IMG/VR virus record: IMGVR_UViG_3300027770_000025
Span: 124,001 to 188,000 of that record
Reading direction: 5' to 3' (one strand)
DNA: 64,000 nucleotides
The notes under the pieces are model-generated. The model saw only the letters and a program-made list of their open reading frames with translations. It did not search any database and was not told the origin of the DNA. Shown one piece after another: positions 1 through 64,000 of the stretch. Both the position numbers and the translations under genes were made by a program. How positions within the stretch are numbered: position 1 is the stretch's first letter; every line of letters starts with the position of its first letter.

Positions 1-281
1 GTGAGTTTAATTCCGCCTTCAACAAATTCCATTGCTTCGACTATAAGTCCTTCCCATTCTGTCTCATAGTAACCCATATCAGCTCCTGGTTGATTTTCAT
101 GTTCGACTGTGGTGTAAGGTCCTCCCGGAGGATCAAACATTATAAGCTTATTGTCATCGGTGACTGAAGTCCGATAAAAATCTGCAGAGTATCCTGACAT
201 TATAAATTCGGTCAGGGATATTCTTTCAACTACTATCTTATCTGAATGGCGATTTATATAAATTGATTCTTTAATATTCAT
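1..281 (-). CDS. Hypothetical protein, truncated by window edge (MNIKESIYINRHSDKIVVERIS...FDPPGGPY)
   Basis: Not in ORF track. Hand-translated open frame from ATG at 281 to the edge; promoter-like motif at 319-350. Confidence 0.65.
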   Translation of the reverse strand, partial: MNIKESIYINRHSDKIVVERISLTEFIMSGYSADFYRTSVTDDNKLIMFDPPGGPYTTVEHENQPGADMGYYETEWEGLIVEAMEFVEGGIKL

Positions 282-318
282 ATTCTACTTGGATATTTAT
301 ATTTTTAGATTATAGACG

Positions 319-350
319 CAAACTTAATTAATAATCCCGGTATATAAAAA
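319..350 (-). promoter_or_regulatory. Bacteroidota-type early promoter (T-tract..CG-N11-TAAGTTTG)
   Basis: Same geometry as 10 other copies. Confidence 0.65.
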
Positions 351-389
351 TAAATTATTGGTTTATCCCGGATCCTTTATCATAAAATA

Positions 390-1001
390 GTGTATAACCC
401 CTATAAATTAATTAAAATGAAGGAGAATCAGGAGTCACGTTTAATCTCGATAATAGGTGCACCGAGTTCAGGTAAGTCCACGCTTGCAACATCTATACAT
501 CACGGATTAAAGATATCAAAAAGAAATTCTGTGTTTGTTGGGGAAGCAGCAACGGACTATATTGCAGAGTGGGGGATACCAAATACACCCACCGATCAAA
601 TCATCATATTCTATAAGCAACTCGGTAGGGAAAGAATGTATGTTGGATCTAAAGAGTTTATCATCTGTGATTCTAGCTCTATTCTAAACTACTTCTATTT
701 CAGATCTTTATTTAGCCCTGTTTTAAGCTTAAAGGATATAGCAACAATAAATCATTTACAGAAGGAAATTCTAAAGTCCTTAAGTCAGTGGCATAAAATA
801 TATTATGTCCCGCCGTTTCTTGATGAAGAAGATCAGAACGATGGTATAAGATACCATAACAAAGAGCAGATAATTAAATTGGATTTGATAATAAAGAATT
901 ATCTTGAACTTGAAAGAATTCCGTATATCGATCTTTCATCAATACCAATGGAAGAAAGAGATAAATGGATTTTGAATGATCTTACTAAACCACGTAAGTA
1001 A
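390..1001 (+). CDS. P-loop kinase/ATPase, AAA_28/NadR-like (probable start ATG 417)
   Basis: Walker A GAPSSGKST at N-terminus; IICDSS strand. Confidence 0.75.
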   Translation: MYNPYKLIKMKENQESRLISIIGAPSSGKSTLATSIHHGLKISKRNSVFVGEAATDYIAEWGIPNTPTDQIIIFYKQLGRERMYVGSKEFIICDSSSILNYFYFRSLFSPVLSLKDIATINHLQKEILKSLSQWHKIYYVPPFLDEEDQNDGIRYHNKEQIIKLDLIIKNYLELERIPYIDLSSIPMEERDKWILNDLTKPRK

Positions 1002-1445
1002 TTAGAAAACTGGTATAATAGCCCAAGGTTCTGCAGGGAGCCAATATTGTGCATCATCTATAACCTTTTGCATTTGCTGTACATTTATAGTATTTCTCCA
1101 GTTAGGAGTTTTATTTTTATTTAACCCTATATTAAACCCTGTCATACCAACCCATTTTTTGAGATACTCTTTTGTTGGCATAACTTTTTTATAAGATAAT
1201 TTTCCATCCTTATATCCCATAATATAAATCTCTTCATACAAATTAGTCATATAAACAGGTATCCCTGGCTTATTTCCGACCTTCATTCTGGATAATTCCT
1301 GAACATATTTAACCGGCATAAGAAAAACATAGCTTTTATCTTCTCTATCTTTCTGAGGATTACCCTTAATAAAAACCCATCCTCCCTGTGTCCATGGTAG
1401 GGTGCCTTCATTTAGCCAGATTTGATATTCTAGTAAGTTTTCCAC
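1002..1445 (-). CDS. Hypothetical, probable internal head protein
   Basis: N-terminus MENLLEYQIWLNE; GATATATA 4 nt upstream. Confidence 0.7.
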   Translation of the reverse strand: MENLLEYQIWLNEGTLPWTQGGWVFIKGNPQKDREDKSYVFLMPVKYVQELSRMKVGNKPGIPVYMTNLYEEIYIMGYKDGKLSYKKVMPTKEYLKKWVGMTGFNIGLNKNKTPNWRNTINVQQMQKVIDDAQYWLPAEPWAIIPVF

Positions 1446-1449
1446 ACCT

Positions 1450-1500
1450 TATATATCAAATCTATAAGATATATATAATGTAAAAAAAAACAGATATATA
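1450..1500. promoter_or_regulatory. Divergent GATATATA putative late promoters
   Basis: Motif on - at 1450-1457 and on + at 1468-1475 and 1493-1500, between divergent genes. Confidence 0.6.
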
Positions 1501-1514
1501 AAAATAAATACAAA

Positions 1515-1985
1515 ATGGAAAACATATTAGAATTTGAAACGTTTAATCCTCAAGCTACAGGATCTGCTCCAGCAGGAGTTGAAGTAGCACCTCCGGTTTT
1601 TGGTAATATAGATTTTACCATGTCGGGAGTATCTGATGATGCTATGAAGCTTATTGCAGGACTTATGGCTCAATCGGTATTAGCATCAGGTGAAGCTGAA
1701 AGAATAGCTAGAATGGCAGATACAGACCCAGCTTCGGCAGCGTCTTATCTACAAAAGAAGGTGGAAGGGATCTTAATTGGAGTTCCGGGATTAGCTCCTA
1801 CATTTATTCAGTCTATGAAATCTCAATCTTCAAATATTTCTAAGATTATGGTTCAAACAATTCCAGGATTACTTGGTAGCTTAACAGATAAAGATATTGA
1901 AGCAAACGAATTAAAACCAGATACATCTAAAGCATCTTTCCTAAGTAAACTTAGCGGATTTTTTGCTGACAATCAGGGAGCATAA
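1515..1985 (+). CDS. Hypothetical, probable internal head protein
   Basis: N-terminus MENILEFETF; late motif upstream. Confidence 0.7.
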   Translation: MENILEFETFNPQATGSAPAGVEVAPPVFGNIDFTMSGVSDDAMKLIAGLMAQSVLASGEAERIARMADTDPASAASYLQKKVEGILIGVPGLAPTFIQSMKSQSSNISKIMVQTIPGLLGSLTDKDIEANELKPDTSKASFLSKLSGFFADNQGA

Positions 1986-1990
1986 TCACT

Positions 1991-2560
1991 ATGAGGTCTA
2001 TAACACCATTTGATAATTTTAAAGCTACCATTAACGAGGAAACTGCGGTTAATCTGGTTGGCTATACTAAGAGTGATGTTGAAACCGCATTCCGTAGTAT
2101 AGAAGATGATCTTAGTGATTATTATTCTATTGATGAGGGTAACACGAGTATATCCCTTGAATGGGATGTGAAGTATGGATCATCACTTGAGGTTGAATGC
2201 TTGATTAATAGTATTGAATTTGATTTTAATCATTCAGGATTCTCCGGAGCTCTTATGAGAAACTTATCGCAGGATCCAGATTCAACAGGACCTAGATTCA
2301 GCAAGTCTGAAATAGAAAGAGCAATAGGGGAAGTACATTATAATGCAGTATTCCAGGAGAATATTGATGTAGATTCAAGGGATTTTTCTACCAGTATATC
2401 CGTGGATCAGGATAGGAATTCAACCGAGCTTACAGTTACCGGAGAAATAGATGAAGACTCTGTTGATTTATCTGATGCTGATATAGATACGGATGAAATA
2501 TTGGAGAAAATAACGGAAGAACTCTACCGAGGTGTTTCTAGAAGAATTGATTATGCATAA
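1991..2560 (+). CDS. Very acidic hypothetical, probable internal head protein
   Basis: MRSITPFDNFKATINEE; D/E-rich. Confidence 0.7.
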   Translation: MRSITPFDNFKATINEETAVNLVGYTKSDVETAFRSIEDDLSDYYSIDEGNTSISLEWDVKYGSSLEVECLINSIEFDFNHSGFSGALMRNLSQDPDSTGPRFSKSEIERAIGEVHYNAVFQENIDVDSRDFSTSISVDQDRNSTELTVTGEIDEDSVDLSDADIDTDEILEKITEELYRGVSRRIDYA

Positions 2561-2573
2561 TAATAATAACAAT

Positions 2574-3383
2574 ATGAAAAGAATTAAATTATTTGAATCA
2601 TTTATAAAAGAGACTGCAATAGATCTACCGGATCCAAGCACAGCTGGTGAAGTTTTTTCTGGCGTGTTAGCAGGAAATAGAAATGCTAAGGAAGAACCAA
2701 AAGGTTCTAATACAGGATCAATGGTTAACCAATACCTATCTTCGGTTGGTCTCAAACCAGGATTACCCTGGTGTGCAGCCTTTGTTTATTATATCTTCGA
2801 TCAGGTTACTAGAAGGCTTCGCGTAAAAAATCAACTCCCTAAAACTGGCGGTGTAATGAATATGTGGAAAGGATCAGACCCGTCACTAAAAATAGATATA
2901 AAAGATGCTAAAGCAAATCCATCTCTTATAAGACCAGGTCAGATATTTATTATGTCTAGACCGGGCAAGGGATTAGGTCACACAGGAATAGTTATAGGTG
3001 TTGATGTCAATAAAAGGGAATTCATAACGATAGAGGGTAATACTAACGACCAGCAGTCTGGCGAGGGTGATAGAGTAGGAGTTAACAGAAGAAAACTTGA
3101 TAAATTACCTCTCCTTGGATTTATAGATTTTTTCAGAAATAACAGAACCCCTGAATTTGAGAAAGATATTATGTCTATGATAGACGGGAATAAACCGCCT
3201 TTATCACCTTTAGATGCTATACCCACGGATGCAGTTGTTAGTGGGTATGAAGAGGGCCCAACTCAGATTAAATCAAAACCAGCGGGATTCATGGCTAAGA
3301 TATTAGCTAACTTAGCAAATACTACTAGCGGGAAATTAGCAGATGCCGACGAGATACAGGCTCAGATGGATAAGCTTAAGTAA
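2574..3383 (+). CDS. CHAP-domain peptidoglycan amidase/peptidase with capsid-targeting-like N-terminus
   Basis: PWCAAFV, GHTGIV, TIEGNT motifs; start MKRIKLFESFIKE at 2574. Confidence 0.85.
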   Translation: MKRIKLFESFIKETAIDLPDPSTAGEVFSGVLAGNRNAKEEPKGSNTGSMVNQYLSSVGLKPGLPWCAAFVYYIFDQVTRRLRVKNQLPKTGGVMNMWKGSDPSLKIDIKDAKANPSLIRPGQIFIMSRPGKGLGHTGIVIGVDVNKREFITIEGNTNDQQSGEGDRVGVNRRKLDKLPLLGFIDFFRNNRTPEFEKDIMSMIDGNKPPLSPLDAIPTDAVVSGYEEGPTQIKSKPAGFMAKILANLANTTSGKLADADEIQAQMDKLK

Positions 3384-3606
3384 GCTTAATAACTTCTTTA
3401 TTTTTTATTCCCCCCAAAGTTCTTCTTCTTCCATAAGGCTCGTTTCCATCATCTACTAGCCAAACATAAGTTTTGTTGTAGGCATTTTCGTCTATCAAAT
3501 ATTTTTTTCCTTCTATTTGATAGATCCTGTCAACTTCTAGTACAATCGGTTTTTCTTTTTTATTATACATCCTGATTTTGTTTAATTTCTGGGTACTCCG
3601 TATCAA
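3376..3606 (-). CDS. Small hypothetical protein
   Basis: ORF in co-oriented run; true start may be downstream. Confidence 0.55.
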   Translation of the reverse strand: MIRSTQKLNKIRMYNKKEKPIVLEVDRIYQIEGKKYLIDENAYNKTYVWLVDDGNEPYGRRRTLGGIKNKEVIKLT

Positions 3607-3820
3607 TCTCTATTTCTTCCATACCAAATCTTTCTTTTAACATGTTTGTTATCGCTGAAGGTCCTCCTGTATATTCTACAGTAGGCCATTGACCTCCTTC
3701 ACTTTCTAATATCTTGTGTGATATTGAATATTCATCAAGATACTCAAAAAAAGATTTATCAAATTCTTCGTTCTCCCCGAGAATAGTATCAACCTTTACT
3801 GTAACAAATTTAAAAATCAT
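3563..3820 (-). CDS. Small acidic hypothetical protein
   Basis: Tightly packed ORF. Confidence 0.65.
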   Translation of the reverse strand: MIFKFVTVKVDTILGENEEFDKSFFEYLDEYSISHKILESEGGQWPTVEYTGGPSAITNMLKERFGMEEIEIDTEYPEIKQNQDV

Positions 3821-3823
3821 ATC

Positions 3824-4132
3824 CTATTTTCTTTTTTTAGCAATTTTATATACCTGTTTAGAACCGACCGGTATGTGAGCCCTTGTCTCATATGTGCTAT
3901 CCAAGTCTGTCCTATTCAGCCAAATAGGTGATCCTTCCTCCATGACATTTCTTGGTATGATTCTTTCAGAGCTGATCACTGTATGGGTATCCACTGTGAT
4001 ATCAAAAGTGTCTTTTCCTGAAATGAGTATGTCGCCATCGACAGCTTTTTCTATTGCCTTTTTATCCCCGGTTCTGCACGAAGTGATTAATATAGATGTG
4101 GCTAATAATGTAAAAAATATTTTATTTTTCAT
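3824..4132 (-). CDS. Putative lipoprotein
   Basis: Signal peptide ending in lipobox-like LITSC. Confidence 0.7.
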   Translation of the reverse strand: MKNKIFFTLLATSILITSCRTGDKKAIEKAVDGDILISGKDTFDITVDTHTVISSERIIPRNVMEEGSPIWLNRTDLDSTYETRAHIPVGSKQVYKIAKKRK

Positions 4133-4172
4133 TTATTTATATTTTAGTGTAAAACATATGATTCGTTTCGGC

Positions 4173-4658
4173 TTAATGGAAAGAAAGTATTCCCCCTTTA
4201 GAAGCTATTTCGAATCCTTTCATAAAGTTATCATAAACACTTTCATAATAACCCTTATATGGATTTTTTGATTTAATTTTTTTATGGAAGGTTTCTCTAT
4301 GCTCCATGAAATCTTTATGTAACTTATCTGACATCTGAGGCCCGAAGTTACCCTCGCAATCGGAAAAGTTTATCATTTCGTAGAATGGTTTGCCTACATA
4401 TTTCTCTTCTTCCACCCAAACCTTTTGGGCTTCAACACCAAGTGCTATTTGACTAAGAAGATTTCGGAAAACGTTATATCCAGAATACGATCCTGCTCTA
4501 AATCTACATGTTTCTGCTTCGATGTCTTCTATATACGTACCCTTCTCGATGTCTTTAGCCTGGTCGTTATGATTCTCTCCACGGTAGATAAAGATTGTTG
4601 CTTCGTCAAGATTATCTGTCTTGTTGATTTTGCTGCATGCTGAAATGTCTAATCCCAT
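4173..4658 (-). CDS. Hypothetical phage protein
   Basis: MGLDIS start, FSDCEG motif; packed ORF. Confidence 0.7.
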   Translation of the reverse strand: MGLDISACSKINKTDNLDEATIFIYRGENHNDQAKDIEKGTYIEDIEAETCRFRAGSYSGYNVFRNLLSQIALGVEAQKVWVEEEKYVGKPFYEMINFSDCEGNFGPQMSDKLHKDFMEHRETFHKKIKSKNPYKGYYESVYDNFMKGFEIASKGGILSFH

Positions 4659-4668
4659 ATTTTTATTT

Positions 4669-4908
4669 TTAAAAAGGTTGATCTAAAGCTAGTGCCATCA
4701 TGTGTGTTTCCCTTGCACCCCATTCTACTAGAATTTCTGCAAATTGGTTTCTTGATAAGCCATTTATGAAGTATGATTTTTCCTCTAACAGATGCTTAGG
4801 CGAATCCTCAGGTTCGTTAAGATCTGTGATGTCATAGAAGTACCCTAGAGCATGATCGAAACCATAAACTAGTTGCTTGTTGTCTTTTTTAATACTATAT
4901 CTACTCAT
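4669..4908 (-). CDS. Small hypothetical protein
   Basis: Packed ORF; YGFDHALGYF. Confidence 0.65.
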   Translation of the reverse strand: MSRYSIKKDNKQLVYGFDHALGYFYDITDLNEPEDSPKHLLEEKSYFINGLSRNQFAEILVEWGARETHMMALALDQPF

Positions 4909-4920
4909 AAGCGTTTTGTT

Positions 4921-5268
4921 TTAATAGTTTATTACATGAACCGATATCCCCTTTTCAGTTGCAAGATCTATCATGTGTTTTGTACCTCTTGATTCGCCGT
5001 CCCAAAATGCGATTAAGCAATCTGCGTAATCGGCCATTTCTTTGTTTCTAACGTATCCTGCCGCTTTACCGTGTTTATCCCAGTCGGCAGGGAATTGACG
5101 CACGCTATAGCCTTTTAAACTGGCGTAGTGCTCACCTAACTTGTCAGCTCCTCTAGCAGTACCACTTATGATCTCAGCTTCATTGGCATTTGCCAATACC
5201 TCTTCACACTTTGTGTAAAGAAGTTGAAAATCTGAGAAGTCTCTGCTGCCTGCTATTATCACTTTCAT
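4921..5268 (-). CDS. SLOG-superfamily protein (DUF2493/YspA-like)
   Basis: MKVIIAGSRDF, IISGTARGAD, AGYVRNKEM, AFWDGESRGT. Confidence 0.85.
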   Translation of the reverse strand: MKVIIAGSRDFSDFQLLYTKCEEVLANANEAEIISGTARGADKLGEHYASLKGYSVRQFPADWDKHGKAAGYVRNKEMADYADCLIAFWDGESRGTKHMIDLATEKGISVHVINY

Positions 5269-5282
5269 TTTGTTAATTTCTA

Positions 5283-5314
5283 CAATATTAATCAATACCC
5301 TCGGGAGAAAAAAA
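5283..5314 (-). promoter_or_regulatory. Early promoter copy
   Basis: T-tract..CG-N11-TAATATTG. Confidence 0.65.
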
Positions 5315-5316
5315 TA

Positions 5317-5348
5317 AAAAAGGGAAAACTTTTTATGTTCTCCCTTTT
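5317..5348 (-). terminator. Probable intrinsic terminator
   Basis: GGGAGAAC/GTTTTCCC stem followed by a T tract on -, downstream of the 5352 gene. Confidence 0.5.
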
Positions 5349-5351
5349 ATT

Positions 5352-6242
5352 TTATTTCTTAAAGATTCTGTTGATAAGATGAGTTATTATATTGTGCCTT
5401 TTAATAGTGGTATTAAGAGTATAGTATTTTAAGTGAGCATTATCTGTTGCTACCAAAGCCATTCTCTTTTTATAATTAAGAACAATATAAGGCATAAGAT
5501 TATCTGGACTTATCTCCTCTGTCTCGATTATCTCTGGCTCCATCTCGTACTGGTATATTCCTTCCTGGCCTTCAAAAGTATTAGATCCTATAACTATAGA
5601 CTCGTCATTCCAATGTAGCATTGGATTGATTATCACTGAGAACTTATTTCCAAAAGCACCAACTTTATGTATAAGTCCTGTACTACGATCTAGATCTGGT
5701 TGATTGGGATCGTTATAAACGAATTGGGGTAGATCCATTATTCTAGATCCCATAGCAGGTCCAACCATAATAAAATCAGCATCAGATCTTCTTGTTTTAC
5801 TGGCTATTGAATTAGAGATAGAAATTATTTTTCCAAATAGATCAGAATCTTCTTTTACCCTAAATTTAGGCTCATAGCCAAACCATTTGTTAGCTTTAAA
5901 AACTATGGTTGACCATCCGATCTTTTCGTTAACAGACCCAGCATACCTAATCATATTATAGATAAGCTTATCCTGCTCCCTTTTATCCTGTTCCTCAATT
6001 TCTGACATTAACATAGCCTTAGGATCTACTGAATGTAGCTTTTCTAGATCTGCTATCTGTTCTTTAGTAACTTTTGATTTAATCATGTAAGTTTCTAACT
6101 GAAAAATCTTTCTTAGGGTCTTCATAGAAAGGGTTCCAGTTCCTTCTGAGTCTTTCTCGGGGGTTTCTGATGTTAGGTAGAATATCTCTCCCGAACTTTT
6201 ATCTGTCTTATTCCAACAGATTCTATTTTTGATTTCTTGCAT
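5352..6242 (-). CDS. Protein whose C-terminal two-thirds resemble the C-terminal part of T4 gp23/gp24-type capsid protein
   Basis: TRRSDADFIMVGP..GAFGNKFSVIINP..IVIGS..GIYQY..SPDNLMPYIVLNYKKRMALV parallels the gp23 pattern RRG.GNFII...G.LGGRY.VYIDP...VGY..AG.YY...DP..FQP.IGF.TRYG. Confidence 0.55.
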   Translation of the reverse strand: MQEIKNRICWNKTDKSSGEIFYLTSETPEKDSEGTGTLSMKTLRKIFQLETYMIKSKVTKEQIADLEKLHSVDPKAMLMSEIEEQDKREQDKLIYNMIRYAGSVNEKIGWSTIVFKANKWFGYEPKFRVKEDSDLFGKIISISNSIASKTRRSDADFIMVGPAMGSRIMDLPQFVYNDPNQPDLDRSTGLIHKVGAFGNKFSVIINPMLHWNDESIVIGSNTFEGQEGIYQYEMEPEIIETEEISPDNLMPYIVLNYKKRMALVATDNAHLKYYTLNTTIKRHNIITHLINRIFKK

Positions 6243-6771
6243 CTGCGTTATTTGTTTTTGTATCTTTTGTATTAGAATTCTCTTTAGTTTGTTTCACATT
6301 AATCCAGTTAATCCTCTTCTGTAGCTGTTTATCGTGAATGGGAATAAGATCCACGGTGATAACGTCATGAATTAAAATCTCAGATGTTTCCCTATCTACA
6401 TTTCCCTTTATTGTTGGCCTGAAACTTGCTAGACCATCGGAGAATATCTTTAATGCTTCCTTTCCGTTTCTGGTATTTCTAAATTTAACAACAGCCATAA
6501 TAAAATTATCTTCAATAAATAAATCGTCTATTATATGCGAAGCCTCCTCAAGTTTAACTAAATAGTGATATTTGGAATTCCAAGTATCGTATCCACCGTC
6601 ATTAAGGAGTACGTCAACCAGTTCCCCCATAAAAAATTTCTTCTCCTCCAGAATTTTGAATATTTTATCCGCTGATTCCTTAGTGTAAATGTTGCCTACA
6701 TTATTAGGAACACCTATCTCCATAAGGGGAACCTCTCTGATAACTGATTTAGCTTCTCCTATTTTAAGCAT
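6223..6771 (-). CDS. Degenerate T4 gp21-like prohead protease homologue, catalytic His/Ser apparently absent
   Basis: NNVGNIYTK, MGEL, ASHII, NTRNGK, KGNVD, VDLIP are in gp21 order; GELxHP reads GELVDV and VSSRG reads FRPTIKG. Confidence 0.6.
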   Translation of the reverse strand: MLKIGEAKSVIREVPLMEIGVPNNVGNIYTKESADKIFKILEEKKFFMGELVDVLLNDGGYDTWNSKYHYLVKLEEASHIIDDLFIEDNFIMAVVKFRNTRNGKEALKIFSDGLASFRPTIKGNVDRETSEILIHDVITVDLIPIHDKQLQKRINWINVKQTKENSNTKDTKTNNADARNQK

Positions 6772-6843
6772 TATAAAAATGTATTTAATATCATAACAAA
6801 CTTTGATTTAGATAATGTTGCCTATGTGGATTCTTTCCCCTTT

Positions 6844-7320
6844 TTATTTTACACCCAAATAAGTTAATACCTCTTTCCATCCGGGAAATTGGTCTGTTCC
6901 AAAGTGGATATGTTCACCTCCGAAATCTGCAACACCATTGGCAATTCTGTCATCAATAAGGAAATCACCCTTAACCAATCCCTTATGGTGGCAGAGAATA
7001 AGCTTCTTGTTAACCGATTTACCTAAATGTGTTTCTACCCAAATTCTTTTCTCAGCCCATGCATCTGGGTTGCTCCAAGGTGGTGTACTTAAAATGTAGG
7101 TCTCGTACTTATCCTGCAAAGCAGCCCATGCACTTATTGCTCCTTCGATAGGTTCAAGATCTTTATATGCACTCGGATGTTTAAAGAGGCTTTGTCCCTT
7201 TATCCCTTGCAATTCTAGTTCTGCTGCTCTCTTATCAAAATCGCAGATAACCCCGTCGAGATCGATTAACAAAATAGGCTTTGTTATTTTAATGCTTGCT
7301 CTTAGCCACGGTTGGTCCAT
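6844..7320 (-). CDS. 5'(3')-deoxyribonucleotidase, HAD/NT5C family
   Basis: IDLDGVICDF, EKRIWVETHL, KGDFLIDDR. Confidence 0.9.
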   Translation of the reverse strand: MDQPWLRASIKITKPILLIDLDGVICDFDKRAAELELQGIKGQSLFKHPSAYKDLEPIEGAISAWAALQDKYETYILSTPPWSNPDAWAEKRIWVETHLGKSVNKKLILCHHKGLVKGDFLIDDRIANGVADFGGEHIHFGTDQFPGWKEVLTYLGVK

Positions 7321-7336
7321 ATATTATATTTTTTAG

Positions 7337-7368
7337 CAAATATAATAAACAGGTACGAGGTAAAAAAA
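7337..7368 (-). promoter_or_regulatory. Early promoter copy
   Basis: TTTTTTTACCTCG-N11-TATATTTG. Confidence 0.75.
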
Positions 7369-7390
7369 TAAATAAAGGGATTTGTTGAAA

Positions 7391-7789
7391 TTATGAAAAT
7401 TTCATACGATCTTTAGCACTAAAATATTTAGGGTCTATTTCTTTTTCTAAGCTGAATTCTATTCTCTGAACATTGCCGTTCGGCGAAAATTGCCAATCTA
7501 TTTTAGTTCCGAATTCTTCAGAAATGATTTCTGCGATGTCGTCTATGTAGTAGGATATTCTTTGTGGGATTCTTCCATCGAAAGACTTTGGCCAGTATTC
7601 GATAACAAATTTTTCAGGGTCATCAACATCTACAAAATCTACGTCCATTAATCTGGAGTTGAAATGAGATATAATATCCTTCTTAGAAAGCTCAACCATT
7701 TTTGATAGAAGCTCTATACCTTCTTCACCCTCTTGTTTAGCACTATCCGATGGCAAGTTCCAGAGTTCATATAGTTTAATGTTCTTCAT
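7391..7789 (-). CDS. Hypothetical, probable internal head protein
   Basis: MKNIKLYELWN N-terminus. Confidence 0.7.
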   Translation of the reverse strand: MKNIKLYELWNLPSDSAKQEGEEGIELLSKMVELSKKDIISHFNSRLMDVDFVDVDDPEKFVIEYWPKSFDGRIPQRISYYIDDIAEIISEEFGTKIDWQFSPNGNVQRIEFSLEKEIDPKYFSAKDRMKFS

Positions 7790-8580
7790 TAGATACCCTT
7801 TAATATTCTAGATGATCTAAGGTATGCTCTGATGACCTTAACCACATCTGTTTCTTCCATTTTTTCTAGCCCTCTTATGATGGAATCTAAAGTATCCCTG
7901 TCCTCGATATCGGAAATGGTGCTTAAAATTGTTTTATCTGATGCGTATATTTCTGCTATAATAGATCCAAGATTTTCCCCCATAGATTCGGGTGATTCCC
8001 CTTTATAGAAGAATGAATCTACCGCATTTTTATAGCTTTCGAGTACTTTCTTTTTCAATGAAGGTTTTAATGAATCCGGCAGATTCTTTTTACCTACCTG
8101 AACCATTACTCTAACTTTCTTGATTTCCCCTATGACCTCTTCGATAGCTTTATTTACTATCGTAACCACCTGATCTTTATTATCAGCGTTAAAATCTATA
8201 TGAAATTCTCTGAACTTAGCTTTATGGGAAGATGACTCAGATGCTATTATGTCCATTAGATATTTCCCATTACCCATTTTTTTATCTCTAACAAAAGTTA
8301 TCCTCATCTTAGATGTTTCGAAATAATGGGGAATGAATTCTATCTCTGATTTTTCTAGAGCATCAAAGTACTCCTTGAGTGATCCAGATAATATGTCAAT
8401 AGAAAATTTATGTGCGTATACATTTGATGAAAATGCAGTGCTCAGTCCTTTTTCTTTGAGACCCTCCGCAATTTTACAGTTCTTCTGAATATACTCAAGA
8501 TCATTCTCGGTTACTCTGTATTCCTCAGGAGTTTCCGATTCAGATAGCCAATTTTTATATTTCAGTAGGGAATTCTGCAT
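7789..8580 (-). CDS. Hypothetical, probable internal head protein
   Basis: MQNSLLKYKNWLSE; GATATATA 4 nt upstream (8585-8592). Confidence 0.75.
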   Translation of the reverse strand: MQNSLLKYKNWLSESETPEEYRVTENDLEYIQKNCKIAEGLKEKGLSTAFSSNVYAHKFSIDILSGSLKEYFDALEKSEIEFIPHYFETSKMRITFVRDKKMGNGKYLMDIIASESSSHKAKFREFHIDFNADNKDQVVTIVNKAIEEVIGEIKKVRVMVQVGKKNLPDSLKPSLKKKVLESYKNAVDSFFYKGESPESMGENLGSIIAEIYASDKTILSTISDIEDRDTLDSIIRGLEKMEETDVVKVIRAYLRSSRILKGI

Positions 8581-9058
8581 TCACTATATATCCCTCAGCA
8601 GGCTCTTCTTGCTGACTGAACTGAACATCAACAACCTCTGAAGATCTCTCAATCTTCTCAGGTTTGTGCGGTTTCTCCTTAAATGGGGATATTTTCTTAT
8701 AGATGCACTCTATTTCATCAAAAGATAGATTACTTTTTTTGCCGTTAATGTCAACTGTGCATGCAACCACATTACCTTCTATGTAACCCTTAGCAGAGTC
8801 AACCCTATCAAAACTTCTGGAGAAGTTACCCTCTTCCTCAAATTTCTTATTGGTGTAGTAGCATGTTTGATAGCTTAGCAGTTTTTTGACAGACTCGAAT
8901 GATAAATTGAATTCTAGCTTTCTGTCTGCTGCACTTTGATATATCTTTAGCATCTTTTTTGCAACCTCTAGATCATTAATCTCTATAGATTCTTGTAAAA
9001 AGACTGGTCTTGGTTTTGTGCGATTTGGTTTTTTTGGTTTAGGATTTGTTTTTTCCAT
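8555..9058 (-). CDS. HNH-like/His-Me finger-like protein, possibly inactive
   Basis: TCYYT..SFDRVDSAKGYIEGNVVACT..IN..K. Confidence 0.55.
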   Translation of the reverse strand: MEKTNPKPKKPNRTKPRPVFLQESIEINDLEVAKKMLKIYQSAADRKLEFNLSFESVKKLLSYQTCYYTNKKFEEEGNFSRSFDRVDSAKGYIEGNVVACTVDINGKKSNLSFDEIECIYKKISPFKEKPHKPEKIERSSEVVDVQFSQQEEPAEGYIVNAEFPTEI

Positions 9059-9067
9059 ATATAATGT

Positions 9068-9571
9068 ATGCGTTACTTAATTATTTTAATTCTATTTATC
9101 CCTTTTACTTCTTTAGCCCAAATAAAAACTGATAAGGCTGGGGATTTCTGGGATCTTAAAGTAGATTCAGCCCTAAATAAGATAAAGTTGATCGACTCTG
9201 TTTATTATAGTCGCATTCTTCAGGTTTGTGACACTGTTTCATTCTGGACAGGAAATTTTTCTAGCTGTTATGGTGGTTATGCAAAAAGAGGAACTATAAT
9301 TATCTCGTCTAAAGATATGAGATCCAATGATATAGATGATATTTGTGCTGTTCTCGTTCATGAGTCTCTTCATCTAAAAATATTAATGATGGGTATGGAA
9401 ATGAATGATAATAACGAGGAAGCATTATGTTATGCTTATGAGAAGCTATTTCTATTAAAGGTACCCGGGGTTAATGAATACCTTATAAAACACGCAGATG
9501 ATATGATTTTTATAATGGAGGCTAAAGGAAATCTATTTCCTCAATATCTCCCAGATCATATCCAGCATTAA
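9068..9571 (+). CDS. Secreted zincin-like metallopeptidase
   Basis: Signal peptide; VHESLH (HExxH) with downstream EEALCY. Confidence 0.6.
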   Translation: MRYLIILILFIPFTSLAQIKTDKAGDFWDLKVDSALNKIKLIDSVYYSRILQVCDTVSFWTGNFSSCYGGYAKRGTIIISSKDMRSNDIDDICAVLVHESLHLKILMMGMEMNDNNEEALCYAYEKLFLLKVPGVNEYLIKHADDMIFIMEAKGNLFPQYLPDHIQH

Positions 9572-10166
9572 AGCTTCCCTCAGCGCTAACTGACATGGAG
9601 TAGTTTTGAGAATCTGATGTTTCATAACTATCAAATATTAATGTTGTCATTTCATCATCTCTATATGTGTCAGCGTGCTCAAATTTCCCGGTAACCATAT
9701 TCTTGCCATTCCAGAATAACATCTCTATGTGGTTCTCGTTAAAATCATTGAAAGTTATTTCTCTCATTCTGGACTTATCCAGAACGTCATAAGAAAATAT
9801 TCCTTTGTGTATGTTAACGCATGACTTATATCTCATAAAGTTAGACATAATGGTGAAAGTCAGTCCATATTCAAAATTATCAAAGGGATTTGAGTAATCT
9901 ATATTGCTGACAGACATTAGAGCTTTTAGAGTTCTTTCATCTGAAGTTGGAAAGAACTCAACTTCATAATTCTTTTCTTTTAGAAACTGGACTAGTTCTA
10001 TGATTTTTTCGGCAGGATAATTCTTTCCTATATTTGCCGTATAGTTTGAAGAGTATCTTCGTCTGTTTTTGAAAATATCAACTGTTCCCAAAAATTCAGC
10101 AATCTCAAGGGCTAGATCTTCCTCCTTAGGATACGTAAATTCCTCGTACAGTTTAAGATTTTTCAT
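9522..10166 (-). CDS. Hypothetical, probable internal head protein
   Basis: MKNLKLYEEF; GATATATA 4 nt upstream (10171-10178). Confidence 0.75.
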   Translation of the reverse strand: MKNLKLYEEFTYPKEEDLALEIAEFLGTVDIFKNRRRYSSNYTANIGKNYPAEKIIELVQFLKEKNYEVEFFPTSDERTLKALMSVSNIDYSNPFDNFEYGLTFTIMSNFMRYKSCVNIHKGIFSYDVLDKSRMREITFNDFNENHIEMLFWNGKNMVTGKFEHADTYRDDEMTTLIFDSYETSDSQNYSMSVSAEGSFNAGYDLGDIEEIDFL

Positions 10167-10169
10167 GGA

Positions 10170-11201
10170 TTATATATCCATGCCTCGGAGTCTCTTCTCC
10201 CATTCCCAGGCACTCTTTAGAATGTCAAAAGTGGTTAGCTTAGACTCCCAGCCTAATACTTCCTTAGCCTTTGTGGTATCGCACCAAACTTCTGCTGTGT
10301 CTCCTGGTCTTCTGTCTGCCTTTTCACAAACAATCATATCAGGTTCAACGTCCATAACAAATGTTTCTAACATTTCGTAAACTGATGTGCCTTTACCAGT
10401 TCCTATATTAAACACATCGAATGTATGTAGTTCCTGTTTGCCAAGCCATTCTAAAGAAGCTAGATGTGCCTGAGCTAAATCTGTTACGTGAATATAGTCT
10501 CTGATAGCGGATCCGTCAGGAGTTGGAAAATCAGTTCCTGTTACCTTGATTGGTTGTTCATAGTAACCCGCTGCTGCCTGTGTGATAATAGGAACTAAAT
10601 TTCCTGGCTTACCTATTGGCATCTCTCCAATCCAACCTGAAGCATCTGCTCCTGCTGGATTAAAATATCGGAGTGCTACTGATTTTAATTTTTTGATTGC
10701 TGTGCAATCATCTAATATCCATTCTCCAACAACTTTTGAAGACCCGTAAGGTGTTGTACCCTTTGATATTGGATGGGATTCGTTTATTGGTAGATAGCGG
10801 GGTTCACCATAGACAGTGCATGAACTGGAGAATATAAAATTCTTAATATCTAGGATCTCGCATAGTCTGATCGAAGTGAGCAAAGAATCTATATTGTTTC
10901 TATAATACGTCAAAGGATTTCCCACAGAATCAGGAGAAGACTTAAGTGCAGCGAAATGAATTAGTGCATCAGCTTTTCTTGAGTGCTCACCTATTACATC
11001 ATAAATATCTAGTGGAGAATCAAGAAGAGATAACTTATAAAACGTCACGGATTTACCAGCGGCTTGTTCTATTCTTTCTATTGACTCGTGTGATGAGTTG
11101 ATCAAAGAATCTATTATAATTACTTCATGGCCTGCTCTCAGAGCTTCTACTGCTGTATGTGAACCGATATATCCTGCTCCTCCTGTGATTATTATTTTCA
11201 T
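10170..11201 (-). CDS. galE: UDP-glucose 4-epimerase
   Basis: ITGGAGYIGSHT, FSSSCTVYG, YGSSK, LRYFNP, RDYIHVTDLA, RRPGD; start MKIIIT at 11201. Confidence 0.93.
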   Translation of the reverse strand: MKIIITGGAGYIGSHTAVEALRAGHEVIIIDSLINSSHESIERIEQAAGKSVTFYKLSLLDSPLDIYDVIGEHSRKADALIHFAALKSSPDSVGNPLTYYRNNIDSLLTSIRLCEILDIKNFIFSSSCTVYGEPRYLPINESHPISKGTTPYGSSKVVGEWILDDCTAIKKLKSVALRYFNPAGADASGWIGEMPIGKPGNLVPIITQAAAGYYEQPIKVTGTDFPTPDGSAIRDYIHVTDLAQAHLASLEWLGKQELHTFDVFNIGTGKGTSVYEMLETFVMDVEPDMIVCEKADRRPGDTAEVWCDTTKAKEVLGWESKLTTFDILKSAWEWEKRLRGMDI

Positions 11202-11211
11202 ATACTGTTTT

Positions 11212-11358
11212 CTAGCTCGGTTCTTTTTTATCTTCCGTATCAATAAATAATTTTGCACACTTGTACCCGATCCACATTCCGATTGAAATACCTAAACATA
11301 AACCACCGAAGAATAATCTCATCTCCATTGGTGTAAAAACCTCATTGATTGTTCCCAT
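11212..11358 (-). CDS. 48-aa single-pass membrane protein
   Basis: Not in ORF track. Hand translation MGTINEVFTPMEMRLFFGGLCLGISIGMWIGYKCAKLF... fills the gap between genes. Confidence 0.6.
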   Translation of the reverse strand: MGTINEVFTPMEMRLFFGGLCLGISIGMWIGYKCAKLFIDTEDKKEPS

Positions 11359-11359
11359 G

Positions 11360-12451
11360 TTACTTCTCTTTTAATAAAAACGTATTTGATATAGCTTTGA
11401 AAGAAACGCTCTTGTCTTTGTTTCTAATAACTATACCTTCTCTATCTGTTAACCCATTCAATCTTGACTTGTCATCAGCATATCTGATGATCTCATCGAT
11501 AGTTGGTGGTAATTTGTAATCGTAATTAACAACCGGTACAAGCTCTAGTGGTTTGTTATCAACATTTACTTTTTGTAGAAAATGCACCATGTCATCAAGG
11601 CCAAGGTATTCTTGAGTGTCTATATTGAAGATGTTAAAGATTAATACTGTTTGACCCTTGAGCTTATATGCATTACCTTGAATTCCCTCTCCGATAAGCT
11701 CACCCTGAATTGCATAGTTCTCTTCTAGAGTTCCTAATTTTTCTTCGATATGCAATTCTCTTGCAACCTTCCAGAATGTATTCCCTTCACTTTCTAATAG
11801 CTCCAGATTTCTGGAACACACCCCAAACACACCATCTCTAAAGTAGTATGTTGCAGAACTACCATCGAGCTTTTCTGTAACATAATATGGCTTATCCTTC
11901 ATGCTCTCGTATTCAGCAGTCATGTTCTGGATTCTTTCCTCATCAGTTTTTCTAATGAATCCAGGGAATCCGCCTTTAACTTTTCCTGATAATTCTGCTG
12001 GGATCGGCGGTTCGTATTTGAGGACACACATGTAAGCTGTAACATCAGCTCCCTCTTCGATAACTATTGCATCATCATAAGGTCCAAGCTGAAGTTGGTC
12101 ACCCCAAGGTTGTTTACTGATCCCGATTTTCATTTCATCATCCTTTTCCAGAACGCTTAACGGTAAGCAAAGTCCCTGTGAAACTTGCCCCTTTAATTTG
12201 ATGGTTCTTAATCTGAATCCTTCTAAGTCACCCATCTTTCTGTAAGATGATTTTCTTAGGAATTCGAAATCTTTTTCCATCGGTAAGAATGAATCGATTT
12301 CGAAGTAAACACAAAGATCCCCTTCTTTAAATTCTCCCTTCTTAGTAACAACCCTCCAAGAGTTAATTGTTACCATTTCTATTGCGTCTGCTCCCATAAT
12401 GGGCAATACTGATCCTATCCTTTGGATGGATGCTAATTTTCTATTTTCCAT
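11360..12451 (-). CDS. RNA ligase, Rnl2/DRB0094 family
   Basis: RKLASIQRI N-domain, YFEIDSFLP, TEKLDGSS, QGELIGEGIQ, REGIVIR, FKAIS. Confidence 0.88.
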   Translation of the reverse strand: MENRKLASIQRIGSVLPIMGADAIEMVTINSWRVVTKKGEFKEGDLCVYFEIDSFLPMEKDFEFLRKSSYRKMGDLEGFRLRTIKLKGQVSQGLCLPLSVLEKDDEMKIGISKQPWGDQLQLGPYDDAIVIEEGADVTAYMCVLKYEPPIPAELSGKVKGGFPGFIRKTDEERIQNMTAEYESMKDKPYYVTEKLDGSSATYYFRDGVFGVCSRNLELLESEGNTFWKVARELHIEEKLGTLEENYAIQGELIGEGIQGNAYKLKGQTVLIFNIFNIDTQEYLGLDDMVHFLQKVNVDNKPLELVPVVNYDYKLPPTIDEIIRYADDKSRLNGLTDREGIVIRNKDKSVSFKAISNTFLLKEK

Positions 12452-12457
12452 TTTATT

Positions 12458-12667
12458 TTATTTATTGTACCATGAAACGTGTGTGGCGTTAAGTTGTGGA
12501 TCGGAGAACACCATATCCTCAGATTCCATACCGTCTTTCATCCAGTAACCGTGGCCATCCCACTTTGTTAATTCTTTTCCTTCAACTGCGGTGTTGAAAT
12601 TTTCAACCGTCAGTATTTCTGATGCTCTCCTAGGAGAGTTGCTGTAAATTCTTAGAGCCGTTTCCAT
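12458..12667 (-). CDS. Small hypothetical protein
   Basis: Packed ORF. Confidence 0.6.
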   Translation of the reverse strand: METALRIYSNSPRRASEILTVENFNTAVEGKELTKWDGHGYWMKDGMESEDMVFSDPQLNATHVSWYNK

Positions 12668-12673
12668 TTTTTT

Positions 12674-13129
12674 TTATTGTTCTTCGGATATCTTATTGAT
12701 TGTTTGTGAAATTATTTCATTATAGGGTAGCCATTCCAATGTCATTTTTTCCTTTTTGTAAGCAGCCGGAACGTGGCATCCGTGATTTTCCATCGGTATC
12801 AATGCTCTGCATTGAGCAGGTCTAGCTTCAAAAGATTTTGAACAACCAGTTTCCGTTAAGAAAACACATTCACCTCCCCAGGATCCGTCTACTATTTTAC
12901 CAACAGATTTCTTAGTCTGTGGTCTTAAATAATAGAGCGTGATGTCTTCGTGTTCAGGTTTACCCGTCATATTCCCTTCCCAGTAATCAAATTGATACCC
13001 TTTTTTAAAAAGGTCGCTTAGAGATTCGACAGTTATTTCACTTAGATCTTTAGGTGAAACTATCCCCGGCATTCCTTTGCAGCATTTACCGCATTTAGAA
13101 CACAGTGATATATTTTCGTTATTTTCCAT
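12674..13129 (-). CDS. YkgJ-like cysteine-cluster (CxxCxxCC) protein
   Basis: CSKCGKCC, CVFL..GC...RPAQC. Confidence 0.8.
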   Translation of the reverse strand: MENNENISLCSKCGKCCKGMPGIVSPKDLSEITVESLSDLFKKGYQFDYWEGNMTGKPEHEDITLYYLRPQTKKSVGKIVDGSWGGECVFLTETGCSKSFEARPAQCRALIPMENHGCHVPAAYKKEKMTLEWLPYNEIISQTINKISEEQ

Positions 13130-13158
13130 CGATGTGAATCTAATTCCTTTATTTTCCT

Positions 13159-13190
13159 CAAATTTATAACATATGGGCGAGATAAAAAAA
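13159..13190 (-). promoter_or_regulatory. Early promoter copy
   Basis: TTTTTTTATCTCG-N11-TAAATTTG. Confidence 0.75.
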
Positions 13191-13225
13191 TATTATTTGA
13201 TAATTTTATCGGATATATAAGTCAC

Positions 13226-14311
13226 ATGACTAATATATTAGATTTTACATCCTTTATTAACGAAGCTGAAAATGTTTACTCTGGAGGAGGCGATCCATAT
13301 TCATATAAGGTGATTAACGGGGAATGGTGGACAAAAGGTCCTCAGATTCCAAATTGGAAAAGTATAGGTGACAACGTAAGAGCCACCCAGATACTAGATA
13401 CAAGATATCCAGGTACAAGAGGAAATGTGGGTATTCCAAATCCTACCCAAGTTTCATCTATATACCAAAGCAATACATCTAATCAATATAATCCGCAAAC
13501 ATCAGCTATAACTCAGACATCTAAGGACATTATGGTTTGTTCCCATGCTGCTAGATGGGATGGCCCAGGGGGAACGAAAGTTTTTAACTCAATTAAGAAT
13601 TTTGAACTAAATGTTAAGAACGGGACAGATATGATAGAAGTTGATATTCAGATCACAGCAGACGGTGTTCCTGTTTTATATCACGACGGAACATTGGATG
13701 CTAGAACTTCAGCTAAAGGTAAAATTCAGAATAAAAATTGGGCCGAGGTAAAGAACATATCATACGACGAGGATCCTAAAGAGAAGATACCTTCATTAGC
13801 AGAAGCAGTTAGAATACTCAAAACTAGCAATAAAACTAAATTACAGTTGGATAAGTGTGATGCTTCAGAGCTTGCTATTATTCACAAATTAGGTCTACTT
13901 AAAGGTATAGAGAACAGAGTTATTGCGAAGGGAACTTCGTACACCCCACCGGCGATAATTAGAAGTATGGGAATCCAATGGATGCCAATAATACCCGGAA
14001 ATATGGTTGGTTCTATAACGGATCAAAAAAATGCAGATTCCGTTGTTGCTAAATGCTCTCCGGGATATCTTGAATATCAATTTAGCGATTCAGATACTTA
14101 TGTAACTAATGGGTATCTTTCAGATGCTCTAAGAGCTAGAGGCGTTATGCCTTTAGTTGTAGCTGTAGGCGGAACAGATAAGACCAACGGAAAATCTTTC
14201 AGAGGAGACGGAGATTCTGCATGGAATAAAATGATAACACAGATTAATCCTAGTGTTATTATGACAAATAGCCCAAAGAGATTAAGAGATAAAATAAATT
14301 CTACCAGATAA
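13226..14311 (+). CDS. Glycerophosphodiester phosphodiesterase (GDPD) domain protein with capsid-targeting-like N-terminus
   Basis: GTDMIEVDIQITADGVPVLYHDGTLD; MTNILDFTSFINE; GATATATA at 13212-13219. Confidence 0.8.
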   Translation: MTNILDFTSFINEAENVYSGGGDPYSYKVINGEWWTKGPQIPNWKSIGDNVRATQILDTRYPGTRGNVGIPNPTQVSSIYQSNTSNQYNPQTSAITQTSKDIMVCSHAARWDGPGGTKVFNSIKNFELNVKNGTDMIEVDIQITADGVPVLYHDGTLDARTSAKGKIQNKNWAEVKNISYDEDPKEKIPSLAEAVRILKTSNKTKLQLDKCDASELAIIHKLGLLKGIENRVIAKGTSYTPPAIIRSMGIQWMPIIPGNMVGSITDQKNADSVVAKCSPGYLEYQFSDSDTYVTNGYLSDALRARGVMPLVVAVGGTDKTNGKSFRGDGDSAWNKMITQINPSVIMTNSPKRLRDKINSTR

Positions 14312-14889
14312 TGAAATATCCTAAGAAATATTTAACAACTAATCCCAATATCATGAAAAGAGAGATCAAGAAGCATGCAGGCAAAGCTGATAATGACGGT
14401 TCTGCATATAAAGAATGGGACGCCGATTATAAAAGCGGAAAAGCAGGAAAGGGTAAAGCAGTTCCAACTAAGACCAGCAAGTACACTAAGAAGTACAAGG
14501 AAATGTTTGGTGAAGGTGAGGAATATGTTTCTAACAACATAGTTAGCTATGATTCATATGAAGATCCACAAAACGTCTTTGAAGAAATAGTACTAGAGGA
14601 CGAAAGCATAACAGCTGAAATGCTAGAAGAAGCTTCAAAAATGAGTAAGGATAGCCCAGTTTATAAGGGTCTTAAGAATAAGTCTGACAAGACAGGATTT
14701 CCATTGGGTATATTAAAGCAAGTTTGGGGTAGAGGATATGCTGCTTGGAAAATAGGACATATACCAGGAACAACACCTCAGCAATGGGCAATGGCTAGGG
14801 TTAATTCATTTTTAACTGGGGGTAAAACTACTAAGATGGGTGATAAAGCTCTTTATAAGAGCGCTAAAGCTAATTTAAAGGATCATTAA
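14311..14889 (+). CDS. Conserved phage protein (DUF5824-like C-terminus)
   Basis: LKNKSDKTGFPLGILKQVWGRGYAAW..GHIPGTTPQQWAMARVNSF. Confidence 0.6.
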   Translation: MKYPKKYLTTNPNIMKREIKKHAGKADNDGSAYKEWDADYKSGKAGKGKAVPTKTSKYTKKYKEMFGEGEEYVSNNIVSYDSYEDPQNVFEEIVLEDESITAEMLEEASKMSKDSPVYKGLKNKSDKTGFPLGILKQVWGRGYAAWKIGHIPGTTPQQWAMARVNSFLTGGKTTKMGDKALYKSAKANLKDH

Positions 14890-14891
14890 GA

Positions 14892-15917
14892 TTATTCCTT
14901 TTGTGTTATCCTAAGCCCTATGTTTATTTCAATATCAAATGGCATAGTAATAAATCTATCGTGATATATTTTTTCTCCTTCGTGGAATACCTTAATTTCT
15001 AACCCGTTATTTTCCTGAATATAATCACTATGCCAAGTTCCACTATTGAGGGTAACCCGTGAAGACATATTAAATTCCTGATTATCCTCAGCATTCACAA
15101 ATATAATGTACACCTTAGTTTGCGTGTCGCATTCAAACGAGGCATTACATTTTCCTGAATCTGCCCATATTCTTAGTTTACCTGATGTTCTGACAGTTAC
15201 ATCATTTCTGCTATCCTCCCTTATTATAGCAGTCTTTCCTCTAAGACCCACATGGTGATTAGAGAACTCCGATTTAGAATAATCCATCCAGCTTTCTGAT
15301 ATTAAATTATTTCGTAAATCTAATATATGTCCATGTAATTTCTTTTGTGTGCGGTATAGATTTGTATCCAATAAATACTCATTCTCGGAAATCATATTCC
15401 ATTTTTTTTCAAAGAAAGATAATGCACATCCTCTATTAGGAGACAGAGGTGATTCTTTTTCGGGATATCTGCTAAAATCATATCCCCATATGATCGCTTT
15501 ATTAAATAGCTTCAATCTCAGCGAGAAGTCATCATCCTCATACTCAGATCCAAGGTACCTCTCGTCGAATAGCCCTATATTTCTAAATAGCTCAACTGTT
15601 GCTCCACAATATCCTGTTCCTATAACGGAAACAAAACAATACCCGGAGATCAGCTTATCAATCATGTGATCTATGTCACTAATTAGAGGTTCAATCTTGG
15701 GATTAATGAATATAATATATTCGTTCGGTGATTCCGATATGCACTCATTTGCTATTTGGGACCATGTATAATAATAACCCTCAAATTTATCGCATCTTCT
15801 CCAGAAGAAGAAATCATAGTCCGAGTTTTGACTTAAAATGGAATCCTGCTGTGCATTAGTTTGCCCGACATTACCCCCAATAAAGCATATGGTTATTTTT
15901 TTGGACCTTTCTATCAT
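14892..15917 (-). CDS. Glycosyltransferase, GT2-like (GT-A)
   Basis: IGLFDERYLGSEYEDDDFSLR; located in sugar cluster. Confidence 0.7.
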   Translation of the reverse strand: MIERSKKITICFIGGNVGQTNAQQDSILSQNSDYDFFFWRRCDKFEGYYYTWSQIANECISESPNEYIIFINPKIEPLISDIDHMIDKLISGYCFVSVIGTGYCGATVELFRNIGLFDERYLGSEYEDDDFSLRLKLFNKAIIWGYDFSRYPEKESPLSPNRGCALSFFEKKWNMISENEYLLDTNLYRTQKKLHGHILDLRNNLISESWMDYSKSEFSNHHVGLRGKTAIIREDSRNDVTVRTSGKLRIWADSGKCNASFECDTQTKVYIIFVNAEDNQEFNMSSRVTLNSGTWHSDYIQENNGLEIKVFHEGEKIYHDRFITMPFDIEINIGLRITQKE

Positions 15918-16978
15918 TTTTCTATTTTTAAAAAGTAGGTGTCTGGTTTATTAGGATCAAAAATCTCATTTGTCCAGAAAGCGCATATCAATTCTTCGTC
16001 ACCTATATTCTTTAACGTGTGCACATTCATAACTGGTATATCTATAACCTTATTGTCGCTATCCGATATGGCGAATGTTTCCACCTCATTTCTGTCTGGT
16101 TTTTGAAACTCTATCTCTGCGGATCCTTTGATAACTATAAATCTCTCTATTTTATGGAAATGAAAATGATTACCCCTTGTTATACCAGGCTTTGTTATCG
16201 AATAAAACATGTGACTATTTCGTGACTTCGTTCTTAGACACTCCAGCAGATAGCCTCTCTCATCAGATTTCCTATCTAGATCTCTAACAGGATTTGAAAA
16301 TGATCTGAACGTATTGAATAAATCAATATCAAATTTGCTATCCATATCGGGTATTGTGTTATTTGAATTATAATCCGAATTATAAATTGATAGCTTATTT
16401 AATACCTCCGATACTTTTATCCGGGTTGTTGTAAAATCCCGGCGTTCATTTACGATTATTGAATGTATATGTTCACATAAATCAGTAACGTAGACGAGCT
16501 CAACCTCATTATCATCGATGATAGTTGGTGTTCCACCATAGCTTAATAGATAGGAGAATGTTGATATAAATGAATTGTAATGTGGCTTGCATAAAGGACC
16601 AAATACATTTGGTATTTTTAATGACTCAACATCCCCAGAATATGAGCTTCTTAATGCAGCAACTGATTCTTGCTTGGCTGTTCCGTATTCTGTTCCGTTA
16701 CCTTCCTGTAGTGATGATGTAAATATTAATTTAGGGGTCAACCATAAATCTCCCAGTATGGAAATCAGATCGTTTGTTATACCCATATTTCTATCATACA
16801 CATCCTCACCCCGATTTACGCCAGCTAAATGCACTATCACGTCGCATGATTCAATTGATTTTATATCGTTCTGGAATCTCCCGCTTGATGGAAGCACCTC
16901 CAGATCTGTTCGGTGTTTTAAATACTGTGTCAGATGATATCCGATAAAACCTTGTGCTCCTGTTATGTAAACTTTCAT
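15914..16978 (-). CDS. NAD-dependent reductase + cupin, WbjC/CapF (FnlB)-like
   Basis: ITGAQGFIG, VHLAGVNR, YGTAK; C-terminal RGNHFHFHKIERF..KG..HTLKNIG..FWTNE..PDTYF. Confidence 0.88.
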   Translation of the reverse strand: MKVYITGAQGFIGYHLTQYLKHRTDLEVLPSSGRFQNDIKSIESCDVIVHLAGVNRGEDVYDRNMGITNDLISILGDLWLTPKLIFTSSLQEGNGTEYGTAKQESVAALRSSYSGDVESLKIPNVFGPLCKPHYNSFISTFSYLLSYGGTPTIIDDNEVELVYVTDLCEHIHSIIVNERRDFTTTRIKVSEVLNKLSIYNSDYNSNNTIPDMDSKFDIDLFNTFRSFSNPVRDLDRKSDERGYLLECLRTKSRNSHMFYSITKPGITRGNHFHFHKIERFIVIKGSAEIEFQKPDRNEVETFAISDSDNKVIDIPVMNVHTLKNIGDEELICAFWTNEIFDPNKPDTYFLKIEK

Positions 16979-17907
16979 GATTTAAAATAGTTGTGTTGTG
17001 TTAATATTGATTCCAGCTCCTCTTTGCTCACAACAACAAGATCACTTGTTAGTTGTTTAAGTCCTAGAGTCTCGTTTACTATATCTCGATAGTGCATGTA
17101 ATACGTGTTATTGCTGCTATCGTAGCTTGTTCGCGGTGATTCCTCCTCGGAGATCATCATCTCGTGAAGTTTCTCTGATATTCGCGGTTCACCTATTCTA
17201 TATTTAAGACCAAATTTATCTGCATAGATTTCAAAAAGATCCTTTACTCTAAATGATTTAAGATTTGGTATCACATTATACCCGTTAACTTCCAACCCTC
17301 TTTCGATCAGATTCATTGCTTCCCCTATATCTATCATGAATCTTGTCATGTGCTCGGAATAAAGAACCAGTTCATAACCTTCAGCTATCGAATTCCAGAT
17401 AAGAGGAATAATGCTGCCTGTAGAATTCATGACGTTTCCATATACTGCGCAGGACAATCTGGTCTTAGATTCTTCGGCATTAACGATAAAGCTTTCGCCG
17501 GCCACAAACTTCATCGACCCATATAGCGTGGTAGCTGCTCTGGATTTATCACTAGAGATGAAGCAAGCTGCTTCGAATCCGCACTCCTCGGAAACTCTTC
17601 TAGAATTAATTGCACCTTTAACTATAATCTCAAGAGCCTCTTCTACATTCTGATCCACGGCCTCTATTTGTTTTAAAGAAGCAGCAAAGATTCCGATGTC
17701 GTGACCTGATGCTGATCTTTTTAAAAGATCAAAATTTCTAACATCACCCACTATACATTTTACGTTGGGATATCTTTTTTTAAGGTAATAATGCTTTGCT
17801 TCGTCTCTTGAGTATACCGTGATTTCATTATCTTTGTAATATCTCTTTACTAGATTCCATCCGAGATATCCTGCACCGCCAGTAATAAAAATTTTCTTAC
17901 CTATCAT
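16975..17907 (-). CDS. UDP-GlcNAc 4,6-dehydratase, WbjB/CapE/PseB-like
   Basis: ITGGAGYLG, YSRDEAK, GDVR, AASLKQI, SSDK, YGNV..STGSIIP, MTRF, EKLHE. Confidence 0.88.
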   Translation of the reverse strand: MIGKKIFITGGAGYLGWNLVKRYYKDNEITVYSRDEAKHYYLKKRYPNVKCIVGDVRNFDLLKRSASGHDIGIFAASLKQIEAVDQNVEEALEIIVKGAINSRRVSEECGFEAACFISSDKSRAATTLYGSMKFVAGESFIVNAEESKTRLSCAVYGNVMNSTGSIIPLIWNSIAEGYELVLYSEHMTRFMIDIGEAMNLIERGLEVNGYNVIPNLKSFRVKDLFEIYADKFGLKYRIGEPRISEKLHEMMISEEESPRTSYDSSNNTYYMHYRDIVNETLGLKQLTSDLVVVSKEELESILTQHNYFKS

Positions 17908-18635
17908 AATTTTTTATTTTGGTAATCTATAACTGAATAACCTACTGGCTCATGCACAATAGGAGCTGAGGTAGCAAATATAGGAACTCTCGTATCGTAA
18001 TTCCAATAAAGCCAAATATCCCAAGCATGCCAACCGCTATTCTTTAATTTGTTCTGCATGCTTTCTTTTTCTAATTCGAATACCATATAACAGTGTGCAC
18101 ATAGAAAATGATCAATCTGTTTATACTTACCCATATAGATCGCTGTGTCTGAAACCGAAGCTTTTGATGCAGTTCCATAACTAACTGCTCCGAATGTAAA
18201 CATTGCACCAGATCTCTGAACACCAAATTCATATGCATCATAAATCTCCTTAACCATTTCTTCTGGGCTCACGTCATACACAACATCACTTTCGATAACC
18301 AGAATAGCATCGTAATTTCCGAAGTCTTCAATAGCAGATCTATGAGCAACGTAAGCTCCGTAGTGGCCATATGATAATACCGGTGGGACGTTGATAAATT
18401 CCTTAGATGTGTTTATGATCTCCGGCTGTGCGCAATTCTCTGATGGTAAATCAGTACGATTAACAACGGAATACATCTGGGAATAACAAGCAAAATTACT
18501 AGCTATTTTTTCAAATGCAGAAATTGACGCTTTCTGTTTATCCATAGCTGAATCCCATCTTTCGGAATGAATATCTTGAGGCTGATTAGGATCCAGTAGT
18601 AAATGACAGATTTTAATTCTTGGTCTTACGCTCAT
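17904..18635 (-). CDS. Probable glycosyltransferase (GT25-like)
   Basis: GHYGAYVAH, ILVIESD, AHCYMV; cluster context. Confidence 0.5.
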   Translation of the reverse strand: MSVRPRIKICHLLLDPNQPQDIHSERWDSAMDKQKASISAFEKIASNFACYSQMYSVVNRTDLPSENCAQPEIINTSKEFINVPPVLSYGHYGAYVAHRSAIEDFGNYDAILVIESDVVYDVSPEEMVKEIYDAYEFGVQRSGAMFTFGAVSYGTASKASVSDTAIYMGKYKQIDHFLCAHCYMVFELEKESMQNKLKNSGWHAWDIWLYWNYDTRVPIFATSAPIVHEPVGYSVIDYQNKKL

Positions 18636-19696
18636 TATTTCTTAAATCTATTTAATGAATTTGTCGAGATCATATTCCATTTAGCGTTTCCTATGAACTC
18701 TTGTAGAGTAGTTGCATTACTGTAACTCATTGCGGAGCTAAGATAGCTTTTGAAATTTTCTGTCCATCCAGATAAAGTGTATTCAACTGGTTGCATCCGG
18801 GTAACACCCTCACTTGTTTTTAAATCTGTCTTGCCCATAGCCTTCTGAGCCTCTTTGGTGCTCATTCCCCTGAACTTCTTAAACATCTTAGTTCCGTAGT
18901 TAAAAAGATTTCTAGTCTCGTCGGAATACTGATCTATCTTCTCTCCTGGCTCGGTCCAACCTTCACCCTTCGTATTAGCTAAATAGGTGTCGCCTGCGCT
19001 CTCTAAAGTCTTATTCAATATTGAACCAAGCATAACGTGATCTGCGCCTAAAGCGAGCGCTTTAATGATGTCTGCGTAACTTTTAAATCCTCCATCTGCA
19101 ACGATTTTTGCTGGTGTTTGTAATGTACAGCTAATTTCGTAGCATTCGTGTATAAGTGAAGCCATAGGATAGCCAATTCCAGTTTGTACTGTTGTTAGAC
19201 ACCCCCCGCCATTGCCTATACCTATTCTTACTAGATCTGCTCCTGCTTCGGAGAAAATCCTATATGTTTCTGGGTTGGCAACGTTACCAACCATTAAAAT
19301 CATGCTGCCACCATATAAAGATTTGGCTTGAAACGTTGCATCGAGTAAACCCTGCATGTGACCATTTGCAATGTCAATCAGAATATAATATTTTTCCGCA
19401 ACATCTACCTTTCCGTTATCTAAAAATATCTTCTTAAACTCATCCTTTCCAAATGATAAGAAGTTATTAAAATCACTATCTAAATTAACTCCGAACGATG
19501 GTGCCTTTCTGGGTCTCACCACATTTATTCCAGATTGCTGAAATAAAGAATAATTACGATCATCTATAACAGTGTCCATTGGTGCGGTGAATAATGGAAG
19601 ATACCCATTATCATAGAAAACATCAACCTGTTTTCTTGATTCAATCCTGCTAATCGCTGCCGGCTGAATTAATATGTCGTCAAAGTCAAATTTCAT
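18635..19696 (-). CDS. IMP dehydrogenase/GMP reductase family, no CBS domain
   Basis: FDDILIQP, APMDTV, DIANGH, GNVA, GIGNGGGCLT, ADGG, KALALGAD, FRGMS, SAMSY. Confidence 0.88.
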   Translation of the reverse strand: MKFDFDDILIQPAAISRIESRKQVDVFYDNGYLPLFTAPMDTVIDDRNYSLFQQSGINVVRPRKAPSFGVNLDSDFNNFLSFGKDEFKKIFLDNGKVDVAEKYYILIDIANGHMQGLLDATFQAKSLYGGSMILMVGNVANPETYRIFSEAGADLVRIGIGNGGGCLTTVQTGIGYPMASLIHECYEISCTLQTPAKIVADGGFKSYADIIKALALGADHVMLGSILNKTLESAGDTYLANTKGEGWTEPGEKIDQYSDETRNLFNYGTKMFKKFRGMSTKEAQKAMGKTDLKTSEGVTRMQPVEYTLSGWTENFKSYLSSAMSYSNATTLQEFIGNAKWNMISTNSLNRFKK

Positions 19697-19986
19697 TATG
19701 TTTGTTTTAGATAGTTAACGACTTCTTGCAGTCTCTCTGCATCGTCTGTATTAAATATAAATTCATCAAAAGCACCATACCTACATTTATAGCCAAAAAT
19801 GTATTTAATTCCGTATTTTAATCTTTCCCAGAAGGGTCTTTTATTCAAATGAACATTCGAATAAACCATGGGATATCCATCATCCTCACTATATAGGATA
19901 ACCATCTGGTGATCAGTGGAGTGGCATTCACAAATAAAAATTTCTGGTGCTTTAGTTTTCTTCATCATGTGATAGTGATTTAACAA
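19696..19986 (-). CDS. Hypothetical protein
   Basis: Packed ORF; CECH motif. Confidence 0.65.
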   Translation of the reverse strand: MLNHYHMMKKTKAPEIFICECHSTDHQMVILYSEDDGYPMVYSNVHLNKRPFWERLKYGIKYIFGYKCRYGAFDEFIFNTDDAERLQEVVNYLKQT

Positions 19987-20188
19987 AAGGTCTGTTCATG
20001 AAACATTTGTATGCTTCCCAAGTTCCTTTTAGTTGGTAAGTGTAATAGCCGTGCGTATCATCATATTCATTGACGACCTCGACAAAATACCTCTGGTCGC
20101 TGTCTTCGATCATGTTGTTAATGAATTCCTTCAGGATTACCCCATCTTCAGGAATAATCCCCACGTAAAAGTATATTTTATCTTTCAT
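19952..20188 (-). CDS. Hypothetical protein
   Basis: Packed ORF. Confidence 0.6.
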   Translation of the reverse strand: MKDKIYFYVGIIPEDGVILKEFINNMIEDSDQRYFVEVVNEYDDTHGYYTYQLKGTWEAYKCFMNRPFVKSLSHDEEN

Positions 20189-20200
20189 ATCCCTAGTTTC

Positions 20201-20404
20201 TTACCAGCTATCGACATCGGTTAAATCTAATTCTGTTTTTGTGTTGTGACTATAAACTACAATCTCACTACCAATTCCATTTGGAGTTATTTTCCAAGTA
20301 AATAATCCATACTCACCATAAATTGCTTTAATGTGTGATAACCATTCATCATACATTTCCTGTTGTTTCTCGTTGAGTTCCTTGTGTATTACAGTATTAC
20401 GCAT
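20201..20404 (-). CDS. Hypothetical protein
   Basis: Packed ORF. Confidence 0.65.
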   Translation of the reverse strand: MRNTVIHKELNEKQQEMYDEWLSHIKAIYGEYGLFTWKITPNGIGSEIVVYSHNTKTELDLTDVDSW

Positions 20405-20407
20405 CGA

Positions 20408-20842
20408 TTATTCTTCTTGATGTCTGTTATACTCCTCTTGCTCCTGGAATTTTCGATAATTGTCCAAATACATAAAGATATTTTTACCTCCTGCTGGATT
20501 CATTGAGTGGATAATGTATTCAGGAAGATCCTGTTTTGTATCAATGCAGAAATCAACCAACCATTTAGCGCAGTCCATTCCAGTTTTTTCTTGGAATGTT
20601 TCGTAGTTCTTGTTGTAGACCTCAGTACTAGCATGCATGTCAGAAGAGTAATGTTCATCAGCCAAATCATGATCAAAAGATATGATGTTAGGCAAGCCAT
20701 TCTTCCTGATGAAGTTAACAAACTCATCATAGTTTCTAACGATAACAAATTCGTTATTGAAATAGAATTTTGCGTCTGGCATGTACTGACAGCAGTCTTT
20801 TGGATTTCTTACATCATCCAAGAATAAATTGTATGTTTTCAT
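20408..20842 (-). CDS. Cyclic-phosphate-processing receiver-domain-like protein
   Basis: LFLDDVRNP, ISFDHDL, TGMDCAKWL, IHSMNPAG; beside kinase, phosphoesterase and ligase. Confidence 0.75.
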   Translation of the reverse strand: MKTYNLFLDDVRNPKDCCQYMPDAKFYFNNEFVIVRNYDEFVNFIRKNGLPNIISFDHDLADEHYSSDMHASTEVYNKNYETFQEKTGMDCAKWLVDFCIDTKQDLPEYIIHSMNPAGGKNIFMYLDNYRKFQEQEEYNRHQEE

Positions 20843-20851
20843 TTTTATTTT

Positions 20852-21301
20852 CTAAAGTTTTACCTCGAATCTTTGTCTCATTTTTTCCAGAGTTTCCACT
20901 GGAACGTTGTGGACATTTGAGCTACCGTGTCTGTTCTCTACGATAAGAGTTGTAACCTGATAACCATACTTCTTAGCAAGGTCGATATAGGCTTGCATCT
21001 CCCATTCTTGTGTGAATGTATTTGACACCACAATCTCTGGATAATACTGGGGATTGACCTGATGATCACTCATTCTGGTCTCAACCTCATTTTTACACCA
21101 CTCGTGGGCTTCTTTTAATCTTGATGCGTCAAAGTTATATTCCCCAGTTTCTTTGCTGTGAAAAAACTTATCAGCTTCACAAATAGCGTACTCATTCCAG
21201 ATATGATTTGCAAAAGTGCTCTTACCTGATCCTGGAATTCCTCTCACAATAAATAGCGTTGGGTTCAGTGTGTGATATTCTTCGCTTCTTACGTTTTCCA
21301 T
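20852..21301 (-). CDS. Polynucleotide-kinase-like P-loop protein (AAA_33)
   Basis: IVRGIPGSGKSTFA, EADKFF, VVSNTFT, HNVPVETLEKM. Confidence 0.85.
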   Translation of the reverse strand: MENVRSEEYHTLNPTLFIVRGIPGSGKSTFANHIWNEYAICEADKFFHSKETGEYNFDASRLKEAHEWCKNEVETRMSDHQVNPQYYPEIVVSNTFTQEWEMQAYIDLAKKYGYQVTTLIVENRHGSSNVHNVPVETLEKMRQRFEVKL

Positions 21302-21474
21302 TATTCAAAAATTATTCCTTCTTTTTCTACATACTCAACGAAAGCTTTTTCAGCTTCTTCTTTTGTTGGATAATATCCTATAATCTCATCATGAGTGATA
21401 GGATCATTAACTCCAAATTTTTCTCCGCCTATTGTAGAGAATACGAATGTGTCTAAAATTTCTTGTGTTACCAT
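21301..21474 (-). CDS. 57-aa hypothetical protein
   Basis: Not in ORF track. Hand translation MVTQEILDTFVFSTIGGEKFGVNDP... fills the operon gap exactly. Confidence 0.6.
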   Translation of the reverse strand: MVTQEILDTFVFSTIGGEKFGVNDPITHDEIIGYYPTKEEAEKAFVEYVEKEGIIFE

Positions 21475-21489
21475 TTTTTATATTTTTTT

Positions 21490-22131
21490 TTATTCTTCTG
21501 TGTGATGATCTTTGGGTAGAACCAGATGTTTAACGGGTCTTCCGTCCATGATCTTCAGTATCTCATTTAAGCTGTAAGGTTCAAGATTGTTTCCATCCAC
21601 ACCAACATCCATTGCCTTTCCTTCGTGGATTTTTAATCTTGGTGGTAGGTGAACATGCCCATGTAAATGCGGAACGTTCTTATTCATCCCATCCCAACTA
21701 GCTATTGGAAAGTGACAGCAAACAAATTGATATTTACCTACCACCTTACCCTCCGGTCTACGTATTTCTAAAACGTCATAACTGGAAACGTGTTTGAAGT
21801 GACCCTGTACACCTTCTTTATTATTACGAATGTGATGATCGTGATTACCTAAAAATAGAATCACGTTCTTGCAAGCAATTCTCTTTCTGAACTCTATAAT
21901 GGATTCAAATCCACCAAAGCTCCAGTCACCCATGTGGACCAGATAATCATCAGCACCAACAACTGAGTTAATGCCGCTTACAATCGCATCGTTCATTTCA
22001 CCTAATGAATGAAAGTCACGTGTACCTCTTCCACCTCCCCAATTTGACGTTGCCCGACAGATATTAGAGTGATTAAAATGCGAATCACTACTGAAAAATA
22101 TGTTCTGATTTTTTTCTAATACTATTTTCAT
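21490..22131 (-). CDS. Calcineurin-like metallophosphoesterase
   Basis: SDSHFNH, HMGD, LGNHD, HFP, HLHGHVH, DVGVD. Confidence 0.9.
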   Translation of the reverse strand: MKIVLEKNQNIFFSSDSHFNHSNICRATSNWGGGRGTRDFHSLGEMNDAIVSGINSVVGADDYLVHMGDWSFGGFESIIEFRKRIACKNVILFLGNHDHHIRNNKEGVQGHFKHVSSYDVLEIRRPEGKVVGKYQFVCCHFPIASWDGMNKNVPHLHGHVHLPPRLKIHEGKAMDVGVDGNNLEPYSLNEILKIMDGRPVKHLVLPKDHHTEE

Positions 22132-22134
22132 TTC

Positions 22135-23274
22135 TTAATCTTTTTTAATCCATTTTGAATCTGCTGGAATTTCTTCTTCCTTATTCCAGAAAGGTTTTTG
22201 GTATTTCGGTTTTATCATTTTCCATATGATGTGATCGTAATTCTTTCTGTCCCACATTGCAAAACAGATAGATCTTATGCTTGGTTCAACCCCACAAAAT
22301 TCTAAGTGCTCTGCAAATTCTTTTTTGGTAGGCTCGGGATCACGATCCCTATATTTTCCATATCTGAAATAGTCATGGGTTTTACCTGCTCTTTCCCCTA
22401 TTCTATATTTATAATATTGCAAATCGCTTATTGTCTCTTTAACCCATTTATCGAACTCATCTGGCACTCTATCTAAAAACTCGTCCAGGCTCTTACCATC
22501 TTTTAAAAGCTCCCAGATATCAACGTTTGAAAAGCTGGTTAGCAACCTATGTAGCCTAACGTACTCCTCACCTTTGATCTTCATTCTGAATCCAGATTTG
22601 AATTTGATTACAAATCCTTCCGCATTGCTCTCGATCATAGATTTCAGCTGTTTGTAATCCTGAACGCCGTCGTACTTCTTAACGATCTTAAATCCTAGGT
22701 TGTTGTAGAGATTAACAAATCTAATACCTTCAAGGTGTATGTCATTGTCATGTATTCTAAGCTCGTAGCCATCCTTGTTATCAATAACAGCAAGCATAAC
22801 CAAATCTTCATATCCATAATCAACTACGATTCTATTTTCAGGGTAGAGGATCTCAAAAAGGTAGGTGAATCCAGGAATTAGTTTATCGTACCTGTATTTG
22901 CTTAGTATCTCCTTACCTTTTATTGCCTGCTCAGAAACAAAGGATCCTCTGGTAGCTAAATGCCAGTCACCTTCGTAGTGGAAAAGAATCCCTAATGATC
23001 CGTCCATCTTTTCAAACACCTCAAACTCCTCATTAGGAATTTCTTCCGGCTTGTGCTCTTCCATATTAAAGAATTTTGGAAAAGTTCTAGCCACAATGTT
23101 ACCCTCACGATCTAAAACTGTACCCCTCATATTTAGCGTAACACTATCCCAAGCTTCGCTATATTGACAATCTCTTGAATAGTTATAAATATCAAGAGGC
23201 AATGTTGGGTGAGAATTCTTAATTAGAAGTCCACGCTCAATATAATCGTTCAATATGTTTAAATCATATTTCAT
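22135..23274 (-). CDS. T4 Rnl1-like RNA ligase
   Basis: RGTVLD..FPKFFN, EKMDGSLG, ATRGSF, FEILYPENRIVVDY, EGFVI, KIKGEEY. Confidence 0.88.
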   Translation of the reverse strand: MKYDLNILNDYIERGLLIKNSHPTLPLDIYNYSRDCQYSEAWDSVTLNMRGTVLDREGNIVARTFPKFFNMEEHKPEEIPNEEFEVFEKMDGSLGILFHYEGDWHLATRGSFVSEQAIKGKEILSKYRYDKLIPGFTYLFEILYPENRIVVDYGYEDLVMLAVIDNKDGYELRIHDNDIHLEGIRFVNLYNNLGFKIVKKYDGVQDYKQLKSMIESNAEGFVIKFKSGFRMKIKGEEYVRLHRLLTSFSNVDIWELLKDGKSLDEFLDRVPDEFDKWVKETISDLQYYKYRIGERAGKTHDYFRYGKYRDRDPEPTKKEFAEHLEFCGVEPSIRSICFAMWDRKNYDHIIWKMIKPKYQKPFWNKEEEIPADSKWIKKD

Positions 23275-23276
23275 TA

Positions 23277-23744
23277 TTAGAGAATTTTATTATCGTTGTC
23301 AAGTTTTCTTTCTATGTGTGCTGCAATATCAATGATGGAGTTGCTATCAATCCAATTGTAACTTTCCCCGTTAAACACAACAGAGAAATCTCCGTCAGTC
23401 CAATCATAAACAGCTTTATCAAATTTCTTGATCTCGACTGTCTGCTTGTTAAGTTCATTTATTAGATCGTTAAATATCTTAGATCCTCCTCTATTTCTCT
23501 TGCTTCTCGTTCCAAAATATTGTGTACCCTCGTGATTAGCGCATCTTAGCATAAGATGCAGTGTCTTGTAATCCTTTACCTTCTCGTAATTGTCAAGAAT
23601 GTAAATCTTTGCTGCTTCTACAAGAGATCTTGTTTCTGCAGAAAGTTCTATGTAGAGGATTTCAAAGTTTCCACCGTTATATTTTTTACCCCCTCTGATT
23701 ACGGAAAGAACTTCTTCTTCACCTTTTGATACGTCTACTAGCAT
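23277..23744 (-). CDS. Hypothetical protein, first gene of the RNA-repair operon
   Basis: ORF directly under an early promoter. Confidence 0.7.
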   Translation of the reverse strand: MLVDVSKGEEEVLSVIRGGKKYNGGNFEILYIELSAETRSLVEAAKIYILDNYEKVKDYKTLHLMLRCANHEGTQYFGTRSKRNRGGSKIFNDLINELNKQTVEIKKFDKAVYDWTDGDFSVVFNGESYNWIDSNSIIDIAAHIERKLDNDNKIL

Positions 23745-23768
23745 AATTAGGTTTTAAGTATTCTATTG

Positions 23769-23800
23769 CAATATTAAATAAATCTTTCGGGGTAAAAAAA
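23769..23800 (-). promoter_or_regulatory. Early promoter copy
   Basis: TTTTTTTACCCCG-N11-TAATATTG. Confidence 0.7.
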
Positions 23801-23898
23801 TTAAATCGGAAGTTTTACCCCACTTAAAAAGAATATTGGGACGTGGGCATAAATTTCTGTTGTTTTAGGGGAACCCGTAATTGAAAATATAACCCAAA

Positions 23899-24498
23899 TT
23901 AAGCTACATTAACGTTTTCTGGCTTAGATTTAGCCGTTAAATCGTTTTTGGAATAAAAATATGTTTTCCCAGCATAATTCCAGAAAAAAGCATTGTTACT
24001 TTTGTTACTTTGTCTCTCTATGGGTTTAGCTGCTCCACCACTTTTTGGTTTATCAGCTAAAAACTCAGTTCTAGACTGAACGTGTTTACCCGCTTCGTTG
24101 GATAGTTTTACGTCCTTTTGAGCCAATATGGAGTTGTTGATAGCAAGGGTAGCTTTATTTCTATCTACTTTCTTTGTTTTCATGTATACTATTATAGCCT
24201 TGTCCTTGGAGTTTATTGAATTCCAATCCGCTCCTCTCTTCTTTCCAATGCTAACAGGCTCATATTGGCCTTTATAAAGAATTATTTCCTTAATTGTTTT
24301 TCCGTAAGGTTTCTTAGGAACTGCTAATCTATTATAAATCGATTGTGCTGTATCTGCCATAGCCTGCTTTTGATCTGAAAAATTCTCACATGCCATTATA
24401 GTTATTAAAGTCCAATACTCCGAATTATCTATTGCACCTGGTGTATTAGACTTCTCGTTGAGTTCGTTAAATTGATTAAATTCTAATACATTTATCAT
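23899..24498 (-). CDS. SleB/Hydrolase_2-like cell wall hydrolase with capsid-targeting-like N-terminus
   Basis: ACE..MADTAQSIYNR..YGKTIKEIILYKGQYEP; start MINVLEFNQFNELNE at 24498. Confidence 0.65.
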   Translation of the reverse strand: MINVLEFNQFNELNEKSNTPGAIDNSEYWTLITIMACENFSDQKQAMADTAQSIYNRLAVPKKPYGKTIKEIILYKGQYEPVSIGKKRGADWNSINSKDKAIIVYMKTKKVDRNKATLAINNSILAQKDVKLSNEAGKHVQSRTEFLADKPKSGGAAKPIERQSNKSNNAFFWNYAGKTYFYSKNDLTAKSKPENVNVA

Positions 24499-24670
24499 AA
24501 TGTTTCTATTATAAATGGAATCCCAGCAAGAGATATTTATCCTTGATATTTCCAAATGCTATCTTCGAATTCAGATTTAATCATAGGATAATATATATCC
24601 TCTTTCGTTGTAAATATTACCTGATTTGCCGTATTCTAATGAATAAGAATATCCAGATTAGAGAAACCTA

Positions 24671-26119
24671 CTAGAATCTTTTCAGAACATAGAGCTTTCT
24701 ACTTGATCTGGTATACGCAGTGTACTTGATTCTATTGCGTTCTACGATTTCCCAGTTCATATCAATATCATCCTCCAGAACGAAGGTTGTGTTGTATGTG
24801 CTTCCTTGTGACTTGTGGGCGGTTATGCAATATCCGTAATTCACATCCGCATACTTTCTAAGAAAGTTATAGTACACCAACCAGCTTTTATCTTTGCCTT
24901 TCTTTTCAATAGCTCTAAGCTTTAGCATATTAGCCAGCTTTTTAAAATCCATCTCGCTGTCTTCGTGTAAGATCTGTATGTTAACCCTTACTGTTTCATC
25001 CTCATCATCAAGATAGCTAACAACAGTTTCATAATACTTTAGTGTTATTGGAAATGGTTCGGCATCAGGATGATCAGATACGTGGTATCTAAGATCATCG
25101 CTATCTATAACAAAACTATCCACACTGAATTCGTCGTTGGTGTTCAGAACTATAGACTCACCTTGAATGATTGGATTGTTTGCTATTAGCTTTTCCCCAA
25201 CTAATATCTTTGATCCTAATGCTTCGTCTCCGTAGATAACTTTACGGATAACATCATTCATGGTTGCAACAGTTTTATTTCTCCATGCAATGATCTTTGC
25301 ATACTCAGAATCTTTTTTGAATTCATCAGTGACAAAATAGCGTCTCAGTATTTCTGAGAATCCCTTTCTTGTCTCGGGAATATTGAGATTGAGAAATTCT
25401 ATTCCTTCACCTTTCTCATTTAACTTTGTAACGGGTTCAACTGGATTTTTCGATCTACCAAGCTCAGATCTAATAGCAACAGATGATTCAATAATAGCAT
25501 TATCTTTCTTCTGACGCATGATCTGTTTTAAATTAAGTGTTTTAATTCTATAACCTGCAGCCAGCTCTTCTCTAAAAGGAATACAATCGGGTTTACCTAC
25601 TGGAGGAATCTGCGCTGGATCGCCCATGCAGATAATTTTTATTCTATCTCGGTATTTTAATACTTCCTGAAACAGATCATCGTTCAGCATCGAAACCTCA
25701 TCGATAATAAGTAACTTTACAGTCTTAATCTTCGGCTGAAAATCCCCTTGGTTAACAAATTCTTGCACACCTTCCTTGGTTATCCTTTCGGTTAGACCAA
25801 GCATTTTATGAATTGTCTGAAACGAAACCCTAGGATTTTTAAGTCCACTGGTTTTCTTAATAACTCTCACTGATTTATTAGTTGGCCCTGTAACTGCTAT
25901 TCGATACCAATTATGAGTTGGGTGTATCACCTCAAGAACATATCTAACAAGCACACTCACACAATAGGTCTTTCCTGTTCCTGCCCAACCTTTCAACACA
26001 TAAACGCTATCATCTCCCTTATCACAGATGAAATCCCTTAGATCTTTAAAAGCTGTCTTCTGATCTGAGTTAAGAGATTCTAAATCTATTATTGGTTTTA
26101 TCTTTTTAACTTTAGCCAT
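24671..26119 (-). CDS. dda: SF1B 5'-3' DNA helicase, T4 Dda/RecD-like
   Basis: GWAGTGKT, TIHKML, IIDEVSM, GDPAQIPPV, QIMRQ, TAHKSQGST, YTAYTR. Confidence 0.85.
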   Translation of the reverse strand: MAKVKKIKPIIDLESLNSDQKTAFKDLRDFICDKGDDSVYVLKGWAGTGKTYCVSVLVRYVLEVIHPTHNWYRIAVTGPTNKSVRVIKKTSGLKNPRVSFQTIHKMLGLTERITKEGVQEFVNQGDFQPKIKTVKLLIIDEVSMLNDDLFQEVLKYRDRIKIICMGDPAQIPPVGKPDCIPFREELAAGYRIKTLNLKQIMRQKKDNAIIESSVAIRSELGRSKNPVEPVTKLNEKGEGIEFLNLNIPETRKGFSEILRRYFVTDEFKKDSEYAKIIAWRNKTVATMNDVIRKVIYGDEALGSKILVGEKLIANNPIIQGESIVLNTNDEFSVDSFVIDSDDLRYHVSDHPDAEPFPITLKYYETVVSYLDDEDETVRVNIQILHEDSEMDFKKLANMLKLRAIEKKGKDKSWLVYYNFLRKYADVNYGYCITAHKSQGSTYNTTFVLEDDIDMNWEIVERNRIKYTAYTRSSRKLYVLKRF

Positions 26120-26124
26120 CTATT

Positions 26125-26334
26125 TTACTCTCCCTTTTTTAATCGATATAGATTTATAGCGATCACTAATATGTTCATTATTATTATAGGGTATGCTGAC
26201 AAAAAAATTCCATATACAACAAACATTGAGCATGCTATGCTGTTTATAATTCTTAGTTTGCTGAAATCCTTCATAGTCATGGAGTAAAGAACAACCAGCA
26301 TTGATAGGTATCCGAATATTTCTATTTTAGTCAT
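26125..26334 (-). CDS. YgjV-like small inner-membrane protein
   Basis: Three hydrophobic segments; LRIINSIACSMFVVYG, MNILVIAINLYRL. Confidence 0.7.
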   Translation of the reverse strand: MTKIEIFGYLSMLVVLYSMTMKDFSKLRIINSIACSMFVVYGIFLSAYPIIIMNILVIAINLYRLKKGE

Positions 26335-26417
26335 GTGGAATATAAAATTATGGGGTTACCTTAAGCATTCTCTTCTGAAAGCTTAGCATTTTTCTTATGA
26401 GATTAAAATTCTCCATT

Positions 26418-26645
26418 CTATTTTTTATTATTTTCTTTTTCTACTAGATGCACGTTGTGCTTAATGTCGCCGATAACAGCTACCTTTTTTAGATCTTCTC
26501 CTTGGATGTCATACCATCCGTCGGAAAGTGGATCCTCACCCACCTTAACCGCATCAATTTTCCAGATTGTGTTTTCTTTGCCGAAATAAATCGCCATTGG
26601 CTCTAGCCATTGACGATTTCTAGAGTCCCATATTTTTATGTCCAT
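26418..26645 (-). CDS. Small hypothetical protein
   Basis: ORF under an early promoter. Confidence 0.65.
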   Translation of the reverse strand: MDIKIWDSRNRQWLEPMAIYFGKENTIWKIDAVKVGEDPLSDGWYDIQGEDLKKVAVIGDIKHNVHLVEKENNKK

Positions 26646-26665
26646 AATACATAGCTTCTTTGAAG

Positions 26666-26697
26666 CAAAAGTAATATCTGGCTACGGATAAAAAAAA
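26666..26697 (-). promoter_or_regulatory. Early promoter copy
   Basis: TTTTTTATCCG-N11-TACTTTTG. Confidence 0.7.
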
Positions 26698-26757
26698 TAT
26701 TTCCGCAAAAAAAATTCCAACCTTTTGAGCTGGAATTTTAAAATTATGAGGTTATTC

Positions 26758-27759
26758 TTATTCTGTCTTTTTATCCTCTGTGCTAGCTGGTGTTTCTGTG
26801 CTAGTATCGGGAGTTGGAGAGGAAGAAGTTGGCTGAGGAGTAGGTGCTGGCTGTTCTGGTTTACCTGGTGCTGGTTTACCTCCGGGTTTACCTGGTGCTG
26901 GTTTAGCTCCTGGTTTACCTGGTGCTGGTTTACCTGGTGCTGGTTTACCTGGTGCTGGTTTACCTGGTGCTGGTTTAGTTGATTTGTAGTTACCTTCTTT
27001 ATTTAGTATTTCACTAAAATCTTTATTCTGTTTCAAAATAGATTCTCTAGCTACCTTACGAACTAAATATAAGCTACCGAGTGTTTGTCCAACTTGTTTG
27101 GATAATAAAACAGATGGATCTGCTTTAACCGAAGCAATCAATTTCTGGAGTGAATTCACATAAATTGCAGAGATCGTCTTCATCTGTTGACTTGCTGCAA
27201 GTTCTTTTCTAAATTCTGCAGGATTATTTCCTGCTTTTTTCATAGAATCTGCTATTCCCTTACTTACTGATATTAATAGGCCGTTTACCTTGGGATCTAC
27301 TGATTCCTGACCCATTCCTTTAGAGATCTTACCTGTAATTGATGAGATAAAAGATTTTATCTTGCCCATTAAGTCAGAGCTGTCGTTCTTTCCCTCATTT
27401 AACCCTTCGTCCAATCCTTCTTCTAAACAGGCTTGATCTAGGAAATCCCATTCGGGTAGATTTTCTTTTTCGTGAACTCTTGATTCTACGAATTTTGTGA
27501 ATTTAATTATGTTGTTCATATTTTCTGGTTTTTTTTCTTCGCTTAATTTTTGATTTGGCTGCATAACAGGAGAGTTCTGAAGCCATTTAGAAATACCTAA
27601 AGTTTTAGCTGCCGCTCTCTCGTGATATGCCTTATGAGGAAATGCTCCACATGTTGGGCATTCTTTTTCACTGTCTTCTATGCTTTTTCCGCAACCAGAA
27701 CAAACGTCCTGTCTTTTTCTTTCTGTTACGAATTGGGTTATTTGTTTTAGTTGCTTCAT
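26758..27759 (-). CDS. Probable internal head protein with Zn ribbon and PAPGK repeats
   Basis: MKQLKQITQFVTE; CSGC..CPTC; second motif MNNIIKFTKFVE; Pro-rich tail. Confidence 0.75.
   Translation of the reverse strand: MKQLKQITQFVTERKRQDVCSGCGKSIEDSEKECPTCGAFPHKAYHERAAAKTLGISKWLQNSPVMQPNQKLSEEKKPENMNNIIKFTKFVESRVHEKENLPEWDFLDQACLEEGLDEGLNEGKNDSSDLMGKIKSFISSITGKISKGMGQESVDPKVNGLLISVSKGIADSMKKAGNNPAEFRKELAASQQMKTISAIYVNSLQKLIASVKADPSVLLSKQVGQTLGSLYLVRKVARESILKQNKDFSEILNKEGNYKSTKPAPGKPAPGKPAPGKPAPGKPGAKPAPGKPGGKPAPGKPEQPAPTPQPTSSSPTPDTSTETPASTEDKKTE
26857..26976 (-). repeat. 15-bp coding tandem repeat (TGGTTTACCTGGTGC on +, PAPGK)
   Basis: Four perfect units at 26911-26970 plus degenerate copies. 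Confidence 0.95.
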
Positions 27760-27760
27760 A

Positions 27761-29005
27761 TTATACGTATCTTAATGCTTTAGAAACATTGATCAATCTC
27801 TTAGTTAATCCGTCGATGTCTTCGATCTTAGTTGCCATATCAACATACTGATTCATCTTATCGTTTCCTGAGATTAGACTCTTAATTGACATTGATCCCT
27901 CCTTTAGGAGATATTTAATTAGAATAGCTTTAGCGTTCTCGTGTACTGCTGTTGTGTCGTGTTCTTTATCGAAGAAAACAGTTTGACTCACATCCGCTGA
28001 TGCATCATGAAAATAGTTTGCAAGAAGGCCGTTAAGTTCTTCCATTGTTTCTTTATCTTCTGCCGATGCTCTCCATCCAGGTATTACTAATTTCTCGTCT
28101 AGAGATTTACCCTTTGCTCTTTTAAAAGTTCTTTTTGCAATAGCAATAAAAATGGCGTTAAACATCTCGACGTCTTCCAACCTACATCTTAGAGTGTTTT
28201 CACCTGTTCTAAAATTAACGGAGTTGATAGGCATTCTTTGTGTGTTGGTAACTGTCCAAGTTTCGTAATCTGTTTTGGTAATCATTTGACCGTGTGTATC
28301 ACCACCTACTAGATCTTTAATTAGATCTCCATAAAGTTGTTTAGCTCTTTCTAAAGCTCTCAGGTAGAAATAGTACTTAACTTTACCGCCTTTAGAAATG
28401 TCTCTCACTAAACTAACCCTTCCGCTGCTAGAATATCTGACACTCTTACCAACGAAGTCAAGTTCAACCAACCTTTGCATTGTTGCAAGCTGAAGTAACT
28501 CGTCGTTATTAGGATGAGCTAATTGATCTCCTCCCATCATAGGTTTTAGCCTTTCCCTAATCTGATCAAGGGTAAGTTCTTCACCTGCAGGATACATCTC
28601 ATCAAAATCAACTTTCTCGTTAACGTCTCTCTTGCTTATAAGTGAAGCTGGAATTCCGTTTTTAACAATTCTAAGCCAGATGTGTCTGAAAAGTTCTTGT
28701 GGGGTATCAAAACTAGCAAATCCATATGTTTCTAATCCAGGTTTACTTGAGTAGTGTTCGCAACAGTAATTACCATCATCATCAACAAACATGGAGGTTT
28801 TAGGCATTGAGCTTCCTCTGATTTCTAATCTAATCTTCTGATCATCTATTCTCTGAACGGTTACATTTAACCCTCTTTTAAGGTCTCTCGCAGAAGGTAG
28901 ATTGCTGTCAAAAGAATCTATTAATTCTCTTCCTGGAGGATTGAGCCAGTTTTTACTCCAATAAGCTTCCCCGATAAACTCGGAGTAATTTGAAACTTTT
29001 TCCAT
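27761..29005 (-). CDS. Hypothetical, probable internal head protein
   Basis: MEKVSNYSEFIGE; 414-aa ORF. Confidence 0.75.
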   Translation of the reverse strand: MEKVSNYSEFIGEAYWSKNWLNPPGRELIDSFDSNLPSARDLKRGLNVTVQRIDDQKIRLEIRGSSMPKTSMFVDDDGNYCCEHYSSKPGLETYGFASFDTPQELFRHIWLRIVKNGIPASLISKRDVNEKVDFDEMYPAGEELTLDQIRERLKPMMGGDQLAHPNNDELLQLATMQRLVELDFVGKSVRYSSSGRVSLVRDISKGGKVKYYFYLRALERAKQLYGDLIKDLVGGDTHGQMITKTDYETWTVTNTQRMPINSVNFRTGENTLRCRLEDVEMFNAIFIAIAKRTFKRAKGKSLDEKLVIPGWRASAEDKETMEELNGLLANYFHDASADVSQTVFFDKEHDTTAVHENAKAILIKYLLKEGSMSIKSLISGNDKMNQYVDMATKIEDIDGLTKRLINVSKALRYV

Positions 29006-29006
29006 A

Positions 29007-30548
29007 TTATAATTTAGATTTAATTCTTTTAGCTATATTTTGCTCTTCTCTAACCACGTTTTTCATGCTTTCGACTTGGGTAGGCTTTAATGGAAGATTT
29101 CCTTCTGCATTAAGATCCAAAACGTACTTAATCTCTTCGATACCCTTTTCTGTTGCCTTTAATATATCTTCGATATCAGCTTTAGTGTAATCATCACCAA
29201 TAAGTCTATTGAATACATTTAGAGTTGCCTCACTGAAGATACCATATTGTTTAAACTCGTTCATGAAGTCACTTTTCTTAAGACCTTTAACATCATAGAT
29301 GATCTGAGCAACCAATCCTGAGATCTTCTCCCAGTCTTCCTGTGGCATAGCACCAGCTAAGAAACCTTTTGATGTTGCTATAAGGGATTCAATAATGTTT
29401 CTAATAGTAAGACCTGTTCCGTCTCGGTAATATCTTTCAAGAGCGATCTTGATATCACACTCCATTTTGAACTTTGACATAACAGTATCAACCAGATCCT
29501 TAGGGTAATCGAGTCCTTCTAAAACATCTTTTAGCGTTTTGAACGTGTTATTGTTTTTATCCCTTAGTCTATTGTTAGGTCTTGTGGCATCAGTGTGGAT
29601 TGATCCGTCTTGGTTAACCGTGACACCAATTAAGCTGTGTATATCAGTAACGGGAACGTTTGAGTTAATGATATTGATCTGTACCCTTCCCCCGTTATAG
29701 GACCAGAATGTTGAATCTGTTCTAATACACCAGTTGGTATCTGCACATATTGCTCTTTGGGCTTCCGGTGTTCTTGCGGATTCCACGATGTAACCGTCCT
29801 TAGCATAAAGAATACCTGCCATTGGACCTAGATCCTTAAGCTTCTTAAGTAATCCGGACTCGTCTTGGCTCCAGCCTTCAATAAATTCTAATGCGTCCTT
29901 AATAATATCAGCGAAAGCCACCTTTTCATCTCTGTATTCAGGATAAGTTCTGGTGTCTTCGTATTTCTTTAGTCCTTTGGTGAATTCTTTCCAAGCAATT
30001 TTTCCGTCTTTATCTTTTAGTTGTTCTAATTGGTTGGAGATTTCGGTAAGGTCATCAATTTGTTTGTCCGTTGCTTTTGCGAAAACCTTTCTCATTTTAC
30101 CTGTTAACTCACCGTAAAACTTTTTTAGTTTTCTTTTTCTCTCGATATTTCTAAGGTCGTCACCCAAAACTTCATATCCTGGACGGATGTCGTCTTCCGT
30201 AGGTTCAACTTTAGCGTAATCATTAATGTTCATAGACAAATCCTGTCCTAGGGTTTGTTTATATTTCATTAGATTATCGAAAATCTCCTTTAGTTCCTCC
30301 ATGTGAGCTTTCTGATCGAATCTGAATTTTACGAACATTGGGGTGTAGCCAGGGAATTTTTCTGTTAAATCCTTAACCTCTTTAAATTTTGGATCTGCTA
30401 GGATCTTTTTCTTTGTTTCTTCACCGATTTCAGATGTTTTTATCTTCTTTTCTAAAGCATATCTCTTTAAAAGATAGTCCTTAGCAGCTTGGACATTTTC
30501 TAACAGAGCTTGTTTCTCTGAAAATGTTGGGAAACTATATTTCATCAT
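29007..30548 (-). CDS. Large hypothetical protein (possible PcfJ-like WC motif)
   Basis: Probable start MMKYSFPTFSE at 30548; ICADTNWCIRTDSTFWSY. Confidence 0.7.
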   Translation of the reverse strand: MMKYSFPTFSEKQALLENVQAAKDYLLKRYALEKKIKTSEIGEETKKKILADPKFKEVKDLTEKFPGYTPMFVKFRFDQKAHMEELKEIFDNLMKYKQTLGQDLSMNINDYAKVEPTEDDIRPGYEVLGDDLRNIERKRKLKKFYGELTGKMRKVFAKATDKQIDDLTEISNQLEQLKDKDGKIAWKEFTKGLKKYEDTRTYPEYRDEKVAFADIIKDALEFIEGWSQDESGLLKKLKDLGPMAGILYAKDGYIVESARTPEAQRAICADTNWCIRTDSTFWSYNGGRVQINIINSNVPVTDIHSLIGVTVNQDGSIHTDATRPNNRLRDKNNNTFKTLKDVLEGLDYPKDLVDTVMSKFKMECDIKIALERYYRDGTGLTIRNIIESLIATSKGFLAGAMPQEDWEKISGLVAQIIYDVKGLKKSDFMNEFKQYGIFSEATLNVFNRLIGDDYTKADIEDILKATEKGIEEIKYVLDLNAEGNLPLKPTQVESMKNVVREEQNIAKRIKSKL

Positions 30549-30596
30549 AAGGTATAATTTTGTATTGTGATATATATTCAAATTAAAAAACCAACT

Positions 30597-30863
30597 ATGA
30601 AAGTTTTCACCAAAATAGAAGAGTTTTTGGCAACTAAGCCCCAAACGGCACCTGGTCAGCCAACTACAAGGCCTGGAACTACCCCAGGAACGAGACCTAC
30701 TCCTTCAAGACCAAGTCCAATCAGAAGGGATAAACCAGCTGTTGACCCAGCTCCTAAAGCTAAAGCATCTGCCGTTGTTGATAGATTTATGGTGGAACTT
30801 AAAAAGGCTAAGGCACCTATAAAATTTAACATCTCAAAATTAAAAGACAGATATGAATCTTAA
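30597..30863 (+). CDS. Pro/Thr-rich small protein, probable head-associated
   Basis: MKVFTKIEEF at 30597; GATATATA at 30569-30576. Confidence 0.7.
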   Translation: MKVFTKIEEFLATKPQTAPGQPTTRPGTTPGTRPTPSRPSPIRRDKPAVDPAPKAKASAVVDRFMVELKKAKAPIKFNISKLKDRYES

Positions 30864-32271
30864 ATCATTTACACAGTTAGTAGACGAAGCCTCATTAAAG
30901 GATAATCCAGGAATACCTGGCGAAGGCGGAAAAGAAGGGGATTACCTTGCAAAAGTTGAAGGTAGAGCCAAAGAAAGAATTGATGCTCTCCAAAGAAGAC
31001 ATGGAGCAGATATCCCTAGATTCATGTCACTTGTTTCTAGGACAAAACAAATCCAATCAGGAAAAGAGAAAGAGCTAGAAAAGCTTGCAGAGGACTCAAT
31101 CAGATTATATTACGGTTCTATTCTAGAGGAGGTCACGCTAAACATTAAGTTTGAGAAGGACGATGAGATTAAGAAGTCTATGGAGAAGGTTCAAGCAGAA
31201 CCCCCTGAAATGCCACAACTTAAAGAGCTTAAGGATGCTAATATCATTTCAGAAATCCAAAAAAGAAAAATAGCAAACAACATCACCCAAGGGGAAGCTA
31301 AGAACACTAAGCTAATACTAAATCTACCTGAGGTTAGAGACGGTTTAATTAGAATACTAGGACAAGAGCAAGGTACAGAGTATAAAGATCTACTTAATAA
31401 GATCACAGAAATCGCTGGATTCTTTGATTGGAAAATCCCAATGGAAGTTCAGTTGGAGATGTGGACAAGAGATAAATCAGGATTTAGTGGATCAGTAACC
31501 GTTGAATGGAACACTGACAAAGAGGAAGATTCAGAAGAACTTGCACAGGAGATTCTTGGTGAATTAGAAGACGACACAGAAATACCAGAAGAGACTGAAG
31601 AACTATTCTCACAAACACAGCCTACTATTAATGCTTTAGGTACTGACTTTGCCATGTTACTTCATGAGGCAGTTAAAGGTATCTATGAACTTATAGCTGC
31701 AGTGGGTATTCCTGATGATGAAGAAACAGCAGAAACAGTTATAATGAACACCGATTCATTAGCAGACGAGATCGAAGATCTTAGATATGGACCAGAAATT
31801 GCAGCAGATCTCAGAGATCTTGTTAACTCGTTTCCCGAATTTGAGAGCATTCCTAATTTAAGAGAACATGTTTTCGGTAAGATGATGGCAATGGAAGCTA
31901 AGGATTTCCTTGAGCTTATGTACATGATACTTATTGAGGATCCTAAGGCTAAGCCAATTGTACAGGAGTTCATTGACGAGATTGCAGAAGAGATTGGTAA
32001 ATACGAGCTTGGTCAGGCAGGAATAGATAATGACGACGACTACGAGCCAGCGGAAACACCAGGTAGAGCACCAGCACAGGCTGGACAGGAAGAGGTTGAT
32101 TACTCTGAACTTACAAGAAGAGAGATTGAGAGATTGATCGATGCTGCTCTAGATGTTAAAGACTTTGATAGGGTTAGGGATCTTTCTAAGTACCTAAAAG
32201 AGTCAAAACAACAAGAAATCTCAGAAAAACTTCACAAAGAAATGGGTTACCCATCAAATTTAGAAGAATGA
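30853..32271 (+). CDS. Acidic helical hypothetical protein, probable virion protein
   Basis: MNLKSFTQLVDE; 472-aa ORF. Confidence 0.75.
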   Translation: MNLKSFTQLVDEASLKDNPGIPGEGGKEGDYLAKVEGRAKERIDALQRRHGADIPRFMSLVSRTKQIQSGKEKELEKLAEDSIRLYYGSILEEVTLNIKFEKDDEIKKSMEKVQAEPPEMPQLKELKDANIISEIQKRKIANNITQGEAKNTKLILNLPEVRDGLIRILGQEQGTEYKDLLNKITEIAGFFDWKIPMEVQLEMWTRDKSGFSGSVTVEWNTDKEEDSEELAQEILGELEDDTEIPEETEELFSQTQPTINALGTDFAMLLHEAVKGIYELIAAVGIPDDEETAETVIMNTDSLADEIEDLRYGPEIAADLRDLVNSFPEFESIPNLREHVFGKMMAMEAKDFLELMYMILIEDPKAKPIVQEFIDEIAEEIGKYELGQAGIDNDDDYEPAETPGRAPAQAGQEEVDYSELTRREIERLIDAALDVKDFDRVRDLSKYLKESKQQEISEKLHKEMGYPSNLEE

Positions 32272-32369
32272 GATAGATATATAGTAAAACTAATAAATAA
32301 TATGAAAAATAATATGAAAAATAACAAACCAGTATTTGAGAGCTTTAATGAATTCATTAAGTTCATTTA
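32271..32369 (+). repeat. Copy 1 of late promoter + targeting-peptide head (copy 2 at 34475-34568)
   Basis: 30-nt identity (32271-32300/34475-34504) and 44-nt identity (32326-32369/34525-34568). Confidence 0.95.
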
Positions 32370-33675
32370 TGAAGCAGATCAATTAAACGAAGGAGAAACA
32401 ACAGGTTACGCAGGTAAGTTATCTGCTATTCTATCTGGAGGTATGAAACTCCAAGGACAGAATAAGACTTTTACCGAAACTCTAGTTACTGAATATCTTA
32501 ACAAATATTACAATGCTAGCGTGCCAGGAACTAAGGAGATGGCAGATACGCTAATACAAGTCTTAAGTGATGCTTTTGATACGCTTAACAATAAAGTAAT
32601 AAGAACTACACCTGGTGTTGTCTCAAAAACAATACTACCAACAACTTACGAATATTTAACCGACGGTGTGGTTAAAGCGGAAGGACATTGTAATCTAGAG
32701 ACTACTTTTGAATACACCGGCTATGATGATAAGGGAAATTTACAAGGAGGTCTAGAAGGTAGTTACACAATTGGAGATAGAGTAGATGAAACACAAACGT
32801 TACCCTTGTCATATCTTTTAGCAGCTGTTAATGCTCATAATTTTAACGCATTTGCAGAACTGGTTGACATGGCAGCGGGATATAAAAAAGGGGATACTAT
32901 AGTAAATTATGGGGACAAAGCCGATCTGAAGGGGTATCTAAAATGGTCTACTGGAACAAGTAATGAGAATAAAAGATTTTTCCAAATGGATTCCGAATCT
33001 CTTGGTGGTAATATCATTCAATTTACTGATTACAAACCTAAAGGAACCGCACCTGGTTGGGGATGGCAATTCCCTATTTACGTAGCTTCTTTTATTACCG
33101 CAGGTGGGGGTAGTCTTGTAGATGCTTCAACGTATGACGAAGTTATTCAGCCAGCAGGAAATTCGGTAGAGGTTTCTGAAAAGGAATATAATGCTCCACC
33201 CGAAGCTAAATTCTTTGACGCAAACGAGGTAACAATCTCTGAAGATGGTAAAGCATCATTAAATGCTATACTTTCCTCATTTAACTCTATTGATAAAATT
33301 TTAGTTAACGGTGGTGCTTCAAGCTCAAAAACTGATAGAGAAGGAGGAAACGAACAACTTGCTAAAGATAGACAAGCAGCTGGTATTACAGAATTAAATG
33401 CTCTTAAAGAATCAGGAGTACTTCAACTTAAAGATACAGTAATTGAAGCGGGAACAGCTAAAGTTCAGGATGCAGCAGAAAAAAGTGATCCTACAAAACA
33501 GCAAGTTTCTTTTATTATTTCAGGTAAGATTAAATCAACTAAAGTTGTAGAAACCAAACCAGTTACAATTCAAAGGGTTGAGACGATAAAAGGAGATGCT
33601 GTTCAATTTACTGAATACGTATTTAACATTATGGTTAATGCAGAGCCTAACACTAAAACTCTAACAGAAGCTTAA
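32302..33675 (+). CDS. Probable virion protein with degenerate OmpA-like C-terminal domain (cassette 1)
   Basis: KPVFESFNEFIKFIYE; FDANEVTISEDGKASLNAIL..ILVNGGAS..GNEQLAKDR. Confidence 0.65.
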   Translation: MKNNMKNNKPVFESFNEFIKFIYEADQLNEGETTGYAGKLSAILSGGMKLQGQNKTFTETLVTEYLNKYYNASVPGTKEMADTLIQVLSDAFDTLNNKVIRTTPGVVSKTILPTTYEYLTDGVVKAEGHCNLETTFEYTGYDDKGNLQGGLEGSYTIGDRVDETQTLPLSYLLAAVNAHNFNAFAELVDMAAGYKKGDTIVNYGDKADLKGYLKWSTGTSNENKRFFQMDSESLGGNIIQFTDYKPKGTAPGWGWQFPIYVASFITAGGGSLVDASTYDEVIQPAGNSVEVSEKEYNAPPEAKFFDANEVTISEDGKASLNAILSSFNSIDKILVNGGASSSKTDREGGNEQLAKDRQAAGITELNALKESGVLQLKDTVIEAGTAKVQDAAEKSDPTKQQVSFIISGKIKSTKVVETKPVTIQRVETIKGDAVQFTEYVFNIMVNAEPNTKTLTEA

Positions 33676-33689
33676 ATATTTTTATAACA

Positions 33690-33727
33690 CACAAAAAAAG
33701 CCTAGAATATTCTAGGCTTTTTTTGTG
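33690..33727. terminator. Bidirectional terminator, perfect 38-bp palindrome
   Basis: CACAAAAAAAGCCTAGAAT-ATTCTAGGCTTTTTTTGTG between convergent genes. Confidence 0.85.
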
Positions 33728-33740
33728 ATCTTTATTTTAT

Positions 33741-34343
33741 TTATTCAACGATTACAGTGAATCCTATACTTTCTAATTCTTTATCTAATTTTTCAACGTC
33801 TACAATTACTGAGTTACGGTCGAAGTTTCTGTCAATTACCAAAGCATATAGGATAATCCCATTTTTATTAATAGCCAAAGCATCAAATTCTACATATCCC
33901 AATTTGCCTAATCCCTCTGGTGTTACGTCGATTGCTAATCTTTTTACTAGTCTTTCTTTATATTCAGTAACGATTCTTTTTGCTTCTTCCTTTTCATTTG
34001 CTGTAATACTAGCTTTACCTTTATCTCTAGCAGTAAAACATGATGGGTTTCCAGCTACTTCTTGTGCTTCCTTTAATACCACATATGTTTTTTTTCCGTT
34101 AGGTAAATCAACCAATTTGTTTGTACCGTCCGAGTTTTTTTCATATACGTTTTCTGCTCTCAGTACATAATCTAGAGTTGTGTCCAAATTTAATCCTGGA
34201 AATTGAATGTACATCTCATCAACCAATGCTTTCTGAAATAGGCTGACATCAAATCCTTTTGCTGTGTCTGCTGGCTGAGCTTTTACCTGTGCAGTAGTTA
34301 CCGATGCGATAACGATTGCTGCGATTGCGATTAACTTTTTCAT
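33741..34343 (-). CDS. Secreted/periplasmic protein (cassette 1 partner)
   Basis: Signal peptide MKKLIAIAAIVIASVTTAQVKA; early promoter upstream. Confidence 0.8.
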   Translation of the reverse strand: MKKLIAIAAIVIASVTTAQVKAQPADTAKGFDVSLFQKALVDEMYIQFPGLNLDTTLDYVLRAENVYEKNSDGTNKLVDLPNGKKTYVVLKEAQEVAGNPSCFTARDKGKASITANEKEEAKRIVTEYKERLVKRLAIDVTPEGLGKLGYVEFDALAINKNGIILYALVIDRNFDRNSVIVDVEKLDKELESIGFTVIVE

Positions 34344-34434
34344 AACTTTTTTTATTTTATATTTTAATTACAATACAAATATAAGACCCATTCACGGGAT
34401 AAAAAAATTTTTATGGGGATTTATTAATATTTTT
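34269..34434 (-). repeat. Copy 1 of 166-bp early promoter + signal-peptide block (copy 2 at 36187-36352)
   Basis: Manual alignment shows 5 mismatches and no gaps; includes the early promoter at 34376-34407. Confidence 0.95.
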
Positions 34435-34474
34435 TAGCAGGCTAGATCTATTATACATCAAATTTGGAATAATT

Positions 34475-34568
34475 AGATAGATATATAGTAAAACTAATAA
34501 ATAACAAATAACATGACAAACAATAAACCAGTATTTGAGAGCTTTAATGAATTCATTAAGTTCATTTA
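34475..34568 (+). repeat. Copy 2 of late promoter + targeting-peptide head
   Basis: See 32271-32369. Confidence 0.95.
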
Positions 34569-35751
34569 CAGCGATGCAATTTACGAATCGGTAAAAATCG
34601 AAAATCTTTCCGACTTGCAAAGAACCCTAGGAAGCTTGGGTATGGATAAAGTAGGAAAAAATGCACTGACCGAGATTGAAAGCTTAGCAGAGCAATCTGG
34701 GGCTATATTTTCTGCAGCGGATCTAAGCCAAATTGGGGTAGTCCTAGGAAAGTTAACAATCCCTGACGTAATCTCTATTACAGATGTAAATGTAGATGTA
34801 GAAAAATTCTACTACGACAATTTAATGGGCGGAGCGGTTAAAACACAAAAGGGTGATAAAGTAGGTCTTGCCCAATTCTTAACCCAAGCAAATAAGGAGA
34901 ATTTAAAACCTTTGAGTGGAAAGATCCCAAATATAAACCTAAAGAAGAAGAAGTTTGATTTAGACGAGAATGGAAAATTTGTACCAGGATCAGGTTTAAT
35001 TGGCCAATATTTACCGGTTCAGATAGAGGGTACACTAGATCTGAAGAAATGGAAATTTGATGACCCTGTTAAGAATTCTGTGATTGCTTTACCAGATTAT
35101 GATCCTTCGGGAACAAGTATTAGTTCCAGCGAACCAGTATCTAAGGAAACTCGAGCATATATGTACGGCGAAATACATGTTGCGTATGTGCTTTATCATC
35201 CAACCTTTGTAGGTAATAATGGTCAGCCATACACATCTAAAAAGGTGGAAACATACGTTCGTCCAGTACCTACAGTTACGGAGAAATTAAACCCTATCGT
35301 TGTTCAAGAAGAGCTTCCGCTTTTCGTAGTAAATACTGCAAATCTAACGGAAGAAGGAAAAATTGCAATCATGCAAGCACTATCAAACGTAACAACAGCT
35401 AAATCTATTTCAATCAGAGGCGGTGCTTCTCAAGAAGGAACTCCGGAAAGAAATAAGGAACTTTGTAAACTACGATCTGAAGCAGTGGCTGAATTTCTTA
35501 AACCTACTTTCCCTGATGCTGCTATCACTGCAGAAGCAGAAGGTGAGATACAACCTAAAACACCAGATACAGACGAGAAAACAAGAAAAACTTTCAGAAA
35601 GATAATTATGGACGTTGATGGTACAACATTGGTTAAACAGCCAGGAACAAAGGATGAAACTATTACAACAATTAACACCGTTAGCAAGAGAGCACAAAAG
35701 GTTACTATTGCAGCAACTATAATTACTATAACCGCTAAGTTTAATGAATAA
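34513..35751 (+). CDS. Probable virion protein with OmpA-like C-terminal domain (cassette 2)
   Basis: FVVNTANLTEEGK..ISIRGGASQEGTPERNKELCKLRSEAVAEFL..GEIQP matches the OmpA_C pattern. Confidence 0.75.
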   Translation: MTNNKPVFESFNEFIKFIYSDAIYESVKIENLSDLQRTLGSLGMDKVGKNALTEIESLAEQSGAIFSAADLSQIGVVLGKLTIPDVISITDVNVDVEKFYYDNLMGGAVKTQKGDKVGLAQFLTQANKENLKPLSGKIPNINLKKKKFDLDENGKFVPGSGLIGQYLPVQIEGTLDLKKWKFDDPVKNSVIALPDYDPSGTSISSSEPVSKETRAYMYGEIHVAYVLYHPTFVGNNGQPYTSKKVETYVRPVPTVTEKLNPIVVQEELPLFVVNTANLTEEGKIAIMQALSNVTTAKSISIRGGASQEGTPERNKELCKLRSEAVAEFLKPTFPDAAITAEAEGEIQPKTPDTDEKTRKTFRKIIMDVDGTTLVKQPGTKDETITTINTVSKRAQKVTIAATIITITAKFNE

Positions 35752-35764
35752 GTATAATATCAAA

Positions 35765-35803
35765 ACAAAAAAAGATCAAAGTTAGCTTTGATCTTTTTTT
35801 TGT
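35765..35803. terminator. Bidirectional terminator
   Basis: A7-GATCAAAG/CTTTGATC-T8 between convergent genes. Confidence 0.85.
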
Positions 35804-35817
35804 GGTCTTTGATTTTA

Positions 35818-36261
35818 TTAATACCCGCTCATTTCTTTCTTAATGCTTTCCACTGTTGTTCTAACCTGATAATCCTGAATTAAGATGAAGTATTTAGCTC
35901 CTTCATTTTCGATAACGGTGAAGCTATATAGATCATAGTCATAATCTGAATTTACCTCGCTATTAATGTCTCTAACAAATTGATTGTATACTTTTTCGGC
36001 ATTATCCTTATACTCAAGCGGAAATTCAGCGGGGAATGCAACCACTTGGAATGCCAAAGGAATTTGTCCATTAAAGATTGGCTCCCCATCTTTAGTAATA
36101 CCTGATACCTGATATCTTTCAATCTTAGCGTACTCCGAATGCTGAGCTTTCATAAAGGTATCGATAGAGATACTAATACGTTCTGATGCTGGTTGAGCTT
36201 TTACCTGTGCAGTAGTTACCGATGCGATAACGATTGCTGCGATTGAGATTAACTTTTTCAT
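35818..36261 (-). CDS. Secreted/periplasmic protein (cassette 2 partner)
   Basis: Signal peptide MKKLISIAAIVIASVTTAQVKA; mature part unlike the 33741 protein by eye. Confidence 0.8.
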   Translation of the reverse strand: MKKLISIAAIVIASVTTAQVKAQPASERISISIDTFMKAQHSEYAKIERYQVSGITKDGEPIFNGQIPLAFQVVAFPAEFPLEYKDNAEKVYNQFVRDINSEVNSDYDYDLYSFTVIENEGAKYFILIQDYQVRTTVESIKKEMSGY

Positions 36262-36352
36262 AACTTTTTTTATTTTATATTTTAATTACAATACAAATAT
36301 AAGACCCATTCACGAGATAAAAAAATTTTTCTGGGTATTTATTAATATTTTT
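36187..36352 (-). repeat. Copy 2 of early promoter + signal-peptide block
   Basis: See 34269-34434; promoter at 36294-36325. Confidence 0.95.
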
Positions 36353-36366
36353 CAAAAGTAATGTTC

Positions 36367-36537
36367 TTACATCCTAGCAATTATATAGATCACTGTTCCT
36401 GCGATAGCAACTATCGCTGCAATAAAAGCTATGACTATTAATATACCACCTCCTTGTCGTTCTCTTTCATCCTCTTCCCAGCCTTCCCAATTCAAATTGG
36501 AATCTTTCGTATGATCTTCTATTTTTTTCTTTTTCAT
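36367..36537 (-). CDS. 56-aa membrane protein
   Basis: Not in ORF track. Hand translation MKKKKIEDHT...GILIVIAFIAAIVAIAGTVIYIIARM. Confidence 0.6.
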   Translation of the reverse strand: MKKKKIEDHTKDSNLNWEGWEEDERERQGGGILIVIAFIAAIVAIAGTVIYIIARM

Positions 36538-36549
36538 AGTTATTAGTTA

Positions 36550-36945
36550 TTAATAGAAGTTTGACATAAGGTTTCGATAATCAGCGGGGGTGGAAACTCT
36601 GAATGTTGTGGTATCGACATTACAGATAGTTCCTGACTTGGTTGGTGCACCATATTTTTTTTCAGCCTGTTTAATAGCTTCCTCTTCATAGAAAGCCCAT
36701 TCGGAATTCCAACCACCCCCTTTAAAATTGAAGAGGTATTCTCTTCTATTATCTTTTAAGTCTTTAAGGTGCAGAAGTTCTTCTTCGGTCTCTTTGATGA
36801 TATCTTCTAAATCGTTTAGATGTGACTGTCCAAAGCTCATATGAATAGTTGGCTTAACCTCATCTATAATAAGTCTTAAACTATCTACCCTATTAAGAAG
36901 GTCTGTATAACGTTGTAGCATTTTATTTCTTTCCGCCTTTTTCAT
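36550..36945 (-). CDS. Hypothetical protein
   Basis: Packed ORF. Confidence 0.65.
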   Translation of the reverse strand: MKKAERNKMLQRYTDLLNRVDSLRLIIDEVKPTIHMSFGQSHLNDLEDIIKETEEELLHLKDLKDNRREYLFNFKGGGWNSEWAFYEEEAIKQAEKKYGAPTKSGTICNVDTTTFRVSTPADYRNLMSNFY

Positions 36946-36952
36946 TATTGAG

Positions 36953-37240
36953 TTATTTAATTATAGGTTGGAACCAAGCTTCTTTCTGTATGTAAGGTTT
37001 ACTAATAGACATTGAATCAAACGAGAAGGACATTACCTCTGATTCTATAATAGTAAACTCTATCCCTTCTAGTACGTATCTGTCTATCTTCTTATGTGCT
37101 CTACTTTCTTTATTAGAGAAATAAGGACCGAAATTACCCATAGTCCCGTATAGACCTGCTTTAATAAGTGCTTCTTTAGCACGGCGAAAGTCTGTCGGAT
37201 CTTCTGTTAGACCGTTTTGATAAATCTTTGGCTGTCTCAT
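36953..37240 (-). CDS. Hypothetical protein
   Basis: Packed ORF. Confidence 0.65.
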   Translation of the reverse strand: MRQPKIYQNGLTEDPTDFRRAKEALIKAGLYGTMGNFGPYFSNKESRAHKKIDRYVLEGIEFTIIESEVMSFSFDSMSISKPYIQKEAWFQPIIK

Positions 37241-37267
37241 AGTGATTATTTAATTAACTAAAAATTT

Positions 37268-37945
37268 TTAATATTGGGTTCTCAGTAACTGTATAACGTC
37301 CCAAGCATCTTCTAAAGCATCGTGTGTAACTATACCTTCGATATTAGCCCTCTGTTTGCATTCATATAAAGAAGGGATTGCTTTATCATCAGTCCAATTT
37401 GTAAAGATCACTGATGGATCGATGATCCGCTGTCTGATCCTAATAACCTGCTGCCATCTGGGTAATCTCTCTAGGAAGTGCTTGTCGAACGAAGCAAAGT
37501 TTTTTCCTGCCACATTGATAGTAACAGGTTTCATCTTTGATGTTAACATTGGATAGCTTTTTCCGTTTTCCAATTTAACCATCTGGCTCTTAAATTTCTC
37601 CATATCAAATTCGACTACATCGTTATCATAAAGCCATCGATAGAATCCTTCTACAACCTGATCCTCCTGATAAAAGTGCATGCCGGTCATCTGAACTAGA
37701 TCGTTCTTTTCATCCTGATCTTTTGCTGTTTGATATTGCACAATAGCTTCAATAATCTTCTTGTTCATATTGAGAGCAAAAGGAGAACCTGTGATCTCGT
37801 TGTGCAGGATAGCTGCATGAAACTTAGGTATTTCTTCAAAACTAAGCTTCTTAGTTGTATCCTCTAGAATAGCACCGATTGAAAGAATCTGATAGCGATC
37901 CTTTTCTAATCCTGTCGTTTCGACATCGATTGAAATGTATATCAT
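37268..37945 (-). CDS. DEDDh 3'-5' exonuclease
   Basis: IDVETTGL, GKNFASFD, HDALEDA; start MIYISID at 37945. Confidence 0.88.
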   Translation of the reverse strand: MIYISIDVETTGLEKDRYQILSIGAILEDTTKKLSFEEIPKFHAAILHNEITGSPFALNMNKKIIEAIVQYQTAKDQDEKNDLVQMTGMHFYQEDQVVEGFYRWLYDNDVVEFDMEKFKSQMVKLENGKSYPMLTSKMKPVTINVAGKNFASFDKHFLERLPRWQQVIRIRQRIIDPSVIFTNWTDDKAIPSLYECKQRANIEGIVTHDALEDAWDVIQLLRTQY

Positions 37946-37978
37946 ATTATTTATAGGGATTTTTAATATTATTTGTTC

Positions 37979-38010
37979 CAAATGTATTATAAACTCCCGA
38001 GGAAAAAAAA
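37979..38010 (-). promoter_or_regulatory. Early promoter copy
   Basis: TTTTTTTTCCTCG-N11-TACATTTG; back-to-back with GATATATA on + at 38022-38029. Confidence 0.75.
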
Positions 38011-38046
38011 TAAAAGCGGGGGATATATAAAACAAAATTAAAAAAT

Positions 38047-38649
38047 ATGGCTTATAAAAGAGAGCAAATCGAAAAAGCGGTAAAAGAAAAAGGATACGTT
38101 TGGTTTGAAGGAGCCAAAGATTTTGATGTTAATATTGTTGGTATTAGAAATAATGCTCCCGCGATAGCAGATAAGGTAACTAATGTATTTGATGATTACA
38201 TAACGCTATCTTTTAAAGAAGCTGGGGTATGGAAATTTTATGAGTGGAATATTACCACAGATCCTGGAACAAAAGCTGTTAAAGAGTTTCACAATCCAAA
38301 TGGGGTTGCAAGAGTAGTACCTGGGCAATATCGGGGAATGTGGGCCGTTGGTTTACATCAGGGTAAATACGAAGCTATGCGTCAGGTTAAACCAGTTAAG
38401 GTTTACCGTGACAAGAATAAGGATATGACTTTTAATGAAACTGTTATCCAAGAGGGTATTTTTGGAATCAATGGACATAGATCTAATCCAACTACTGAGT
38501 CCGCTTATGTAGAAAATTGGTCGGAAGGATGTCAAGTATTCAAGAGGGTAAAGGATTTTAATGAATTTATGGGACTTATTAATAAAGCAAAGGCGATCCA
38601 CGGTAATCAATTTACCTACACACTAATAGAGTCAAATGACTTAATATAA
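38047..38649 (+). CDS. L,D-transpeptidase (YkuD)-like catalytic domain protein
   Basis: GINGHRS...WSEGCQV fits the H-x(n)-S-x-G-C motif; directly upstream of the endolysin. Confidence 0.6.
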   Translation: MAYKREQIEKAVKEKGYVWFEGAKDFDVNIVGIRNNAPAIADKVTNVFDDYITLSFKEAGVWKFYEWNITTDPGTKAVKEFHNPNGVARVVPGQYRGMWAVGLHQGKYEAMRQVKPVKVYRDKNKDMTFNETVIQEGIFGINGHRSNPTTESAYVENWSEGCQVFKRVKDFNEFMGLINKAKAIHGNQFTYTLIESNDLI

Positions 38650-38664
38650 AAAAAACCAAAAAAT

Positions 38665-39486
38665 ATGTTATTAAAAAACGGGTCTAAAGGGGAAGACGTT
38701 AAAAAACTCCAAGCAAAATTAGGTGCTACCGCAGACGGAAATTTTGGTCCAGGTACGGAAGCAAAAGTAAAAGCGTGGCAATCAGCTAATGGATTAGTAG
38801 CAGACGGCGTTGTAGGAGATGGAACTTGGGCTAAGATGTTTGGCTCTGCTCCAGTAGCAGCAGCTCCAGCAGCTATTCCAGCTTCATCTTTTAAATTGGA
38901 AGCTCTGAGAGGTCACATTCCTGATGCAGTTATTGCGCAAATCCCAGATACAGCAGCTAAATTTGGTATTACGAATACCCTAAGACTAGCTCACTTCTTA
39001 GCTCAGTGCGGTCACGAATCTGGTGGATTCAAAGCAGTTAATGAAAATCTTAACTACTCAGCTGATGGTCTTAAAAAGATCTTCCCTAAATACTTCCCTG
39101 GAAATTTAAACGAGTCTTATGCAAGACAGCCGGAGAAAATTGCTAATAAGGTGTACTCATCTAGAATGGGCAACGGAGACGAAGCATCTGGTGATGGATA
39201 TCGATATAAAGGTGCGGGTTTTATCCAATTAACAGGCAAAAGCAACTATGCTGCTTTTGATAAATTTGTTGATGATGACATATTAGCAAATCCCAATTTA
39301 GTTGCAACCAAATATCCATTAGCCTCTGCAGCATTCTTTTTTAATTCAAATAAGCTTTGGTCTATATGTGATAAAGGAGCTGATGATGCTACAGTGACTG
39401 CGGTTACGAAGCGTGTAAACGGTGGCACAATCGGGCTAGCTGATAGAATTAAACACTTTAAGGAATACTATAATCTACTTAAATAA
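38665..39486 (+). CDS. Endolysin: PG-binding domain + GH19 lysozyme
   Basis: GEDVKKLQ..DGNFGPGT; LAHFLAQCGHESGGF, ENLNYS, GFIQLTGKSNY, TKRVNGG. Confidence 0.92.
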   Translation: MLLKNGSKGEDVKKLQAKLGATADGNFGPGTEAKVKAWQSANGLVADGVVGDGTWAKMFGSAPVAAAPAAIPASSFKLEALRGHIPDAVIAQIPDTAAKFGITNTLRLAHFLAQCGHESGGFKAVNENLNYSADGLKKIFPKYFPGNLNESYARQPEKIANKVYSSRMGNGDEASGDGYRYKGAGFIQLTGKSNYAAFDKFVDDDILANPNLVATKYPLASAAFFFNSNKLWSICDKGADDATVTAVTKRVNGGTIGLADRIKHFKEYYNLLK

Positions 39487-39518
39487 GAATATATAAAGGG
39501 TAAAAATAAAAAAAATAT

Positions 39519-39860
39519 ATGAAAAACTTATTTTCTTCAATTAAAGAACACAGTAAAGGACTATGTTCCTGGGTAGCTGGCTTATTCAAAGATGAGTCTG
39601 GCCACCCATCATCCAAAAGATTTGTAGGCATAGTAGCTTCGCTTACTTTATGTATTACTATGTACCACAATAGCTATACTGCCGTGGACATTGCGCCAGC
39701 AGAATATCTTGTGAATGCTGTAGCACTTCTTGCATTTTCAACACTCGGACTTTCGTCTGTTGACAAATTTGTAAAGAGTAGAAAAGACATGCACATGGCT
39801 ACTAAAGCCAATGAAACCCCAGCAGAAACGACTGAAGAATCAACAGAAAACCCGTTATGA
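39519..39860 (+). CDS. Putative holin-like membrane protein (2 TM)
   Basis: SSKRF followed by two hydrophobic helices; follows the endolysin. Confidence 0.6.
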   Translation: MKNLFSSIKEHSKGLCSWVAGLFKDESGHPSSKRFVGIVASLTLCITMYHNSYTAVDIAPAEYLVNAVALLAFSTLGLSSVDKFVKSRKDMHMATKANETPAETTEESTENPL

Positions 39861-40162
39861 AAAAGTTTATTTTATTAGCAGCTTTTGCTTTAATCAGCAA
39901 TTTAGGAATCTCACAATGTTGTAAAGATTCTAAAAAAGTTAATCAACCTTGGGCATTAAGTACAAGTCTTGGCTATATCAACGTATCAAATACTACAATT
40001 GGACCAAGATACCAATCAAATGCATGGGGATCTCTTAACATTAGCTATAGTACAAATAGGTGGACTTTCGGTGCTTGGGCAGGAGCTAACTATTGGGTAA
40101 ATGGTAAACAGCCCGATCTTAGATTAGGAGTCACTACTACATACACAATAAAAAAATGGTAA
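39857..40162 (+). CDS. Small secreted beta-rich protein
   Basis: Signal peptide; alternating aromatic strands ending in W. Confidence 0.6.
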   Translation: MKKFILLAAFALISNLGISQCCKDSKKVNQPWALSTSLGYINVSNTTIGPRYQSNAWGSLNISYSTNRWTFGAWAGANYWVNGKQPDLRLGVTTTYTIKKW

Positions 40163-40167
40163 TATAA

Positions 40168-40524
40168 ATGAAAGATATAGGCATAACACTTAGTTTCTTA
40201 ATAAGTGGTCTTTTCGGTGCTATTCTAATGGTATCGAACAATGCACAGGGAAACTTAAAATCTGCTATGCTGTCAATCATCGGCGGAATGGCATCAGCTA
40301 ATTACCTAACCCCTGTTATGATCGAGATGCTGGGTCTTAAGGAAGCTAAATTACAGAATGGTTTAGCTTTTATTGTCGGATTTTTAGGGTTAAAATTAGT
40401 TGAGGTTCTTAGCAATAAATTTCTTAAGCAAGTTTCTCCTTCTGAGCAGGTTGTAAAAGAGCCAGTTAGAAGAAAGCCTGCGGCTAAGAAACCAGCAGTG
40501 AAGAAACCTGTGACAAAGAAATAG
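40168..40524 (+). CDS. Putative holin (3 TM, basic tail)
   Basis: Three hydrophobic segments; K/P-rich C-terminus. Confidence 0.65.
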   Translation: MKDIGITLSFLISGLFGAILMVSNNAQGNLKSAMLSIIGGMASANYLTPVMIEMLGLKEAKLQNGLAFIVGFLGLKLVEVLSNKFLKQVSPSEQVVKEPVRRKPAAKKPAVKKPVTKK

Positions 40525-40547
40525 CATAAAAGAATTAAAATATTAAT

Positions 40548-41252
40548 ATGAAAGAAATAATCGAAAAGATAAAATCAAAACTTTGGTTTATTACTATTCC
40601 AGTAGCAGCTTTAGTTTTGTTTTCAATGTCAGCATTGAAAGATATAGAAGCTTCCCATCAAGAATTAGAAACGGGAAAGAAATTAAGTTATTATTTAAGA
40701 ACTTCTACAGATAGCTTAACTTATCTTGCAATAGCTTATACATCAACTAAAGATCCAAAATTTTTAGATCAATTTAACGGCCATCTAGAACGTAGAAAAT
40801 ATAAACAAATTGATATTGATCCTGAATTTCAAATCTATTACAACGAAGGTCTTAGTTTAAGTAATGAATTAGCAACTAAGATTGAAGCTCCTGCATTTGA
40901 AAAGATGGACGATCAAGCTTTTTTCTCAAAAGAATATATCGATTACAAAACGAGGATAATCGCATCTATTGAAAAACTGAGAGAAGAGACATATAAGAAA
41001 TCTAATAATAAACTAAGTAGAGCTCTTTTAGAAATTAACATCTATATCTATTCGCTAATTCTTATCATTCTAGCATTCATCATTCTTATTAGATTTGAAT
41101 CTAAAGAAGAAGTTCAAGTAAAGAGAGTTACGAAGCCTAAAGCTAAAGCTAAATTAACACCTGTTAAAAAGGCACCTGTTAAAAAGGCACCTGTTAAAAA
41201 GGCACCTGTTAAAAAGGCACCTGTTAAAAAATCAACAAAAAATAAAATATGA
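40548..41252 (+). CDS. Two-TM protein with chemoreceptor-like periplasmic helical domain and KKAPV-repeat tail
   Basis: LRTSTDSLTYLAIAYTSTKDPKF..SNEL..IE..FSKEYIDYKTRI recalls MCP/HK sensor domains; no signalling domain follows. Confidence 0.55.
   Translation: MKEIIEKIKSKLWFITIPVAALVLFSMSALKDIEASHQELETGKKLSYYLRTSTDSLTYLAIAYTSTKDPKFLDQFNGHLERRKYKQIDIDPEFQIYYNEGLSLSNELATKIEAPAFEKMDDQAFFSKEYIDYKTRIIASIEKLREETYKKSNNKLSRALLEINIYIYSLILIILAFIILIRFESKEEVQVKRVTKPKAKAKLTPVKKAPVKKAPVKKAPVKKAPVKKSTKNKI
41158..41230 (+). repeat. 15-bp coding tandem repeat CACCTGTTAAAAAGG (KKAPV)
   Basis: Four perfect units plus a 13-nt partial. Confidence 0.95.
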
Positions 41253-42601
41253 AAAAAATAATAGGCCTATTAATTCTTTGTTCAGGAATTTTTGTTATTC
41301 TACACTCATGCGCAAAAGTGGAAAAGAAGATTACACCAGTTCAATTCCCCGATGTAGCAATTCAAAATTTTAGATTCCCCGAAGATTCAACAACTATTAA
41401 TGGGTGGTTATCTAAACAAGACACTACACAGATTGTAAGTCATGCATGGGGTATTTGGGCAGGTTTAACCGAGCCTACCGATCAAAAATATAACGGTCAA
41501 ACTTTATTAGTATTCGAAACATGGCTAGGCATACAGGAAATAGCAAATTCATCAAATAATAATACTTCTAAAATTAATAGAACTGCATTAAATGTACCAA
41601 AACAATTTATCCACGGTGCATTAAGAGACCCACAAGTTATAGACACTGCATTTCAAGTTCTAGAAACCGTATCATATGATCCTTTTGCGGCAAACTTTGC
41701 AATATCTAATCAACTGTTGACTGGCTCAAAATTAAGATCTTATGCAGTAACCGACGGGATTGGTTTTATACCGGATTTTCCCAACGCATCTATTGTAACT
41801 AAACCTACATACTATACGGGTGTACCTGATAAGAATAGTTTAATCAGAGTTCCTGTTTGGGTATCACCAGTTCCTGCTAAGGCGTTCAGATCGTCAGATT
41901 GGAAAACTTGGGTTTATGCTGATATTAACAATCGTCAAAAACCTAATAAGATTTTAGTTCCTGTAACTTCTTCAAACCCCTCTAAAAAACAGATTGAAGA
42001 TGCAACGTGCAATCTAAACGAATTTATTAACTACAAACTTGATGAAGAAGGTGCTGAGTATTTAAACCTACATGAGGATTTTAATAGTACCACTTATAAA
42101 GATGGTGATTATGTTTTATTGGTTGCTATGCACGTTGCGACTAAGGAGATTAAAAACTGGACATGGCAAACATATTTTTGGTGTCCTGATCCAACAAATC
42201 CTCCATCTCCAAGCTCAAAATTTGCAGCAAACTTAAAACCTAAAGAATTGAAAGGTGCAGCATCTCATTATGCAGTCAGTGTTGCTTATGCAATGGTTTG
42301 GCCAAATCAACCAATAACTGGGGGGAGTGATAAAAACACAAGACCTATCATAGCATTTAACCCATATTTAGAAGGAGGTTTTGGACCTGGAGTTTTTAAT
42401 CAGCCTAACACATATAAACCAGAATTTATTTATGGCATGCAAACGAATTGTATGTCTTGCCATGCATTAGCTACATATAAAGGTACAGTTGGCTATACAA
42501 CAGATCAATACATAGATATGAAAAATTCAAAACTATTCAAAAATGACATTCAATTAGATTTTCTTTGGTCAATTCAGGGAAACATGGATACGCTTAAATA
42601 A
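41249..42601 (+). CDS. Lipoprotein with a single CxxCH (c-type heme-binding) motif
   Basis: Lipobox-like ILHSC; MHVATKEIKNWTWQTYFW; TNCMSCH near the C-terminus. Confidence 0.65.
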   Translation: MKKIIGLLILCSGIFVILHSCAKVEKKITPVQFPDVAIQNFRFPEDSTTINGWLSKQDTTQIVSHAWGIWAGLTEPTDQKYNGQTLLVFETWLGIQEIANSSNNNTSKINRTALNVPKQFIHGALRDPQVIDTAFQVLETVSYDPFAANFAISNQLLTGSKLRSYAVTDGIGFIPDFPNASIVTKPTYYTGVPDKNSLIRVPVWVSPVPAKAFRSSDWKTWVYADINNRQKPNKILVPVTSSNPSKKQIEDATCNLNEFINYKLDEEGAEYLNLHEDFNSTTYKDGDYVLLVAMHVATKEIKNWTWQTYFWCPDPTNPPSPSSKFAANLKPKELKGAASHYAVSVAYAMVWPNQPITGGSDKNTRPIIAFNPYLEGGFGPGVFNQPNTYKPEFIYGMQTNCMSCHALATYKGTVGYTTDQYIDMKNSKLFKNDIQLDFLWSIQGNMDTLK

Positions 42602-42621
42602 AAATAAAATAAAAACAGATT

Positions 42622-42879
42622 ATGAACAACTACAATACATTAGGCACTATTATGCTATTTGCTGGAAATTTTGCACCACAAGGGTGGATGTACTGCAATG
42701 GCGCAACATTATCAATTCAGCAATACGAGGCACTATTCTCTATTCTTGGAATTACGTATGGAGGTGATGCTGAACAAGTCTTTAAATTGCCAAATCTTAT
42801 AGGACCGGCATCTACTGAGGTCTCTTTACCAATAAACTACATTATATGCGTAGAGGGAATTTTTCCAGCTAGACAGTAA
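42622..42879 (+). CDS. Standalone phage tail collar domain protein
   Basis: GTIMLFAGNFAPQGWMYCNG..LFSILGITYGGD..FKLPNL..NYIIC. Confidence 0.88.
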   Translation: MNNYNTLGTIMLFAGNFAPQGWMYCNGATLSIQQYEALFSILGITYGGDAEQVFKLPNLIGPASTEVSLPINYIICVEGIFPARQ

Positions 42880-42900
42880 TTAAAAAAAAATAAAGAAAAA

Positions 42901-43512
42901 ATGAACACTACAGAACAGAGATTACAAGAATTAACTAACATTGCCCCAACAGTATCCGTCAAAATGGATATGGAGTGGTTGGGTTCAACAACAAACACTG
43001 CGGATTTCCAAATTCGATTAACAAACACAGGTACATCAGTAGTTAAATTAAATGCTTTGATTATTCGTGGAATCCATTCACCTAAATTAACAACAGGAAC
43101 TATAACATGGAAAGCATTAAATGACAATACTGATCCGTCATGGTTAGGCTGGCCTAAAAAAGGAACAGATAACTTGCCTTATATTTCAGGTGCAAGAAAA
43201 TTAAATTTCTCTTCAGCAACAAATATCTTTACTAACGAAACTGCTCCTATTATACCAAAAGAAACAGGAGTAATAGCTGGGACTTTTAGAGTTTCTACAA
43301 CAACAACATGGAATCCAAATACTGATTTTGGTTTTGTATGGGAAATGACAACAGGTGGAGTTGTAGGTTACATAAATTTTGAAACGCAATCTTCAACTTC
43401 ATTACTACCAGTTGGTTTTATGCATTACGGACCAACAACATCTAATTCAATAGGTAAATGTTTAACTGTAACAGCACCAAGTGCACAGAAATTAAATGAA
43501 TTGAAAAAATAA
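42901..43512 (+). CDS. Hypothetical beta-rich protein
   Basis: Packed ORF, Thr/Gly-rich. Confidence 0.7.
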   Translation: MNTTEQRLQELTNIAPTVSVKMDMEWLGSTTNTADFQIRLTNTGTSVVKLNALIIRGIHSPKLTTGTITWKALNDNTDPSWLGWPKKGTDNLPYISGARKLNFSSATNIFTNETAPIIPKETGVIAGTFRVSTTTTWNPNTDFGFVWEMTTGGVVGYINFETQSSTSLLPVGFMHYGPTTSNSIGKCLTVTAPSAQKLNELKK

Positions 43513-43515
43513 ATT

Positions 43516-44514
43516 ATGAAAAAACACGCAAATGTTAAACAAAACCACACAGCAGAAACGCATTCAGACGAAACTTCAGGTGGTGCATCGATTGATACTA
43601 CAACAACTGCATCGGCAGGAGTAGAAACAGGAGATGAAAATGCATCAATTGGTATCGAAGTGTCTGCTAAAACTGGAACTGAAGCATCAGTTGATGGTGG
43701 ATTAGATGGAAATAATGTATATGTAGAAGCAAACTATTCAGATACAACCGAGGTTCATGTTACAGTAGAAGGCCAAGCTAATGCTGAAGGATTTGGAGTT
43801 GGCGGTTCTGTAGATGCTTATGCAAAAACAGGAAACGAAGCTAGCATTGAAGTGCGAGCAGGAGACGAAGGTGTAGTAGCAAATGGGAGTGTATCAGCAG
43901 GATCATCTGTTGGTGTTGACGGAGAAGGAACTGCTGATTTAAGAGAAGGTTCTGTTACAGCTGGTGCAGGTGTGTCAGTCGGAGAACAAGTTGGAATTGG
44001 TGGTGGAGGAGAAGCTACATATGTAGATGGCGTTGCAACTGTTGGTGTTAGTGGTGAAGTTGCAGTTTTACTTGGTGTTGATGTTGATTTAAGTGTAAGT
44101 GTTGATACAAACCAAATAGCAGAAGATGCTGCTGCTGCTCAAAAACTTGCTGAAGAACAAGCTGCTGAGGCAAAACGTTTATCTGATGAAGCTGATAGAG
44201 TATTAGCTGAACAAGCTGCTGCTGCACAAAAACTTGCTGAAGAGCAAGCTGCTGAAGCTAACAGAGTATTAGCTGAACAAGCTGCTGCTGCACAAAGAGA
44301 AACTGAAAGACAAGCAAAAGCTGCTCAGGAAGAATTTGATAGACAAGCAAGAGCTGCTCAAGAAGAATTTGATAGACAAGCAAGAGCTGCTCAAGAAGCT
44401 GCCGAAGCTGCACAAAGAGAAACAGAAAGGGTAGCTAGAGAAACTCAAGACGCTTTAAATCAAGCAGCAGAAGATGCTAAAAAATCAAAATGGAATCCTA
44501 AAAATTGGTTCTAA
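43516..44514 (+). CDS. G/V/A/S-rich beta region + repetitive coiled coil
   Basis: AGAGVSVGEQVG-type strands followed by AAAQKLAEEQAAEA and AAQEEFDRQAR repeats. Confidence 0.75.
   Translation: MKKHANVKQNHTAETHSDETSGGASIDTTTTASAGVETGDENASIGIEVSAKTGTEASVDGGLDGNNVYVEANYSDTTEVHVTVEGQANAEGFGVGGSVDAYAKTGNEASIEVRAGDEGVVANGSVSAGSSVGVDGEGTADLREGSVTAGAGVSVGEQVGIGGGGEATYVDGVATVGVSGEVAVLLGVDVDLSVSVDTNQIAEDAAAAQKLAEEQAAEAKRLSDEADRVLAEQAAAAQKLAEEQAAEANRVLAEQAAAAQRETERQAKAAQEEFDRQARAAQEEFDRQARAAQEAAEAAQRETERVARETQDALNQAAEDAKKSKWNPKNWF
44125..44430 (+). repeat. Imperfect coding repeats including a 33-bp unit (AAQEEFDRQAR)
   Basis: Recurrent GCTGCTCAAGAAGAATTTGATAGACAAGCAAGA and GAGTATTAGCTGAACAAGCTGCTGCTGCACAAA; boundaries approximate. 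Confidence 0.8.
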
Positions 44515-44689
44515 ATCAATGCTTTGTAGAAAAAACAAAAGTATGATATGATTAGAAAATATTCAAATTTCTAATCATTTAAGTAAAGAAATTAACCAGA
44601 GGGAAAGTAAAACAGGAAGTGTGAGTAAACCACTTCCTGAACTGGTACGATATAAGAATAGCGATATATAGTTCTAAAAACATCCCAAA

Positions 44690-45718
44690 TTGGCAACAGT
44701 CAGAACATTCGCATACAATTCAGGAACTGGTGTAACCGGAACAACACAGGTTGGCTATATAGCAGCAGGGGCAACCGCTGCTGACTATGGTGCAGGTATT
44801 ACCTGGTGGAAAGGACCGGACGAAGATCTAGGCTATGTTATATGTCACACATCAGAGGCTAGAACAGCAGGACGAAACGCATATGCTGTTGCAGCACCCA
44901 CTATAGGATTTTGGAGAAGCCCAGCAAAAACAGATTCTAGCTTTATTGATTTCTGTAATAGCGTATTCAAACAAAATTTCACAACCGCGATCGATGCAAG
45001 TACTTGGCTAACGATCAATGGGTATTGGAGTTCATATCCCGAATCTATATCATTAGTAATGAATCTGGATTCAACAACAGGGGTTACTGGTTCAAACTGG
45101 ACTGATATTTCAGGTGGGGGTCATAATGCAACATTAAATGGTGGGTATGGGACAACAACATATAACGGTAACCAAGTTGTTACCCTTAATGGAACGAGCG
45201 GTTATGTTTTACCATCCTCTTTTGGAACTCAATTAAATTCAACAGGATTTACATATAATGTTTGGGTTTATCCAACTACAACATCCAACGGAACAATAAT
45301 TGGCGAATGGGGAGGAACACCTCCGAATGGTTGGACAGATGCTCAAATTGCATTGGTTTCTGGAACTATAAGGGGCGGTGTATTTTCTCCGTCAGCTTTT
45401 TCACCAACAGGTTATATTACAGGGCAAACATTCTTCACAAACACTTGGTATAATATCGCAATGACATACAATCCAACAACTAAAGATCTTAAGTTGTATA
45501 TCAACGGAACATTGAATTCAACTATAAACGGGGTAAAATCAAATCCAGGTACATTGTATTTAACTTTGGGAAGACCCGATGGTGTATCAAGCTATTTAGG
45601 AGGTGCTTCGGGATATTTTCAAGGATATGTTGGATCTTGGAAAATATGGAATGGTCCAATATCTGCAACAAGCATTTTATCAAATTATAACTTAACCAAA
45701 TCAATATACGGATTATAA
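44690..45718 (+). CDS. LamG/concanavalin-A-like domain protein, probable virion appendage
   Basis: NWTDISGGGHNATL, TYNVWVYP, TWYNIAMTY, KLYINGTL, YFQGYVGSWKIWN; TTG start. Confidence 0.82.
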   Translation: MATVRTFAYNSGTGVTGTTQVGYIAAGATAADYGAGITWWKGPDEDLGYVICHTSEARTAGRNAYAVAAPTIGFWRSPAKTDSSFIDFCNSVFKQNFTTAIDASTWLTINGYWSSYPESISLVMNLDSTTGVTGSNWTDISGGGHNATLNGGYGTTTYNGNQVVTLNGTSGYVLPSSFGTQLNSTGFTYNVWVYPTTTSNGTIIGEWGGTPPNGWTDAQIALVSGTIRGGVFSPSAFSPTGYITGQTFFTNTWYNIAMTYNPTTKDLKLYINGTLNSTINGVKSNPGTLYLTLGRPDGVSSYLGGASGYFQGYVGSWKIWNGPISATSILSNYNLTKSIYGL

Positions 45719-45733
45719 AAAAAATAAATTAAT

Positions 45734-46033
45734 ATGGAAAAAAAAGAACCACAAAATACTCAAAGCCCAATGAATGGATTTGCTGATGCGTTTTTTTCAA
45801 AACTCAAAGAACAATCATTCACCATTATAGTTATGGTTGGTATAATTTGGTACCAAGGTAAAATGATGGAAGAGCGAGTAGCATATTGGCAAAAACTATA
45901 TGAAGACCAAAAAGCCTATATTGAACAAACGGTAAAAGAGGATAAAGCAATTATGCTAAACAGAATAAATTATCTACAGGATCAGAGAGATAAGTATGTC
46001 GAGGCTGCAATAGATGAATTAAAAATAAAATAA
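45734..46033 (+). CDS. Single-TM protein with coiled coil
   Basis: SFTIIVMVGIIWY followed by a helical tail. Confidence 0.65.
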   Translation: MEKKEPQNTQSPMNGFADAFFSKLKEQSFTIIVMVGIIWYQGKMMEERVAYWQKLYEDQKAYIEQTVKEDKAIMLNRINYLQDQRDKYVEAAIDELKIK

Positions 46034-46048
46034 AATACAGGATAAAAA

Positions 46049-46459
46049 ATGGAAACACCCTTCGTACCTAACCACCTACATTTAATTGTTAAGGGATATT
46101 TTAAAACTCCCCCTAGGGAAGAGAAAATCTTAAATGACTGGCTTAGAAGGCTAGTTGAAAAAGTAAGAATGGTGGTTGTCGCCGGACCCTCGTCCATTTA
46201 TGTTGATGAACCAGGAAATGAAGGGATTACAGGAACAGTTACCCTAGCAACTTCACACGCTGCTATTCACGTTTGGGATCGCGCTGTTCCTGCAATGTTT
46301 CAATTTGATATCTACTCCTGCTCAGAGTTCACCGCAGAGGAGGTTTTAGAGCATCTAGATGAGTTTGGTCTTATTTCATGTGAATACATTCGGATTGACA
46401 GAAACGGAGAAAGCATGACAGTTATAGAGCAAAAGAAGATAGGATATACAGCATCTTAA
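46049..46459 (+). CDS. speD: Pyruvoyl-dependent AdoMet decarboxylase-family proenzyme
   Basis: HLHLIV, GITGTVTLATSHAAIHVW, FDIYSC. Confidence 0.8.
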   Translation: METPFVPNHLHLIVKGYFKTPPREEKILNDWLRRLVEKVRMVVVAGPSSIYVDEPGNEGITGTVTLATSHAAIHVWDRAVPAMFQFDIYSCSEFTAEEVLEHLDEFGLISCEYIRIDRNGESMTVIEQKKIGYTAS

Positions 46460-46463
46460 CGAA

Positions 46464-46504
46464 ACAAAAAAAGCCTAGTAATTTATTTTACTAGGCTTTT
46501 TTGT
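46464..46504. terminator. Bidirectional terminator
   Basis: A7-GCCTAGTAA/TTACTAGGC-T6 between convergent genes. Confidence 0.85.
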
Positions 46505-46519
46505 GGATTGTTAAGTCTA

Positions 46520-46804
46520 TTATACTAATAAAAATTCGTTAATCATTTTGGCGATTTTTTCTTTGGAGTGATTGCCAGATACCTTTGAAGCTTCCTCTCC
46601 GTCTTTTAAAAAAATAAGTGTCGGAATTCCTCTAATGTTATACTTTTGTGTGAGTTCAGGCTCGTTGTCAACGTTCACCTTTTTAATCTCAACATTAGAA
46701 CCCTCCACATTATATTCAGCCATTAGTGACTCGATTGCTGGCCCCATTGATTTGCAGGGCTCGCACCATTCAGCGTAAAAATCTAATACTTTTACCTTTG
46801 CCAT
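46520..46804 (-). CDS. trxA: Thioredoxin
   Basis: DFYAEWCEPCK, IRGIPTL. Confidence 0.92.
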   Translation of the reverse strand: MAKVKVLDFYAEWCEPCKSMGPAIESLMAEYNVEGSNVEIKKVNVDNEPELTQKYNIRGIPTLIFLKDGEEASKVSGNHSKEKIAKMINEFLLV

Positions 46805-46811
46805 TTTTTAT

Positions 46812-48242
46812 TTATCGTTTATATTTCCTTGCTAATTCCTGTGCATGATTCAAGTCCCTAACACCAAATTTCTGGGATTGCTGCAAATACCCATCAGCAA
46901 ATGATCTAGGCTTATTTAAAGCCATTGAATTCCATCCATTATAATTTGTACTGTATTTCCAAATCTGGTCTGTAGTTGCTATAGATCCATTAGGTCTTTC
47001 CGTGTATAAATAACCACCTACATTACCTCCTGTTCGATCTGCTCCATGAGCGCAGTGTACTAATGTGTTACCACTTTTAATAATTTCATTTACCTTGTCC
47101 TGATCTCTAGTAGATGAAAGCTTATAGAATTTACATCCTAGCTGTTTACATAATGCTTCCTCTTCTGCGATTGAAACAGATTGATCTTTTCTTTGATGTC
47201 TTCCATCCTTTCCATCCCCGTTAAATCGTATAACATTCTTTATTCCGTATTTAGGGTACATCTGTTTCATTACCTCGAGAGGAAATTGTGCACTTCTGTA
47301 ATTTGTTCCCTTTCCGTCAGGAATCAAATGAAAATTATACTCTCTAGAAATAGCTGCATCATCCTGTTCTGGATTAGTCCCCACCACAGCAGGAGTAAAT
47401 ATTATATTGTTATTAGGTATCGGAGATTGGTTATTAACTATCTGAGATGTATTATTGGCATCTGCGCCAGATTTCTTAGGAGCATTCTTAGACCTCATGT
47501 TTGGGTTTTCGCTATCCAATGTGTCAATGGAAATCTGATAAGCTGGATTAAAATCTGCTCCAGTTAGCTCATACCATCTTGATTGACTATCTTTTTTAGC
47601 TAACCAATGATCGCCTTCTACCTTATATTTATAAGGATCCTTCGGTCTAGAAATAATTTGACTCGCTGTAGAGTTTCCTTTACTTAGATCTGTTGGTGGA
47701 ATGTATCCAGATTGGTTTGTTACCAACCCGTCAATTTCCTTTGCTATAGTATCATATACAGGTAGATTAACATGGGGGTTTGTTACTTTCCCGATTGGTG
47801 GTTCAATAACGGTAACGCCTTCACCTTTAAATCTGTCATAGTATTGCTTAACCTTATCAGTGGTTACTGATACATTTCCGCCCCAACCCCATGATCCCTG
47901 AACAACAGACAATTTTGCCTGCGGAAAAACTCTTCTTAATTCAGAAACTAGACCTTTGATGTCGTCATTGGGGCTAAATCCCCCATTCGTTCCGATGTTT
48001 ATTACAACATCTTTAACTTTAGTGTCAACTGGATGCTTAGAAACAGCCCCATTCAGCCATTTAACGCCCATTCCACTTTTCCATAAGTTTTCTTCCGATC
48101 CAGTAGTTCCTAACATTGTAAGGGTCTTGGATCTCCTGAATATGTTTGGAGTACAAGAATCACCTATTACGATGCTTGTCCCATCACTTTTAGACTCGTT
48201 TAAACTTATAAAAGATTTAAAATCATGTATTCTATTTTTCAT
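46812..48242 (-). CDS. Multidomain probable virion protein: SGNH-like + linker module + Cys-based (CX5R) phosphatase
   Basis: MKNRIHDFKSFISLNE; IGDS and IGTNG blocks; VHCAHGADRTG; GATATATA 4 nt upstream. Confidence 0.75.
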   Translation of the reverse strand: MKNRIHDFKSFISLNESKSDGTSIVIGDSCTPNIFRRSKTLTMLGTTGSEENLWKSGMGVKWLNGAVSKHPVDTKVKDVVINIGTNGGFSPNDDIKGLVSELRRVFPQAKLSVVQGSWGWGGNVSVTTDKVKQYYDRFKGEGVTVIEPPIGKVTNPHVNLPVYDTIAKEIDGLVTNQSGYIPPTDLSKGNSTASQIISRPKDPYKYKVEGDHWLAKKDSQSRWYELTGADFNPAYQISIDTLDSENPNMRSKNAPKKSGADANNTSQIVNNQSPIPNNNIIFTPAVVGTNPEQDDAAISREYNFHLIPDGKGTNYRSAQFPLEVMKQMYPKYGIKNVIRFNGDGKDGRHQRKDQSVSIAEEEALCKQLGCKFYKLSSTRDQDKVNEIIKSGNTLVHCAHGADRTGGNVGGYLYTERPNGSIATTDQIWKYSTNYNGWNSMALNKPRSFADGYLQQSQKFGVRDLNHAQELARKYKR

Positions 48243-48273
48243 GAATTATATATCCCATTTTATAATACATTTA

Positions 48274-48840
48274 TCAGATTAGGTATTCTAAAAGCTTATT
48301 TTTTATTCCCGATTGTTTAATTCCTTCATTTGACCTGGGGGTGAGCACAAAGTTTTTTAACCCGTGTCCCTGGTTATATTCAGGTGACATGTTTAAATCA
48401 TCTATAGCAACCCAATGGGTAATCTCTGGATGTAGTTCAAGATATTTTTGTATTTCTAATATCCTCTCTTTTTCTTTCCAGCCTTTCCAATGATAAAGAC
48501 CAGCAGCTCCCTCATCGAAGTCGTAGAGATCGGGAGTTGTTGCTATAGGTTTCTTTATAATACCTTGGGATTCGTAATACTCTCCAAGTCCTTCTAGATC
48601 AGCATGCAGCTTCCAGTCAGACGAGACCACTATTTCTGCCCCCGTTTCTTGCAGCACCTCATTTAATATCAATACTGCTTTTTTATCAAAGTCATCGAAT
48701 CTCACAGTAACTGGAGCATCTTTTAACTCCCTGCTAGATTCTGGATTTTCTCTCCGATATCTAGACCATTTTTTGCTTCGCCCACCCCAATTACTCGAGA
48801 GACAAATTACTCCGTCATTATCCAAGAACAAGATTTTCAT
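48274..48840 (-). CDS. HAD-domain protein, Swiss-Army-Knife RNA-repair-like
   Basis: LFLDNDGVI, IVVSSDWK, WVAIDDL. Confidence 0.82.
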   Translation of the reverse strand: MKILFLDNDGVICLSSNWGGRSKKWSRYRRENPESSRELKDAPVTVRFDDFDKKAVLILNEVLQETGAEIVVSSDWKLHADLEGLGEYYESQGIIKKPIATTPDLYDFDEGAAGLYHWKGWKEKERILEIQKYLELHPEITHWVAIDDLNMSPEYNQGHGLKNFVLTPRSNEGIKQSGIKNKLLEYLI

Positions 48841-48844
48841 TTTA

Positions 48845-49051
48845 TTATTTGTTTACAGTAAACATATCAGCGTAAACAGCTATTCTTTCATCAGCTATCC
48901 CCAAAGAAAATTCTAGCTGCTTTTCCTTTTTTCCTTTGGGGTATTTCTTTCTCATTAGTTCATAGAGTGCAGTTCTTCTTTCGGAAGGTTCTCTCAGAAA
49001 TACCTGTTCTTCGTTTTCTTTTTGTTTATTTGTCATTGTTAAAATTTTCAA
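48845..49051 (-). CDS. Small hypothetical protein
   Basis: Packed ORF. Confidence 0.5.
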   Translation of the reverse strand: MKILTMTNKQKENEEQVFLREPSERRTALYELMRKKYPKGKKEKQLEFSLGIADERIAVYADMFTVNK

Positions 49052-49370
49052 TCTTTGCTAAATCTGATTTAAGTCTTTCTATAAAAGTGTCTTCCCCGTC
49101 GTCACCGCTAAGCAACCAATCTACTCTCTGAGCATAAATCTCAGCTACCCTAAGATGCTTAACCGCATTCTTAAATTCTGCCAAGACTTCTTCTGTATAT
49201 TTGTGGTGATTCAGATCCTCCGGATACTTCTCGTACCAACTGGGATCCCTCCAACTATCCTTAATCTCCTCTTGAGTTTTTGGACGTCCGCTGCTTTCTA
49301 TCTCATGCTCTATCTGATCAGCTATGTAGCCGATCTTGTACTGATTATATTCAAATGCTCCGCCGCTCAT
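49026..49370 (-). CDS. Hypothetical phage protein
   Basis: MSGGAFEY start; DWLLSGDDGE. Confidence 0.7.
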   Translation of the reverse strand: MSGGAFEYNQYKIGYIADQIEHEIESSGRPKTQEEIKDSWRDPSWYEKYPEDLNHHKYTEEVLAEFKNAVKHLRVAEIYAQRVDWLLSGDDGEDTFIERLKSDLAKIENFNNDK

Positions 49371-49371
49371 A

Positions 49372-49749
49372 TTATTTAGATTTATAGTTTTCTTCTAGAT
49401 ATTCCCAGGTCGATTTAACAGAATAAAAAATAGGCTTTCCGTTTTCGTCCGTTGCACCGTATTTCTTTTTCTTTGATTTTTTTACCTTGACCATCTTACC
49501 GTCAATGGTTTCATACGTGTCTAGGTTTCCCTTATTCCAATCTTTCTCACCATACTCAGCTTCGTAACAGAACCAGCTGAACCAGTCAGCTCCTTCCTCT
49601 CCATATACCTCTTTAATTAGTATATTTATTATGTGATGTAGCCCGTCCGCAAAATCGTAAACGTCTATGCCAACCTTATGTGCTTTCTGCACTGAAGAAT
49701 CATACTCTTTTAGGCGATCTATGATTTCAGAAAATTCTTTATATTCCAT
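49372..49749 (-). CDS. Hypothetical protein
   Basis: ORF under an early promoter. Confidence 0.7.
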   Translation of the reverse strand: MEYKEFSEIIDRLKEYDSSVQKAHKVGIDVYDFADGLHHIINILIKEVYGEEGADWFSWFCYEAEYGEKDWNKGNLDTYETIDGKMVKVKKSKKKKYGATDENGKPIFYSVKSTWEYLEENYKSK

Positions 49750-49781
49750 GGTATTTATAGAAATCAGTTCATATTTTGTTC

Positions 49782-49812
49782 CAAATATAATGATTCTTTG
49801 CGGGGATAAAAA
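49782..49812 (-). promoter_or_regulatory. Early promoter copy
   Basis: TTTTTATCCCCG-N11-TATATTTG. Confidence 0.75.
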
Positions 49813-49832
49813 TATTTAATGGTATATAGATT

Positions 49833-50048
49833 ATGAAACCTAGCAAAGAATATTTAGATCATATAGCTAAAAGACTCGAAGCAATGAATCCCAATATAGT
49901 TAACGGGGTTAACATTATACAGGAGCCATATAAAATGCCAAGCTTCGAGGACCAATTAGGTCAAACAGCAATGGCTTATTTAGCAAACAAAAAAAATCAG
50001 GAACACGCAGCTCCTGATCCTCTTTTTCCTGATAGAAACTCCTACTGA
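49833..50048 (+). CDS. Small hypothetical protein
   Basis: ORF with a variant late motif (GTATATAG) just upstream. Confidence 0.55.
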   Translation: MKPSKEYLDHIAKRLEAMNPNIVNGVNIIQEPYKMPSFEDQLGQTAMAYLANKKNQEHAAPDPLFPDRNSY

Positions 50049-51730
50049 TTCGGTTTCCTGGTAATCACATAATTCCCTATACAAAGTGCATGCAGATTTC
50101 TTCCCCAGAATGTTCTGATCGCATGATAGGGCGATTCAACTATAGGCTCGTCAGGTCCATTAAAACTAGTATTGAGAACAAGGGGTATACCACTTATTGA
50201 TTCGAATTCGGAAATCAATTTATGATAATATAGGTTGGATTCTTTAGTTACTGATTGATATCTTGAAGTTCCGTCTATATGAACCACTGATGGTATTTTA
50301 GATTTCCACTCTTCTCTAACCCTCGCGGTCACCATCATATAAGGGGAATAAACATCAAGATCAAAAACATCCTTTTGTTTTTCGAAAAGAACCGAGGGAG
50401 CAAATGGTCTGTACCATTCCCTTAATTTAATGTCATGATTAATATGGTCTTTCATCCATGAGCATTTAGGTGAAGCTATTATCGACCGGTTACCTAAAGC
50501 TCTTGGACCAATTTCAGATCCTCCTTGGAATAGACCAATAACTTTATTTTGATTAATTAACGAAGCTACATTTTTAATTTGTTCGGATTTATCCCGATAT
50601 AGCTCAATATTAACCAGGTCACCAAATTCAAACTCTGATGAAGCTTTATCTATGTCATCTTTTATCTGGAGATCCGAATACGATCTCCCCATGTATGGAT
50701 TAAGGTACTTTCCTTTATGTGCTCCCCCGCTTTTAACGTAACCCCACCAAGCACAACCTAATGGTATACCGCTATCATCTGAACACGGAACGAAATACTG
50801 ATCTTTATATAAACCAGATTTTATGATCATCTCGTTCGTGTTGCAGTTTAGAAAAGATCCTCCGGCAACGCAAACATTCTCGGATCCAGTTAATCTTTTA
50901 GCCATTTCAACCAGATGAATTGAATTCTGTTCCTGATCCCTTTGATATAATCCAGCAACATTTGCTTTGGAATAGAAGTCAGATTTGTAATCAACCTCTG
51001 GCATTATCTTAACCGAAGGTATAAAGATGTCATACTCTCTTAAAGTTGTATGTGAAGGGATTTGGTTAACCCACTCCTGATCTGCATATGAAGCTAGTCC
51101 CATAAGTTTCCCCGCTGGCCATGAATGTGTTTTTGTATCATATACAAGTTGGAGAGATCCCTTCGTGTATTGTTCGCCTATTGATGTTTCCGAATTTTCG
51201 TCTATAAGCATTGGATACTTTATCAACTTCTTGTAAACCTCTCGATCTTCTTCCTGAGAGAACTTATAAATAGTTATACCTTCTGCATATTCATAATCCT
51301 CTGTACCTGGCCATTCCTGATTAAACCACTTTAGAGCATTGCTATTCCTTTTCAAAACGCTACCCATAGCATCAGCAACAACAACCGCAGCTTCAGAAAA
51401 GCCAGAGCTATAAAAGGTTGAATACGCATGGGCCAAGTGATGAGGAATGAAATGAAGTCTGCTTTTACCGATTCCAAAGGTCTTCTCGAAAGAATCAGCT
51501 ACAACATCATCATCCTCTACCGTATCAAATGTCCATCTGTCAACGTCTGAATACTCAAAACCGAGATATTTCAGGCAGTAATCTATAGATTCCACGGGTA
51601 AACCAGTGCTATATGCGCCATCATGTTTCACTCTAGTGATCCTTTCCTGTGATATACCCACTTTAACCTCTCCGTCTACTATGATTACACAGCCTTTATC
51701 GTGTCCTACTGAAAATCCTAAGCTTACCAT
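50042..51730 (-). CDS. Carbamoyltransferase, NodU/CmcH family
   Basis: HD..ERITRVKH, HHLAHA, AGKLMGLASY, AGGSFLNC, DDSG, EIGPRALGNRS, REWYRPFAP, VHIDGTSRYQ, LNTSFN. Confidence 0.92.
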   Translation of the reverse strand: MVSLGFSVGHDKGCVIIVDGEVKVGISQERITRVKHDGAYSTGLPVESIDYCLKYLGFEYSDVDRWTFDTVEDDDVVADSFEKTFGIGKSRLHFIPHHLAHAYSTFYSSGFSEAAVVVADAMGSVLKRNSNALKWFNQEWPGTEDYEYAEGITIYKFSQEEDREVYKKLIKYPMLIDENSETSIGEQYTKGSLQLVYDTKTHSWPAGKLMGLASYADQEWVNQIPSHTTLREYDIFIPSVKIMPEVDYKSDFYSKANVAGLYQRDQEQNSIHLVEMAKRLTGSENVCVAGGSFLNCNTNEMIIKSGLYKDQYFVPCSDDSGIPLGCAWWGYVKSGGAHKGKYLNPYMGRSYSDLQIKDDIDKASSEFEFGDLVNIELYRDKSEQIKNVASLINQNKVIGLFQGGSEIGPRALGNRSIIASPKCSWMKDHINHDIKLREWYRPFAPSVLFEKQKDVFDLDVYSPYMMVTARVREEWKSKIPSVVHIDGTSRYQSVTKESNLYYHKLISEFESISGIPLVLNTSFNGPDEPIVESPYHAIRTFWGRNLHALCIGNYVITRKPNQ

Positions 51731-51785
51731 TGTATTTAATTTTGAATGCGTCTAGCGGCTCCTAACGAGCTCTTAGAGATGTTCA

Positions 51786-52163
51786 TTAGTTGGAATAATG
51801 TTTGTATGATTTTTCCTCCACAAAAAGCGAACCGTATTTTATGTTGATTTCTTTTTTGATTTCTGCTCTTTTATCGTTTGTGTAATAAACAGACCTAGCA
51901 AGCTCTATGAAATCCTGATCAAATTCATTAACTTTCTCCTTATCTCTAAGATCATCTTCAATAACCCATAAAGATCTATTAACCTCTAATAATCTGGAGT
52001 AGTCATCATAGCTGATATCCAATTGCGAGAATACAATTTCATATAGGTAAACATATTCCTTGTTGACGTTTTCTAATTTAACCTCGTCTGTTATGTTGTC
52101 TTTTTTAATGTGTAGGATTGACAGCTTATCTACTATCTCACCTATCGATACTTCTATTTTCAT
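51786..52163 (-). CDS. DUF6165-like protein
   Basis: SIGEIVDKLSIL..LWVIED..ARSVYYTNDKRAEIKKEIN..EEKSY. Confidence 0.75.
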   Translation of the reverse strand: MKIEVSIGEIVDKLSILHIKKDNITDEVKLENVNKEYVYLYEIVFSQLDISYDDYSRLLEVNRSLWVIEDDLRDKEKVNEFDQDFIELARSVYYTNDKRAEIKKEINIKYGSLFVEEKSYKHYSN

Positions 52164-52174
52164 ATTTAATTTTT

Positions 52175-52900
52175 TTATTCCCAGTATTTTTGATCCTTAT
52201 AGAAGTGCTTCTTATTATCCCTATTAAACCAATTTTTCATGGCCATTTTAAGCATGTTAAGATATCCGAACTTCTTAAATCTTCTATTATCCTGGGTTAT
52301 TAAATTAGGAATAAGTTTAAAGTACTTGGATTTTATTTGTCTACTCAGTAACCAATCTTCCGATTGATGAACCATTTCATCAAATCCGCCTAAATCCGTG
52401 AATTTTTTCCTTGATATCAACATAAATGCTCCAATTGCAAATGGATCTGTTATTGACATTATTCTAGCTGTGAATCTGTTAAAAATGAATATCAGACTAG
52501 CCGCTATATCGGGCTCTCCCATGTATTCAGGGGTTGTTCCAATAAGCTCGAGATTTGTATTTTCTTTAAGTGCCTCGAATGACATTTCTATCGCTAATAA
52601 ATCAGTAAATGTTATATCAGCATCGAGAAATAATATAAAAGGAGTTTTAACTAAAGCAGCTCCTCTATTTCTGCCAACAGAAACTGTTCCTCCTTCTATA
52701 ACCTCTATCTTTAGGTTGTTTTCTTCCGATTTTATGAATTCTTCTATTTTTTGAAGCGTAGAATCTGTGGATCCTCCATCGGCAATAATAATTCTCGTTC
52801 CCCTTATACCTGATTGGATAGATATCTCATTAAGAGTTCTTTTAATGTAGTTTTCCTCGTTTTTACAAGGAATAACGATGCTCAAATAATCCTTTATCAT
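52175..52900 (-). CDS. Glycosyltransferase family 2
   Basis: SIVIPCKNEE, ADGGSTD, GRNRGA, FLDAD, SED. Confidence 0.92.
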   Translation of the reverse strand: MIKDYLSIVIPCKNEENYIKRTLNEISIQSGIRGTRIIIADGGSTDSTLQKIEEFIKSEENNLKIEVIEGGTVSVGRNRGAALVKTPFILFLDADITFTDLLAIEMSFEALKENTNLELIGTTPEYMGEPDIAASLIFIFNRFTARIMSITDPFAIGAFMLISRKKFTDLGGFDEMVHQSEDWLLSRQIKSKYFKLIPNLITQDNRRFKKFGYLNMLKMAMKNWFNRDNKKHFYKDQKYWE

Positions 52901-53564
52901 AAACTATATAGCTATTATTTTCTATCCAGTCACCACAATTAAGATAGTGGATTCCGTCAATGTGGGTATCAGCCACTGTGTGTATGTGTCCGCATATAAC
53001 CCCGGTGCATCCTCTTTTCTTAGCCTGAAAGGCTAATTGTTTTTCAAAGGAGGTTATAAATTTAACCGCTCCTTTAACTTTGTTTTTTAAATACTTACTT
53101 AGTGATCTCTTGTACCCGAGACTCTTTAAAAATCTATCCAGAGATATTGCTATCTCATACCCAATAGAGCCTAACATACCAAGCCACTTTAACTTAACAA
53201 CTCCATCATAAAGATCTCCATGTGTTATATAGTATTCTTTAAATCTTGCTTCGTCGACAACATTTATATTATCCCCAAGAGATAATGGAACGTAATGTCT
53301 TAGAAATTCGTCATGATTTCCTGTTACGTAAGTTACATTAGTTCCGTTTTTGCTGTATGATAATATTTTTCTGATTAAATTGGTGTTCTCTTGTGTCCAA
53401 TAGTGTCTCTTCTTAAGAAGCCAGCCATCAATAAAATCACCAACTATAAAGAGTTCCTCGGGATCGTACATTTTTAGGGTTTCCAAAAGTTTTCCTGAAT
53501 TAGATCCCCTGCTACCCAAGTGGACATCTGATATAAATAGGGCTTCTATTTTTTTCGCTTTCAT
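52863..53564 (-). CDS. LpxH-like metallophosphoesterase (UDP-2,3-diacylglucosamine diphosphatase family)
   Basis: ISDVHLG, VGDFIDGW, TGNHDE, HGDLYD, CGHIH, NCGDW. Confidence 0.88.
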   Translation of the reverse strand: MKAKKIEALFISDVHLGSRGSNSGKLLETLKMYDPEELFIVGDFIDGWLLKKRHYWTQENTNLIRKILSYSKNGTNVTYVTGNHDEFLRHYVPLSLGDNINVVDEARFKEYYITHGDLYDGVVKLKWLGMLGSIGYEIAISLDRFLKSLGYKRSLSKYLKNKVKGAVKFITSFEKQLAFQAKKRGCTGVICGHIHTVADTHIDGIHYLNCGDWIENNSYIVYDKGLFEHRYSL

Positions 53565-53971
53565 TATTTTCTTTTATCTATATATGGATCTTTGAAAACT
53601 AACGAATCCATATTTTCTTCTTCCATTTGATACCACGTATTCATCCAACAGAATTCTCTAGATCCTATTTTAATTTTTTTATCACTTCCTATCACAACTC
53701 CATTTTCTAGGGTTACGATATATTTAGTGGTAATCCAATTTTTATCTTTCGATGTATTTATTTCGCATGAAATAACAGGTACCGGCATCCATTCATTTCC
53801 TGTTTTGAAATCTATAGAGGAAGTATCTATCTCTTCTATCTCATCTGAAGATTCTATATCAGGTGTTTCTGCAATTTTTGTAATTTCTTTAGATGAATTA
53901 CTATTTATAAAAATATTAAGAGCTATTCCAAGAATGATTAGAATTGTTATTAATGCTATATTATTTCTCAT
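53564..53971 (-). CDS. Membrane-anchored hypothetical protein
   Basis: N-terminal hydrophobic helix. Confidence 0.65.
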   Translation of the reverse strand: MRNNIALITILIILGIALNIFINSNSSKEITKIAETPDIESSDEIEEIDTSSIDFKTGNEWMPVPVISCEINTSKDKNWITTKYIVTLENGVVIGSDKKIKIGSREFCWMNTWYQMEEENMDSLVFKDPYIDKRK

Positions 53972-54332
53972 TTTTACTTTTTAAATGGTTGTCATAGTAC
54001 TCAGATAAAGACTTGGATAGCTCAATTCCACCATCATAGAAAAACTTAACTGCATATGATTCTATCTTTGGATTATCCTCGTTTTCGAACCTTCCGTCCA
54101 TCTCATAGAGAACATAGAGATCCTCACTTAATATAAATGCTAGATCGGCTATGAAAGTTTGCTTTAGAGTTACGTCTAAATCCCCCCACCAGATCTTTTC
54201 ATCCTTAGTACAGATGTTTGCATTGAAGATTGATAAATTTTCAGGATGTTTTTCCCTGTATCCGCTTTTTGAATGGGAGATAATAGTTCCTAGTGGTCCT
54301 ATTATCGATTGTGCTTTTTGTTCTTTATTCAT
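53961..54332 (-). CDS. Hypothetical protein
   Basis: Packed ORF. Confidence 0.65.
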   Translation of the reverse strand: MNKEQKAQSIIGPLGTIISHSKSGYREKHPENLSIFNANICTKDEKIWWGDLDVTLKQTFIADLAFILSEDLYVLYEMDGRFENEDNPKIESYAVKFFYDGGIELSKSLSEYYDNHLKSKNEK

Positions 54333-54730
54333 TTTTTTAAGCTTTGAGCTATTAAAGTTTTATATTTTGTTGTTGACCAACCATGATCTCTATTGAGATA
54401 GTGTATAGGTATTTCTAGATCATCCCCGGTAAAAGATTTCCCTGTGTAATCATCTCCTAGAAATCTAACCCCAGGATTCATATCTTTTAGAATTTCGTAA
54501 AGATCTGATTCTGTCTTATAAGTAATTACATTATCAATTTGTTTAAGTGATAGGAGTATGTCCGTTCTCTCACCCGAGGATAAAACAGGTTTGCACTTTT
54601 CTGGTCTTTCTATTGTGGGATCTTCATGTAGTAAAACTACAAATTCTTTGCAGTTGGCTTTGCACTCATCAAACATATAGATGTATCCAGGATGGATCAC
54701 GTCAAAATTACCAGCTATTACTCCGAGCAT
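54329..54730 (-). CDS. Cytidylyltransferase-like protein (TagD/RfaE type)
   Basis: GNFDVIHPGY, RFLGDDY, HGWSTT. Confidence 0.88.
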   Translation of the reverse strand: MLGVIAGNFDVIHPGYIYMFDECKANCKEFVVLLHEDPTIERPEKCKPVLSSGERTDILLSLKQIDNVITYKTESDLYEILKDMNPGVRFLGDDYTGKSFTGDDLEIPIHYLNRDHGWSTTKYKTLIAQSLKK

Positions 54731-54731
54731 A

Positions 54732-55163
54732 TTATTTGATTTTTATTGATTCAATAAATTCTTTGTTCGACTCAACCATTCGACCAACCGAGTTTCTGCC
54801 CTTCTCCCCGATAGGAATTGGGTTTCCCTCTTCGTCTATATGAACAAACTTAATGTGTGTTTTAAGAACCACCGACTGTCTGCCTGTGTAAACATTATGT
54901 GCTCTTGCCTCGATGTATAAAGTTATTGATGTGTGACCTATGTCGGTCGATATCCCATATATTTTAATTAATTGACCCTCTTTTGCGGGTTTTTCGAAAT
55001 AACACTTATCGATGAGTATCGTGACCATTCTCGGGGTATCACATAACTGCATAGAATATCCCGCCGCAGCTGCATCGATCCATGCTAATAATTGACCACC
55101 AAAAAGATTACCATGAAATCCAAGATCTGACTTTTTAATCGGGTGGGTGTTTAATAATTCCAT
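54732..55163 (-). CDS. Hotdog-fold acyl-CoA thioesterase (YciA-like)
   Basis: HGNLFGGQLLAWID, MVT, FVHIDEEGNP. Confidence 0.88.
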   Translation of the reverse strand: MELLNTHPIKKSDLGFHGNLFGGQLLAWIDAAAAGYSMQLCDTPRMVTILIDKCYFEKPAKEGQLIKIYGISTDIGHTSITLYIEARAHNVYTGRQSVVLKTHIKFVHIDEEGNPIPIGEKGRNSVGRMVESNKEFIESIKIK

Positions 55164-55176
55164 TCTTTATATCAAT

Positions 55177-56064
55177 CTAAACTTTTTGTGAAACCGAAAC
55201 TGATCTGATAACCATTGCACTTTCATCGGGTAAAACATTAGGCTGATTCTCGGTCCTTCCATGATTTAGTATTATTATCATCTGGTCTCTTTCTCCATTA
55301 TACCACTTTAATATTTTTTGGTCGGTTGTTTCGAAAACTAAAGCACCATCGTAATAGATTCTTATGAAATCTTTCTCCCAGTGGCAAACATACTGTACAA
55401 GCCTATTGGTACAATCAGCAACTGCCACGTCATAAGATCCGTACATTTCTTTTGTGCCATCCTCGACAACACCATAATGAAGGTTTGGCTGTATTCTACT
55501 AGTCTTACCTAAAGTGTGTTTTTTAGCGTAGTCTGGACTTTGATCGCTGTAAGCCTCAAATATGTCAATTTCTGGTGGCCAACTATTAAGCCCGCTTAAC
55601 CAAAAAGCTGGCCAATATGATTGTCCATATGGTAATTGAACCCATGACTCAAACCAGCCATACTGCCATCCGATTTTTGATGTGGCATAACCAACGCCAG
55701 TAGGTATGGTAAATTCATCGGGAAGCTGTGCGGTTTGTCTCCAATCAGGTAACTCTGATTTAATATATGTCTTTGGCGTATTTCTCAGCTCGAGAATTAA
55801 TCCTTCTGGTGAAACATACGATAGTGTACCATCAGTGTCATAATATTGATATAAGGCATTAGGGTGAAAATCACCCCAGGAAGGTCCATATCCCCAATTT
55901 TCTTGGTTTAGCGGCGATTCGAATTTATCTACGAAAACGGGGGAATATCCGTCAGGCAAAGAAACCGATCTTGTCCCGCCCTTATAATATCTTGCTCTTA
56001 TCCTTGATCTTATCTTACGAATGCAATTAAGCAATGTATCTTTTAGATTATGTTTTATATTCAT
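55177..56064 (-). CDS. Glycoside hydrolase family 16
   Basis: YGWFE, WPAFWL, EIDIFE catalytic motif, WEKDFIRIYYDG. Confidence 0.88.
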   Translation of the reverse strand: MNIKHNLKDTLLNCIRKIRSRIRARYYKGGTRSVSLPDGYSPVFVDKFESPLNQENWGYGPSWGDFHPNALYQYYDTDGTLSYVSPEGLILELRNTPKTYIKSELPDWRQTAQLPDEFTIPTGVGYATSKIGWQYGWFESWVQLPYGQSYWPAFWLSGLNSWPPEIDIFEAYSDQSPDYAKKHTLGKTSRIQPNLHYGVVEDGTKEMYGSYDVAVADCTNRLVQYVCHWEKDFIRIYYDGALVFETTDQKILKWYNGERDQMIIILNHGRTENQPNVLPDESAMVIRSVSVSQKV

Positions 56065-56285
56065 ATTTTTAATTCTTTATATTCTCTATTGTAATATTCC
56101 TCAGAAGTTCCATTACAGCCTTGATTAAATTCGCCCTTATCATAGGCATCCATTATTTTTTCCTTCTCTTCGGGTAGGCTATTCTCCATCATAGTTACAA
56201 TTCCTTTCATAGTTAAAGTTATTCCCCTAGATTCAATTTCCTTAACCGATTCTATTAGATGCTCAAGTGTTGTTTTGTTTTTCAT
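56061..56285 (-). CDS. Small hypothetical protein
   Basis: Packed ORF; EKEKIMDAY..EEYYN. Confidence 0.65.
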   Translation of the reverse strand: MKNKTTLEHLIESVKEIESRGITLTMKGIVTMMENSLPEEKEKIMDAYDKGEFNQGCNGTSEEYYNREYKELKI

Positions 56286-56419
56286 ATCGATATTGTTAGT
56301 TGATAATTAAGCCATCCTATTATAAATTCGTAGTTACCGTTTAAGAACCTTTCGTGTGTTATCTTAATGTATGGGGTAATATACATCTGGTACATTACCT
56401 CGTCTATCCGTATCTTCAT
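56282..56419 (-). CDS. 45-aa hypothetical protein
   Basis: Not in ORF track. Hand translation MKIRIDEVMYQMYITPYIKITHER... fills the gap exactly. Confidence 0.55.
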   Translation of the reverse strand: MKIRIDEVMYQMYITPYIKITHERFLNGNYEFIIGWLNYQLTISI

Positions 56420-56421
56420 GG

Positions 56422-57633
56422 TTAATTTGATAAAGGTGCTTTAATTGAAGGGTGTGATTGGTAATTTTCAACAACAAAATCAGTATTATCCAAATGTGTG
56501 ATTAAACTTAAATCTTCACCTAAGGATTTATAAAAATTATCGGTCTTCATATGTTTTAATGTTGGTAACGGAAATGGATCTCTAGTTTTTACCCTCGGGA
56601 TATCCCATTGATCAATCTCTAAATGTGATAGAGTTTCAGGGCCTCCAGCATTATAGATTTGATTAAACATTTCTTGTGTAACCATTTCTCTTCTTTCCTC
56701 CAGACTCAGAACCCTACCAATTTGTTCTTTCGCTTGCTCAATGTGATTCAAATACAAATGGGTATCCCCCAAGTTGCCAATTAGCTCATCGGGTACCATA
56801 TCCACTGCTTTTGCAATGATTTCAAGTAACAAACCGTAACTAGCAATATTAAACGGTAAACCTAAGAATGTATCTACTGAACGCTGATTCCACATTAAAG
56901 AGATTGCTCGGGTTGGAATATTGTAATCATCCCATCCTTTTGGAGTCATTGGTCCATTTATAGCATATGATTCTTTTATGGTTGAATTTGTTAATGCTAG
57001 CTGCTCTCGTTCATTGTAACTTAACTCTCTTGTATAAACTTGAAATCCATAATGACAAGGTGGAAGAACCATTTGGTCTAATTCACCTACATTCCAAGCA
57101 TTAACCATTAATCGTCTTGAGTCTGGATTTGTTTTAAGGTCGTTAATTAGATTTTGGATTTGGTCTATTTGTTTTGTATAAACACCAGGGTCAACTATTT
57201 TCTCATCACGAGTTGCATTTCGGTTCCAACTTCTCCATTGCTTTCCATACACAGGTCCAAGGTCACCCCACTTCTTAGCAAACTCATCATCTGTTTTGAT
57301 TTTGTTTATGAATTCTTGATAAGTACAACCTTTGATCAATTGTCTTGATTGCTGTTCACAATAGTTCTTATAAGCATCACCATCCCAAATATGACAATTA
57401 TTATCAACAAGGAACTTAATGTTTGTATCACCACGCAAGAACCACATTAGTTCTGTTGCGATAAGTCTGAACGGCATCTTCTTTGTTGTAAGTAATGGAA
57501 ACCCCTCACTCATTTTATGTCTAATCTGTCTACCAAACACTGAAAGAGTACCACCGTTTCTTGTTTCTTTTTTTACACCATTATCAAGGATGTCTTGTAG
57601 GAGTAATTGGTATTGTTTATCTAGGTTATTCAT
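56422..57633 (-). CDS. thyA: Thymidylate synthase with three insertions
   Basis: FPLLTTKK, ELMWFLRG, IWD, LGPVYGKQWR, SRR, LPPCH, QRSVD..LGLPFNIASY, HLYLNH. Confidence 0.95.
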   Translation of the reverse strand: MNNLDKQYQLLLQDILDNGVKKETRNGGTLSVFGRQIRHKMSEGFPLLTTKKMPFRLIATELMWFLRGDTNIKFLVDNNCHIWDGDAYKNYCEQQSRQLIKGCTYQEFINKIKTDDEFAKKWGDLGPVYGKQWRSWNRNATRDEKIVDPGVYTKQIDQIQNLINDLKTNPDSRRLMVNAWNVGELDQMVLPPCHYGFQVYTRELSYNEREQLALTNSTIKESYAINGPMTPKGWDDYNIPTRAISLMWNQRSVDTFLGLPFNIASYGLLLEIIAKAVDMVPDELIGNLGDTHLYLNHIEQAKEQIGRVLSLEERREMVTQEMFNQIYNAGGPETLSHLEIDQWDIPRVKTRDPFPLPTLKHMKTDNFYKSLGEDLSLITHLDNTDFVVENYQSHPSIKAPLSN

Positions 57634-58027
57634 TAATAATCTCGTTTAATCGTTTAATTTCTGCTATCACATCATCCCCCAATTCGATCTTGGACATCAT
57701 GGTTAGATCCACTACTTGATTAGTTAGTAATTCAATTAATTCATCTCTAAATTTAATTTGTTTATGTTGTACTTGTGTATACTCATCGATCATCCACTTT
57801 ATCTTATCAAACTCAGATCGAATGTCATCGTTTAGTCTATTTAATTGAGTATCTGCTGTTATTGTTTTTTCCATATTTTTTATTAGTTCATATCGTTCAA
57901 CTTGTGGTTTTACTACAGTGTCTATAATATGTTGTGCCTTGCGATTGAATTCTTCTACATCTATTTTCATTAGTTCTTTACGTTTTTCTGGGTGTCTCCA
58001 CTTTCCATAGTTAGGCCATTTATTCAT
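57626..58027 (-). CDS. Hypothetical protein carrying a duplicated segment at its C-terminus
   Basis: Probable start at 58027 overlapping the upstream stop codon. Confidence 0.65.
   Translation of the reverse strand: MNKWPNYGKWRHPEKRKELMKIDVEEFNRKAQHIIDTVVKPQVERYELIKNMEKTITADTQLNRLNDDIRSEFDKIKWMIDEYTQVQHKQIKFRDELIELLTNQVVDLTMMSKIELGDDVIAEIKRLNEIINE
57633..57719 (-). repeat. 87-bp imperfect direct repeat (partner at 58201-58287)
   Basis: Both copies encode QVVDLTMMSKIELGDDVI.EIKRLN.IIN. Confidence 0.9.
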
Positions 58028-58343
58028 AACGTTCCAATTGATTTTCGTTGAAGATGTGTAATAGTCCATATTCATCCATTTCACCAATCACCCGGACTTC
58101 ACCAGCAATTGTTTCAAATACACCTACAATTGTGCAAGGAAATTTATAACCTTTTGGTTTGTGTGCCTTATAACCAACCTTAAATTTTGGTTCTGTTTGA
58201 TTAATAATACCGTTTAATCGTTTAATCTCATCAATCACATCATCACCCAATTCAATTTTGGACATCATGGTTAGATCTACTACTTGAGAATATAATACTT
58301 TGATTAACAGGTCTTTTGCTTCTTCCTTATTTATTTTTCTCAT
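58020..58343 (-). CDS. Hypothetical protein with duplicated N-terminal segment and small beta C-domain
   Basis: KFKVG...GTIVGVF...HIFNENQL. Confidence 0.7.
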   Translation of the reverse strand: MRKINKEEAKDLLIKVLYSQVVDLTMMSKIELGDDVIDEIKRLNGIINQTEPKFKVGYKAHKPKGYKFPCTIVGVFETIAGEVRVIGEMDEYGLLHIFNENQLERYE

Positions 58344-58451
58344 GATTTTTATTTTAATAAATTTTAATAGTGGAGTATTATGTTATGTCTACAAATCTCT
58401 TACCAACTTCGTAGTATTTTTCCAAAACCCACTCTAGCAATTTCTCTTTTG

Positions 58452-58522
58452 TAGCCAGGACAGGAATCGAACCTGTGTACTCCGACTTAAAAGGTCGGGC
58501 TTTACCATTAAGCCACCTGGCT
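58452..58522 (-). tRNA. trnK: tRNA-Lys(UUU), 71 nt, CCA not encoded
   Basis: Hand fold: AGCCAGG/CCTGGCT acceptor, GCTT/AAGC D stem, CCGAC/GTCGG with CTTTTAA loop, ACAGG-TTCGATT-CCTGT T arm. Confidence 0.85.
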
Positions 58523-58532
58523 ATTTTATTTT

Positions 58533-58832
58533 TTATTTATTATATTCTTCCCAATTGCTATATTTTAATCCCCATTGTAAATTATTCCACATCATTTCAC
58601 GTTCGGCTAATGCTTTATTCATTTTAAGATTTTTACGTAGGTAAGCAATCCCCCATTTTTTCCATTCTTCAGACTGCTCAACAGTCATTAAGTATTCTAA
58701 AAACCATTTATCTTTACCTAAAATGTCATTATAAGTAACATCATAACCGGCAATAATAAACATTTGGTTAATCAAGTCAACAACTGCTTTTTCTCGTTTT
58801 TGGTCTCTAGTTAATCGTTTTTTAGTTTCCAT
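58533..58832 (-). CDS. Hypothetical protein
   Basis: Packed ORF. Confidence 0.65.
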   Translation of the reverse strand: METKKRLTRDQKREKAVVDLINQMFIIAGYDVTYNDILGKDKWFLEYLMTVEQSEEWKKWGIAYLRKNLKMNKALAEREMMWNNLQWGLKYSNWEEYNK

Positions 58833-58862
58833 AATTCATTCTTTCCCTTTACGAATCTTATT

Positions 58863-59054
58863 TTAATCCCCATTTTCCGTGCTTATTTCTCCGGTTTCCA
58901 AATCAAACCAAACTGTCTCTGGCCCTTCGTTACCCATCTGTGATAGAGCTTTCTGCAGCATTGGTCCTAAAACTTGATTCATCCATTGATCCTGGGTCAG
59001 ATCAGAATCTGGATTATCCTTTAGGTAATTTTTGTACTGTGATTCTAATGTCAT
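58863..59054 (-). CDS. Small hypothetical protein
   Basis: Packed ORF. Confidence 0.55.
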   Translation of the reverse strand: MTLESQYKNYLKDNPDSDLTQDQWMNQVLGPMLQKALSQMGNEGPETVWFDLETGEISTENGD

Positions 59055-59072
59055 ATCAATTTATTTTTAATA

Positions 59073-60068
59073 TTAATGTGATCCGAAGCCAACCTCTTTT
59101 TGCTTCTTACCTTTTGGCGTTTTTTTCATACCCTTAAGATGCTCTATCGCATTTTCGTATTTGTTGTCTAGCAACACAACAGAAATGAAAAGTTCTTTTA
59201 AATGAGACATAGAAAGATCCTCAGTATCATCTAACCATTTCTCGATGTTGATATCAATTTTATTATCTCCGATTTTATTTTCCAGGTAGGATTTTCTAAC
59301 CTCTCTAGAAGGTGGGGAAACGTAATATCTTCGGTCAAACCGTGAGGGTCTATTAGTAATCCTTTCCTCTAGTTTTTCTGGATAGTTCGTTGTTGCTATG
59401 TAAACAACATTTTCAATTTGTTTAATTCCGTCAAGAATATTAAGTAACACTGAAGTTGAATAATTACTATCCCCTGCAACGCTATCGATATCTTCGATAA
59501 CAACAACTAGCGGACGATTAGGTTCAATTTGTCTTAACTTTGGAACCATTTCAACATATGCTTTGATAGAGTCTTCGTTTTTAATATTGATAACAACACC
59601 AGATAACTCCCTGATGATGTGCATCATGCAAAGCTGTAAAATACCTGACTTACCACATCCAGGATCTCCATATAAAAGAATACCTCTTTTGTGCATAAGC
59701 TTATATGATTTATAAAGTTCTGCTTTTTTCCAGAATGATTTTATATCAGTTAGGATTTCTCCAATCTCAACTGTTGGAAGCTCATATAACTCATCGGTAT
59801 TAATGGCTTGTCTCATTACACACCACTCATTGGCTCTGCCATTCCATTCAAGTTCATATAGACCAGCAGGAAGTTGTTTCTCTGCTTTAGGAGCTGCGAT
59901 ATAACTACCGTCGCCCATCACAGACCACTGTGCAAAATCTAGTTTTTTCTCCTCATCCACCGAATCTGATGGAACAGCTTCAACATTAAGATAGTCATCA
60001 ACTTCTATTTCAATATTTGGCATACCTAAATCTGCCAGTAATCTTTCCTTAATTCTTCTGCTTGCCAT
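59073..60068 (-). CDS. AAA+ ATPase
   Basis: GILLYGDPGCGKS, VIEDID, LLNILDG, ATTNYPEKL, RPSRFDR. Confidence 0.92.
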   Translation of the reverse strand: MASRRIKERLLADLGMPNIEIEVDDYLNVEAVPSDSVDEEKKLDFAQWSVMGDGSYIAAPKAEKQLPAGLYELEWNGRANEWCVMRQAINTDELYELPTVEIGEILTDIKSFWKKAELYKSYKLMHKRGILLYGDPGCGKSGILQLCMMHIIRELSGVVINIKNEDSIKAYVEMVPKLRQIEPNRPLVVVIEDIDSVAGDSNYSTSVLLNILDGIKQIENVVYIATTNYPEKLEERITNRPSRFDRRYYVSPPSREVRKSYLENKIGDNKIDINIEKWLDDTEDLSMSHLKELFISVVLLDNKYENAIEHLKGMKKTPKGKKQKEVGFGSH

Positions 60069-60160
60069 TTTATGTAGATTATATTATTTTATATTTTTGA
60101 ATATTTTTTAGTTTCGGTTTAATCCTCACTAAATAGTGGGTTTGGTTTTTTATGAACATA

Positions 60161-60505
60161 CTAATTCCAATTGTTAGCTAAATAATTTATAATAAAATAC
60201 GAGATCTTATACCCAGTAAAAGCACCAAGTGCTGAGGGTATCGGAAACACTATTAGTTTTCCGAGATCGGTTACATACTTTGGTCTGTTTACAATTCTCC
60301 CTAAGTAAGAATAATAAACAAGATAACTCACTAATACAGCAAAGTCAACCCTTGTTGCTATAAAAACAACCAGGGTAGCACTAATAAATCCATAAATGAA
60401 ATTATCCCTAACTCCTTCCCAAATCTCTGCCGTGGTAGCATCTTTATATTCCTTAACTATTTTATTAATCGAAGTAATCTTTTTACCAGGTTTCTGTATT
60501 TCCAT
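60161..60505 (-). CDS. Membrane protein
   Basis: Multiple hydrophobic segments; under an early promoter. Confidence 0.7.
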   Translation of the reverse strand: MEIQKPGKKITSINKIVKEYKDATTAEIWEGVRDNFIYGFISATLVVFIATRVDFAVLVSYLVYYSYLGRIVNRPKYVTDLGKLIVFPIPSALGAFTGYKISYFIINYLANNWN

Positions 60506-60510
60506 TTCTA

Positions 60511-60542
60511 CAAATATAATGTTTGACTACGTATTAAAAAAA
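60511..60542 (-). promoter_or_regulatory. Early promoter copy
   Basis: TTTTTTTAATACG-N11-TATATTTG. Confidence 0.7.
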
Positions 60543-61193
60543 TTAAATAGCGGATTCTTTTAAACTTTTTATCTGAGCTTCGTATAGCTTATTCTTATCC
60601 TCAAGCAAGATAAGATTGCTTCTTGTATTTTTCCAGTAGTAGTAGAACTTGTCGCAAAGTTTTTTTGTTAGTTCAATCTTTTCTTTGTGTAGGAATCTAG
60701 GCTCCTTTATAGTAGTGACCACACCATAGGAACTTACGTACATTAACCCTGCATAATCAGGAACTTCCTCCTTTTTAATTAGACCCTCGGGTACGCAATA
60801 ATAGAATTTATTGGGTCTAAATTTCCATTCTATCGGGCCATAGTAATGTTCAGATATCTTTTTCTTTGTTACTGAATCAGTATGATATCTATACTTCTTT
60901 TTCATATAGACACCTTCGTTTAGTATCCTGTGTTTGTTAGTTTTTTTGAAATCATTTAAGAAATCACCTCTGCTAATTTTTATTTCTATCTCATAGCAGT
61001 ATCCACTTTTCTGAACTACTAGAAAATCGGTTTCCCAGTCATCTTTGAAAAGATAAAGATTCCCTGCGGTGTACTTTATATTTCCGCTGTCAAATCTTTT
61101 TTCTAAATTATTCTGGATTGTTTTTTCTGTGTGTTTTTTATCTAGCATTTCTAATTTTTTAATCCCACCACCCGCGAAGACCTGTTCCGTCAA
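60543..61193 (-). CDS. PD-(D/E)xK nuclease-like protein (MmcB-like)
   Basis: ETDFLVV..YEIEIKISRGDFLND; NKFYYCVP..VPDYAGL. Confidence 0.7.
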   Translation of the reverse strand: MTEQVFAGGGIKKLEMLDKKHTEKTIQNNLEKRFDSGNIKYTAGNLYLFKDDWETDFLVVQKSGYCYEIEIKISRGDFLNDFKKTNKHRILNEGVYMKKKYRYHTDSVTKKKISEHYYGPIEWKFRPNKFYYCVPEGLIKKEEVPDYAGLMYVSSYGVVTTIKEPRFLHKEKIELTKKLCDKFYYYWKNTRSNLILLEDKNKLYEAQIKSLKESAI

Positions 61194-61815
61194 ACCATTT
61201 ATAATAATGATCCTCGTCTTTGTGCTCTTCTTCGGTTAGTGATTCTAATATTTTTTGATATTCCCTGCGATCCTGGCCCTCTATAATTCTCCATAGCTCT
61301 TTCCATTCCTCTTGAGCTATTTCATGGGATCTTTCAAACACCTTTCTGTTGTGAGCTTTCTCCTCTTCAGTTTCTTTATCAATCAATTTAGAATATCCTG
61401 GCTTATCATCAACAGCTTCGAATTCCCAATCGTGGTTTATAATCTCCCCTAATTCTGCCTCAGCCATTTCGATATACAGATCCTCGTTATAGTTCCGCAT
61501 AAGCTCCGCAGCTCTCTTCATCGCTTTAACTTTTTTTAGTCTGCTGATGTCAACCTCGTGGCCATGTTTTTCCATTTTGTCTCCCATATCAGAAATCCCT
61601 ATTTCCATGAATTTAAGTAAAGAGTGATGATCCCACCAGTAGTGATTTGCTAGAGGCTTTCTGAATTTCCAAACATTTTTCAGAAATCTTGGAATGTCGT
61701 ATCTGAAAAGTGAGTAGGTTTTATACCACCATGTATTGTGTCTTATTAATCTTTTGATGCTATCGCCAAATGTGTCTGCAAACTCTACTTTCATAAAAAA
61801 TGGTTTGTTTTTCAT
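61159..61815 (-). CDS. Hypothetical phage protein
   Basis: 218-aa ORF ending in GWWD. Confidence 0.7.
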   Translation of the reverse strand: MKNKPFFMKVEFADTFGDSIKRLIRHNTWWYKTYSLFRYDIPRFLKNVWKFRKPLANHYWWDHHSLLKFMEIGISDMGDKMEKHGHEVDISRLKKVKAMKRAAELMRNYNEDLYIEMAEAELGEIINHDWEFEAVDDKPGYSKLIDKETEEEKAHNRKVFERSHEIAQEEWKELWRIIEGQDRREYQKILESLTEEEHKDEDHYYKWFDGTGLRGWWD

Positions 61816-61840
61816 AGATTATGATCAATACAAAGTTCCA

Positions 61841-61872
61841 CAAAAAAAGCCAGATAAACTATATCTGGCTTT
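61841..61872 (-). terminator. Intrinsic terminator
   Basis: GCCAGATA/TATCTGGC stem followed by T7 on -. Confidence 0.75.
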
Positions 61873-61891
61873 AAATATTATAGATTTTTAA

Positions 61892-62311
61892 TTATTCCTC
61901 ATCTTCCTCATCTTCATCTTCCTCGCCTTCTTCTTTCTCCCCATCTTCAACTTCTGGTTTTTCGTCGTCTTCAACTTCAACCTCTATGTTTTCCGGTTCG
62001 AATAATTCTTCTCCTGATTCTTCTGATGATCCTTCACCTTCAATTTCGTTTCTGATCCAATCAGCAACTTCTTGAATATCGTCTTTAGATGTAGCAATAT
62101 GATCAGCAGCCCAATCGTGACCATTCTTAAGATGATTATCGACTTCTTCTGGATCCATTTTAAGAATCTCTTCTATGTAATGTTTAATGGAAGTTAAGTT
62201 CGCAAAAAACATGTAATGCTGTTTCTCCTGACCTCCATCCATGTGGTTGTCGTCTTCCACTATTTCCGTAGCTTTTTTCTTGAAGTCGTCAAATGATACT
62301 ATTCTTTCCAT
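61892..62311 (-). CDS. Acidic protein, probable internal head protein
   Basis: MERIVSFDDF; DWAADHIATSKDDIQEV; GATATATA at 62334-62341. Confidence 0.72.
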   Translation of the reverse strand: MERIVSFDDFKKKATEIVEDDNHMDGGQEKQHYMFFANLTSIKHYIEEILKMDPEEVDNHLKNGHDWAADHIATSKDDIQEVADWIRNEIEGEGSSEESGEELFEPENIEVEVEDDEKPEVEDGEKEEGEEDEDEEDEE

Positions 62312-62349
62312 TTTTTAAATTTTTATGTTTATGTATATATCTATCTTCA

Positions 62350-62940
62350 CTATCTAATTATGTAATCTGTGTATTTAGGCTTTGCCGGTGTTTCGTTTGG
62401 AAAATAATACTTTATTGTCTTTTTAGACTTTTCTAGGTATATCGTTTTATAAAATCCGCTAGGAACGGTGGCTCCCGTTGGGAGTTTAATTGATTTCTTA
62501 TCAAAAACTAGCGTTATAGTAACTGTTACTTTCTCTCTTTTAGCTAATTCCCTCTCATATTCCTCTAGCATTCTCCAAACCCCTCTGTTTAAATATTGGT
62601 TTTGTAAAGCGCAGTTTAAATAACTAAATGTTTGGTGCAAAAGCTCCTTAGTGCAATTGAAATCAGCTGCAGGTGCTAAATGCCCTTTATCATAAATATT
62701 CTTTACGTAATCTTCATTATCTGATGTTTTGATCGAGTCATTGGTATAAAAATCCATGCCTGCTCTAGAAGCCGTCCCATTTGGACACTGTACGATATAT
62801 TGTATCCAGGTGGGCTGTTCTAATTTTTCGCTGTATACCACTTCATATATTGGGGTTTTTACCTTAACCTCTTCTCTAAATTTCTGCCCAAATACTAAGG
62901 TCGGTAATAATAGTATTAATATTAATTTTTTCATTAACAA
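62350..62940 (-). CDS. Secreted DNA/RNA non-specific endonuclease (NucA/EndA family)
   Basis: Signal peptide; YDKGHLAPAAD, NCALQ, LNRGVW..LE, VPSGFYK. Confidence 0.88.
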   Translation of the reverse strand: MLMKKLILILLLPTLVFGQKFREEVKVKTPIYEVVYSEKLEQPTWIQYIVQCPNGTASRAGMDFYTNDSIKTSDNEDYVKNIYDKGHLAPAADFNCTKELLHQTFSYLNCALQNQYLNRGVWRMLEEYERELAKREKVTVTITLVFDKKSIKLPTGATVPSGFYKTIYLEKSKKTIKYYFPNETPAKPKYTDYIIR

Positions 62941-62971
62941 TTTTTACTACTATTTATCAAAATATCTGAAT

Positions 62972-63985
62972 TTATTTAGTCCAGCTCCTAGCCTCTATAG
63001 CATCCATTACCTGCTTTGCCGATATTCTCTTGGTGCATTCAAATTGTCTAGATGTTCCTTTATGCTCTGGACACCAGAACCAATCCCCGGGATCAAATGG
63101 GAATTTTTCGGGTGAGTTAAAACAGGAATTACAAACGTCTTCCTTGTGGACCCTAATACAATCCTCATCAAACTCATTATCCTTCTTGGTTACCCCTGAT
63201 ATCACGACAACTTTTTTCCCTAGTGCATGTGCCACCCAAGATAATCCACTGGAAAGCCCTACGAAGAATTCGCAATGCTCTATCCAGTGCATCATTTCTG
63301 TAAGCTCCATGCCTGTCTTATTCATGCAGTTCTTAGGGATCTCGTTCCAATTTCCTTCTGTACCAAAGCTATAATATCGATCTATACAAACTGGGGTTAG
63401 TCCCTTCTTAGTAAGAAGGTCACATAATTTTTCCCAAGAATTGTTATTGTTCCAATGCTTAGCCTGAGCCGTACTATGGCTGGAGAAGCAAACATACTTC
63501 TTATTTAAAGGAGAAGGTTTACCAGATGTCTTTAACTGTGGTCTAACTTTGCCCATATCGGCTAATCCTAGCTGTTTAGCGAAGCCTATTTGTAAAGGTA
63601 AGTCATAGATATAGTCACAGCATATAATGTCTGTATAAGCGCTTAAATCGCCTGGCATTTGTATCAGATTCACATTGGGATATAGATCTTGATACAGAAA
63701 CCCAAAATTACCAACAACATCGCATTCAATCCCATGTCTTTTAGCGTACTCGTCTGCATACGGCATGAACGATATGGTATCACCCAATGCAGCTGTTTTT
63801 AAAATTATAAGCGGATTATGGGATTTAACGTGATTGGGGCTAAAGTAAGATATTATCTGATCCGTGTTTAGCACTCTATAAAATCCAGACTCGTCATCAC
63901 CATTATATTTAAAATGTGGTACATAAATGTCTTCAAGGTATTTTGATTTTTCAGATATTGAAGGAATACACTTAGTCGAAGACAC
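62972..63985 (-). CDS. Autotransporter-type O-heptosyltransferase, Aah/TibC-like (GT9 fold)
   Basis: ALGDTISFMPY, STAQAKHWNN, FVGLSSGLSW, VISG, CNSCFN..WFWCPEHKGT..FECTKRI. Confidence 0.8.
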   Translation of the reverse strand: MSSTKCIPSISEKSKYLEDIYVPHFKYNGDDESGFYRVLNTDQIISYFSPNHVKSHNPLIILKTAALGDTISFMPYADEYAKRHGIECDVVGNFGFLYQDLYPNVNLIQMPGDLSAYTDIICCDYIYDLPLQIGFAKQLGLADMGKVRPQLKTSGKPSPLNKKYVCFSSHSTAQAKHWNNNNSWEKLCDLLTKKGLTPVCIDRYYSFGTEGNWNEIPKNCMNKTGMELTEMMHWIEHCEFFVGLSSGLSWVAHALGKKVVVISGVTKKDNEFDEDCIRVHKEDVCNSCFNSPEKFPFDPGDWFWCPEHKGTSRQFECTKRISAKQVMDAIEARSWTK

Positions 63986-64000
63986 AAAGTCCTTGACTAT

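What the first reader, a model, noticed from the sequence alone, without database searches (positions are those of the whole stretch)
319..60542. Eleven copies of a rigidly spaced early promoter: T-tract...CG-N11-TAnn(T/A)TTG
Seen: copies at 319, 5283, 7337, 13159, 23769, 26666, 34376, 36294, 37979, 49782 and 60511, all on the - strand. Each has a CG exactly 11 nt upstream of the octamer, preceded by a T-tract that often reads TTTTTTAYCY. Established: TAnnTTTG is the -7 element of the Bacteroidota primary sigma factor, whose usual -33 element is TTTG. Inference: the host is Bacteroidota, and the invariant CG/T-tract is a phage-specific upstream element, either a strong-promoter variant or an activator box as with T4 MotA, marking the early regulon.
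Basis: partly seen in the sequence, partly recalled or inferred. Interest (0 to 1): 0.62.

Follow-up and report, generated by a model that had tools for sequence, protein, structure and literature searches.

The report
Phage-private promoter box in Bacteroidota jumbo phage
The eleven repeats are real promoters of the early and DNA-metabolism genes of a 349-kb T4-like phage of Bacteroidota: they keep the host-type -7 element but replace the host -33 element with a phage-specific box, and the phage carries its own copy of the main sigma factor that may read that box.

Summary
All 11 sites exist, and a position weight matrix (PWM) scan finds exactly these 11 in the window. The window is bases 124001-188000 of a 348,582-bp virus record that holds about 60 copies (0.2 expected by chance).

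The consensus is A-T7-A-T-C-C-C-G (-37 to -24), then N9-yT, then TAHHTTT(G/A) (-12 to -5), with A at +1. An ATG follows the octamer by about 20-30 nt.

This is the genome's only sigmaA-type promoter class. It precedes small unknown ORFs, RNA ligases, a Dda-like helicase, thymidylate synthase, dCMP deaminase, tRNAs and a phage-encoded RpoD-like sigma. A second class, GATATATA(A/G), precedes tail sheath, portal, protease and endolysin genes, and fits the gp55-like late sigma.

The CG is strongly preferred (C 89%, G 81%) but not invariant. It is weaker in a sister lineage.

The composite motif was found in 0 of 406 Bacteroidota genomes, so the upstream box is phage-specific. No MotA or AsiA homologue is present.

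My best reading is pre-late promoters that host sigmaA can fire through the -7 element. The private box is most likely read by the diverged region 4.2 of the phage sigma. That last step is inference, at about 45%. No transcript data could be obtained.

The parts
319..351 (-). Class-1 promoter (weakest T-tract): ATTTTTATATACCGG-N..-TAAGTTTG. Predicted +1 at 314. First ORF starts with ATG at 281 and runs off the window.
   Evidence: (26.4 bits)
5283..5315 (-). Class-1 promoter with octamer TAATATTG. A terminator hairpin lies just upstream. Predicted +1 at 5278. ORF 4921-5268 has a GTP-binding domain.
7337..7369 (-). Class-1 promoter. Predicted +1 at 7332. ORF 6844-7320 is nucleotidase/HAD-like.
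   Evidence: (38.2 bits)
13159..13191 (-). Class-1 promoter. Predicted +1 at 13154. It heads a unit with ORF 12674-13129, RNA ligase 11360-12451 and epimerase 10170-11258.
23769..23801 (-). Class-1 promoter with octamer TAATATTG. Predicted +1 at 23764. It heads a unit with ORF 23277-23744 and an RnlA-like RNA ligase at 22135-23274.
26666..26698 (-). Class-1 promoter; the box is shifted by one (T8-ATCCG). Predicted +1 at 26661. It heads small ORF 26418-26645, followed by a Dda-like helicase at 24671-26119.
34376..34408 (-). Class-1 promoter, near consensus (40 bits). Predicted +1 at 34371. ORF 33741-34343 has an N-terminus that looks like a signal peptide (by eye).
36294..36326 (-). Class-1 promoter, a duplicate cassette of 34376 with the same spacer and leader. 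Predicted +1 at 36289. ORF 35818-36261.
37979..38011 (-). Class-1 promoter. Predicted +1 at 37974. ORF 37268-37945 resembles a DNA polymerase exonuclease subunit.
49782..49814 (-). Class-1 promoter with a short T-tract (T5-ATCCCCG). Predicted +1 at 49777. ORF 49372-49749.
   Evidence: (21.9 bits)
60511..60543 (-). Class-1 promoter (T7-AATACG). Predicted +1 at 60506. The ATG at 60505 makes the mRNA nearly leaderless. ORF 60161-60505, then an ATPase-like ORF at 59073-60068.

Best explanation
**What it is (shown from sequence).** The motif is the pre-late (early plus delayed-early) promoter class of a T4-superfamily jumbo phage of Bacteroidota. In my numbering the T of TA is -12.
- The octamer TAHHTTT(G/A) at -12 to -5 is the -7 element of a sigmaA-type holoenzyme.
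- Transcription should start at the conserved A five nt further on.
- The 13-nt box A-T7-ATCCCG at -37 to -24 occupies the place of the host -33 element (TTTG) and the promoter-proximal spacer.
- This is the only sigmaA-type promoter class in the genome.

**How it most likely works (inferred).** Host RNA polymerase with host sigmaA must fire these promoters at the onset of infection, using the perfect -7 element. Bacteroidota promoters depend mainly on that element. One of the first products is the phage's own RpoD-like sigma, whose gene carries the same promoter. I propose that this sigma reads the private box through its region 4.2 helix, which has diverged from the invariant host sequence. 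RNA polymerase would then be channelled to phage promoters in a self-reinforcing loop.

**The switch to late genes.** A gp55-like sigma would later switch transcription to the second class, GATATATA(A/G), in front of virion and lysis genes.
For: **Promoter identity**
- Rigid two-part motif with about 60 copies against 0.2 expected.
- Copies lie on the gene strand, with the octamer end mostly 15-39 nt before an ATG.
- A at +1 in 81% of sites and almost no G at -10/-9. Both match F. johnsoniae promoters.
- The spacer is not conserved, while the motif columns are.

**Pre-late class**
- Downstream genes include RNA ligases, a Dda-like helicase, thymidylate synthase, dCMP deaminase, tRNAs and many small ORFs.
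- GATATATA sites precede tail sheath, tail fibre, portal, prohead protease, head-closure and endolysin genes.
- No gene carries both classes.
- A gp55-like sigma is present.
- No canonical TTTG-type promoter exists in the genome.

**The box is phage-specific**
- 0 of 406 Bacteroidota genomes hold the composite motif.
- The looser ATTTTTTTATC-N14-octamer gives 5 single hits in 151 Flavobacteriales genomes, against 22 in the phage.

**Conservation in relatives**
- The same box occurs at the same distance in phages whose sigma is only 42-73% identical.

- It is a complete sigma with regions 2, 3 and 4.
- Eight host sigA sequences have an invariant LTRERVRQI. The phage family varies there, and G000 has SSERIRQIY.
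- Candidate promoter sites on viral contigs with the phage-type sigma show CG at -25/-24 in 31%, T6 in 36% and TTTG in 3%. On contigs with a host-like sigma the figures are 1%, 8% and 18%.
- The sigma gene has its own class-1 promoter in at least 10 lineages.
Against: - No transcript data.
- The sigma gene itself sits behind a class-1 promoter and no host-type promoter exists. Host sigmaA must therefore recognise the class, so the phage sigma may not be needed for it.
- Phage sigma region 2.4 differs from the host's (WHIRKEM against WWIRQSI), yet the -7 element looks fully host-like.
- The match between 4.2 helix type and box type follows the sigma tree. There are only 2 independent contrasts, so there is no statistical power.
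- The relative G004 has the phage-type sigma but also canonical TTTG promoters.
- C-26 to G-24 lie beyond the usual reach of region 4.2.
Confidence: 0.5

Rival explanations
1. Host sigmaA alone reads the whole motif. The box would be a phage-evolved 'super-consensus' that makes early promoters outcompete host promoters, as T4 early promoters do in E. coli. The T-tract would act as a TTTG-like or DNA-shape element. The phage sigma would serve another purpose.
For: - Class 1 is the only sigmaA-type class and must start the infection, including the sigma gene.
- The -7 element obeys host rules in detail.
- TTTT lies where TTTG would lie at a 19-bp spacing.
Against: - Not one of 406 host-phylum genomes uses the composite motif.
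- Related phage lineages carry quite different sequence-specific boxes at the same place (AACGCATTACC, TTGTCAGG, TC-N8-TACGG), although host sigA region 4.2 is invariant.
Confidence: 0.27
2. A separate phage-encoded DNA-binding activator reads the box at about -30 and recruits host sigmaA holoenzyme. This would work like T4 MotA/AsiA sigma appropriation without being homologous to it.
For: - The box is centred near -30 and replaces the -35-like element while a host-type downstream element is kept. That is the layout of T4 middle promoters (my knowledge).
- The box is lineage-specific.
Against: - No MotCF or AsiA homologue is present.
- The box also precedes what must be the first genes transcribed, before any activator exists.
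- No candidate activator gene was identified.
Confidence: 0.15
3. The T-tract is the U-tail of intrinsic terminators of the upstream genes, and its link to the octamer is incidental. Alternatively, the copies are merely duplicated cassettes.
For: - A few sites (window 5283 and 26666; genome 225899, 87581) have a strong hairpin just before the tract.
- Sites 34376 and 36294 are duplicates.
Against: - Only 21% of sites have such a hairpin, against 13-18% in controls.
- The tract-to-octamer distance is rigid.
- Spacers and flanks differ between copies.
- The motif recurs in phages whose sigma is only 42% identical.
Confidence: 0.03

Closest known systems
Bacteroidota sigmaA (sigma-ABfr) promoters, -33 TTTG / -7 TAnnTTTG
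   Same: - The -7 octamer, with T-12, A-11, T-8, T-7, T-6 and G-5.
- No G at -10/-9.
- A start 4-5 nt after the element (PMC6847099).
   Different: - The -33 TTTG is absent: G is 5% at the expected place, and 0 canonical sites exist.
- A 13-nt box at -37 to -24 stands in its place, and the composite motif was not found in 406 host-phylum genomes.
- G-5 is A in 23% of sites.
T4 middle promoters (MotA box at -30 plus sigma70 -10, with AsiA)
   Same: A host-type downstream element is kept, and the -35-like element is replaced by a phage-specific box centred near -30. The genes served are pre-replicative (my knowledge of T4).
   Different: - No MotA or AsiA homologue is present.
- The box sequence is unrelated.
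- The class includes the genes that must be transcribed first.
- The phage has its own RpoD-like sigma, which T4 lacks.
T4 early promoters
   Same: A phage-specific, information-rich version of the host promoter. It sits in front of many small ORFs packed with one promoter each, in a T4-like genome (genome 74-97 kb).
   Different: T4 keeps a recognisable -35 read by host sigma70. Here the -33 element is replaced.
Phage-encoded sigma70-family factors that redirect host polymerase (SPO1 gp28, phiEco32 gp36)
   Same: A phage sigma replaces the host sigma on host core polymerase and reads phage-only promoters (my knowledge; SPO1 context in PMC13401047).
   Different: - Those sigmas are highly diverged and read promoters that differ in both elements.
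- SPO1 early promoters are host-like.
- Here the sigma is a close paralogue of host sigA (35-41% identical), and the -7 element is unchanged.
T4 late promoters (TATAAATA, gp55)
   Same: This applies to the second class seen here. GATATATA(A/G) has no -35-like part, lies 5-33 nt before virion and lysis genes, and comes with a gp55-like sigma.
   Different: The core sequence differs. No test of gp33 or clamp dependence was made.

Membership tests
Bacteroidota sigmaA-type promoter | -7 element TAnnTTTG (TAHHTTTG) | tested here: met
   The octamer was used to select the sites. Among the 57 sites, G occurs at -10 in 1 and at -9 in 2. G-5 is 77% G and 23% A.
Bacteroidota sigmaA-type promoter | Transcription start 4-5 nt downstream of the -7 element | not testable with these tools
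   Sequence only: A in 81% of sites five nt after G-5. No RNA data.
Bacteroidota sigmaA-type promoter | -33 element TTTG about 19 bp upstream | tested here: not met
   G is 5% at the expected position. None of the octamer sites near ORF starts that lack the T-tract has TTTG at a spacing of 17-21.
T4 MotA-dependent middle promoter | MotA and AsiA proteins encoded | tested here: not met
   PF09158 and PF09010: no match at E up to 1 in the 348.6-kb genome.
T4 MotA-dependent middle promoter | MotA box (a/t)(a/t)(a/t)TGCTTtA centred at -30 | tested here: not met
   The box here is A-T7-ATCCCG. The MotA consensus is from my own knowledge.
T4-type late promoter (second class, GATATATA) | Short AT-rich -10-like element without a -35 part, before virion genes, with a gp55-like sigma | tested here: met
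   - 14-fold enrichment in intergenic gaps.
- The upstream profile is flat.
- Downstream genes include tail sheath, portal, protease and endolysin.
- phrog_234 late sigma at 4e-15.
Intrinsic terminator tail | G+C-rich hairpin directly before the T-run | tested here: not met
   21% of sites have a minimum free energy (MFE) of -8 kcal/mol or lower, against 13-18% in controls.
Group 1/2 sigma70-family factor (the phage RpoD-like protein) | Regions 1.2, 2, 3 and 4 present | tested here: met
   - Sigma70_r2 at 60 bits and r4 at 26 bits.
- r1_2 and r3 appear in precomputed Pfam hits of close kin.
- RpoS/RpoD models score 1e-52 to 1e-47 but below equivalog cut-offs.

The most novel reading that the evidence does not exclude
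A large family of uncultured, mainly freshwater, Bacteroidota jumbo phages carries a paralogue of the host primary sigma factor. It keeps a sigmaA-like -7 reading but has a fast-evolving region 4.2. Each phage lineage has a matching private box in place of the host -33 element: A-T7-ATC(CCG), T-tract-N5-CG, TC-N8-TACGG, AACGCATTACC or TTGTCAGG. These would be natural orthogonal sigma-promoter pairs. They would let the phage privatise host RNA polymerase by replacing sigma, rather than by MotA/AsiA-type appropriation or a phage polymerase.
Probability: 0.4. Interest if true: 0.78.

Novelty: new variant of a known kind. Interest (0 to 1): 0.6.

Why it matters
**What is ordinary.** Phage-specific early promoters and phage sigma factors are both known kinds.

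**What appears undescribed.** Three paper searches found no account of this promoter code or this sigma family in Bacteroidota phages. The one paper on freshwater Bacteroidota jumbo phages has no promoter analysis.

**What it gives if the sigma-box pairing holds.**
- A way, by sequence alone, to split the genes of a whole family of uncultured jumbo phages into pre-late and late sets.
- A natural series of orthogonal sigma/promoter pairs for Bacteroidota. Transcription tools are scarce in this phylum.
- A testable third route, sigma replacement by a close paralogue, by which T4-like phages take over host polymerase.

Tried and rejected
- **Megablast** of 20 kb of the window against isolated phages: no match. 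A protein search with the sigma found no close isolate; the Lak Prevotella megaphages are 28% identical.
'of' needs a G handle.
- **Metagenome contigs** fetched by the look-up of encoding contigs are not held for whole-record searches. Promoter data for P0059 and P0119 therefore stay thin.
- **MotA/AsiA homologues:** none.
- **Terminator-tail reading of the T-tract:** rejected.
- **Host-type strong-promoter reading:** rejected, as the composite motif is absent from the host genomes searched. The single full match in a Flavobacteriales genome (L170) is a chance hit in a 25.5% G+C bacterial locus with no phage homology.
- **Third abundant promoter class** for the ECF sigma: none found among 71 remaining upstream gaps.
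- **Rfam** on the window and the early region: only one tRNA.
- **Phylogeny-aware test** of 4.2 helix against box type: only 2 independent pairs, so no power.
Full report
**1. What the window is**

The window is bases 124001-188000 of a 348,582-bp IMG/VR virus record. The record has 36% G+C and is rated complete by CheckV.

A greedy ORF call gives about 425 genes, roughly 85% of them on the - strand. That alone explains why all copies of the motif lie on that strand.

The phage belongs to the T4 superfamily:
- It encodes a gp55-like late sigma (phrog_234, 4e-15), which lies next to gp4-like head-closure and gp2-like genes.
- It also encodes T4-type RNA ligases, a Dda-like helicase, thymidylate synthase, dCMP deaminase, tail sheath, portal and prohead protease.
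- No isolated phage is close.

A 2025 paper describes freshwater Bacteroidota jumbo phages of 200-307 kb, but it contains no promoter analysis (PMC12619734). I did not test whether this phage belongs to that group.

**2.

All eleven sites are present.
- CG-N11-TANNWTTG gives 14 matches against 3.1 expected.
- With the T-tract added, the count is 12 against 0.63.
- The octamer alone is not enriched: 91 against 77.

To avoid circularity I anchored only on TAnnTTTG lying 5-120 nt upstream of ORF starts across the genome. The 372 other octamers are flat.

Genome-wide figures:
- The exact pattern occurs 38 times; the reversed control occurs 0 times.
- A PWM finds 62 sites at 14 bits or more, against 0.2 in shuffles.
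- The two halves are rigidly coupled. Of 44 copies of the upstream half, 32 have the octamer exactly 11 nt downstream and a few more have it at 12 nt.

**3. Anatomy**

I number positions as in Flavobacterium johnsoniae, with the T of TA at -12 (PMC6847099). The figures below come from 57 sites selected without using columns -28 to -24.

| Position | Base | Frequency |
|---|---|---|
| -37 | A | 88% |
| -35 to -31 | T | fixed by the selection pattern |
| -36 | T | 93% (not used in selection) |
| -29 | A | 68% |
| -27 | C | 75% |
| -26 | C | 68% |
| -25 | C | 89% |
| -24 | G | 81% |
| -23 to -16 | any | not conserved |
| -15 | T | 72% |
| -14 | C | 60% |
| -13 | T | 77% |
| -10 / -9 | G | 1 and 2 of 57 sites |
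| -5 | G / A | 77% / 23% |
| +1 | A | 81% |

- The avoidance of G at -10/-9 and a start 4-5 nt after the element are the properties reported for F. johnsoniae promoters. In that organism the -33 element is weak.
- The octamer end lies mostly 15-39 nt before an ATG. Leaders would therefore be about 10-35 nt. Site 60511 is almost leaderless.
- The CG is strongly preferred but not invariant. Strong sites read ATCCCA, ATCTCT or ATCCTG.
- Only 21% of sites have a strong hairpin just before the T-tract, against 13-18% in controls. The tract is therefore not mainly a terminator tail.

**4. Two promoter classes and their genes**

A k-mer scan of the intergenic gaps that lack the motif found a second class, (G)ATATATA(A/G). 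It is enriched 14-fold. It lies 5-33 nt before about 90 ORFs and has no conserved upstream part.

Fifty-four genes carry class 1, 88 carry class 2, and none carries both. No third abundant class is left.

| Class | Genes headed |
|---|---|
| 1, in the window | Two RNA ligases, Dda-like helicase, polymerase-exonuclease-like protein, thymidylate synthase, nucleotidase-like protein, many small unknown ORFs |
| 1, elsewhere | dCMP deaminase followed by an ECF sigma, the RpoD-like sigma, a tRNA gene (genome 120785; the site at 46483 overlaps a tRNA start), and a dense 74-97 kb block of small ORFs with one promoter each |
| 2 | Tail sheath, tail fibre, portal, prohead protease, head-closure protein, endolysins, a UvsW-like helicase |

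- Class 2 is therefore the late class and fits the gp55-like sigma.
- Class 1 is pre-late.
- The genome has no canonical TTTG-N17-21-octamer promoter at all. Class 1 must therefore include the first promoters used after infection.

**5. The box is not a host feature**

- TTTTTTAYCYCG-N11-TANNTTTG was not found in 5 named plus 401 sampled Bacteroidota genomes. The phage holds 17 copies in 0.35 Mb.
- The looser ATTTTTTTATC-N14-TANNTTTG gave 5 single hits in 151 Flavobacteriales genomes, with 1 in the control. The phage holds 22.
- The only full match is a chance hit in a 25.5% G+C bacterial locus.

**6. A phage copy of the primary sigma factor**

The genome encodes three sigma-family proteins:
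- a 304-aa RpoD/RpoS-like protein (genome 70285-71199, + strand);
- a 210-aa ECF type;
- the 119-aa gp55-like protein.

The RpoD-like protein has only Bacteroidota sigA as bacterial kin, at 35-41% identity. It belongs to a large metagenomic family that forms a continuum from 98% down to 40% identity.

Comparison with eight host sigA sequences:

| Region | Host sigA | Phage family |
|---|---|---|
| 2.3-2.4 | Invariant YAVWWIRQSILQA | Its own conserved version, FAVWHIRKEMLK |
| 4.2 recognition helix | Invariant LTRERVRQI(K/R)EKA | Hypervariable |

- G000 reads SSERIRQIY in region 4.2.
- The arginine equivalent to E. coli R584 is lost. This rests on the alignment to solved SigA chains and on E. 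coli numbering from my own knowledge.
- The T-tract/ATC part of the box lies at -37 to -27. That is where region 4.2 of a sigma70-family factor sits (established knowledge).

**7. Relatives**

Promoters in related phages:
- Phages with a sigma 42-73% identical to G000's carry the same box at the same distance. These are the G001/G002/G005 lineage and L161, L162, L163, L164, L166 and L167.
- In G002 the CG is weaker (C 55%, G 65%), and ATCTG or ATCTA are common.
- In L178 and L180-L193 the conserved parts are the T-tract and C-25/G-24, with variable bases between them.
- Other lineages keep the octamer but have other boxes. G003 has TC-N8-TACGG. The lineages with E-W-A-R in helix 4.2 have AACGCATTACC or TTGTCAGGTTTG. 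G004 has canonical TTTG-N20 cassettes plus a looser T-tract class.

Sigma type against promoter features:

| Viral contigs | Loci | Candidate sites | -33 TTTG | T6 | CG at -25/-24 |
|---|---|---|---|---|---|
| Host-like sigma (WWIRQ, TRERVRQI) | 30 | 170 | 18% | 8% | 1% |
| Phage-type sigma | 36 | 162 | 3% | 36% | 31% |

(All.)

The sigma gene has its own class-1 promoter in G000, L161-L163, G002, L166, L167, L177, L180 and L182.

A caveat applies to all of this. On a tree built from sigma residues 1-225, the T-tract trait is largely clade-structured. Clade I has it in 16 of 17 scored rows. Only two independent contrasts exist for helix type against box type. The covariation is therefore suggestive, not demonstrated.

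**8. Mechanism**

*Shown:*
- A rigid bipartite motif in promoter position before pre-late genes.
- A -7 part that is host-like.
- An upstream part that is phage-specific.
- A phage-encoded sigmaA paralogue with an altered 4.2 helix, which is itself a member of the regulon.

*Inferred:*
- Host holoenzyme fires the class first through the -7 element.
- The phage sigma then reads the box and concentrates polymerase on phage DNA.
- gp55-like sigma takes over at GATATATA sites.

*Weights:*

| Claim | Probability |
|---|---|
| The motif is a promoter class | about 0.9 |
| The class is pre-late | about 0.8 |
| The box is read by the phage sigma | about 0.45 |
| The box is read by host sigmaA alone | about 0.27 |
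| The box is read by a separate activator | about 0.15 |

- No MotA or AsiA homologue exists. The T4 middle-promoter comparison is therefore an analogy of layout, not family membership.
- Against the sigma-reader step: region 2.4 differs from the host's although the -7 element does not, and G004 keeps TTTG promoters.

**9. Limits**

- No transcript data could be obtained.
- ORFs come from a simple greedy caller.
- Candidate sites in related loci include chance octamers.
- Several related loci are fragments.

Noticed in passing
window, last base of ATATATA. + strand: 1475, 1500, 9063, 13219, 30576, 32283, 34487, 38029, 39495. - strand: 8585, 10171, 24592, 30571, 48247, 53579, 62334.: A second promoter-like class, (G)ATATATA(A/G), lies 5-33 nt before ATG with no upstream element. 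It resembles T4 late promoters. In the window it heads all the + strand gene islands, including the endolysin at 38665-39483. Genome-wide it precedes virion genes.
   Followed up: yes
L029:1342-2256:+ (genome 70285-71199); L030:1177-1809:-; L031:1426-1785:-: There are three phage sigma genes. One is a full RpoD-like paralogue of Bacteroidota sigA. One is an ECF-type sigma downstream of dCMP deaminase. One is a gp55-like late sigma. No promoter class could be assigned to the ECF sigma.
   Followed up: partly
L013/L014, genome 74-97 kb (e.g. 81666, 82220, 82775, 83511, 84943 on the - strand): About 20 copies of a third repeat, (G/A)AACCGYTGTCAACGTTCCCGC, lie in non-coding stretches. Several sit about 100-135 nt upstream of a class-1 promoter. 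The core CGTTG-T-CAACG is a near-palindrome and may be an operator. In some copies it folds into a 5-bp stem with the loop CUGUCAA. There is no Rfam or tRNA match.
   Followed up: partly
L029:1245-1341 (leader of the sigma gene); also L161, L162, L163 upstream of position 10001: The sigma gene has an unusually long leader of about 90 nt after its class-1 promoter. One block (ACAGAAnCCCACCnCATTGGTGTT) is conserved between lineages whose sigmas are 61-73% identical to G000's. It may be a regulatory 5' UTR.
   Followed up: no
genome 74-97 kb and related loci L163, L166, L167: Leaders after class-1 promoters share yATnAACCAAnTAAAAC just before the ATG. E-W-A-R-type lineages share CTTATAACTTAA instead. 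This may be a translation or stability signal in a phylum without Shine-Dalgarno use.
   Followed up: no
window 32283-36326: This is a duplicated module. Two near-identical class-1 cassettes, with the same spacer, leader and N-terminus (MKKLI...), lie at 34376 and 36294. Two similar class-2 promoters at 32283 and 34487 head paralogous + strand ORFs at 32302-33675 and 34513-35751.
   Followed up: partly
window 58452-58522 (-); genome 45-47 kb, 55.5 kb and 120.7 kb: The phage carries tRNA genes: one in the window (Rfam, 67 bits), plus His, Cys, Arg (two kinds), Met and one unassigned elsewhere. The class-1 site at genome 120785 lies directly upstream of the tRNA-Met gene. The one at 46483 overlaps the start of the unassigned tRNA, so it may not be a working promoter.
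   Followed up: partly
L204+L239 (IMGVR_UViG_3300036770_006296); L219+L224 (IMGVR_UViG_3300042307_001176): Some related viral contigs carry two RpoD-like genes. One has host-like regions 2.4 and 4.2, and the other is of the phage type. This is what one would expect if the two read different promoter classes.
   Followed up: no
window 56422-57633 (-): The thymidylate-synthase-family protein is 403 aa, which is longer than I would expect for ThyA. The window also has a nucleotide-sugar epimerase-like ORF (10170-11258) and a carbamoyltransferase (50042-51730). Together these hint at modified DNA bases. That would matter for a promoter box containing CCCG.
   Followed up: no

What the first reader, a model, noticed from the sequence alone, without database searches (positions are those of the whole stretch)
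1002..62311. About 19 unrelated ORFs share a T4-like capsid-targeting N-terminal peptide
Seen: MENLLEYQIWLNE (1002), MENILEFETF (1515), MRSITPFDNF..INEE (1991), MKRIKLFESFIKE (2574), MKNIKLYELW (7391), MQNSLLKYKNWLSE (7789), MKNLKLYEEF (9522), MTNILDFTSFINE (13226), MINVLEFNQFNELNE (23899), MKQLKQITQFVTE (26758), MEKVSNYSEFIGE (27761), MMKYSFPTFSE (29007), MKVFTKIEEF (30597), MNLKSFTQLVDE (30853), KPVFESFNEFIKFIYE/S (32302, 34513), MKNRIHDFKSFISLNE (46812), MERIVSFDDF (61892). Pattern: aromatic-x-x-aromatic-hydrophobic-x-E. Established: T4 IPII/IPIII carry the CTS MKTYQEFIAE, removed by gp21 after Glu. Inference: a portable tag loads a large, scattered cargo of proteins into the head for injection.
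Basis: partly seen in the sequence, partly recalled or inferred. Interest (0 to 1): 0.75.

Follow-up and report, generated by a model that had tools for sequence, protein, structure and literature searches.

The report
Capsid-targeting tag on ~50 phage genes
In this 349-kb freshwater phage genome about fifty mostly unrelated genes (13 sure and 5 weaker in the window) begin with the same 13-17-residue peptide, which is built like phage T4's capsid-targeting signal plus its protease cut site, so the phage probably loads a large, fast-changing protein cargo into its head; this has not been tested on virions.

Summary
All 18 quoted N-termini exist. A position matrix finds the peptide at the start of about 53 of 430 ORFs in the 348,582-bp genome. 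It reaches that score at only 2-5 of 1,576 internal Met, and at 0 of 261 ORFs in T4, which has the same GC content. In the window, 13 ORFs are robust and 5 are weaker variants.

Consensus: M-[KE]-x-[IL]-[KL]-x-[FY]-[EN]-x-[FYW], usually followed by [ILV]-x-E|[AGST].
- This is T4's MKTYQEFIAE|A with three extra residues.
- A 7-residue core model trained only on the huge phages ranks T4 IPIII and IPII first and second among 274 T4 ORFs.
- The phage has a T4-type head: gp23, gp20 and a gp21-type S77 protease.
- Its capsid protein has a clade-invariant SLNE|S site.
- GATATATA sits upstream of the head protease, a portal gene, the tail sheath gene and five genes of the tail/baseplate block. 46 of 55 tagged genes lie in units it heads.

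The tag sits in front of complete enzyme folds: adenylate kinase, RimK-type ligase, CHAP, SLT, GDPD, and an esterase-phosphatase fusion. Related phages keep the tag while the cargo changes.

Packaging, cleavage and injection are untested. I rate it a new variant of a known kind; interest 0.7.

The parts
1002..1445 (-). Tagged ORF, 147 aa, GTG start. N-terminus MENLLEYQIWLNE|G. No Pfam family.
   Evidence: (score 19.7). GATATATA lies 4 nt upstream.
1515..1985 (+). Tagged ORF, 156 aa. N-terminus MENILEFETF. No [ILV]xE site nearby. No Pfam family.
   Evidence: (score 24.3).
1991..2560 (+). Tagged ORF, 189 aa. N-terminus MRSITPFDNFKATINE|E.
   Evidence: (score 11.3). It lies in the same late unit as 1515.
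2574..3383 (+). Tagged ORF, 269 aa. N-terminus MKRIKLFESFIKE|T. Cargo is a CHAP peptidoglycan-hydrolase domain.
   Evidence: score 21.8; PF05257, 5e-9. The G001 ortholog keeps the tag as MEKLKSFSEFLAE|A.
7391..7789 (-). Tagged ORF, 132 aa. N-terminus MKNIKLYELW.
   Evidence: (score 21.9). The G001 ortholog is tagged.
7789..8580 (-). Tagged ORF, 263 aa. N-terminus MQNSLLKYKNWLSE|S, with the aromatic pair at residues 8 and 11.
   Evidence: (score 7.9). GATATATA at 8585-8592.
9522..10166 (-). Tagged ORF, 214 aa. N-terminus MKNLKLYEEF.
   Evidence: (score 21.7). GATATATA at 10171-10178.
13226..14311 (+). Tagged ORF, 361 aa. N-terminus MTNILDFTSFINE|A. Cargo is a GDPYxYKV module followed by a glycerophosphodiester phosphodiesterase.
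   Evidence: score 19.7; PF03009, 1.8e-16. GATATATA at 13212-13219.
23899..24498 (-). Tagged ORF, 199 aa counted from the internal ATG. N-terminus MINVLEFNQFNELNE|K. Weak match to a cell-wall hydrolase family.
   Evidence: score 15.1; PF07486, 5e-4, below the curated cut-off.
26758..27759 (-). Doubtful member, 333 aa. N-terminus MKQLKQITQFVTE|R, with Ile at position 7. Zinc-ribbon protein.
   Evidence: Below the matrix threshold. The G001 ortholog lacks the peptide.
27761..29005 (-). Tagged ORF, 414 aa. N-terminus MEKVSNYSEFIGE|A. No family found.
   Evidence: (score 13.8).
29007..30548 (-). Variant tag, 513 aa from the ATG at 30548. N-terminus MMKYSFPTFSE|K.
   Evidence: The G001 ortholog keeps SFPTF followed by LIE|N.
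30597..30863 (+). Variant tag, 88 aa, Pro-rich. N-terminus MKVFTKIEEF. No cut site.
   Evidence: GATATATA at 30569-30576.
30853..32271 (+). Tagged ORF, 472 aa. N-terminus MNLKSFTQLVDE|A, with the hydrophobic pair (Phe 6, Leu 9) one residue earlier than usual.
   Evidence: (score 11.2). The G001 ortholog begins MIKSFKEKLEE|A.
32302..33675 (+). Variant tag, 457 aa, or 453 aa from the second ATG at 32314. N-terminus MKNNKPVFESFNEFIKFIYE|A. Weak OmpA-like C-terminal region.
   Evidence: GATATATA at 32276-32283.
34513..35751 (+). Variant tag, 412 aa. N-terminus MTNNKPVFESFNEFIKFIYSDAIYE|S. OmpA-family peptidoglycan-binding domain.
   Evidence: (PF00691, 1.8e-7). The G001 ortholog begins MENKPVFESFSEFLKFAINE|G. 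GATATATA at 34480-34487.
46812..48242 (-). Tagged ORF, 476 aa. N-terminus MKNRIHDFKSFISLNE|S. Cargo is an SGNH-type esterase, a small beta module and a Cys dual-specificity phosphatase fold.
   Evidence: score 9.5; tag residues F8 and E16 are invariant in 31 homologs; residues 1-19 have pLDDT below 50; the fold starts at residue 23. GATATATA at 48247-48254.
61892..62311 (-). Tagged ORF, 139 aa. N-terminus MERIVSFDDFKKKATEIVE|D.
   Evidence: (score 16.8). The G001 ortholog is tagged. GATATATA at 62334-62341.
1450..1500 (.). Divergent late-promoter-like GATATATA motifs: 1450-1457 on the minus strand, and 1468-1475 and 1493-1500 on the plus strand. They sit between tagged ORFs 1002 and 1515.

Best explanation
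The shared peptide is a capsid (prohead-core) targeting sequence of the T4 type. The following steps are inferred, not shown. Late in infection, a promoter containing GATATATA drives the tagged genes together with the head and tail genes. The N-terminal peptide has a hydrophobic residue at position 4 and aromatic residues at positions 7 and 10. It docks each protein onto the scaffolding core of the assembling prohead. The gp21-family (S77) prohead protease then cuts after [ILV]-x-E, often [ILV]-N-E followed by a small residue. This frees the mature protein inside the head, from where it can leave with the DNA at infection. The tag is T4's CTS lengthened by three residues. About 53 genes, roughly 12% of the genome, carry it. 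They include a scaffold-like protein encoded next to the capsid gene, cell-wall enzymes and binders, a RimK-type ligase, an adenylate kinase, an esterase-phosphatase fusion, an LRR paralog family and many small proteins of unknown function.
For: Shown in sequence:
1. The tag is enriched and fixed in position at N-termini. T4 gives none with the same pipeline. Selection acts on the amino acids, because synonymous codons vary at the tag positions.
2. With the tag defined on residues 1-10 only, [ILV]xE[AGST] falls at residues 11-20 in 22 of 46 tagged proteins against 30 of 384 others (p 8e-11). [ILV]NE occurs in 14 of 46 against 10 of 384.
3. T4 IPII and IPIII read MKTYQEFIAE|A. In T4, residues 4 and 7 target, residues 8 and 10 direct processing, and gp21 cuts after L/I-X-E (PMC9026906). 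A core model built from these phages ranks IPIII first, IPII second and IPI tenth of 274 T4 ORFs.
4. The head module is T4-type: Gp23 PF07068, Portal_T4 PF07230, and Peptidase_S77 fused to a long C-terminal region. The capsid protein has a clade-invariant HSLNE|SAG site.
5. 58 of the 77 GATATATA copies lie within 60 nt upstream of a start. The motif precedes the protease, portal, tail sheath and baseplate genes. It directly precedes 32 of 55 tagged genes against 29 of 375 untagged (p 3e-17). 46 of 55 tagged genes lie in units it heads, against 138 of 375 untagged. A sigma factor with region 2 only, like T4 gp55, is encoded.
6. The tag is an add-on. The adenylate kinase fold starts at residue 24, which aligns with PDB residue 2. 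The RimK-like fold starts at residue 22, which aligns with PDB residue 3. In the AlphaFold2 model of the 476-aa cargo, residues 1-19 are a low-confidence short helix ahead of the first domain.
7. Evolution: 28 orthologs of the gene next to the capsid gene have entropy 0.68 over residues 1-10 against 1.8-1.9 over residues 11-40. In G001 (capsid protein 79% identical) 38 of 55 tagged proteins have homologs, at a median identity of 47% against 61% for untagged proteins. Nearly all of these homologs keep a tag. In LR756500.1 (capsid protein 43% identical) 36 proteins carry MKYIKEYEEF[IL]xE|A, yet only 1 of 55 cargo proteins is shared (and that one is the ClpP false positive), against 88 of 375 untagged.
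8. No tagged gene lies in the tail/baseplate block, in the block that holds the capsid, protease, portal, terminase and tail-sheath genes, or in the glycosyltransferase block.
Against: - There are no virion proteomics, N-terminal sequencing or any other experiment. Everything rests on sequence.
- Roughly a third to a half of the tags lack a clear [ILV]xE site within 20 residues.
- The helical hydrophobic moment of the tag is only slightly above controls: 0.32 against 0.28.
- The HMM of the tag does not itself match T4, because of the 3-residue offset.
- The complex prediction of a tagged protein with the protease-scaffold protein gave no answer.
- About 53 different packaged proteins would far exceed T4's handful and the 8-19 proteins shown to be processed in phiKZ-like heads, which hold about 50 or more different proteins in all. 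Some tagged proteins may therefore not be packaged.
- An injected adenylate kinase has no obvious rationale.
Confidence: 0.72

Rival explanations
1. The peptide is a substrate tag for the prohead protease or another protease, but not a head-loading signal. It could be a removable inhibitory propeptide on late enzymes. It could also be an N-terminal degron for the phage's own ClpP system, which would time their removal.
For: A cut-site-like [ILV]xE follows many tags. The phage encodes a ClpP just upstream of the window. Several cargo proteins are lytic enzymes (CHAP, SLT) that could need restraint.
Against: In T4 the matching positions (4 and 7) are the targeting residues, not the processing residues (PMC9026906). 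The aromatic pair is the most conserved part of the tag. The scaffold-like protein next to the capsid gene carries the tag. Tags without a nearby cut site still keep the aromatic pair.
Confidence: 0.12
2. The shared N-terminus is carried along by recombination of a mobile promoter-plus-leader cassette, or is imposed by translation initiation on leaderless or Shine-Dalgarno-less late mRNAs. It would have no role at the protein level.
For: GATATATA often ends only 4-7 nt before the start codon, in 17 genes. Only 6% of genes have a Shine-Dalgarno-like site, against 43% in T4. Residues 2-5 are coded by A-rich codons.
Against: Synonymous and non-synonymous codons are mixed at the conserved positions: TTT, TTC, TAT, TAC and TGG at positions 7 and 10, and six or more codons for the hydrophobic residue at position 4. 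Ungapped upstream identity between tagged genes is only 32%. 23 tagged genes have no promoter motif directly upstream. A relative with 24% GC keeps the same peptide.
Confidence: 0.05
3. The peptide addresses proteins to some other destination or partner, such as the cell envelope, a phage chaperone like the encoded Hsp70, or another virion part.
For: At least five cargo proteins act on or bind the cell wall with matches above Pfam's curated cut-off (CHAP, SLT, PG_binding_1, OmpA-like, GDPD), and two more have weak matches (Hydrolase_2, a second OmpA-like). A DnaK-like gene is visible in the ORF list.
Against: The peptide is charged and not hydrophobic, with mean hydrophobicity -0.07, so it does not resemble a Sec or lipoprotein signal. 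ATP-dependent enzymes (adenylate kinase, ATP-grasp ligase) carry it too. No tail or baseplate gene carries it. It resembles the T4 CTS.
Confidence: 0.08
4. It is a chance or compositional artefact of an AT-rich genome.
For: None beyond the common MK start.
Against: 0 of 261 ORFs in T4 at the same GC content; 0 matches in three Bacteroidota phages.
Confidence: 0.01

Closest known systems
Capsid targeting sequence (CTS) of phage T4 internal proteins IPI, IPII, IPIII and Alt, removed by the gp21 prohead protease
   Same: - Short N-terminal peptide with two aromatic residues three apart, followed by I/L-x-E|small residue.
- It sits on otherwise unrelated, fast-evolving proteins.
- The phage has gp23, gp20 and gp21-type head genes.
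- The model trained here ranks T4 IPIII and IPII at the top of the T4 proteome.
   Different: - Three extra residues precede the aromatic pair (positions 7 and 10 instead of 4 and 7).
- About 53 carriers per genome instead of a handful.
- The cargo includes complete housekeeping-type enzymes and cell-wall enzymes.
- No cargo is homologous to T4 internal proteins.
- The host is probably Bacteroidota.
- Nothing has been tested experimentally.
Ejection and inner-body proteins of phiKZ-like giant phages (phiKZ, 201phi2-1, SPN3US), processed by gp175/gp245
   Same: Large heads that hold tens of different proteins. A gp21-related protease cuts after Glu. N-terminal propeptides are thought to target the proteins into the prohead (PMC5694885, PMC9026906).
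   Different: In those phages the propeptides are mostly longer than 100 residues and have no shared short consensus. The cut motif is S/A-x-E, and 8-19 proteins are processed. Here there is a 13-17-residue consensus tag and an [ILV]-x-E motif. The protein here passes the gathering scores of both Peptidase_S77 and S80, with S77 scoring higher.
Phage P1 Dar (defence against restriction) proteins packaged in the head
   Same: Anti-host proteins are loaded into the capsid through dedicated assembly signals and delivered with the DNA. The P1 papers came up in the CTS literature search.
   Different: From my own knowledge, not checked here: P1 loading depends on an ordered protein-protein hierarchy (Hdf, DarA) and not on one short portable consensus peptide.
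T7 internal core protein gp16, which has an SLT domain, and the P22 ejection proteins
   Same: Head-internal proteins that act on the cell envelope during ejection. This is a precedent for the SLT, CHAP and peptidoglycan-binding cargo seen here.
   Different: Own knowledge: no cleavable targeting tag is known for them, and they are few, conserved core components.

Membership tests
T4-type CTS-bearing, gp21-processed head-internal proteins | The phage assembles a T4-type prohead: gp23-fold capsid protein, gp20 portal and gp21 (S77) protease. | tested here: met
   PF07068 at 1.6e-40, PF07230 at 7e-68, and PF03420 at 31.1 bits against a cut-off of 27. PHROG families for head maturation protease, major head protein and portal also match.
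T4-type CTS-bearing, gp21-processed head-internal proteins | An N-terminal peptide of 10-20 residues with the targeting residues three apart (T4 residues 4 and 7, both aromatic). | tested here: met
   F/Y at position 7 in 43 of 43 training tags, and F/Y/W at position 10 in 43 of 43. The spacing is the same but shifted by 3. T4 IPIII and IPII rank first and second under the core model.
T4-type CTS-bearing, gp21-processed head-internal proteins | An L/I-x-E cleavage motif at the end of the peptide. | tested here: met
   [ILV]xE[AGST] at residues 11-20 in 22 of 46 tagged proteins against 30 of 384 others. In the window, 14 of 18 ORFs have an [ILVMFY]xE site ending between residues 11 and 26. The motif is absent or distant in a minority.
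T4-type CTS-bearing, gp21-processed head-internal proteins | Made when proheads assemble (late expression). | tested here: inconclusive
   The tagged genes share the GATATATA motif with the protease, portal, sheath and baseplate genes, and a gp55-like short sigma factor is encoded. There is no time-resolved expression data. Metatranscriptome contigs cover the tagged cluster at 632-3593.
T4-type CTS-bearing, gp21-processed head-internal proteins | The mature protein is physically inside the virion with its N-terminal peptide removed. | not testable with these tools
   This needs virion mass spectrometry and N-terminomics. The phage is uncultivated (an IMG/VR record).
T4-type CTS-bearing, gp21-processed head-internal proteins | The peptide is sufficient to package a foreign protein. 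| not testable with these tools
   There is only natural evidence of portability: the tag precedes complete adenylate kinase and RimK-like folds.
phiKZ-type ejection proteins (S80 protease substrates) | Long (over 100 residues) propeptides, an S/A-x-E cut motif and a Peptidase_S80 protease. | tested here: not met
   The tags are 13-20 residues long and the motif is [ILV]-x-E. The protease passes the gathering scores of both families, and S77 scores higher: 31.1 bits against 24.7.

The most novel reading that the evidence does not exclude
Huge T4-related phages of freshwater and other habitats use a short N-terminal 'zip code' to load fifty or more different proteins into the capsid and deliver them with the DNA. 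The cargo would include cell-wall enzymes, host-modifying enzymes (a RimK-type ligase, kinases, a phosphatase), LRR proteins and dozens of unknowns. This cargo set is the fastest-changing part of the genome, and different phage lineages use different zip codes. A second motif, MNLQENIxRIKEVM or MSKIIKLTESDLxRLVKRVIKEQ, recurs on another contig. If this holds, the injected proteome of an uncultivated phage could be read directly from its sequence.
Probability: 0.45. Interest if true: 0.85.

Novelty: new variant of a known kind. Interest (0 to 1): 0.7.

Why it matters
T4's CTS has been known as a device serving a handful of internal proteins. Here the same device, lengthened by three residues, marks about 12% of the genes of a huge uncultivated phage. 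It is conserved across a clade with more than 200 relatives in IMG/VR and in the 462-636-kb 'huge phages'.

If the tagged proteins are packaged, three things follow. First, much of the 'dark' accessory gene content of huge phages would be an injected arsenal. Second, that arsenal could be predicted from sequence alone, giving a candidate list of anti-defence and host-takeover effectors. Third, the tag would be a ready-made handle for loading foreign proteins into such capsids.

I found no description of this in the searchable literature.

Tried and rejected
- Complex prediction of the 654-aa protease-scaffold protein with a 72-aa tagged protein gave no verdict (score 0.00, controls not run). 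It counts neither for nor against binding.
- The HMM of the 18-residue tag against the T4 genome gave no match. This is explained by the 3-residue offset, and the offset-free core model works.
- A search with the second motif (alignment A2) in PTm1, Lak-A1, MaF61, LR756501 and LR756500 found nothing.
- The protein atlas look-up of the 414-aa cargo gave no usable hit.
- The sigma-70 consensus scan was at chance level: 52 sites against 51.6 expected.
- The helical hydrophobic moment is only marginally raised, so I do not claim an amphipathic helix.
- The megablast search of the window against deposited phages found no match.
- Window ORF 20408-20842 (MKTYNLFLDD, with T4-like spacing) is rejected as a tag. 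The stretch is the first strand of a conserved domain and has homologs that begin differently.
- The ClpP at genome 123253-123936 and a membrane protein at 208816-209127 are false positives of the matrix.
- Chance, a single paralogous family, and a nucleotide-level cassette were each considered and rejected.

Full report
**What the window is.** The window is bases 124,001-188,000 of a single 348,582-bp contig. The contig is an IMG/VR virus record that CheckV rates 100% complete. It has 35% GC.

The head and tail genes are T4-like:
- a gp23-family major capsid protein
- two tandem gp20-type portal genes
- a 654-aa protein whose N-terminus matches Peptidase_S77 (T4 gp21) and PHROG 'head maturation protease'
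- a tail sheath and a large terminase

The closest deposited capsid proteins are those of the uncultured 462-kb phage LR756500.1 and the Lak megaphages (43-44% identity). Next come the 634-735-kb 'huge phages' and Tenacibaculum and Flavobacterium phages. Al-Shayeb et al. place those genomes in the 'Mahaphage' clade and predict Bacteroidetes hosts (PMC7162821).

Only 6% of ORFs here have a Shine-Dalgarno-like site, against 43% in T4. That fits such a host, but the host is an inference.

IMG/VR holds at least 218 relatives with capsid proteins 69-97% identical. The window sequence is present nearly unchanged in 17 freshwater or lake metagenome runs from at least ten studies, 2017-2025.

- All 18 quoted N-termini translate as written.
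- Over a mechanical set of 430 ORFs, the pattern M-x5-[FYW]-x2-[FYW] fits 34 first starts against 19 of 1,663 internal Met (p 3e-12). Aromatic frequency is raised only at residues 7 and 10.
- An iterated position matrix gives the consensus M-[KE]-[NH..]-[ILV]-[KL]-x-[FY]-[EN..]-x-[FYW]. It flags 53-55 ORFs, against 4-5 of 1,576 internal Met.
- Two of the 55 are false positives: a ClpP and a membrane protein.
- The same pipeline on T4, which has the same GC content, flags 0 of 261 ORFs.
- With the first 22 residues removed, the 55 proteins form 50 BLASTP clusters. The only family is six LRR-like paralogs outside the window.
- In the window, 13 ORFs are robust and five are weaker variants. One of the five (26758) is doubtful, because its ortholog lacks the peptide. 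ORFs 32302 and 34513 are distant paralogs: their first 19 residues are nearly identical, while the rest is barely alignable.

**Anatomy of the tag.**
- Selection acts on the amino acids. Positions 7 and 10 use TTT, TTC, TAT, TAC and TGG, and position 4 uses at least six codons for Ile, Leu and Val. Upstream DNA is only 32% identical between tagged genes.
- I redefined the tag on residues 1-10 alone to avoid circularity. A [ILV]-x-E-[AGST] motif then falls at residues 11-20 in 22 of 46 tagged proteins, against 30 of 384 others (p 8e-11). The sharper [ILV]-N-E occurs in 14 of 46 against 10 of 384.
- Typical ends are FIKE|T, FINE|A, WLNE|G, SLNE|S and FIGE|A.
- A minority have the first such site much further in, or lack one.

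**Comparison with T4.**
- T4 IPII and IPIII begin MKTYQEFIAE|A. IPI begins MKTFKEF...ITE|A, and Alt begins MELITELFDE|D (read from NC_000866).
- According to PMC9026906, the first 10 residues of IPIII suffice for packaging. Residues 4 and 7 carry targeting, residues 8 and 10 carry processing, and gp21 cuts after L/I-X-E.
- Here the corresponding residues are 7, 10, 11 and 13. The architecture is the same with three residues added at the front.
- As an objective test I built a 7-residue core model (aromatic to Glu) from this genome and LR756500.1 only. I scanned the N-termini of all 274 T4 ORFs with it. IPIII and IPII rank first and second, the 54-aa gp61.1 (MKTFKEFIKE|D) ranks third, and IPI ranks tenth.
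- The capsid protein of this clade starts MKLINEQEIYETWSPLIE|S. About 42 residues in, it carries a clade-invariant HSLNE|SAG ahead of the gp23 domain. PTm1's capsid protein has IINE|S. The protease's own best-known type of substrate therefore shows the same motif as the tags.

**Timing.**
- GATATATA occurs 77 times on both strands, and 58 of these lie within 60 nt upstream of a start, in sense orientation. T4 has 3 copies.
- The motif precedes the protease, a portal gene, the tail sheath and several baseplate and fibre genes.
- It directly precedes 32 of 55 tagged genes, against 29 of 375 untagged (p 3e-17). About eight of those 29 are weaker tag variants.
- Counting same-strand units headed by the motif, 46 of 55 tagged genes are included, against 138 of 375 untagged.
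- A 119-aa sigma factor with region 2 only, the gp55 architecture, lies among the structural genes.
- I infer that GATATATA is the late promoter element. No time-course data exist.
- Metatranscriptome contigs of a 90-97% similar strain lie on 632-3593, the tagged cluster, and not on 3750-6300. A DNA run covers both evenly. This is a weak hint of transcription in nature.

**The cargo.**
- Pfam and PHROGs give CHAP (2574), GDPD (13226), an OmpA-like domain (34513, and weakly 32302) and a weak cell-wall hydrolase match (23899).
- Outside the window they give SLT, PG_binding_1, a RimK-type ATP-grasp ligase, an adenylate kinase and LRR paralogs. Most of the rest have no family.
- The tag is an add-on. 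The adenylate kinase aligns to solved structures from its residue 24, which matches PDB residue 2. The RimK-like enzyme aligns from its residue 22, which matches PDB residue 3.
- For the 476-aa window protein (46812) I made an AlphaFold2 model from 31 homologs. Residues 1-19 have pLDDT below 50 and form a short helix at 8-16. Three domains follow. They match SGNH esterases and Cys dual-specificity phosphatases such as TpbA (with weaker support).
- In that alignment the tag residues F8 and E16 are invariant.
- The 382-aa gene directly after the capsid gene carries the tag. It is K/E-rich and is predicted to be all long helices, which makes it look like a scaffold protein.
- No tagged gene lies in the tail/baseplate block (39 ORFs), the block with the capsid, protease, portal, terminase and tail-sheath genes (47 ORFs) or the glycosyltransferase block (61 ORFs).

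**Evolution.**

| Genome | Size | Tag HMM matches | Threshold |
|---|---|---|---|
| LR756500.1 | 462 kb | 23 | E ≤ 10 |
| LR745206.1 | 635 kb | 45 | E ≤ 1 |
| LR756504.1 | 636 kb | 33 | E ≤ 1 |
| LR756501.1 | 735 kb | 6 | E ≤ 1 |
| PTm1, MaF61, Lak-A1, T4 | 168-542 kb | 0 each | E ≤ 1 (MaF61, Lak-A1) or ≤ 10 (PTm1, T4) |
| Four relatives rated 99-100% complete (G001-G004) | 270-434 kb | 19-23 each | E ≤ 0.1 |

- In LR756500.1 (24% GC) 36 proteins carry a very uniform MKYIKEYEEF[IL]xE|A. Only 1 of the 55 proteins tagged here has a homolog there, and that one is the ClpP false positive. By contrast 88 of 375 untagged proteins have one (p 3e-5).
- In G001 (capsid protein 79% identical) 38 of 55 tagged proteins have homologs, at a median identity of 47% against 61% for untagged proteins. 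Nearly every partner keeps a tag, sometimes shifted by a residue or two.
- Across 28 distinct orthologs of the scaffold-like protein, residues 1-10 are the most conserved N-terminal stretch (entropy 0.68 against 1.8-1.9). A second invariant VNE|G lies at about residue 42.
- This pattern of a conserved tag on a fluid cargo is what has been described for T-even internal proteins (PMC3012670).

**Mechanism and its status.**
- Shown: the peptide, its position, its cut-site-like end, the T4-type head genes, the shared upstream motif, its add-on nature and its conservation.
- Inferred: docking to the scaffolding core, cleavage by the S77 protease, residence in the head and ejection.
- I put 0.72 on targeting and processing for most carriers, and somewhat less on injection of all of them.

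**Rivals.**
- A protease-only propeptide or a ClpP degron (0.12). This is weakened because the best-conserved residues are the ones that target in T4.
- Another destination or partner (0.08). The peptide is not Sec-like, and ATP-dependent enzymes carry it.
- A promoter-leader cassette or a translation constraint (0.05). Codon variation and the 24%-GC relative argue against it.
- Chance (0.01).

**Known or new.** The device itself is known: the T4 CTS and gp21. PhiKZ-like giant phages also pack many cleaved proteins, but these have long, non-consensus propeptides and an S/A-x-E motif (PMC5694885). I found no paper describing a short consensus targeting tag in huge or Bacteroidota phages. I therefore file this as a new variant of a known kind: longer by three residues, used by about 12% of the genes, clade-wide, and placed on enzyme cargo not seen in T4.

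**What led nowhere** is listed under Tried and rejected.

Noticed in passing
Window 1450-1457(-), 1468-1475(+), 1493-1500(+), 8585-8592(-), 10171-10178(-), 13212-13219(+), 24592-24599(-), 30569-30576(+), 32276-32283(+), 34480-34487(+), 38022-38029(+), 44663-44670(+), 48247-48254(-), 62334-62341(-): GATATATA[AG] is a strongly over-represented upstream motif. There are 77 copies in the genome, and 58 lie just upstream of a start. In 17 genes it ends only 4-7 nt before the start codon, which would make those late mRNAs leaderless or nearly so. In the remaining genes the gap is mostly 14-32 nt.
   Followed up: partly
L148:1-21338 (ENA contig k141_1142882, 103 kb, 34% GC), found through distant homologs of window ORF 46812-48242: A different recurring N-terminal motif appears: MNLQENIxRIKEVM, MSKIIKLTESDLxRLVKRVIKEQ and MKIRLTEEKLVQIITEIVEQ. 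It sits on at least 8 neighbouring, otherwise different genes of another phage-like contig. One of them shares the phosphatase-like cargo domain. This may be a lineage-specific counterpart of the tag. It was not found in PTm1, Lak-A1, MaF61, LR756501 or LR756500.
   Followed up: partly
T4 NC_000866 18966-19130 (L163:467-631, minus strand): T4 gp61.1, an annotated 54-aa hypothetical protein, begins MKTFKEFIKE|D. It ranks third after IPIII and IPII under the core model. It may be an unrecognised CTS-bearing T4 protein.
   Followed up: no
L014:16051-19281 (genome 316048-319281, minus strand): Two tandem paralogous T4-type portal genes of 537 and 536 aa. Both match PHROG 213, and the 537-aa one was also run against Pfam and matches PF07230.
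   Followed up: no
Window 13226-14311 and 46812-48242: A small module (GDPYxYKV..W, predicted as two beta hairpins plus a helix) is shared by the GDPD cargo and the esterase-phosphatase cargo. In database homologs it is combined with beta-lactamase-like, GH24 lysozyme, GDPD or phosphatase domains. This shows domain shuffling within the cargo set.
   Followed up: partly
L007:3256-3936 (genome 123253-123936, just upstream of the window): The phage encodes a ClpP protease (PF00574, 1.5e-56). Its N-terminus scored as a false-positive tag. It is the only 'tagged' protein with a homolog in LR756500.1.
   Followed up: partly
L015:417-773 (genome 320414-320773): A 119-aa sigma factor with region 2 only lies among the structural genes. 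This resembles T4 gp55. Two further sigma-70-family genes lie at genome 327546-328178 and 70285-71199.
   Followed up: no
Window 2532-2573: A run of Asn codons lies directly upstream of the CHAP gene's ATG. It shows a 3-nt deletion in the metatranscriptome contigs of a related strain. This supports 2574 as the real start.
   Followed up: no
Window 58451-58522 (minus strand): tRNA-Lys (anticodon TTT) is the only tRNA in the window. Lys AAA is also the commonest second codon of the tag.
   Followed up: no
L151:1327-2472 (genome 299324-300472): The tagged 382-aa protein encoded right after the capsid gene is K/E-rich and predicted to be all long helices. It is probably the scaffold or major core protein. 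It has a second invariant VNE|G site at about residue 42.
   Followed up: partly

What the first reader, a model, noticed from the sequence alone, without database searches (positions are those of the whole stretch)
5352..6771. Catalytically dead gp21-like protease next to a gp23-like C-terminal fragment, outside any head module
Seen: 6223-6771 follows the gp21 motif order but has GELVDV where gp21 has GELxHP and FRPTIKG where it has VSSRG. The overlapping downstream gene (5352-6242) has an unrelated N-terminus and a C-terminal part paralleling the gp23 C-terminal region. Order is as in T4 (21 then 23). No GATATATA motif is seen upstream, and neighbours are early-type genes. Established: several anti-phage systems are triggered by major capsid protein (e.g. 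CapRel-SJ46, T4 Gol peptide/Lit), and T4 has a gp21 inhibitor (Inh). Inference: a repurposed head mini-module, possibly a decoy for capsid/protease-sensing defences, a maturation regulator, or a vertex-like minor protein.
Basis: partly seen in the sequence, partly recalled or inferred. Interest (0 to 1): 0.8.

Follow-up and report, generated by a model that had tools for sequence, protein, structure and literature searches.

The report
Exapted capsid and protease paralogues
A 348-kb freshwater jumbo phage carries, at least 30 kb from any recognisable head gene, a stripped-down copy of a T4-type capsid protein and a catalytically dead copy of the head-maturation protease. Both are conserved and under purifying selection, so they are working genes with a new and still unknown job, not a head module and not junk.

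Summary
ORF A (6223-6771, minus strand) has the T4 gp21 / herpesvirus-assemblin protease fold and is a remote homologue of Peptidase S77. The catalytic His is Asp53 and the catalytic Ser is Arg118; only the Asp (D141) is kept. ORF B (5352-6242, minus) is not a C-terminal fragment. It is a complete minimal HK97/gp23 core that lacks the propeptide, N-arm and insertion domain.

Both are under purifying selection (dN/dS about 0.1). They occur only in an uncultured lake-phage lineage. They sit in a variable accessory island between a nucleotidase gene and a SLOG gene.

The "21 then 23" adjacency is secondary. In relatives 0.4-4 kb of unrelated genes separate them, and either gene can be absent. In the window, A is fused by a deletion to the last 22 codons of the gene that normally precedes B.

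No head genes lie in 123 kb around them. The phage's true capsid and protease genes were not located.

Small, mostly dead prohead-protease paralogues in giant phages are already reported (SPN3US gp117). A minimal gp23 paralogue outside a head module was not found in the papers searched or in the cultured-phage collection.

Function is inferred only: most likely non-assembling mimics used in conflict or regulation. The main rival is a minor head or vertex protein.

The parts
6223..6771 (-). ORF A, 182 aa. A catalytically dead paralogue of the gp21/S77 prohead protease.
   Evidence: hhalign against S77 proteases gives 98.3% probability, E 1.2e-14. Structure matches: Foldseek to 5jbl, VIA Z 10.8, Atlas TM 0.72. 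There are 35 close homologues and 124 representative clusters. dN/dS is 0.07-0.18.
6292..6771 (-). Protease-fold core of A, residues 1-160. Most homologues are 151 aa and end here.
   Evidence: Alignment A2. The model aligns over residues 3-151 with gp21 residues 20-173.
6226..6291 (-). C-terminal tail of A, residues 161-182. It derives from the 3' end of the gene that precedes B in relatives (the SPFH gene in L003, a 121-aa ORF in L002). The fusion came from a deletion at the microhomology TGAAA.
   Evidence: DNA alignment of the region upstream of B in the window against L003, L002 and L010. The protein tails are also compared. The model has pLDDT below 50 here.
6613..6615 (-). Asp53 codon, at the position of the catalytic His85 of gp21 (GELVDV against GELNHP).
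   Evidence: This column is His in only 22 of 125 family sequences.
6418..6420 (-). Arg118 codon, at the position of the catalytic Ser140 of gp21 (FRPT against VSSR).
   Evidence: This column is Arg in 78 of 125 family sequences and Ser in 13.
6349..6351 (-). Asp141 codon. It aligns with gp21 Asp168, so the third triad residue is retained.
   Evidence: Asp in 95 of 125. The His-Ser-Asp triad of gp21 is taken from PMC5694885.
6535..6540 (-). Ser78-His79, the 'ASHII' motif. It is the most conserved feature of the small-protein family and of metagenomic S77/S80 proteases, but T4 gp21 has Ala-Ile here.
   Evidence: The motif is [ST]H in 118 of 126 aligned sequences.
5352..6242 (-). ORF B, 296 aa. 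A minimal gp23-type HK97-fold protein with E-loop, P domain and A domain, but without propeptide, N-fist, N-arm or insertion domain.
   Evidence: Pfam Gp23 E 5.7e-10, above the gathering score. AlphaFold2 pLDDT 87.6, pTM 0.85. Foldseek matches T4 gp23 at E 2.5e-12. VIA Z 19.8 against gp23 residues 107-521. BLASTP gives 28% identity to the Flavobacterium phage immuto capsid protein, residues 277-469. There are 45 homologues at 39-97% identity. dN/dS is 0.08-0.18.
5697..5723 (-). The FVYNDPNQP loop, residues 174-182. It is the most conserved stretch of the B family across all allele classes.
   Evidence: Alignment A1 lists F174 N177 D178 P179 N180 as invariant. The loop has low pLDDT, about 60.
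5355..5390 (-). Conserved basic amphipathic C-terminal helix of B, residues 285-296. It lies beyond the end of the gp23 superposition.
   Evidence: helix at 285-294. The VIA alignment ends at residue 281.
6223..6242 (-). The 20-nt overlap between the end of A and the start of B.
   Evidence: It is inherited from the overlap between B and its usual upstream gene.
5318..5348 (-). Intrinsic-terminator-like hairpin plus T-run, immediately after the stop codon of B.
   Evidence: 12 base pairs, 4 of them G-C, followed by TTATTTTTTT.
4921..5295 (-). SLOG (YAcAr) gene. It is the conserved downstream anchor of the island.
   Evidence: Pfam YAcAr E 3.6e-17. It is adjacent to B in most loci and overlaps B in L105.
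6844..7320 (-). NT5C 5'-nucleotidase gene. It is the conserved upstream anchor of the island.
   Evidence: Pfam NT5C E 1.2e-17. Synteny.

Best explanation
A and B are two separate accessory genes that arose by copying head genes of a T4-type phage that probably infects Bacteroidota. A derives from the prohead protease and B from the gp23-type major capsid protein. Each has been stripped of what its ancestral job needs.

Shown:
- A keeps the protease fold and one triad residue (Asp141). Arg replaces the nucleophile Ser and no His is present. A also lacks the C-terminal extension that full-length prohead proteases have.
- B keeps the full HK97 core. It lacks the cleavable propeptide, the N-fist and N-arm, and the insertion domain that lock gp23 into a lattice.
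- Both are folded, conserved and under purifying selection.
- Both are restricted to one lineage of uncultured lake jumbo phages.
- Both sit in a recombining accessory island of nucleotide, NAD and RNA-repair type genes. No head gene lies within at least 30 kb on one side and 80 kb on the other.
- They are usually linked but are gained and lost independently.

Inferred: they act as non-assembling mimics of head proteins. B would bind factors that recognise the capsid-protein fold. A, with a conserved Arg in the dead active site, would bind the Glu-containing cleavage motifs or partners of the real protease without cutting. The targets could be host sensors of capsid or protease, a co-infecting T4-like phage's head assembly, or the timing of the phage's own maturation. 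They are transcribed with the accessory genes, not from the putative GATATATA promoters.
For: Identity of A. Loss of catalytic residues.

Identity of B. The closest sequence relatives are the Flavobacterium phage immuto capsid protein and protease.

Selection: dN/dS is 0.07-0.18 for both genes.

Accessory character:
- The island content varies. Relatives carry SPFH (Pfam Band_7) and a CCA-adding-type enzyme (Pfam PolyA_pol). They also carry ORFs that read by eye like NadV, Thg1, DHFR and a deoxyribosyltransferase; these were not scanned.
- B occurs without A and A occurs without B.
- Synonymous divergence of A and B between relatives is saturated, while the flanking genes have dS 0.3-0.9. This indicates allele replacement by recombination.

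Distribution and context:
- No homologue in 185,579 species genomes or in cultured phages.
- No head genes in contig 91.5-214.5 kb.
- No GATATATA before A, B or the 85-aa ORF in any locus.
- A terminator-like hairpin follows B.
- A small homologue of A (P0128) lies between DNA polymerase B and a RecA-type gene in another phage.
- The downstream SLOG gene weakly resembles the PsyrA and ShosA defence-system components.
- The arrangement is verified in independent metagenomes.
Against: - No functional or expression-timing data exist. One metatranscriptome holds only two tiny contigs, at the 3' end of B and in the SLOG gene.
- The phage's real capsid and protease genes were not found. About 225 kb of the contig was not seen. 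So it is not formally shown that B is a second copy.
- Head vertex proteins of the same size and fold exist (Vibrio phage nt-1, 297 aa, TM 0.61).
- A and B co-occur in all 8 IMG/VR contigs that hold A, which could reflect joint function.
- The argument from neighbouring genes is weak.
- The Arg-binds-Glu idea is pure inference.
Confidence: 0.45

Rival explanations
1. B is a minor structural head protein: a gp24-like penton or special-vertex subunit. A is a non-catalytic assembly cofactor. Both are simply encoded away from the main head module, as structural genes often are in jumbo phages.
For: - The HK97 core is complete and confidently modelled.
- T4 gp24 matches at Z 16.1.
- Annotated vertex proteins of 297 and 317 aa match with TM up to 0.61.
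- Both genes are under strong purifying selection.
- They are linked in 8 of 8 IMG/VR contigs that hold A.
Against: - A relative with the same island lacks B (L107), and others lack A (L105, L009).
- The allele classes of B differ far more than the flanking genes do.
- B has no propeptide or N-arm.
- No putative late motif lies upstream.
- No portal, scaffold or terminase gene lies within 123 kb.
- B is closer to gp23 than to gp24 in sequence.
Confidence: 0.25
2. A, and perhaps B, regulates the phage's own head maturation. A would occupy cleavage sites or bind the true protease to delay processing. This would be functionally analogous to T4 Inh, which the T4 record annotates as an inhibitor of gp21.
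For: - A has a dead active site in a conserved substrate-side architecture, with a conserved Arg at the nucleophile position.
- Small paralogues of this kind are widespread in giant phages that also have a real protease (PMC5694885).
- T4 carries a gp21 inhibitor gene (annotation).
Against: - A lacks the C-terminal region that full-length prohead proteases carry. In SPN3US gp245 that region is inferred to target the enzyme into the prohead (PMC5694885).
- A is dispensable in close relatives.
- No timing data exist.
Confidence: 0.15
3. B forms its own small encapsulin-like shell, a nanocompartment, independent of the virion.
For: B is 296 aa, the size of an encapsulin shell protein. It has a minimal HK97 fold and matches encapsulins at Z about 14. 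It has a conserved C-terminal helix.
Against: - Sequence and structure are clearly closest to gp23 (Pfam Gp23; Z 19.8 against 14.2).
- No cargo-type gene is consistently adjacent; the upstream neighbour varies.
- No Pfam encapsulin family appeared in the B scan at E up to 1.
Confidence: 0.05
4. A and B are decaying relics of a duplicated head-gene block and have no function.
For: Catalytic residues and assembly elements are lost. In the window A is a deletion-fusion product.
Against: - dN/dS is about 0.1 over saturated synonymous divergence.
- The ORFs are intact in all homologues (45 for B, 35 for A), drawn from many samples and years.
- The models are confident.
- Family-specific motifs are invariant.
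Confidence: 0.02

Closest known systems
T4 gp21 prohead protease (Peptidase S77; PDB 5jbl) and the related S80 family
   Same: Same fold (Z 10.8; TM about 0.72). Homology is detectable by profile comparison at 98.3%. The motif order is the same, the Asp of the triad is retained, and the ASHII-type motif is shared with metagenomic S77/S80 enzymes.
   Different: The catalytic Ser is Arg and the catalytic His is Asp. A lacks the C-terminal extension of full-length prohead proteases. It scores nothing against Pfam S77. It is not in a head module.
Diverged small paralogues of the prohead protease in giant phages: SPN3US gp117, 201phi2-1 gp206, PhiPA3 gp143 (Ali et al. 2017, PMC5694885)
   Same: The same kind of object: a protein of about 135-160 aa that matches only the protease core, is encoded away from the real protease, lacks the C-terminal region, has an incomplete triad, and has no known function.
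   Different: gp117 keeps the Ser and Asp and lacks the His. A keeps only the Asp. No direct similarity between the A profile and gp117 was detectable. The two are therefore probably independent or very distant offshoots.
T4 gp23 and gp24 (Pfam PF07068), and short vertex proteins such as that of Vibrio phage nt-1 (297 aa)
   Same: B has the HK97 core of the gp23 type. Pfam Gp23 is above threshold. Z is 19.8 to gp23 and 16.1 to gp24. B is the same length as the short vertex proteins.
   Different: B has no propeptide, N-fist, N-arm or insertion domain. It has an extra conserved C-terminal helix and a family-specific FVYNDPNQP loop. It sits in an accessory island, shows patchy presence and has deep allele classes.
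Encapsulin shell proteins
   Same: Similar size and a minimal HK97 fold (Z about 14).
   Different: B is closer to gp23 in sequence and structure. No cargo gene is consistently adjacent. B is found only in phages.

Membership tests
Peptidase S77 (T4 gp21 prohead protease) | Assemblin-like protease fold | tested here: met
   Foldseek to 5jbl at E 1.2e-4. VIA Z 10.8 over gp21 residues 20-173. Atlas TM 0.71-0.73. The model is moderate: pLDDT 67 overall, with the core mostly 79-94.
Peptidase S77 (T4 gp21 prohead protease) | Sequence homology to the family | tested here: met
   hhalign gives 98.3%, E 1.2e-14. The A profile retrieves proteins that score above the Pfam S77 threshold. A itself has no Pfam hit.
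Peptidase S77 (T4 gp21 prohead protease) | Catalytic Ser (gp21 S140) | tested here: not met
   Arg118 occupies this position in A. It is Arg in 78 of 125 family sequences.
Peptidase S77 (T4 gp21 prohead protease) | Catalytic His (gp21 H85) | tested here: not met
   Asp53 by motif alignment, or Asn57 by hhalign. No conserved His lies in the region.
Peptidase S77 (T4 gp21 prohead protease) | Third triad residue, Asp (gp21 D168) | tested here: met
   D141 is invariant in A2 and aligns with D168. The triad composition is taken from PMC5694885.
Peptidase S77 (T4 gp21 prohead protease) | C-terminal extension beyond the protease core (the prohead-targeting region) | tested here: not met
   The A core ends at about residue 151-160, whereas gp21 has 212 aa and the S80 enzymes 600 aa or more. 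The 22-residue tail in the window comes from another gene.
Peptidase S77 (T4 gp21 prohead protease) | Encoded in the head-morphogenesis module | tested here: not met
   No portal, scaffold, capsid or terminase gene lies in contig 91.5-214.5 kb.
gp23/gp24 major capsid or vertex protein (PF07068) | Family HMM above the curated threshold | tested here: met
   39.6 bits against a gathering score of 24.4. Also phrog_138, major head protein, at 5e-8.
gp23/gp24 major capsid or vertex protein (PF07068) | Complete HK97 fold (E-loop, P domain with spine helix, A domain) | tested here: met
   pLDDT 87.6. 259 residues align to gp23 107-521 at Z 19.8.
gp23/gp24 major capsid or vertex protein (PF07068) | N-terminal propeptide cleaved by the prohead protease, and N-arm / N-fist | tested here: not met
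   B residue 2 aligns with gp23 residue 107. gp23 has a 65-residue propeptide, an N-fist and an N-arm (PMC9958956).
gp23/gp24 major capsid or vertex protein (PF07068) | Insertion (I) domain in the E-loop, typical of T4-like capsid proteins | tested here: not met
   The 296 residues cover only the core. The E-loop tip is about 12 residues.
gp23/gp24 major capsid or vertex protein (PF07068) | Assembles into the virion shell | not testable with these tools
   This needs virion proteomics or cryo-EM. No cultured relative is available.
Small diverged prohead-protease paralogues of giant phages (SPN3US gp117 type) | Short protein matching only the protease core, encoded apart from head genes, with an incomplete triad | tested here: met
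   The description of the kind comes from PMC5694885.
Small diverged prohead-protease paralogues of giant phages (SPN3US gp117 type) | Direct sequence relationship to gp117 | tested here: not met
   hmmsearch E 0.07-0.4; hhalign probability 0.1%.
Small diverged prohead-protease paralogues of giant phages (SPN3US gp117 type) | A canonical active protease coexists in the same genome | tested here: inconclusive
   None was found in the 123 kb examined. About 225 kb of the contig could not be read.
Encapsulin shell proteins | Encapsulin family signature and an adjacent cargo gene | tested here: not met
   Only the Gp23 Pfam hit. The neighbours vary. Z is 14.2 against 19.8 for gp23.

The most novel reading that the evidence does not exclude
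B and A are head-protein mimics used as weapons or shields. One reading is that they are expressed before the real head genes as decoys that soak up host immune sensors of the capsid protein or protease. The other is that they are poison subunits. In that case an HK97 core without N-arm or I-domain, and a protease core that binds but cannot cut, would sabotage head assembly of co-infecting T4-like (immuto-type) Flavobacterium phages, whose capsid protein is B's closest sequence relative. The deep, recombining allele classes would then reflect an arms race.
Probability: 0.3. Interest if true: 0.85.

Novelty: new variant of a known kind. Interest (0 to 1): 0.55.

Why it matters
Capsid proteins are now recognised triggers of several bacterial immune systems. 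It is not known whether phages exploit copies of their own structural folds in such conflicts.

This case offers a clean pair of structural-gene derivatives to test. Both are selected, both have lost their assembly and catalytic functions, and both sit in an accessory island of an abundant lake jumbo phage.

The profile search also gives a count for a little-noticed family. Of 107 small S77-like proteins, 88 lack both the catalytic Ser and the catalytic His, and Arg usually replaces the Ser. This extends the single earlier report from SPN3US-type phages.

If B proves to be only a vertex protein, the interest is modest.

Tried and rejected
- DNA and protein searches of cultured phages with the region, with B and with A found nothing useful. 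The phage has no close cultured relative: its Dda helicase is at most 29% identical to any.
- PDB sequence searches with both family profiles gave no hit.
- T4 gp68 as a relative of A was rejected.
- The true head module could not be located. A scan of viral contigs with an immuto + T4 gp23 alignment returned only immuto-like phages. A scan with the repeated promoter-like leader found only the two known sites in this contig. Walking the contig with seven look-ups covered 91.5-214.5 kb and found replication, repair, sugar and nucleotide genes but no head genes.
- NCBIfam and PADLOC scans of A, B and the 85-aa ORF found nothing of note.
- Bacterial and archaeal genomes hold no A or B relatives.
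- A direct link of A to SPN3US gp117 was not detectable.
- The sigma-70-like promoter match before A overlaps its start codon, and such matches are no more frequent than in shuffled sequence, so I gave it no weight.
- An earlier count of the catalytic Ser column used the wrong serine of VSSRG. It was corrected.
- Literature searches for capsid decoys, non-structural HK97 proteins and inactive prohead proteases returned only the SPN3US paper as relevant.
Full report
**What is there**

Two overlapping ORFs lie on the minus strand. A is 6223-6771 (182 aa) and B is 5352-6242 (296 aa).

The window is positions 124,001-188,000 of a 348,582-bp IMG/VR contig from a freshwater metagenome. Near-identical DNA occurs in lake metagenomes from at least 13 studies between 2017 and 2025. 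Contigs from three independent studies span the NT5C-A-B-SLOG junctions exactly as in the window. The arrangement is therefore not an assembly artefact.

**ORF A**

A has no Pfam or significant PHROG hit. The evidence that it is a prohead-protease relative is as follows:

- A profile of its 35 close homologues aligns with T4 gp21 plus metagenomic S77 proteases at 98.3% probability, E 1.2e-14.
- A profile search of 1.8 billion representatives finds 124 clusters. These include long proteins that score above threshold for Pfam Peptidase_S77 and S80.
- The AlphaFold2 model has pLDDT 67 overall, with a well-predicted core.
- Its best PDB match is gp21 (5jbl): Foldseek E 1.2e-4, VIA-align Z 10.8 over gp21 residues 20-173. 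Herpesvirus proteases follow at Z 5-7.
- ESM-Atlas models of S77/S80 proteases match at TM 0.71-0.73.

The active site is dead by the canonical criteria. gp21 His85 (GELNHP) corresponds to Asp53 (GELVDV). Ser140 (VSSRG) corresponds to Arg118 (FRPTI). Asp168 corresponds to Asp141, which is kept. The triad composition is taken from PMC5694885.

The wider family shows the same pattern. Of 125 aligned sequences, only 9 have both His and Ser, and 5 of those are long bona fide proteases. 99 have neither. Arg occupies the Ser position in 78, and Asp is kept in 95. Among the 107 small proteins (170 aa or fewer), 88 lack both residues.

**ORF B**

B scores above the gathering threshold of Pfam Gp23. 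Its model is confident: pLDDT 87.6, pTM 0.85.

The whole chain, residues 2-281, superposes on T4 gp23 residues 107-521 with 259 aligned residues and Z 19.8. This is ahead of gp24 (16.1), HK97 gp5 (14.8) and encapsulins (about 14).

B is therefore a complete HK97 core of the gp23 type, not a fragment with a foreign N-terminus. What it lacks, compared with gp23 as described in PMC9958956, is:

- the 65-residue propeptide,
- the N-fist and N-arm,
- the insertion domain.

B has two family-specific features: an invariant FVYNDPNQP loop and a conserved basic C-terminal helix.

Its closest sequence relatives among known proteins come from a T4-like Flavobacterium phage, immuto. B is 28% identical to the capsid protein over 197 residues. 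A is 28% identical to the protease over 120 residues.

**Are they genes?**

Yes. Pairwise dN/dS is 0.08-0.18 for B and 0.07-0.18 for A wherever dS is not saturated. This is similar to the flanking genes. All homologues (45 for B, 35 for A) are intact and of constant length.

**Are they a module?**

Only loosely.

- Across 11 IMG/VR loci the order NT5C ... A ... B - SLOG is kept. However, 0.4-4 kb of unrelated genes lie between A and B in most relatives. One of these is an SPFH protein (Pfam Band_7 in L107). Others look by eye like a deoxyribosyltransferase, NadV and DHFR; I did not scan them.
- A is normally preceded by a conserved 85-aa ORF, which the window lacks.
- One relative has NT5C-HAD-B-SLOG without A. 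Another has no A in the 8.5 kb upstream of B. A more distant one has 84aa-A-71aa-SPFH-SLOG without B.
- A DNA alignment shows how the window's arrangement arose. A core (residues 1-160) was fused, at the microhomology TGAAA, to the last 22 codons of the gene that normally overlaps the start of B. The overlap that suggested a "21 then 23" module is therefore a deletion scar.
- On the other hand, all 8 IMG/VR contigs that hold A also hold B. A second, independent deletion has brought the two genes together in L010.

**Evolutionary pattern**

Between the window and loci L008 and L010, the flanking genes (SLOG, NT5C, orf79) have dS 0.3-0.9. A and B are saturated (dS above 1.6) and share only 45-56% amino-acid identity. 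This points to replacement by deeply diverged alleles through recombination, not to simple acceleration. B has at least three allele classes.

**Context**

No relative of capsid protein, protease, portal or terminase lies in the window or in contig positions 91.5-214.5 kb. That stretch holds nucleotide, sugar, RNA-repair, replication and chaperone genes. The remaining 225 kb or so could not be read, so the phage's real head genes were not located.

The octamer GATATATA is enriched (14 found, 5.25 expected) and lies 5-25 nt before many start codons. It is absent before A, B and the 85-aa ORF in every locus.

A terminator-like hairpin follows B. One metatranscriptome holds only two small contigs, at the 3' end of B and in the SLOG gene. 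This is not informative.

Neither family occurs in 185,579 bacterial and archaeal species genomes or in cultured phages.

**Prior knowledge**

Ali et al. 2017 (PMC5694885) described an "unprecedented" diverged paralogue of the prohead protease in SPN3US (gp117). They noted short counterparts in 201phi2-1 and PhiPA3. These lack the C-terminal region and part of the triad, and their function is unknown.

A is the same kind of object. It is not detectably related to gp117 itself. Another small homologue, P0128, lies between DNA polymerase B and a RecA-type gene in a 94-kb phage contig. Placement outside head modules is therefore typical of the kind.

For B, I found no report of a minimal gp23 paralogue outside a head module. 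Short annotated vertex proteins of the same size and fold do exist: Vibrio phage nt-1 at 297 aa and Klebsiella phage PKO111 at 317 aa.

**Interpretation**

Shown: A and B are selected, folded derivatives of a T4-type protease and capsid protein. They have lost the catalytic and lattice-forming elements. They sit in a recombining accessory island and are gained and lost independently.

Inferred (confidence about 0.45): they work as non-assembling mimics that bind what normally recognises the capsid fold or the protease's Glu-containing substrates. The purpose could be conflict with host sensors, conflict with competing T4-like phages, or control of maturation timing. The conserved Arg at the nucleophile position fits binding without cleavage, but this is speculation.

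Main rival (about 0.25): B is a small vertex or minor head protein and A is an assembly cofactor, both encoded off-module. Maturation regulation (0.15), an encapsulin-like shell (0.05) and decay (0.02) follow.

**Verdict**

The "module" reading is weakened. The protease half belongs to a known but obscure kind. The capsid half is a new variant. The decoy idea remains an untested lead. Interest is moderate, at 0.55.

Noticed in passing
window, for example 13212, 32276, 34480, 38022, 44663 (+) and 8585, 10171, 24592, 48247, 62334 (-): GATATATA occurs 14 times against 5.25 expected and lies 5-25 nt upstream of many start codons on the coding strand. It is a candidate phage-specific promoter or leader motif. 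The regions upstream of 32302 and 34513 are almost identical over about 45 nt.
   Followed up: partly
window 4921-5295 (-): The SLOG (YAcAr) gene just downstream of B weakly resembles the PsyrA and ShosA components of defence systems in PADLOC (E 2e-5 and 8e-4). It could be an orphan antitoxin-like counter-defence gene. In L105 it overlaps B by 4 nt.
   Followed up: partly
L003 5991-6248, L002 4596-4853, L010 9238-9498, L011 1163-1420, L107 2709-2963, L018 741-995: A conserved 84-86-aa ORF (65-81% identity between loci) always directly precedes A and overlaps its start. It is more conserved than A itself and is missing from the window. Its only family hit is a weak one to a FumA/TtdB beta-subunit domain.
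   Followed up: partly
L001 16307-18284 (contig about 122-124 kb, just outside the window): The phage encodes a ClpP-like protease, a UDP-glucose dehydrogenase and an SmpB homologue side by side. SmpB is the partner of tmRNA. No tmRNA was seen in the window.
   Followed up: no
L003 3148-10020, L009 3894-8598, L011 1921-5738, L002 1152-4603: In relatives, the island between NT5C and B holds ORFs that look by eye like NadV/Nampt, Thg1, a CCA-adding enzyme, HAD phosphatases, a nucleoside deoxyribosyltransferase, DHFR and a 626-aa SPFH membrane protein. Only Band_7 (SPFH), PolyA_pol and HAD_SAK_2 are supported by Pfam labels from look-ups. In the window all of these genes are deleted.
   Followed up: partly
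window 6556-6582 (A residues 64-72): The window's A and its two closest relatives carry a 9-residue insertion (WNSKYHYLV) that is absent from all other homologues. It is poorly modelled. It contains a His that is not conserved.
   Followed up: partly
window 4188-4572: One lake metagenome (run X4) has a contig that skips 383 nt inside the 161-aa ORF at 4173-4658. This is a deletion variant in the population.
   Followed up: no
window 11360-12451 (-) and 22135-23274 (-): There are two different RNA ligases: one with an RNA_ligase domain plus a PHA02142 OB-fold domain, and one matching the PHROG 'RNA ligase and tail fiber protein attachment catalyst'. A tRNA-Lys(UUU) lies at 58451-58522.
   Followed up: no
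P0106 (834 aa, from the profile search): One metagenomic protein matches the C-terminal strand motif of the A profile in 10 separate stretches. It appears to be a repeat protein built from that segment.
   Followed up: no
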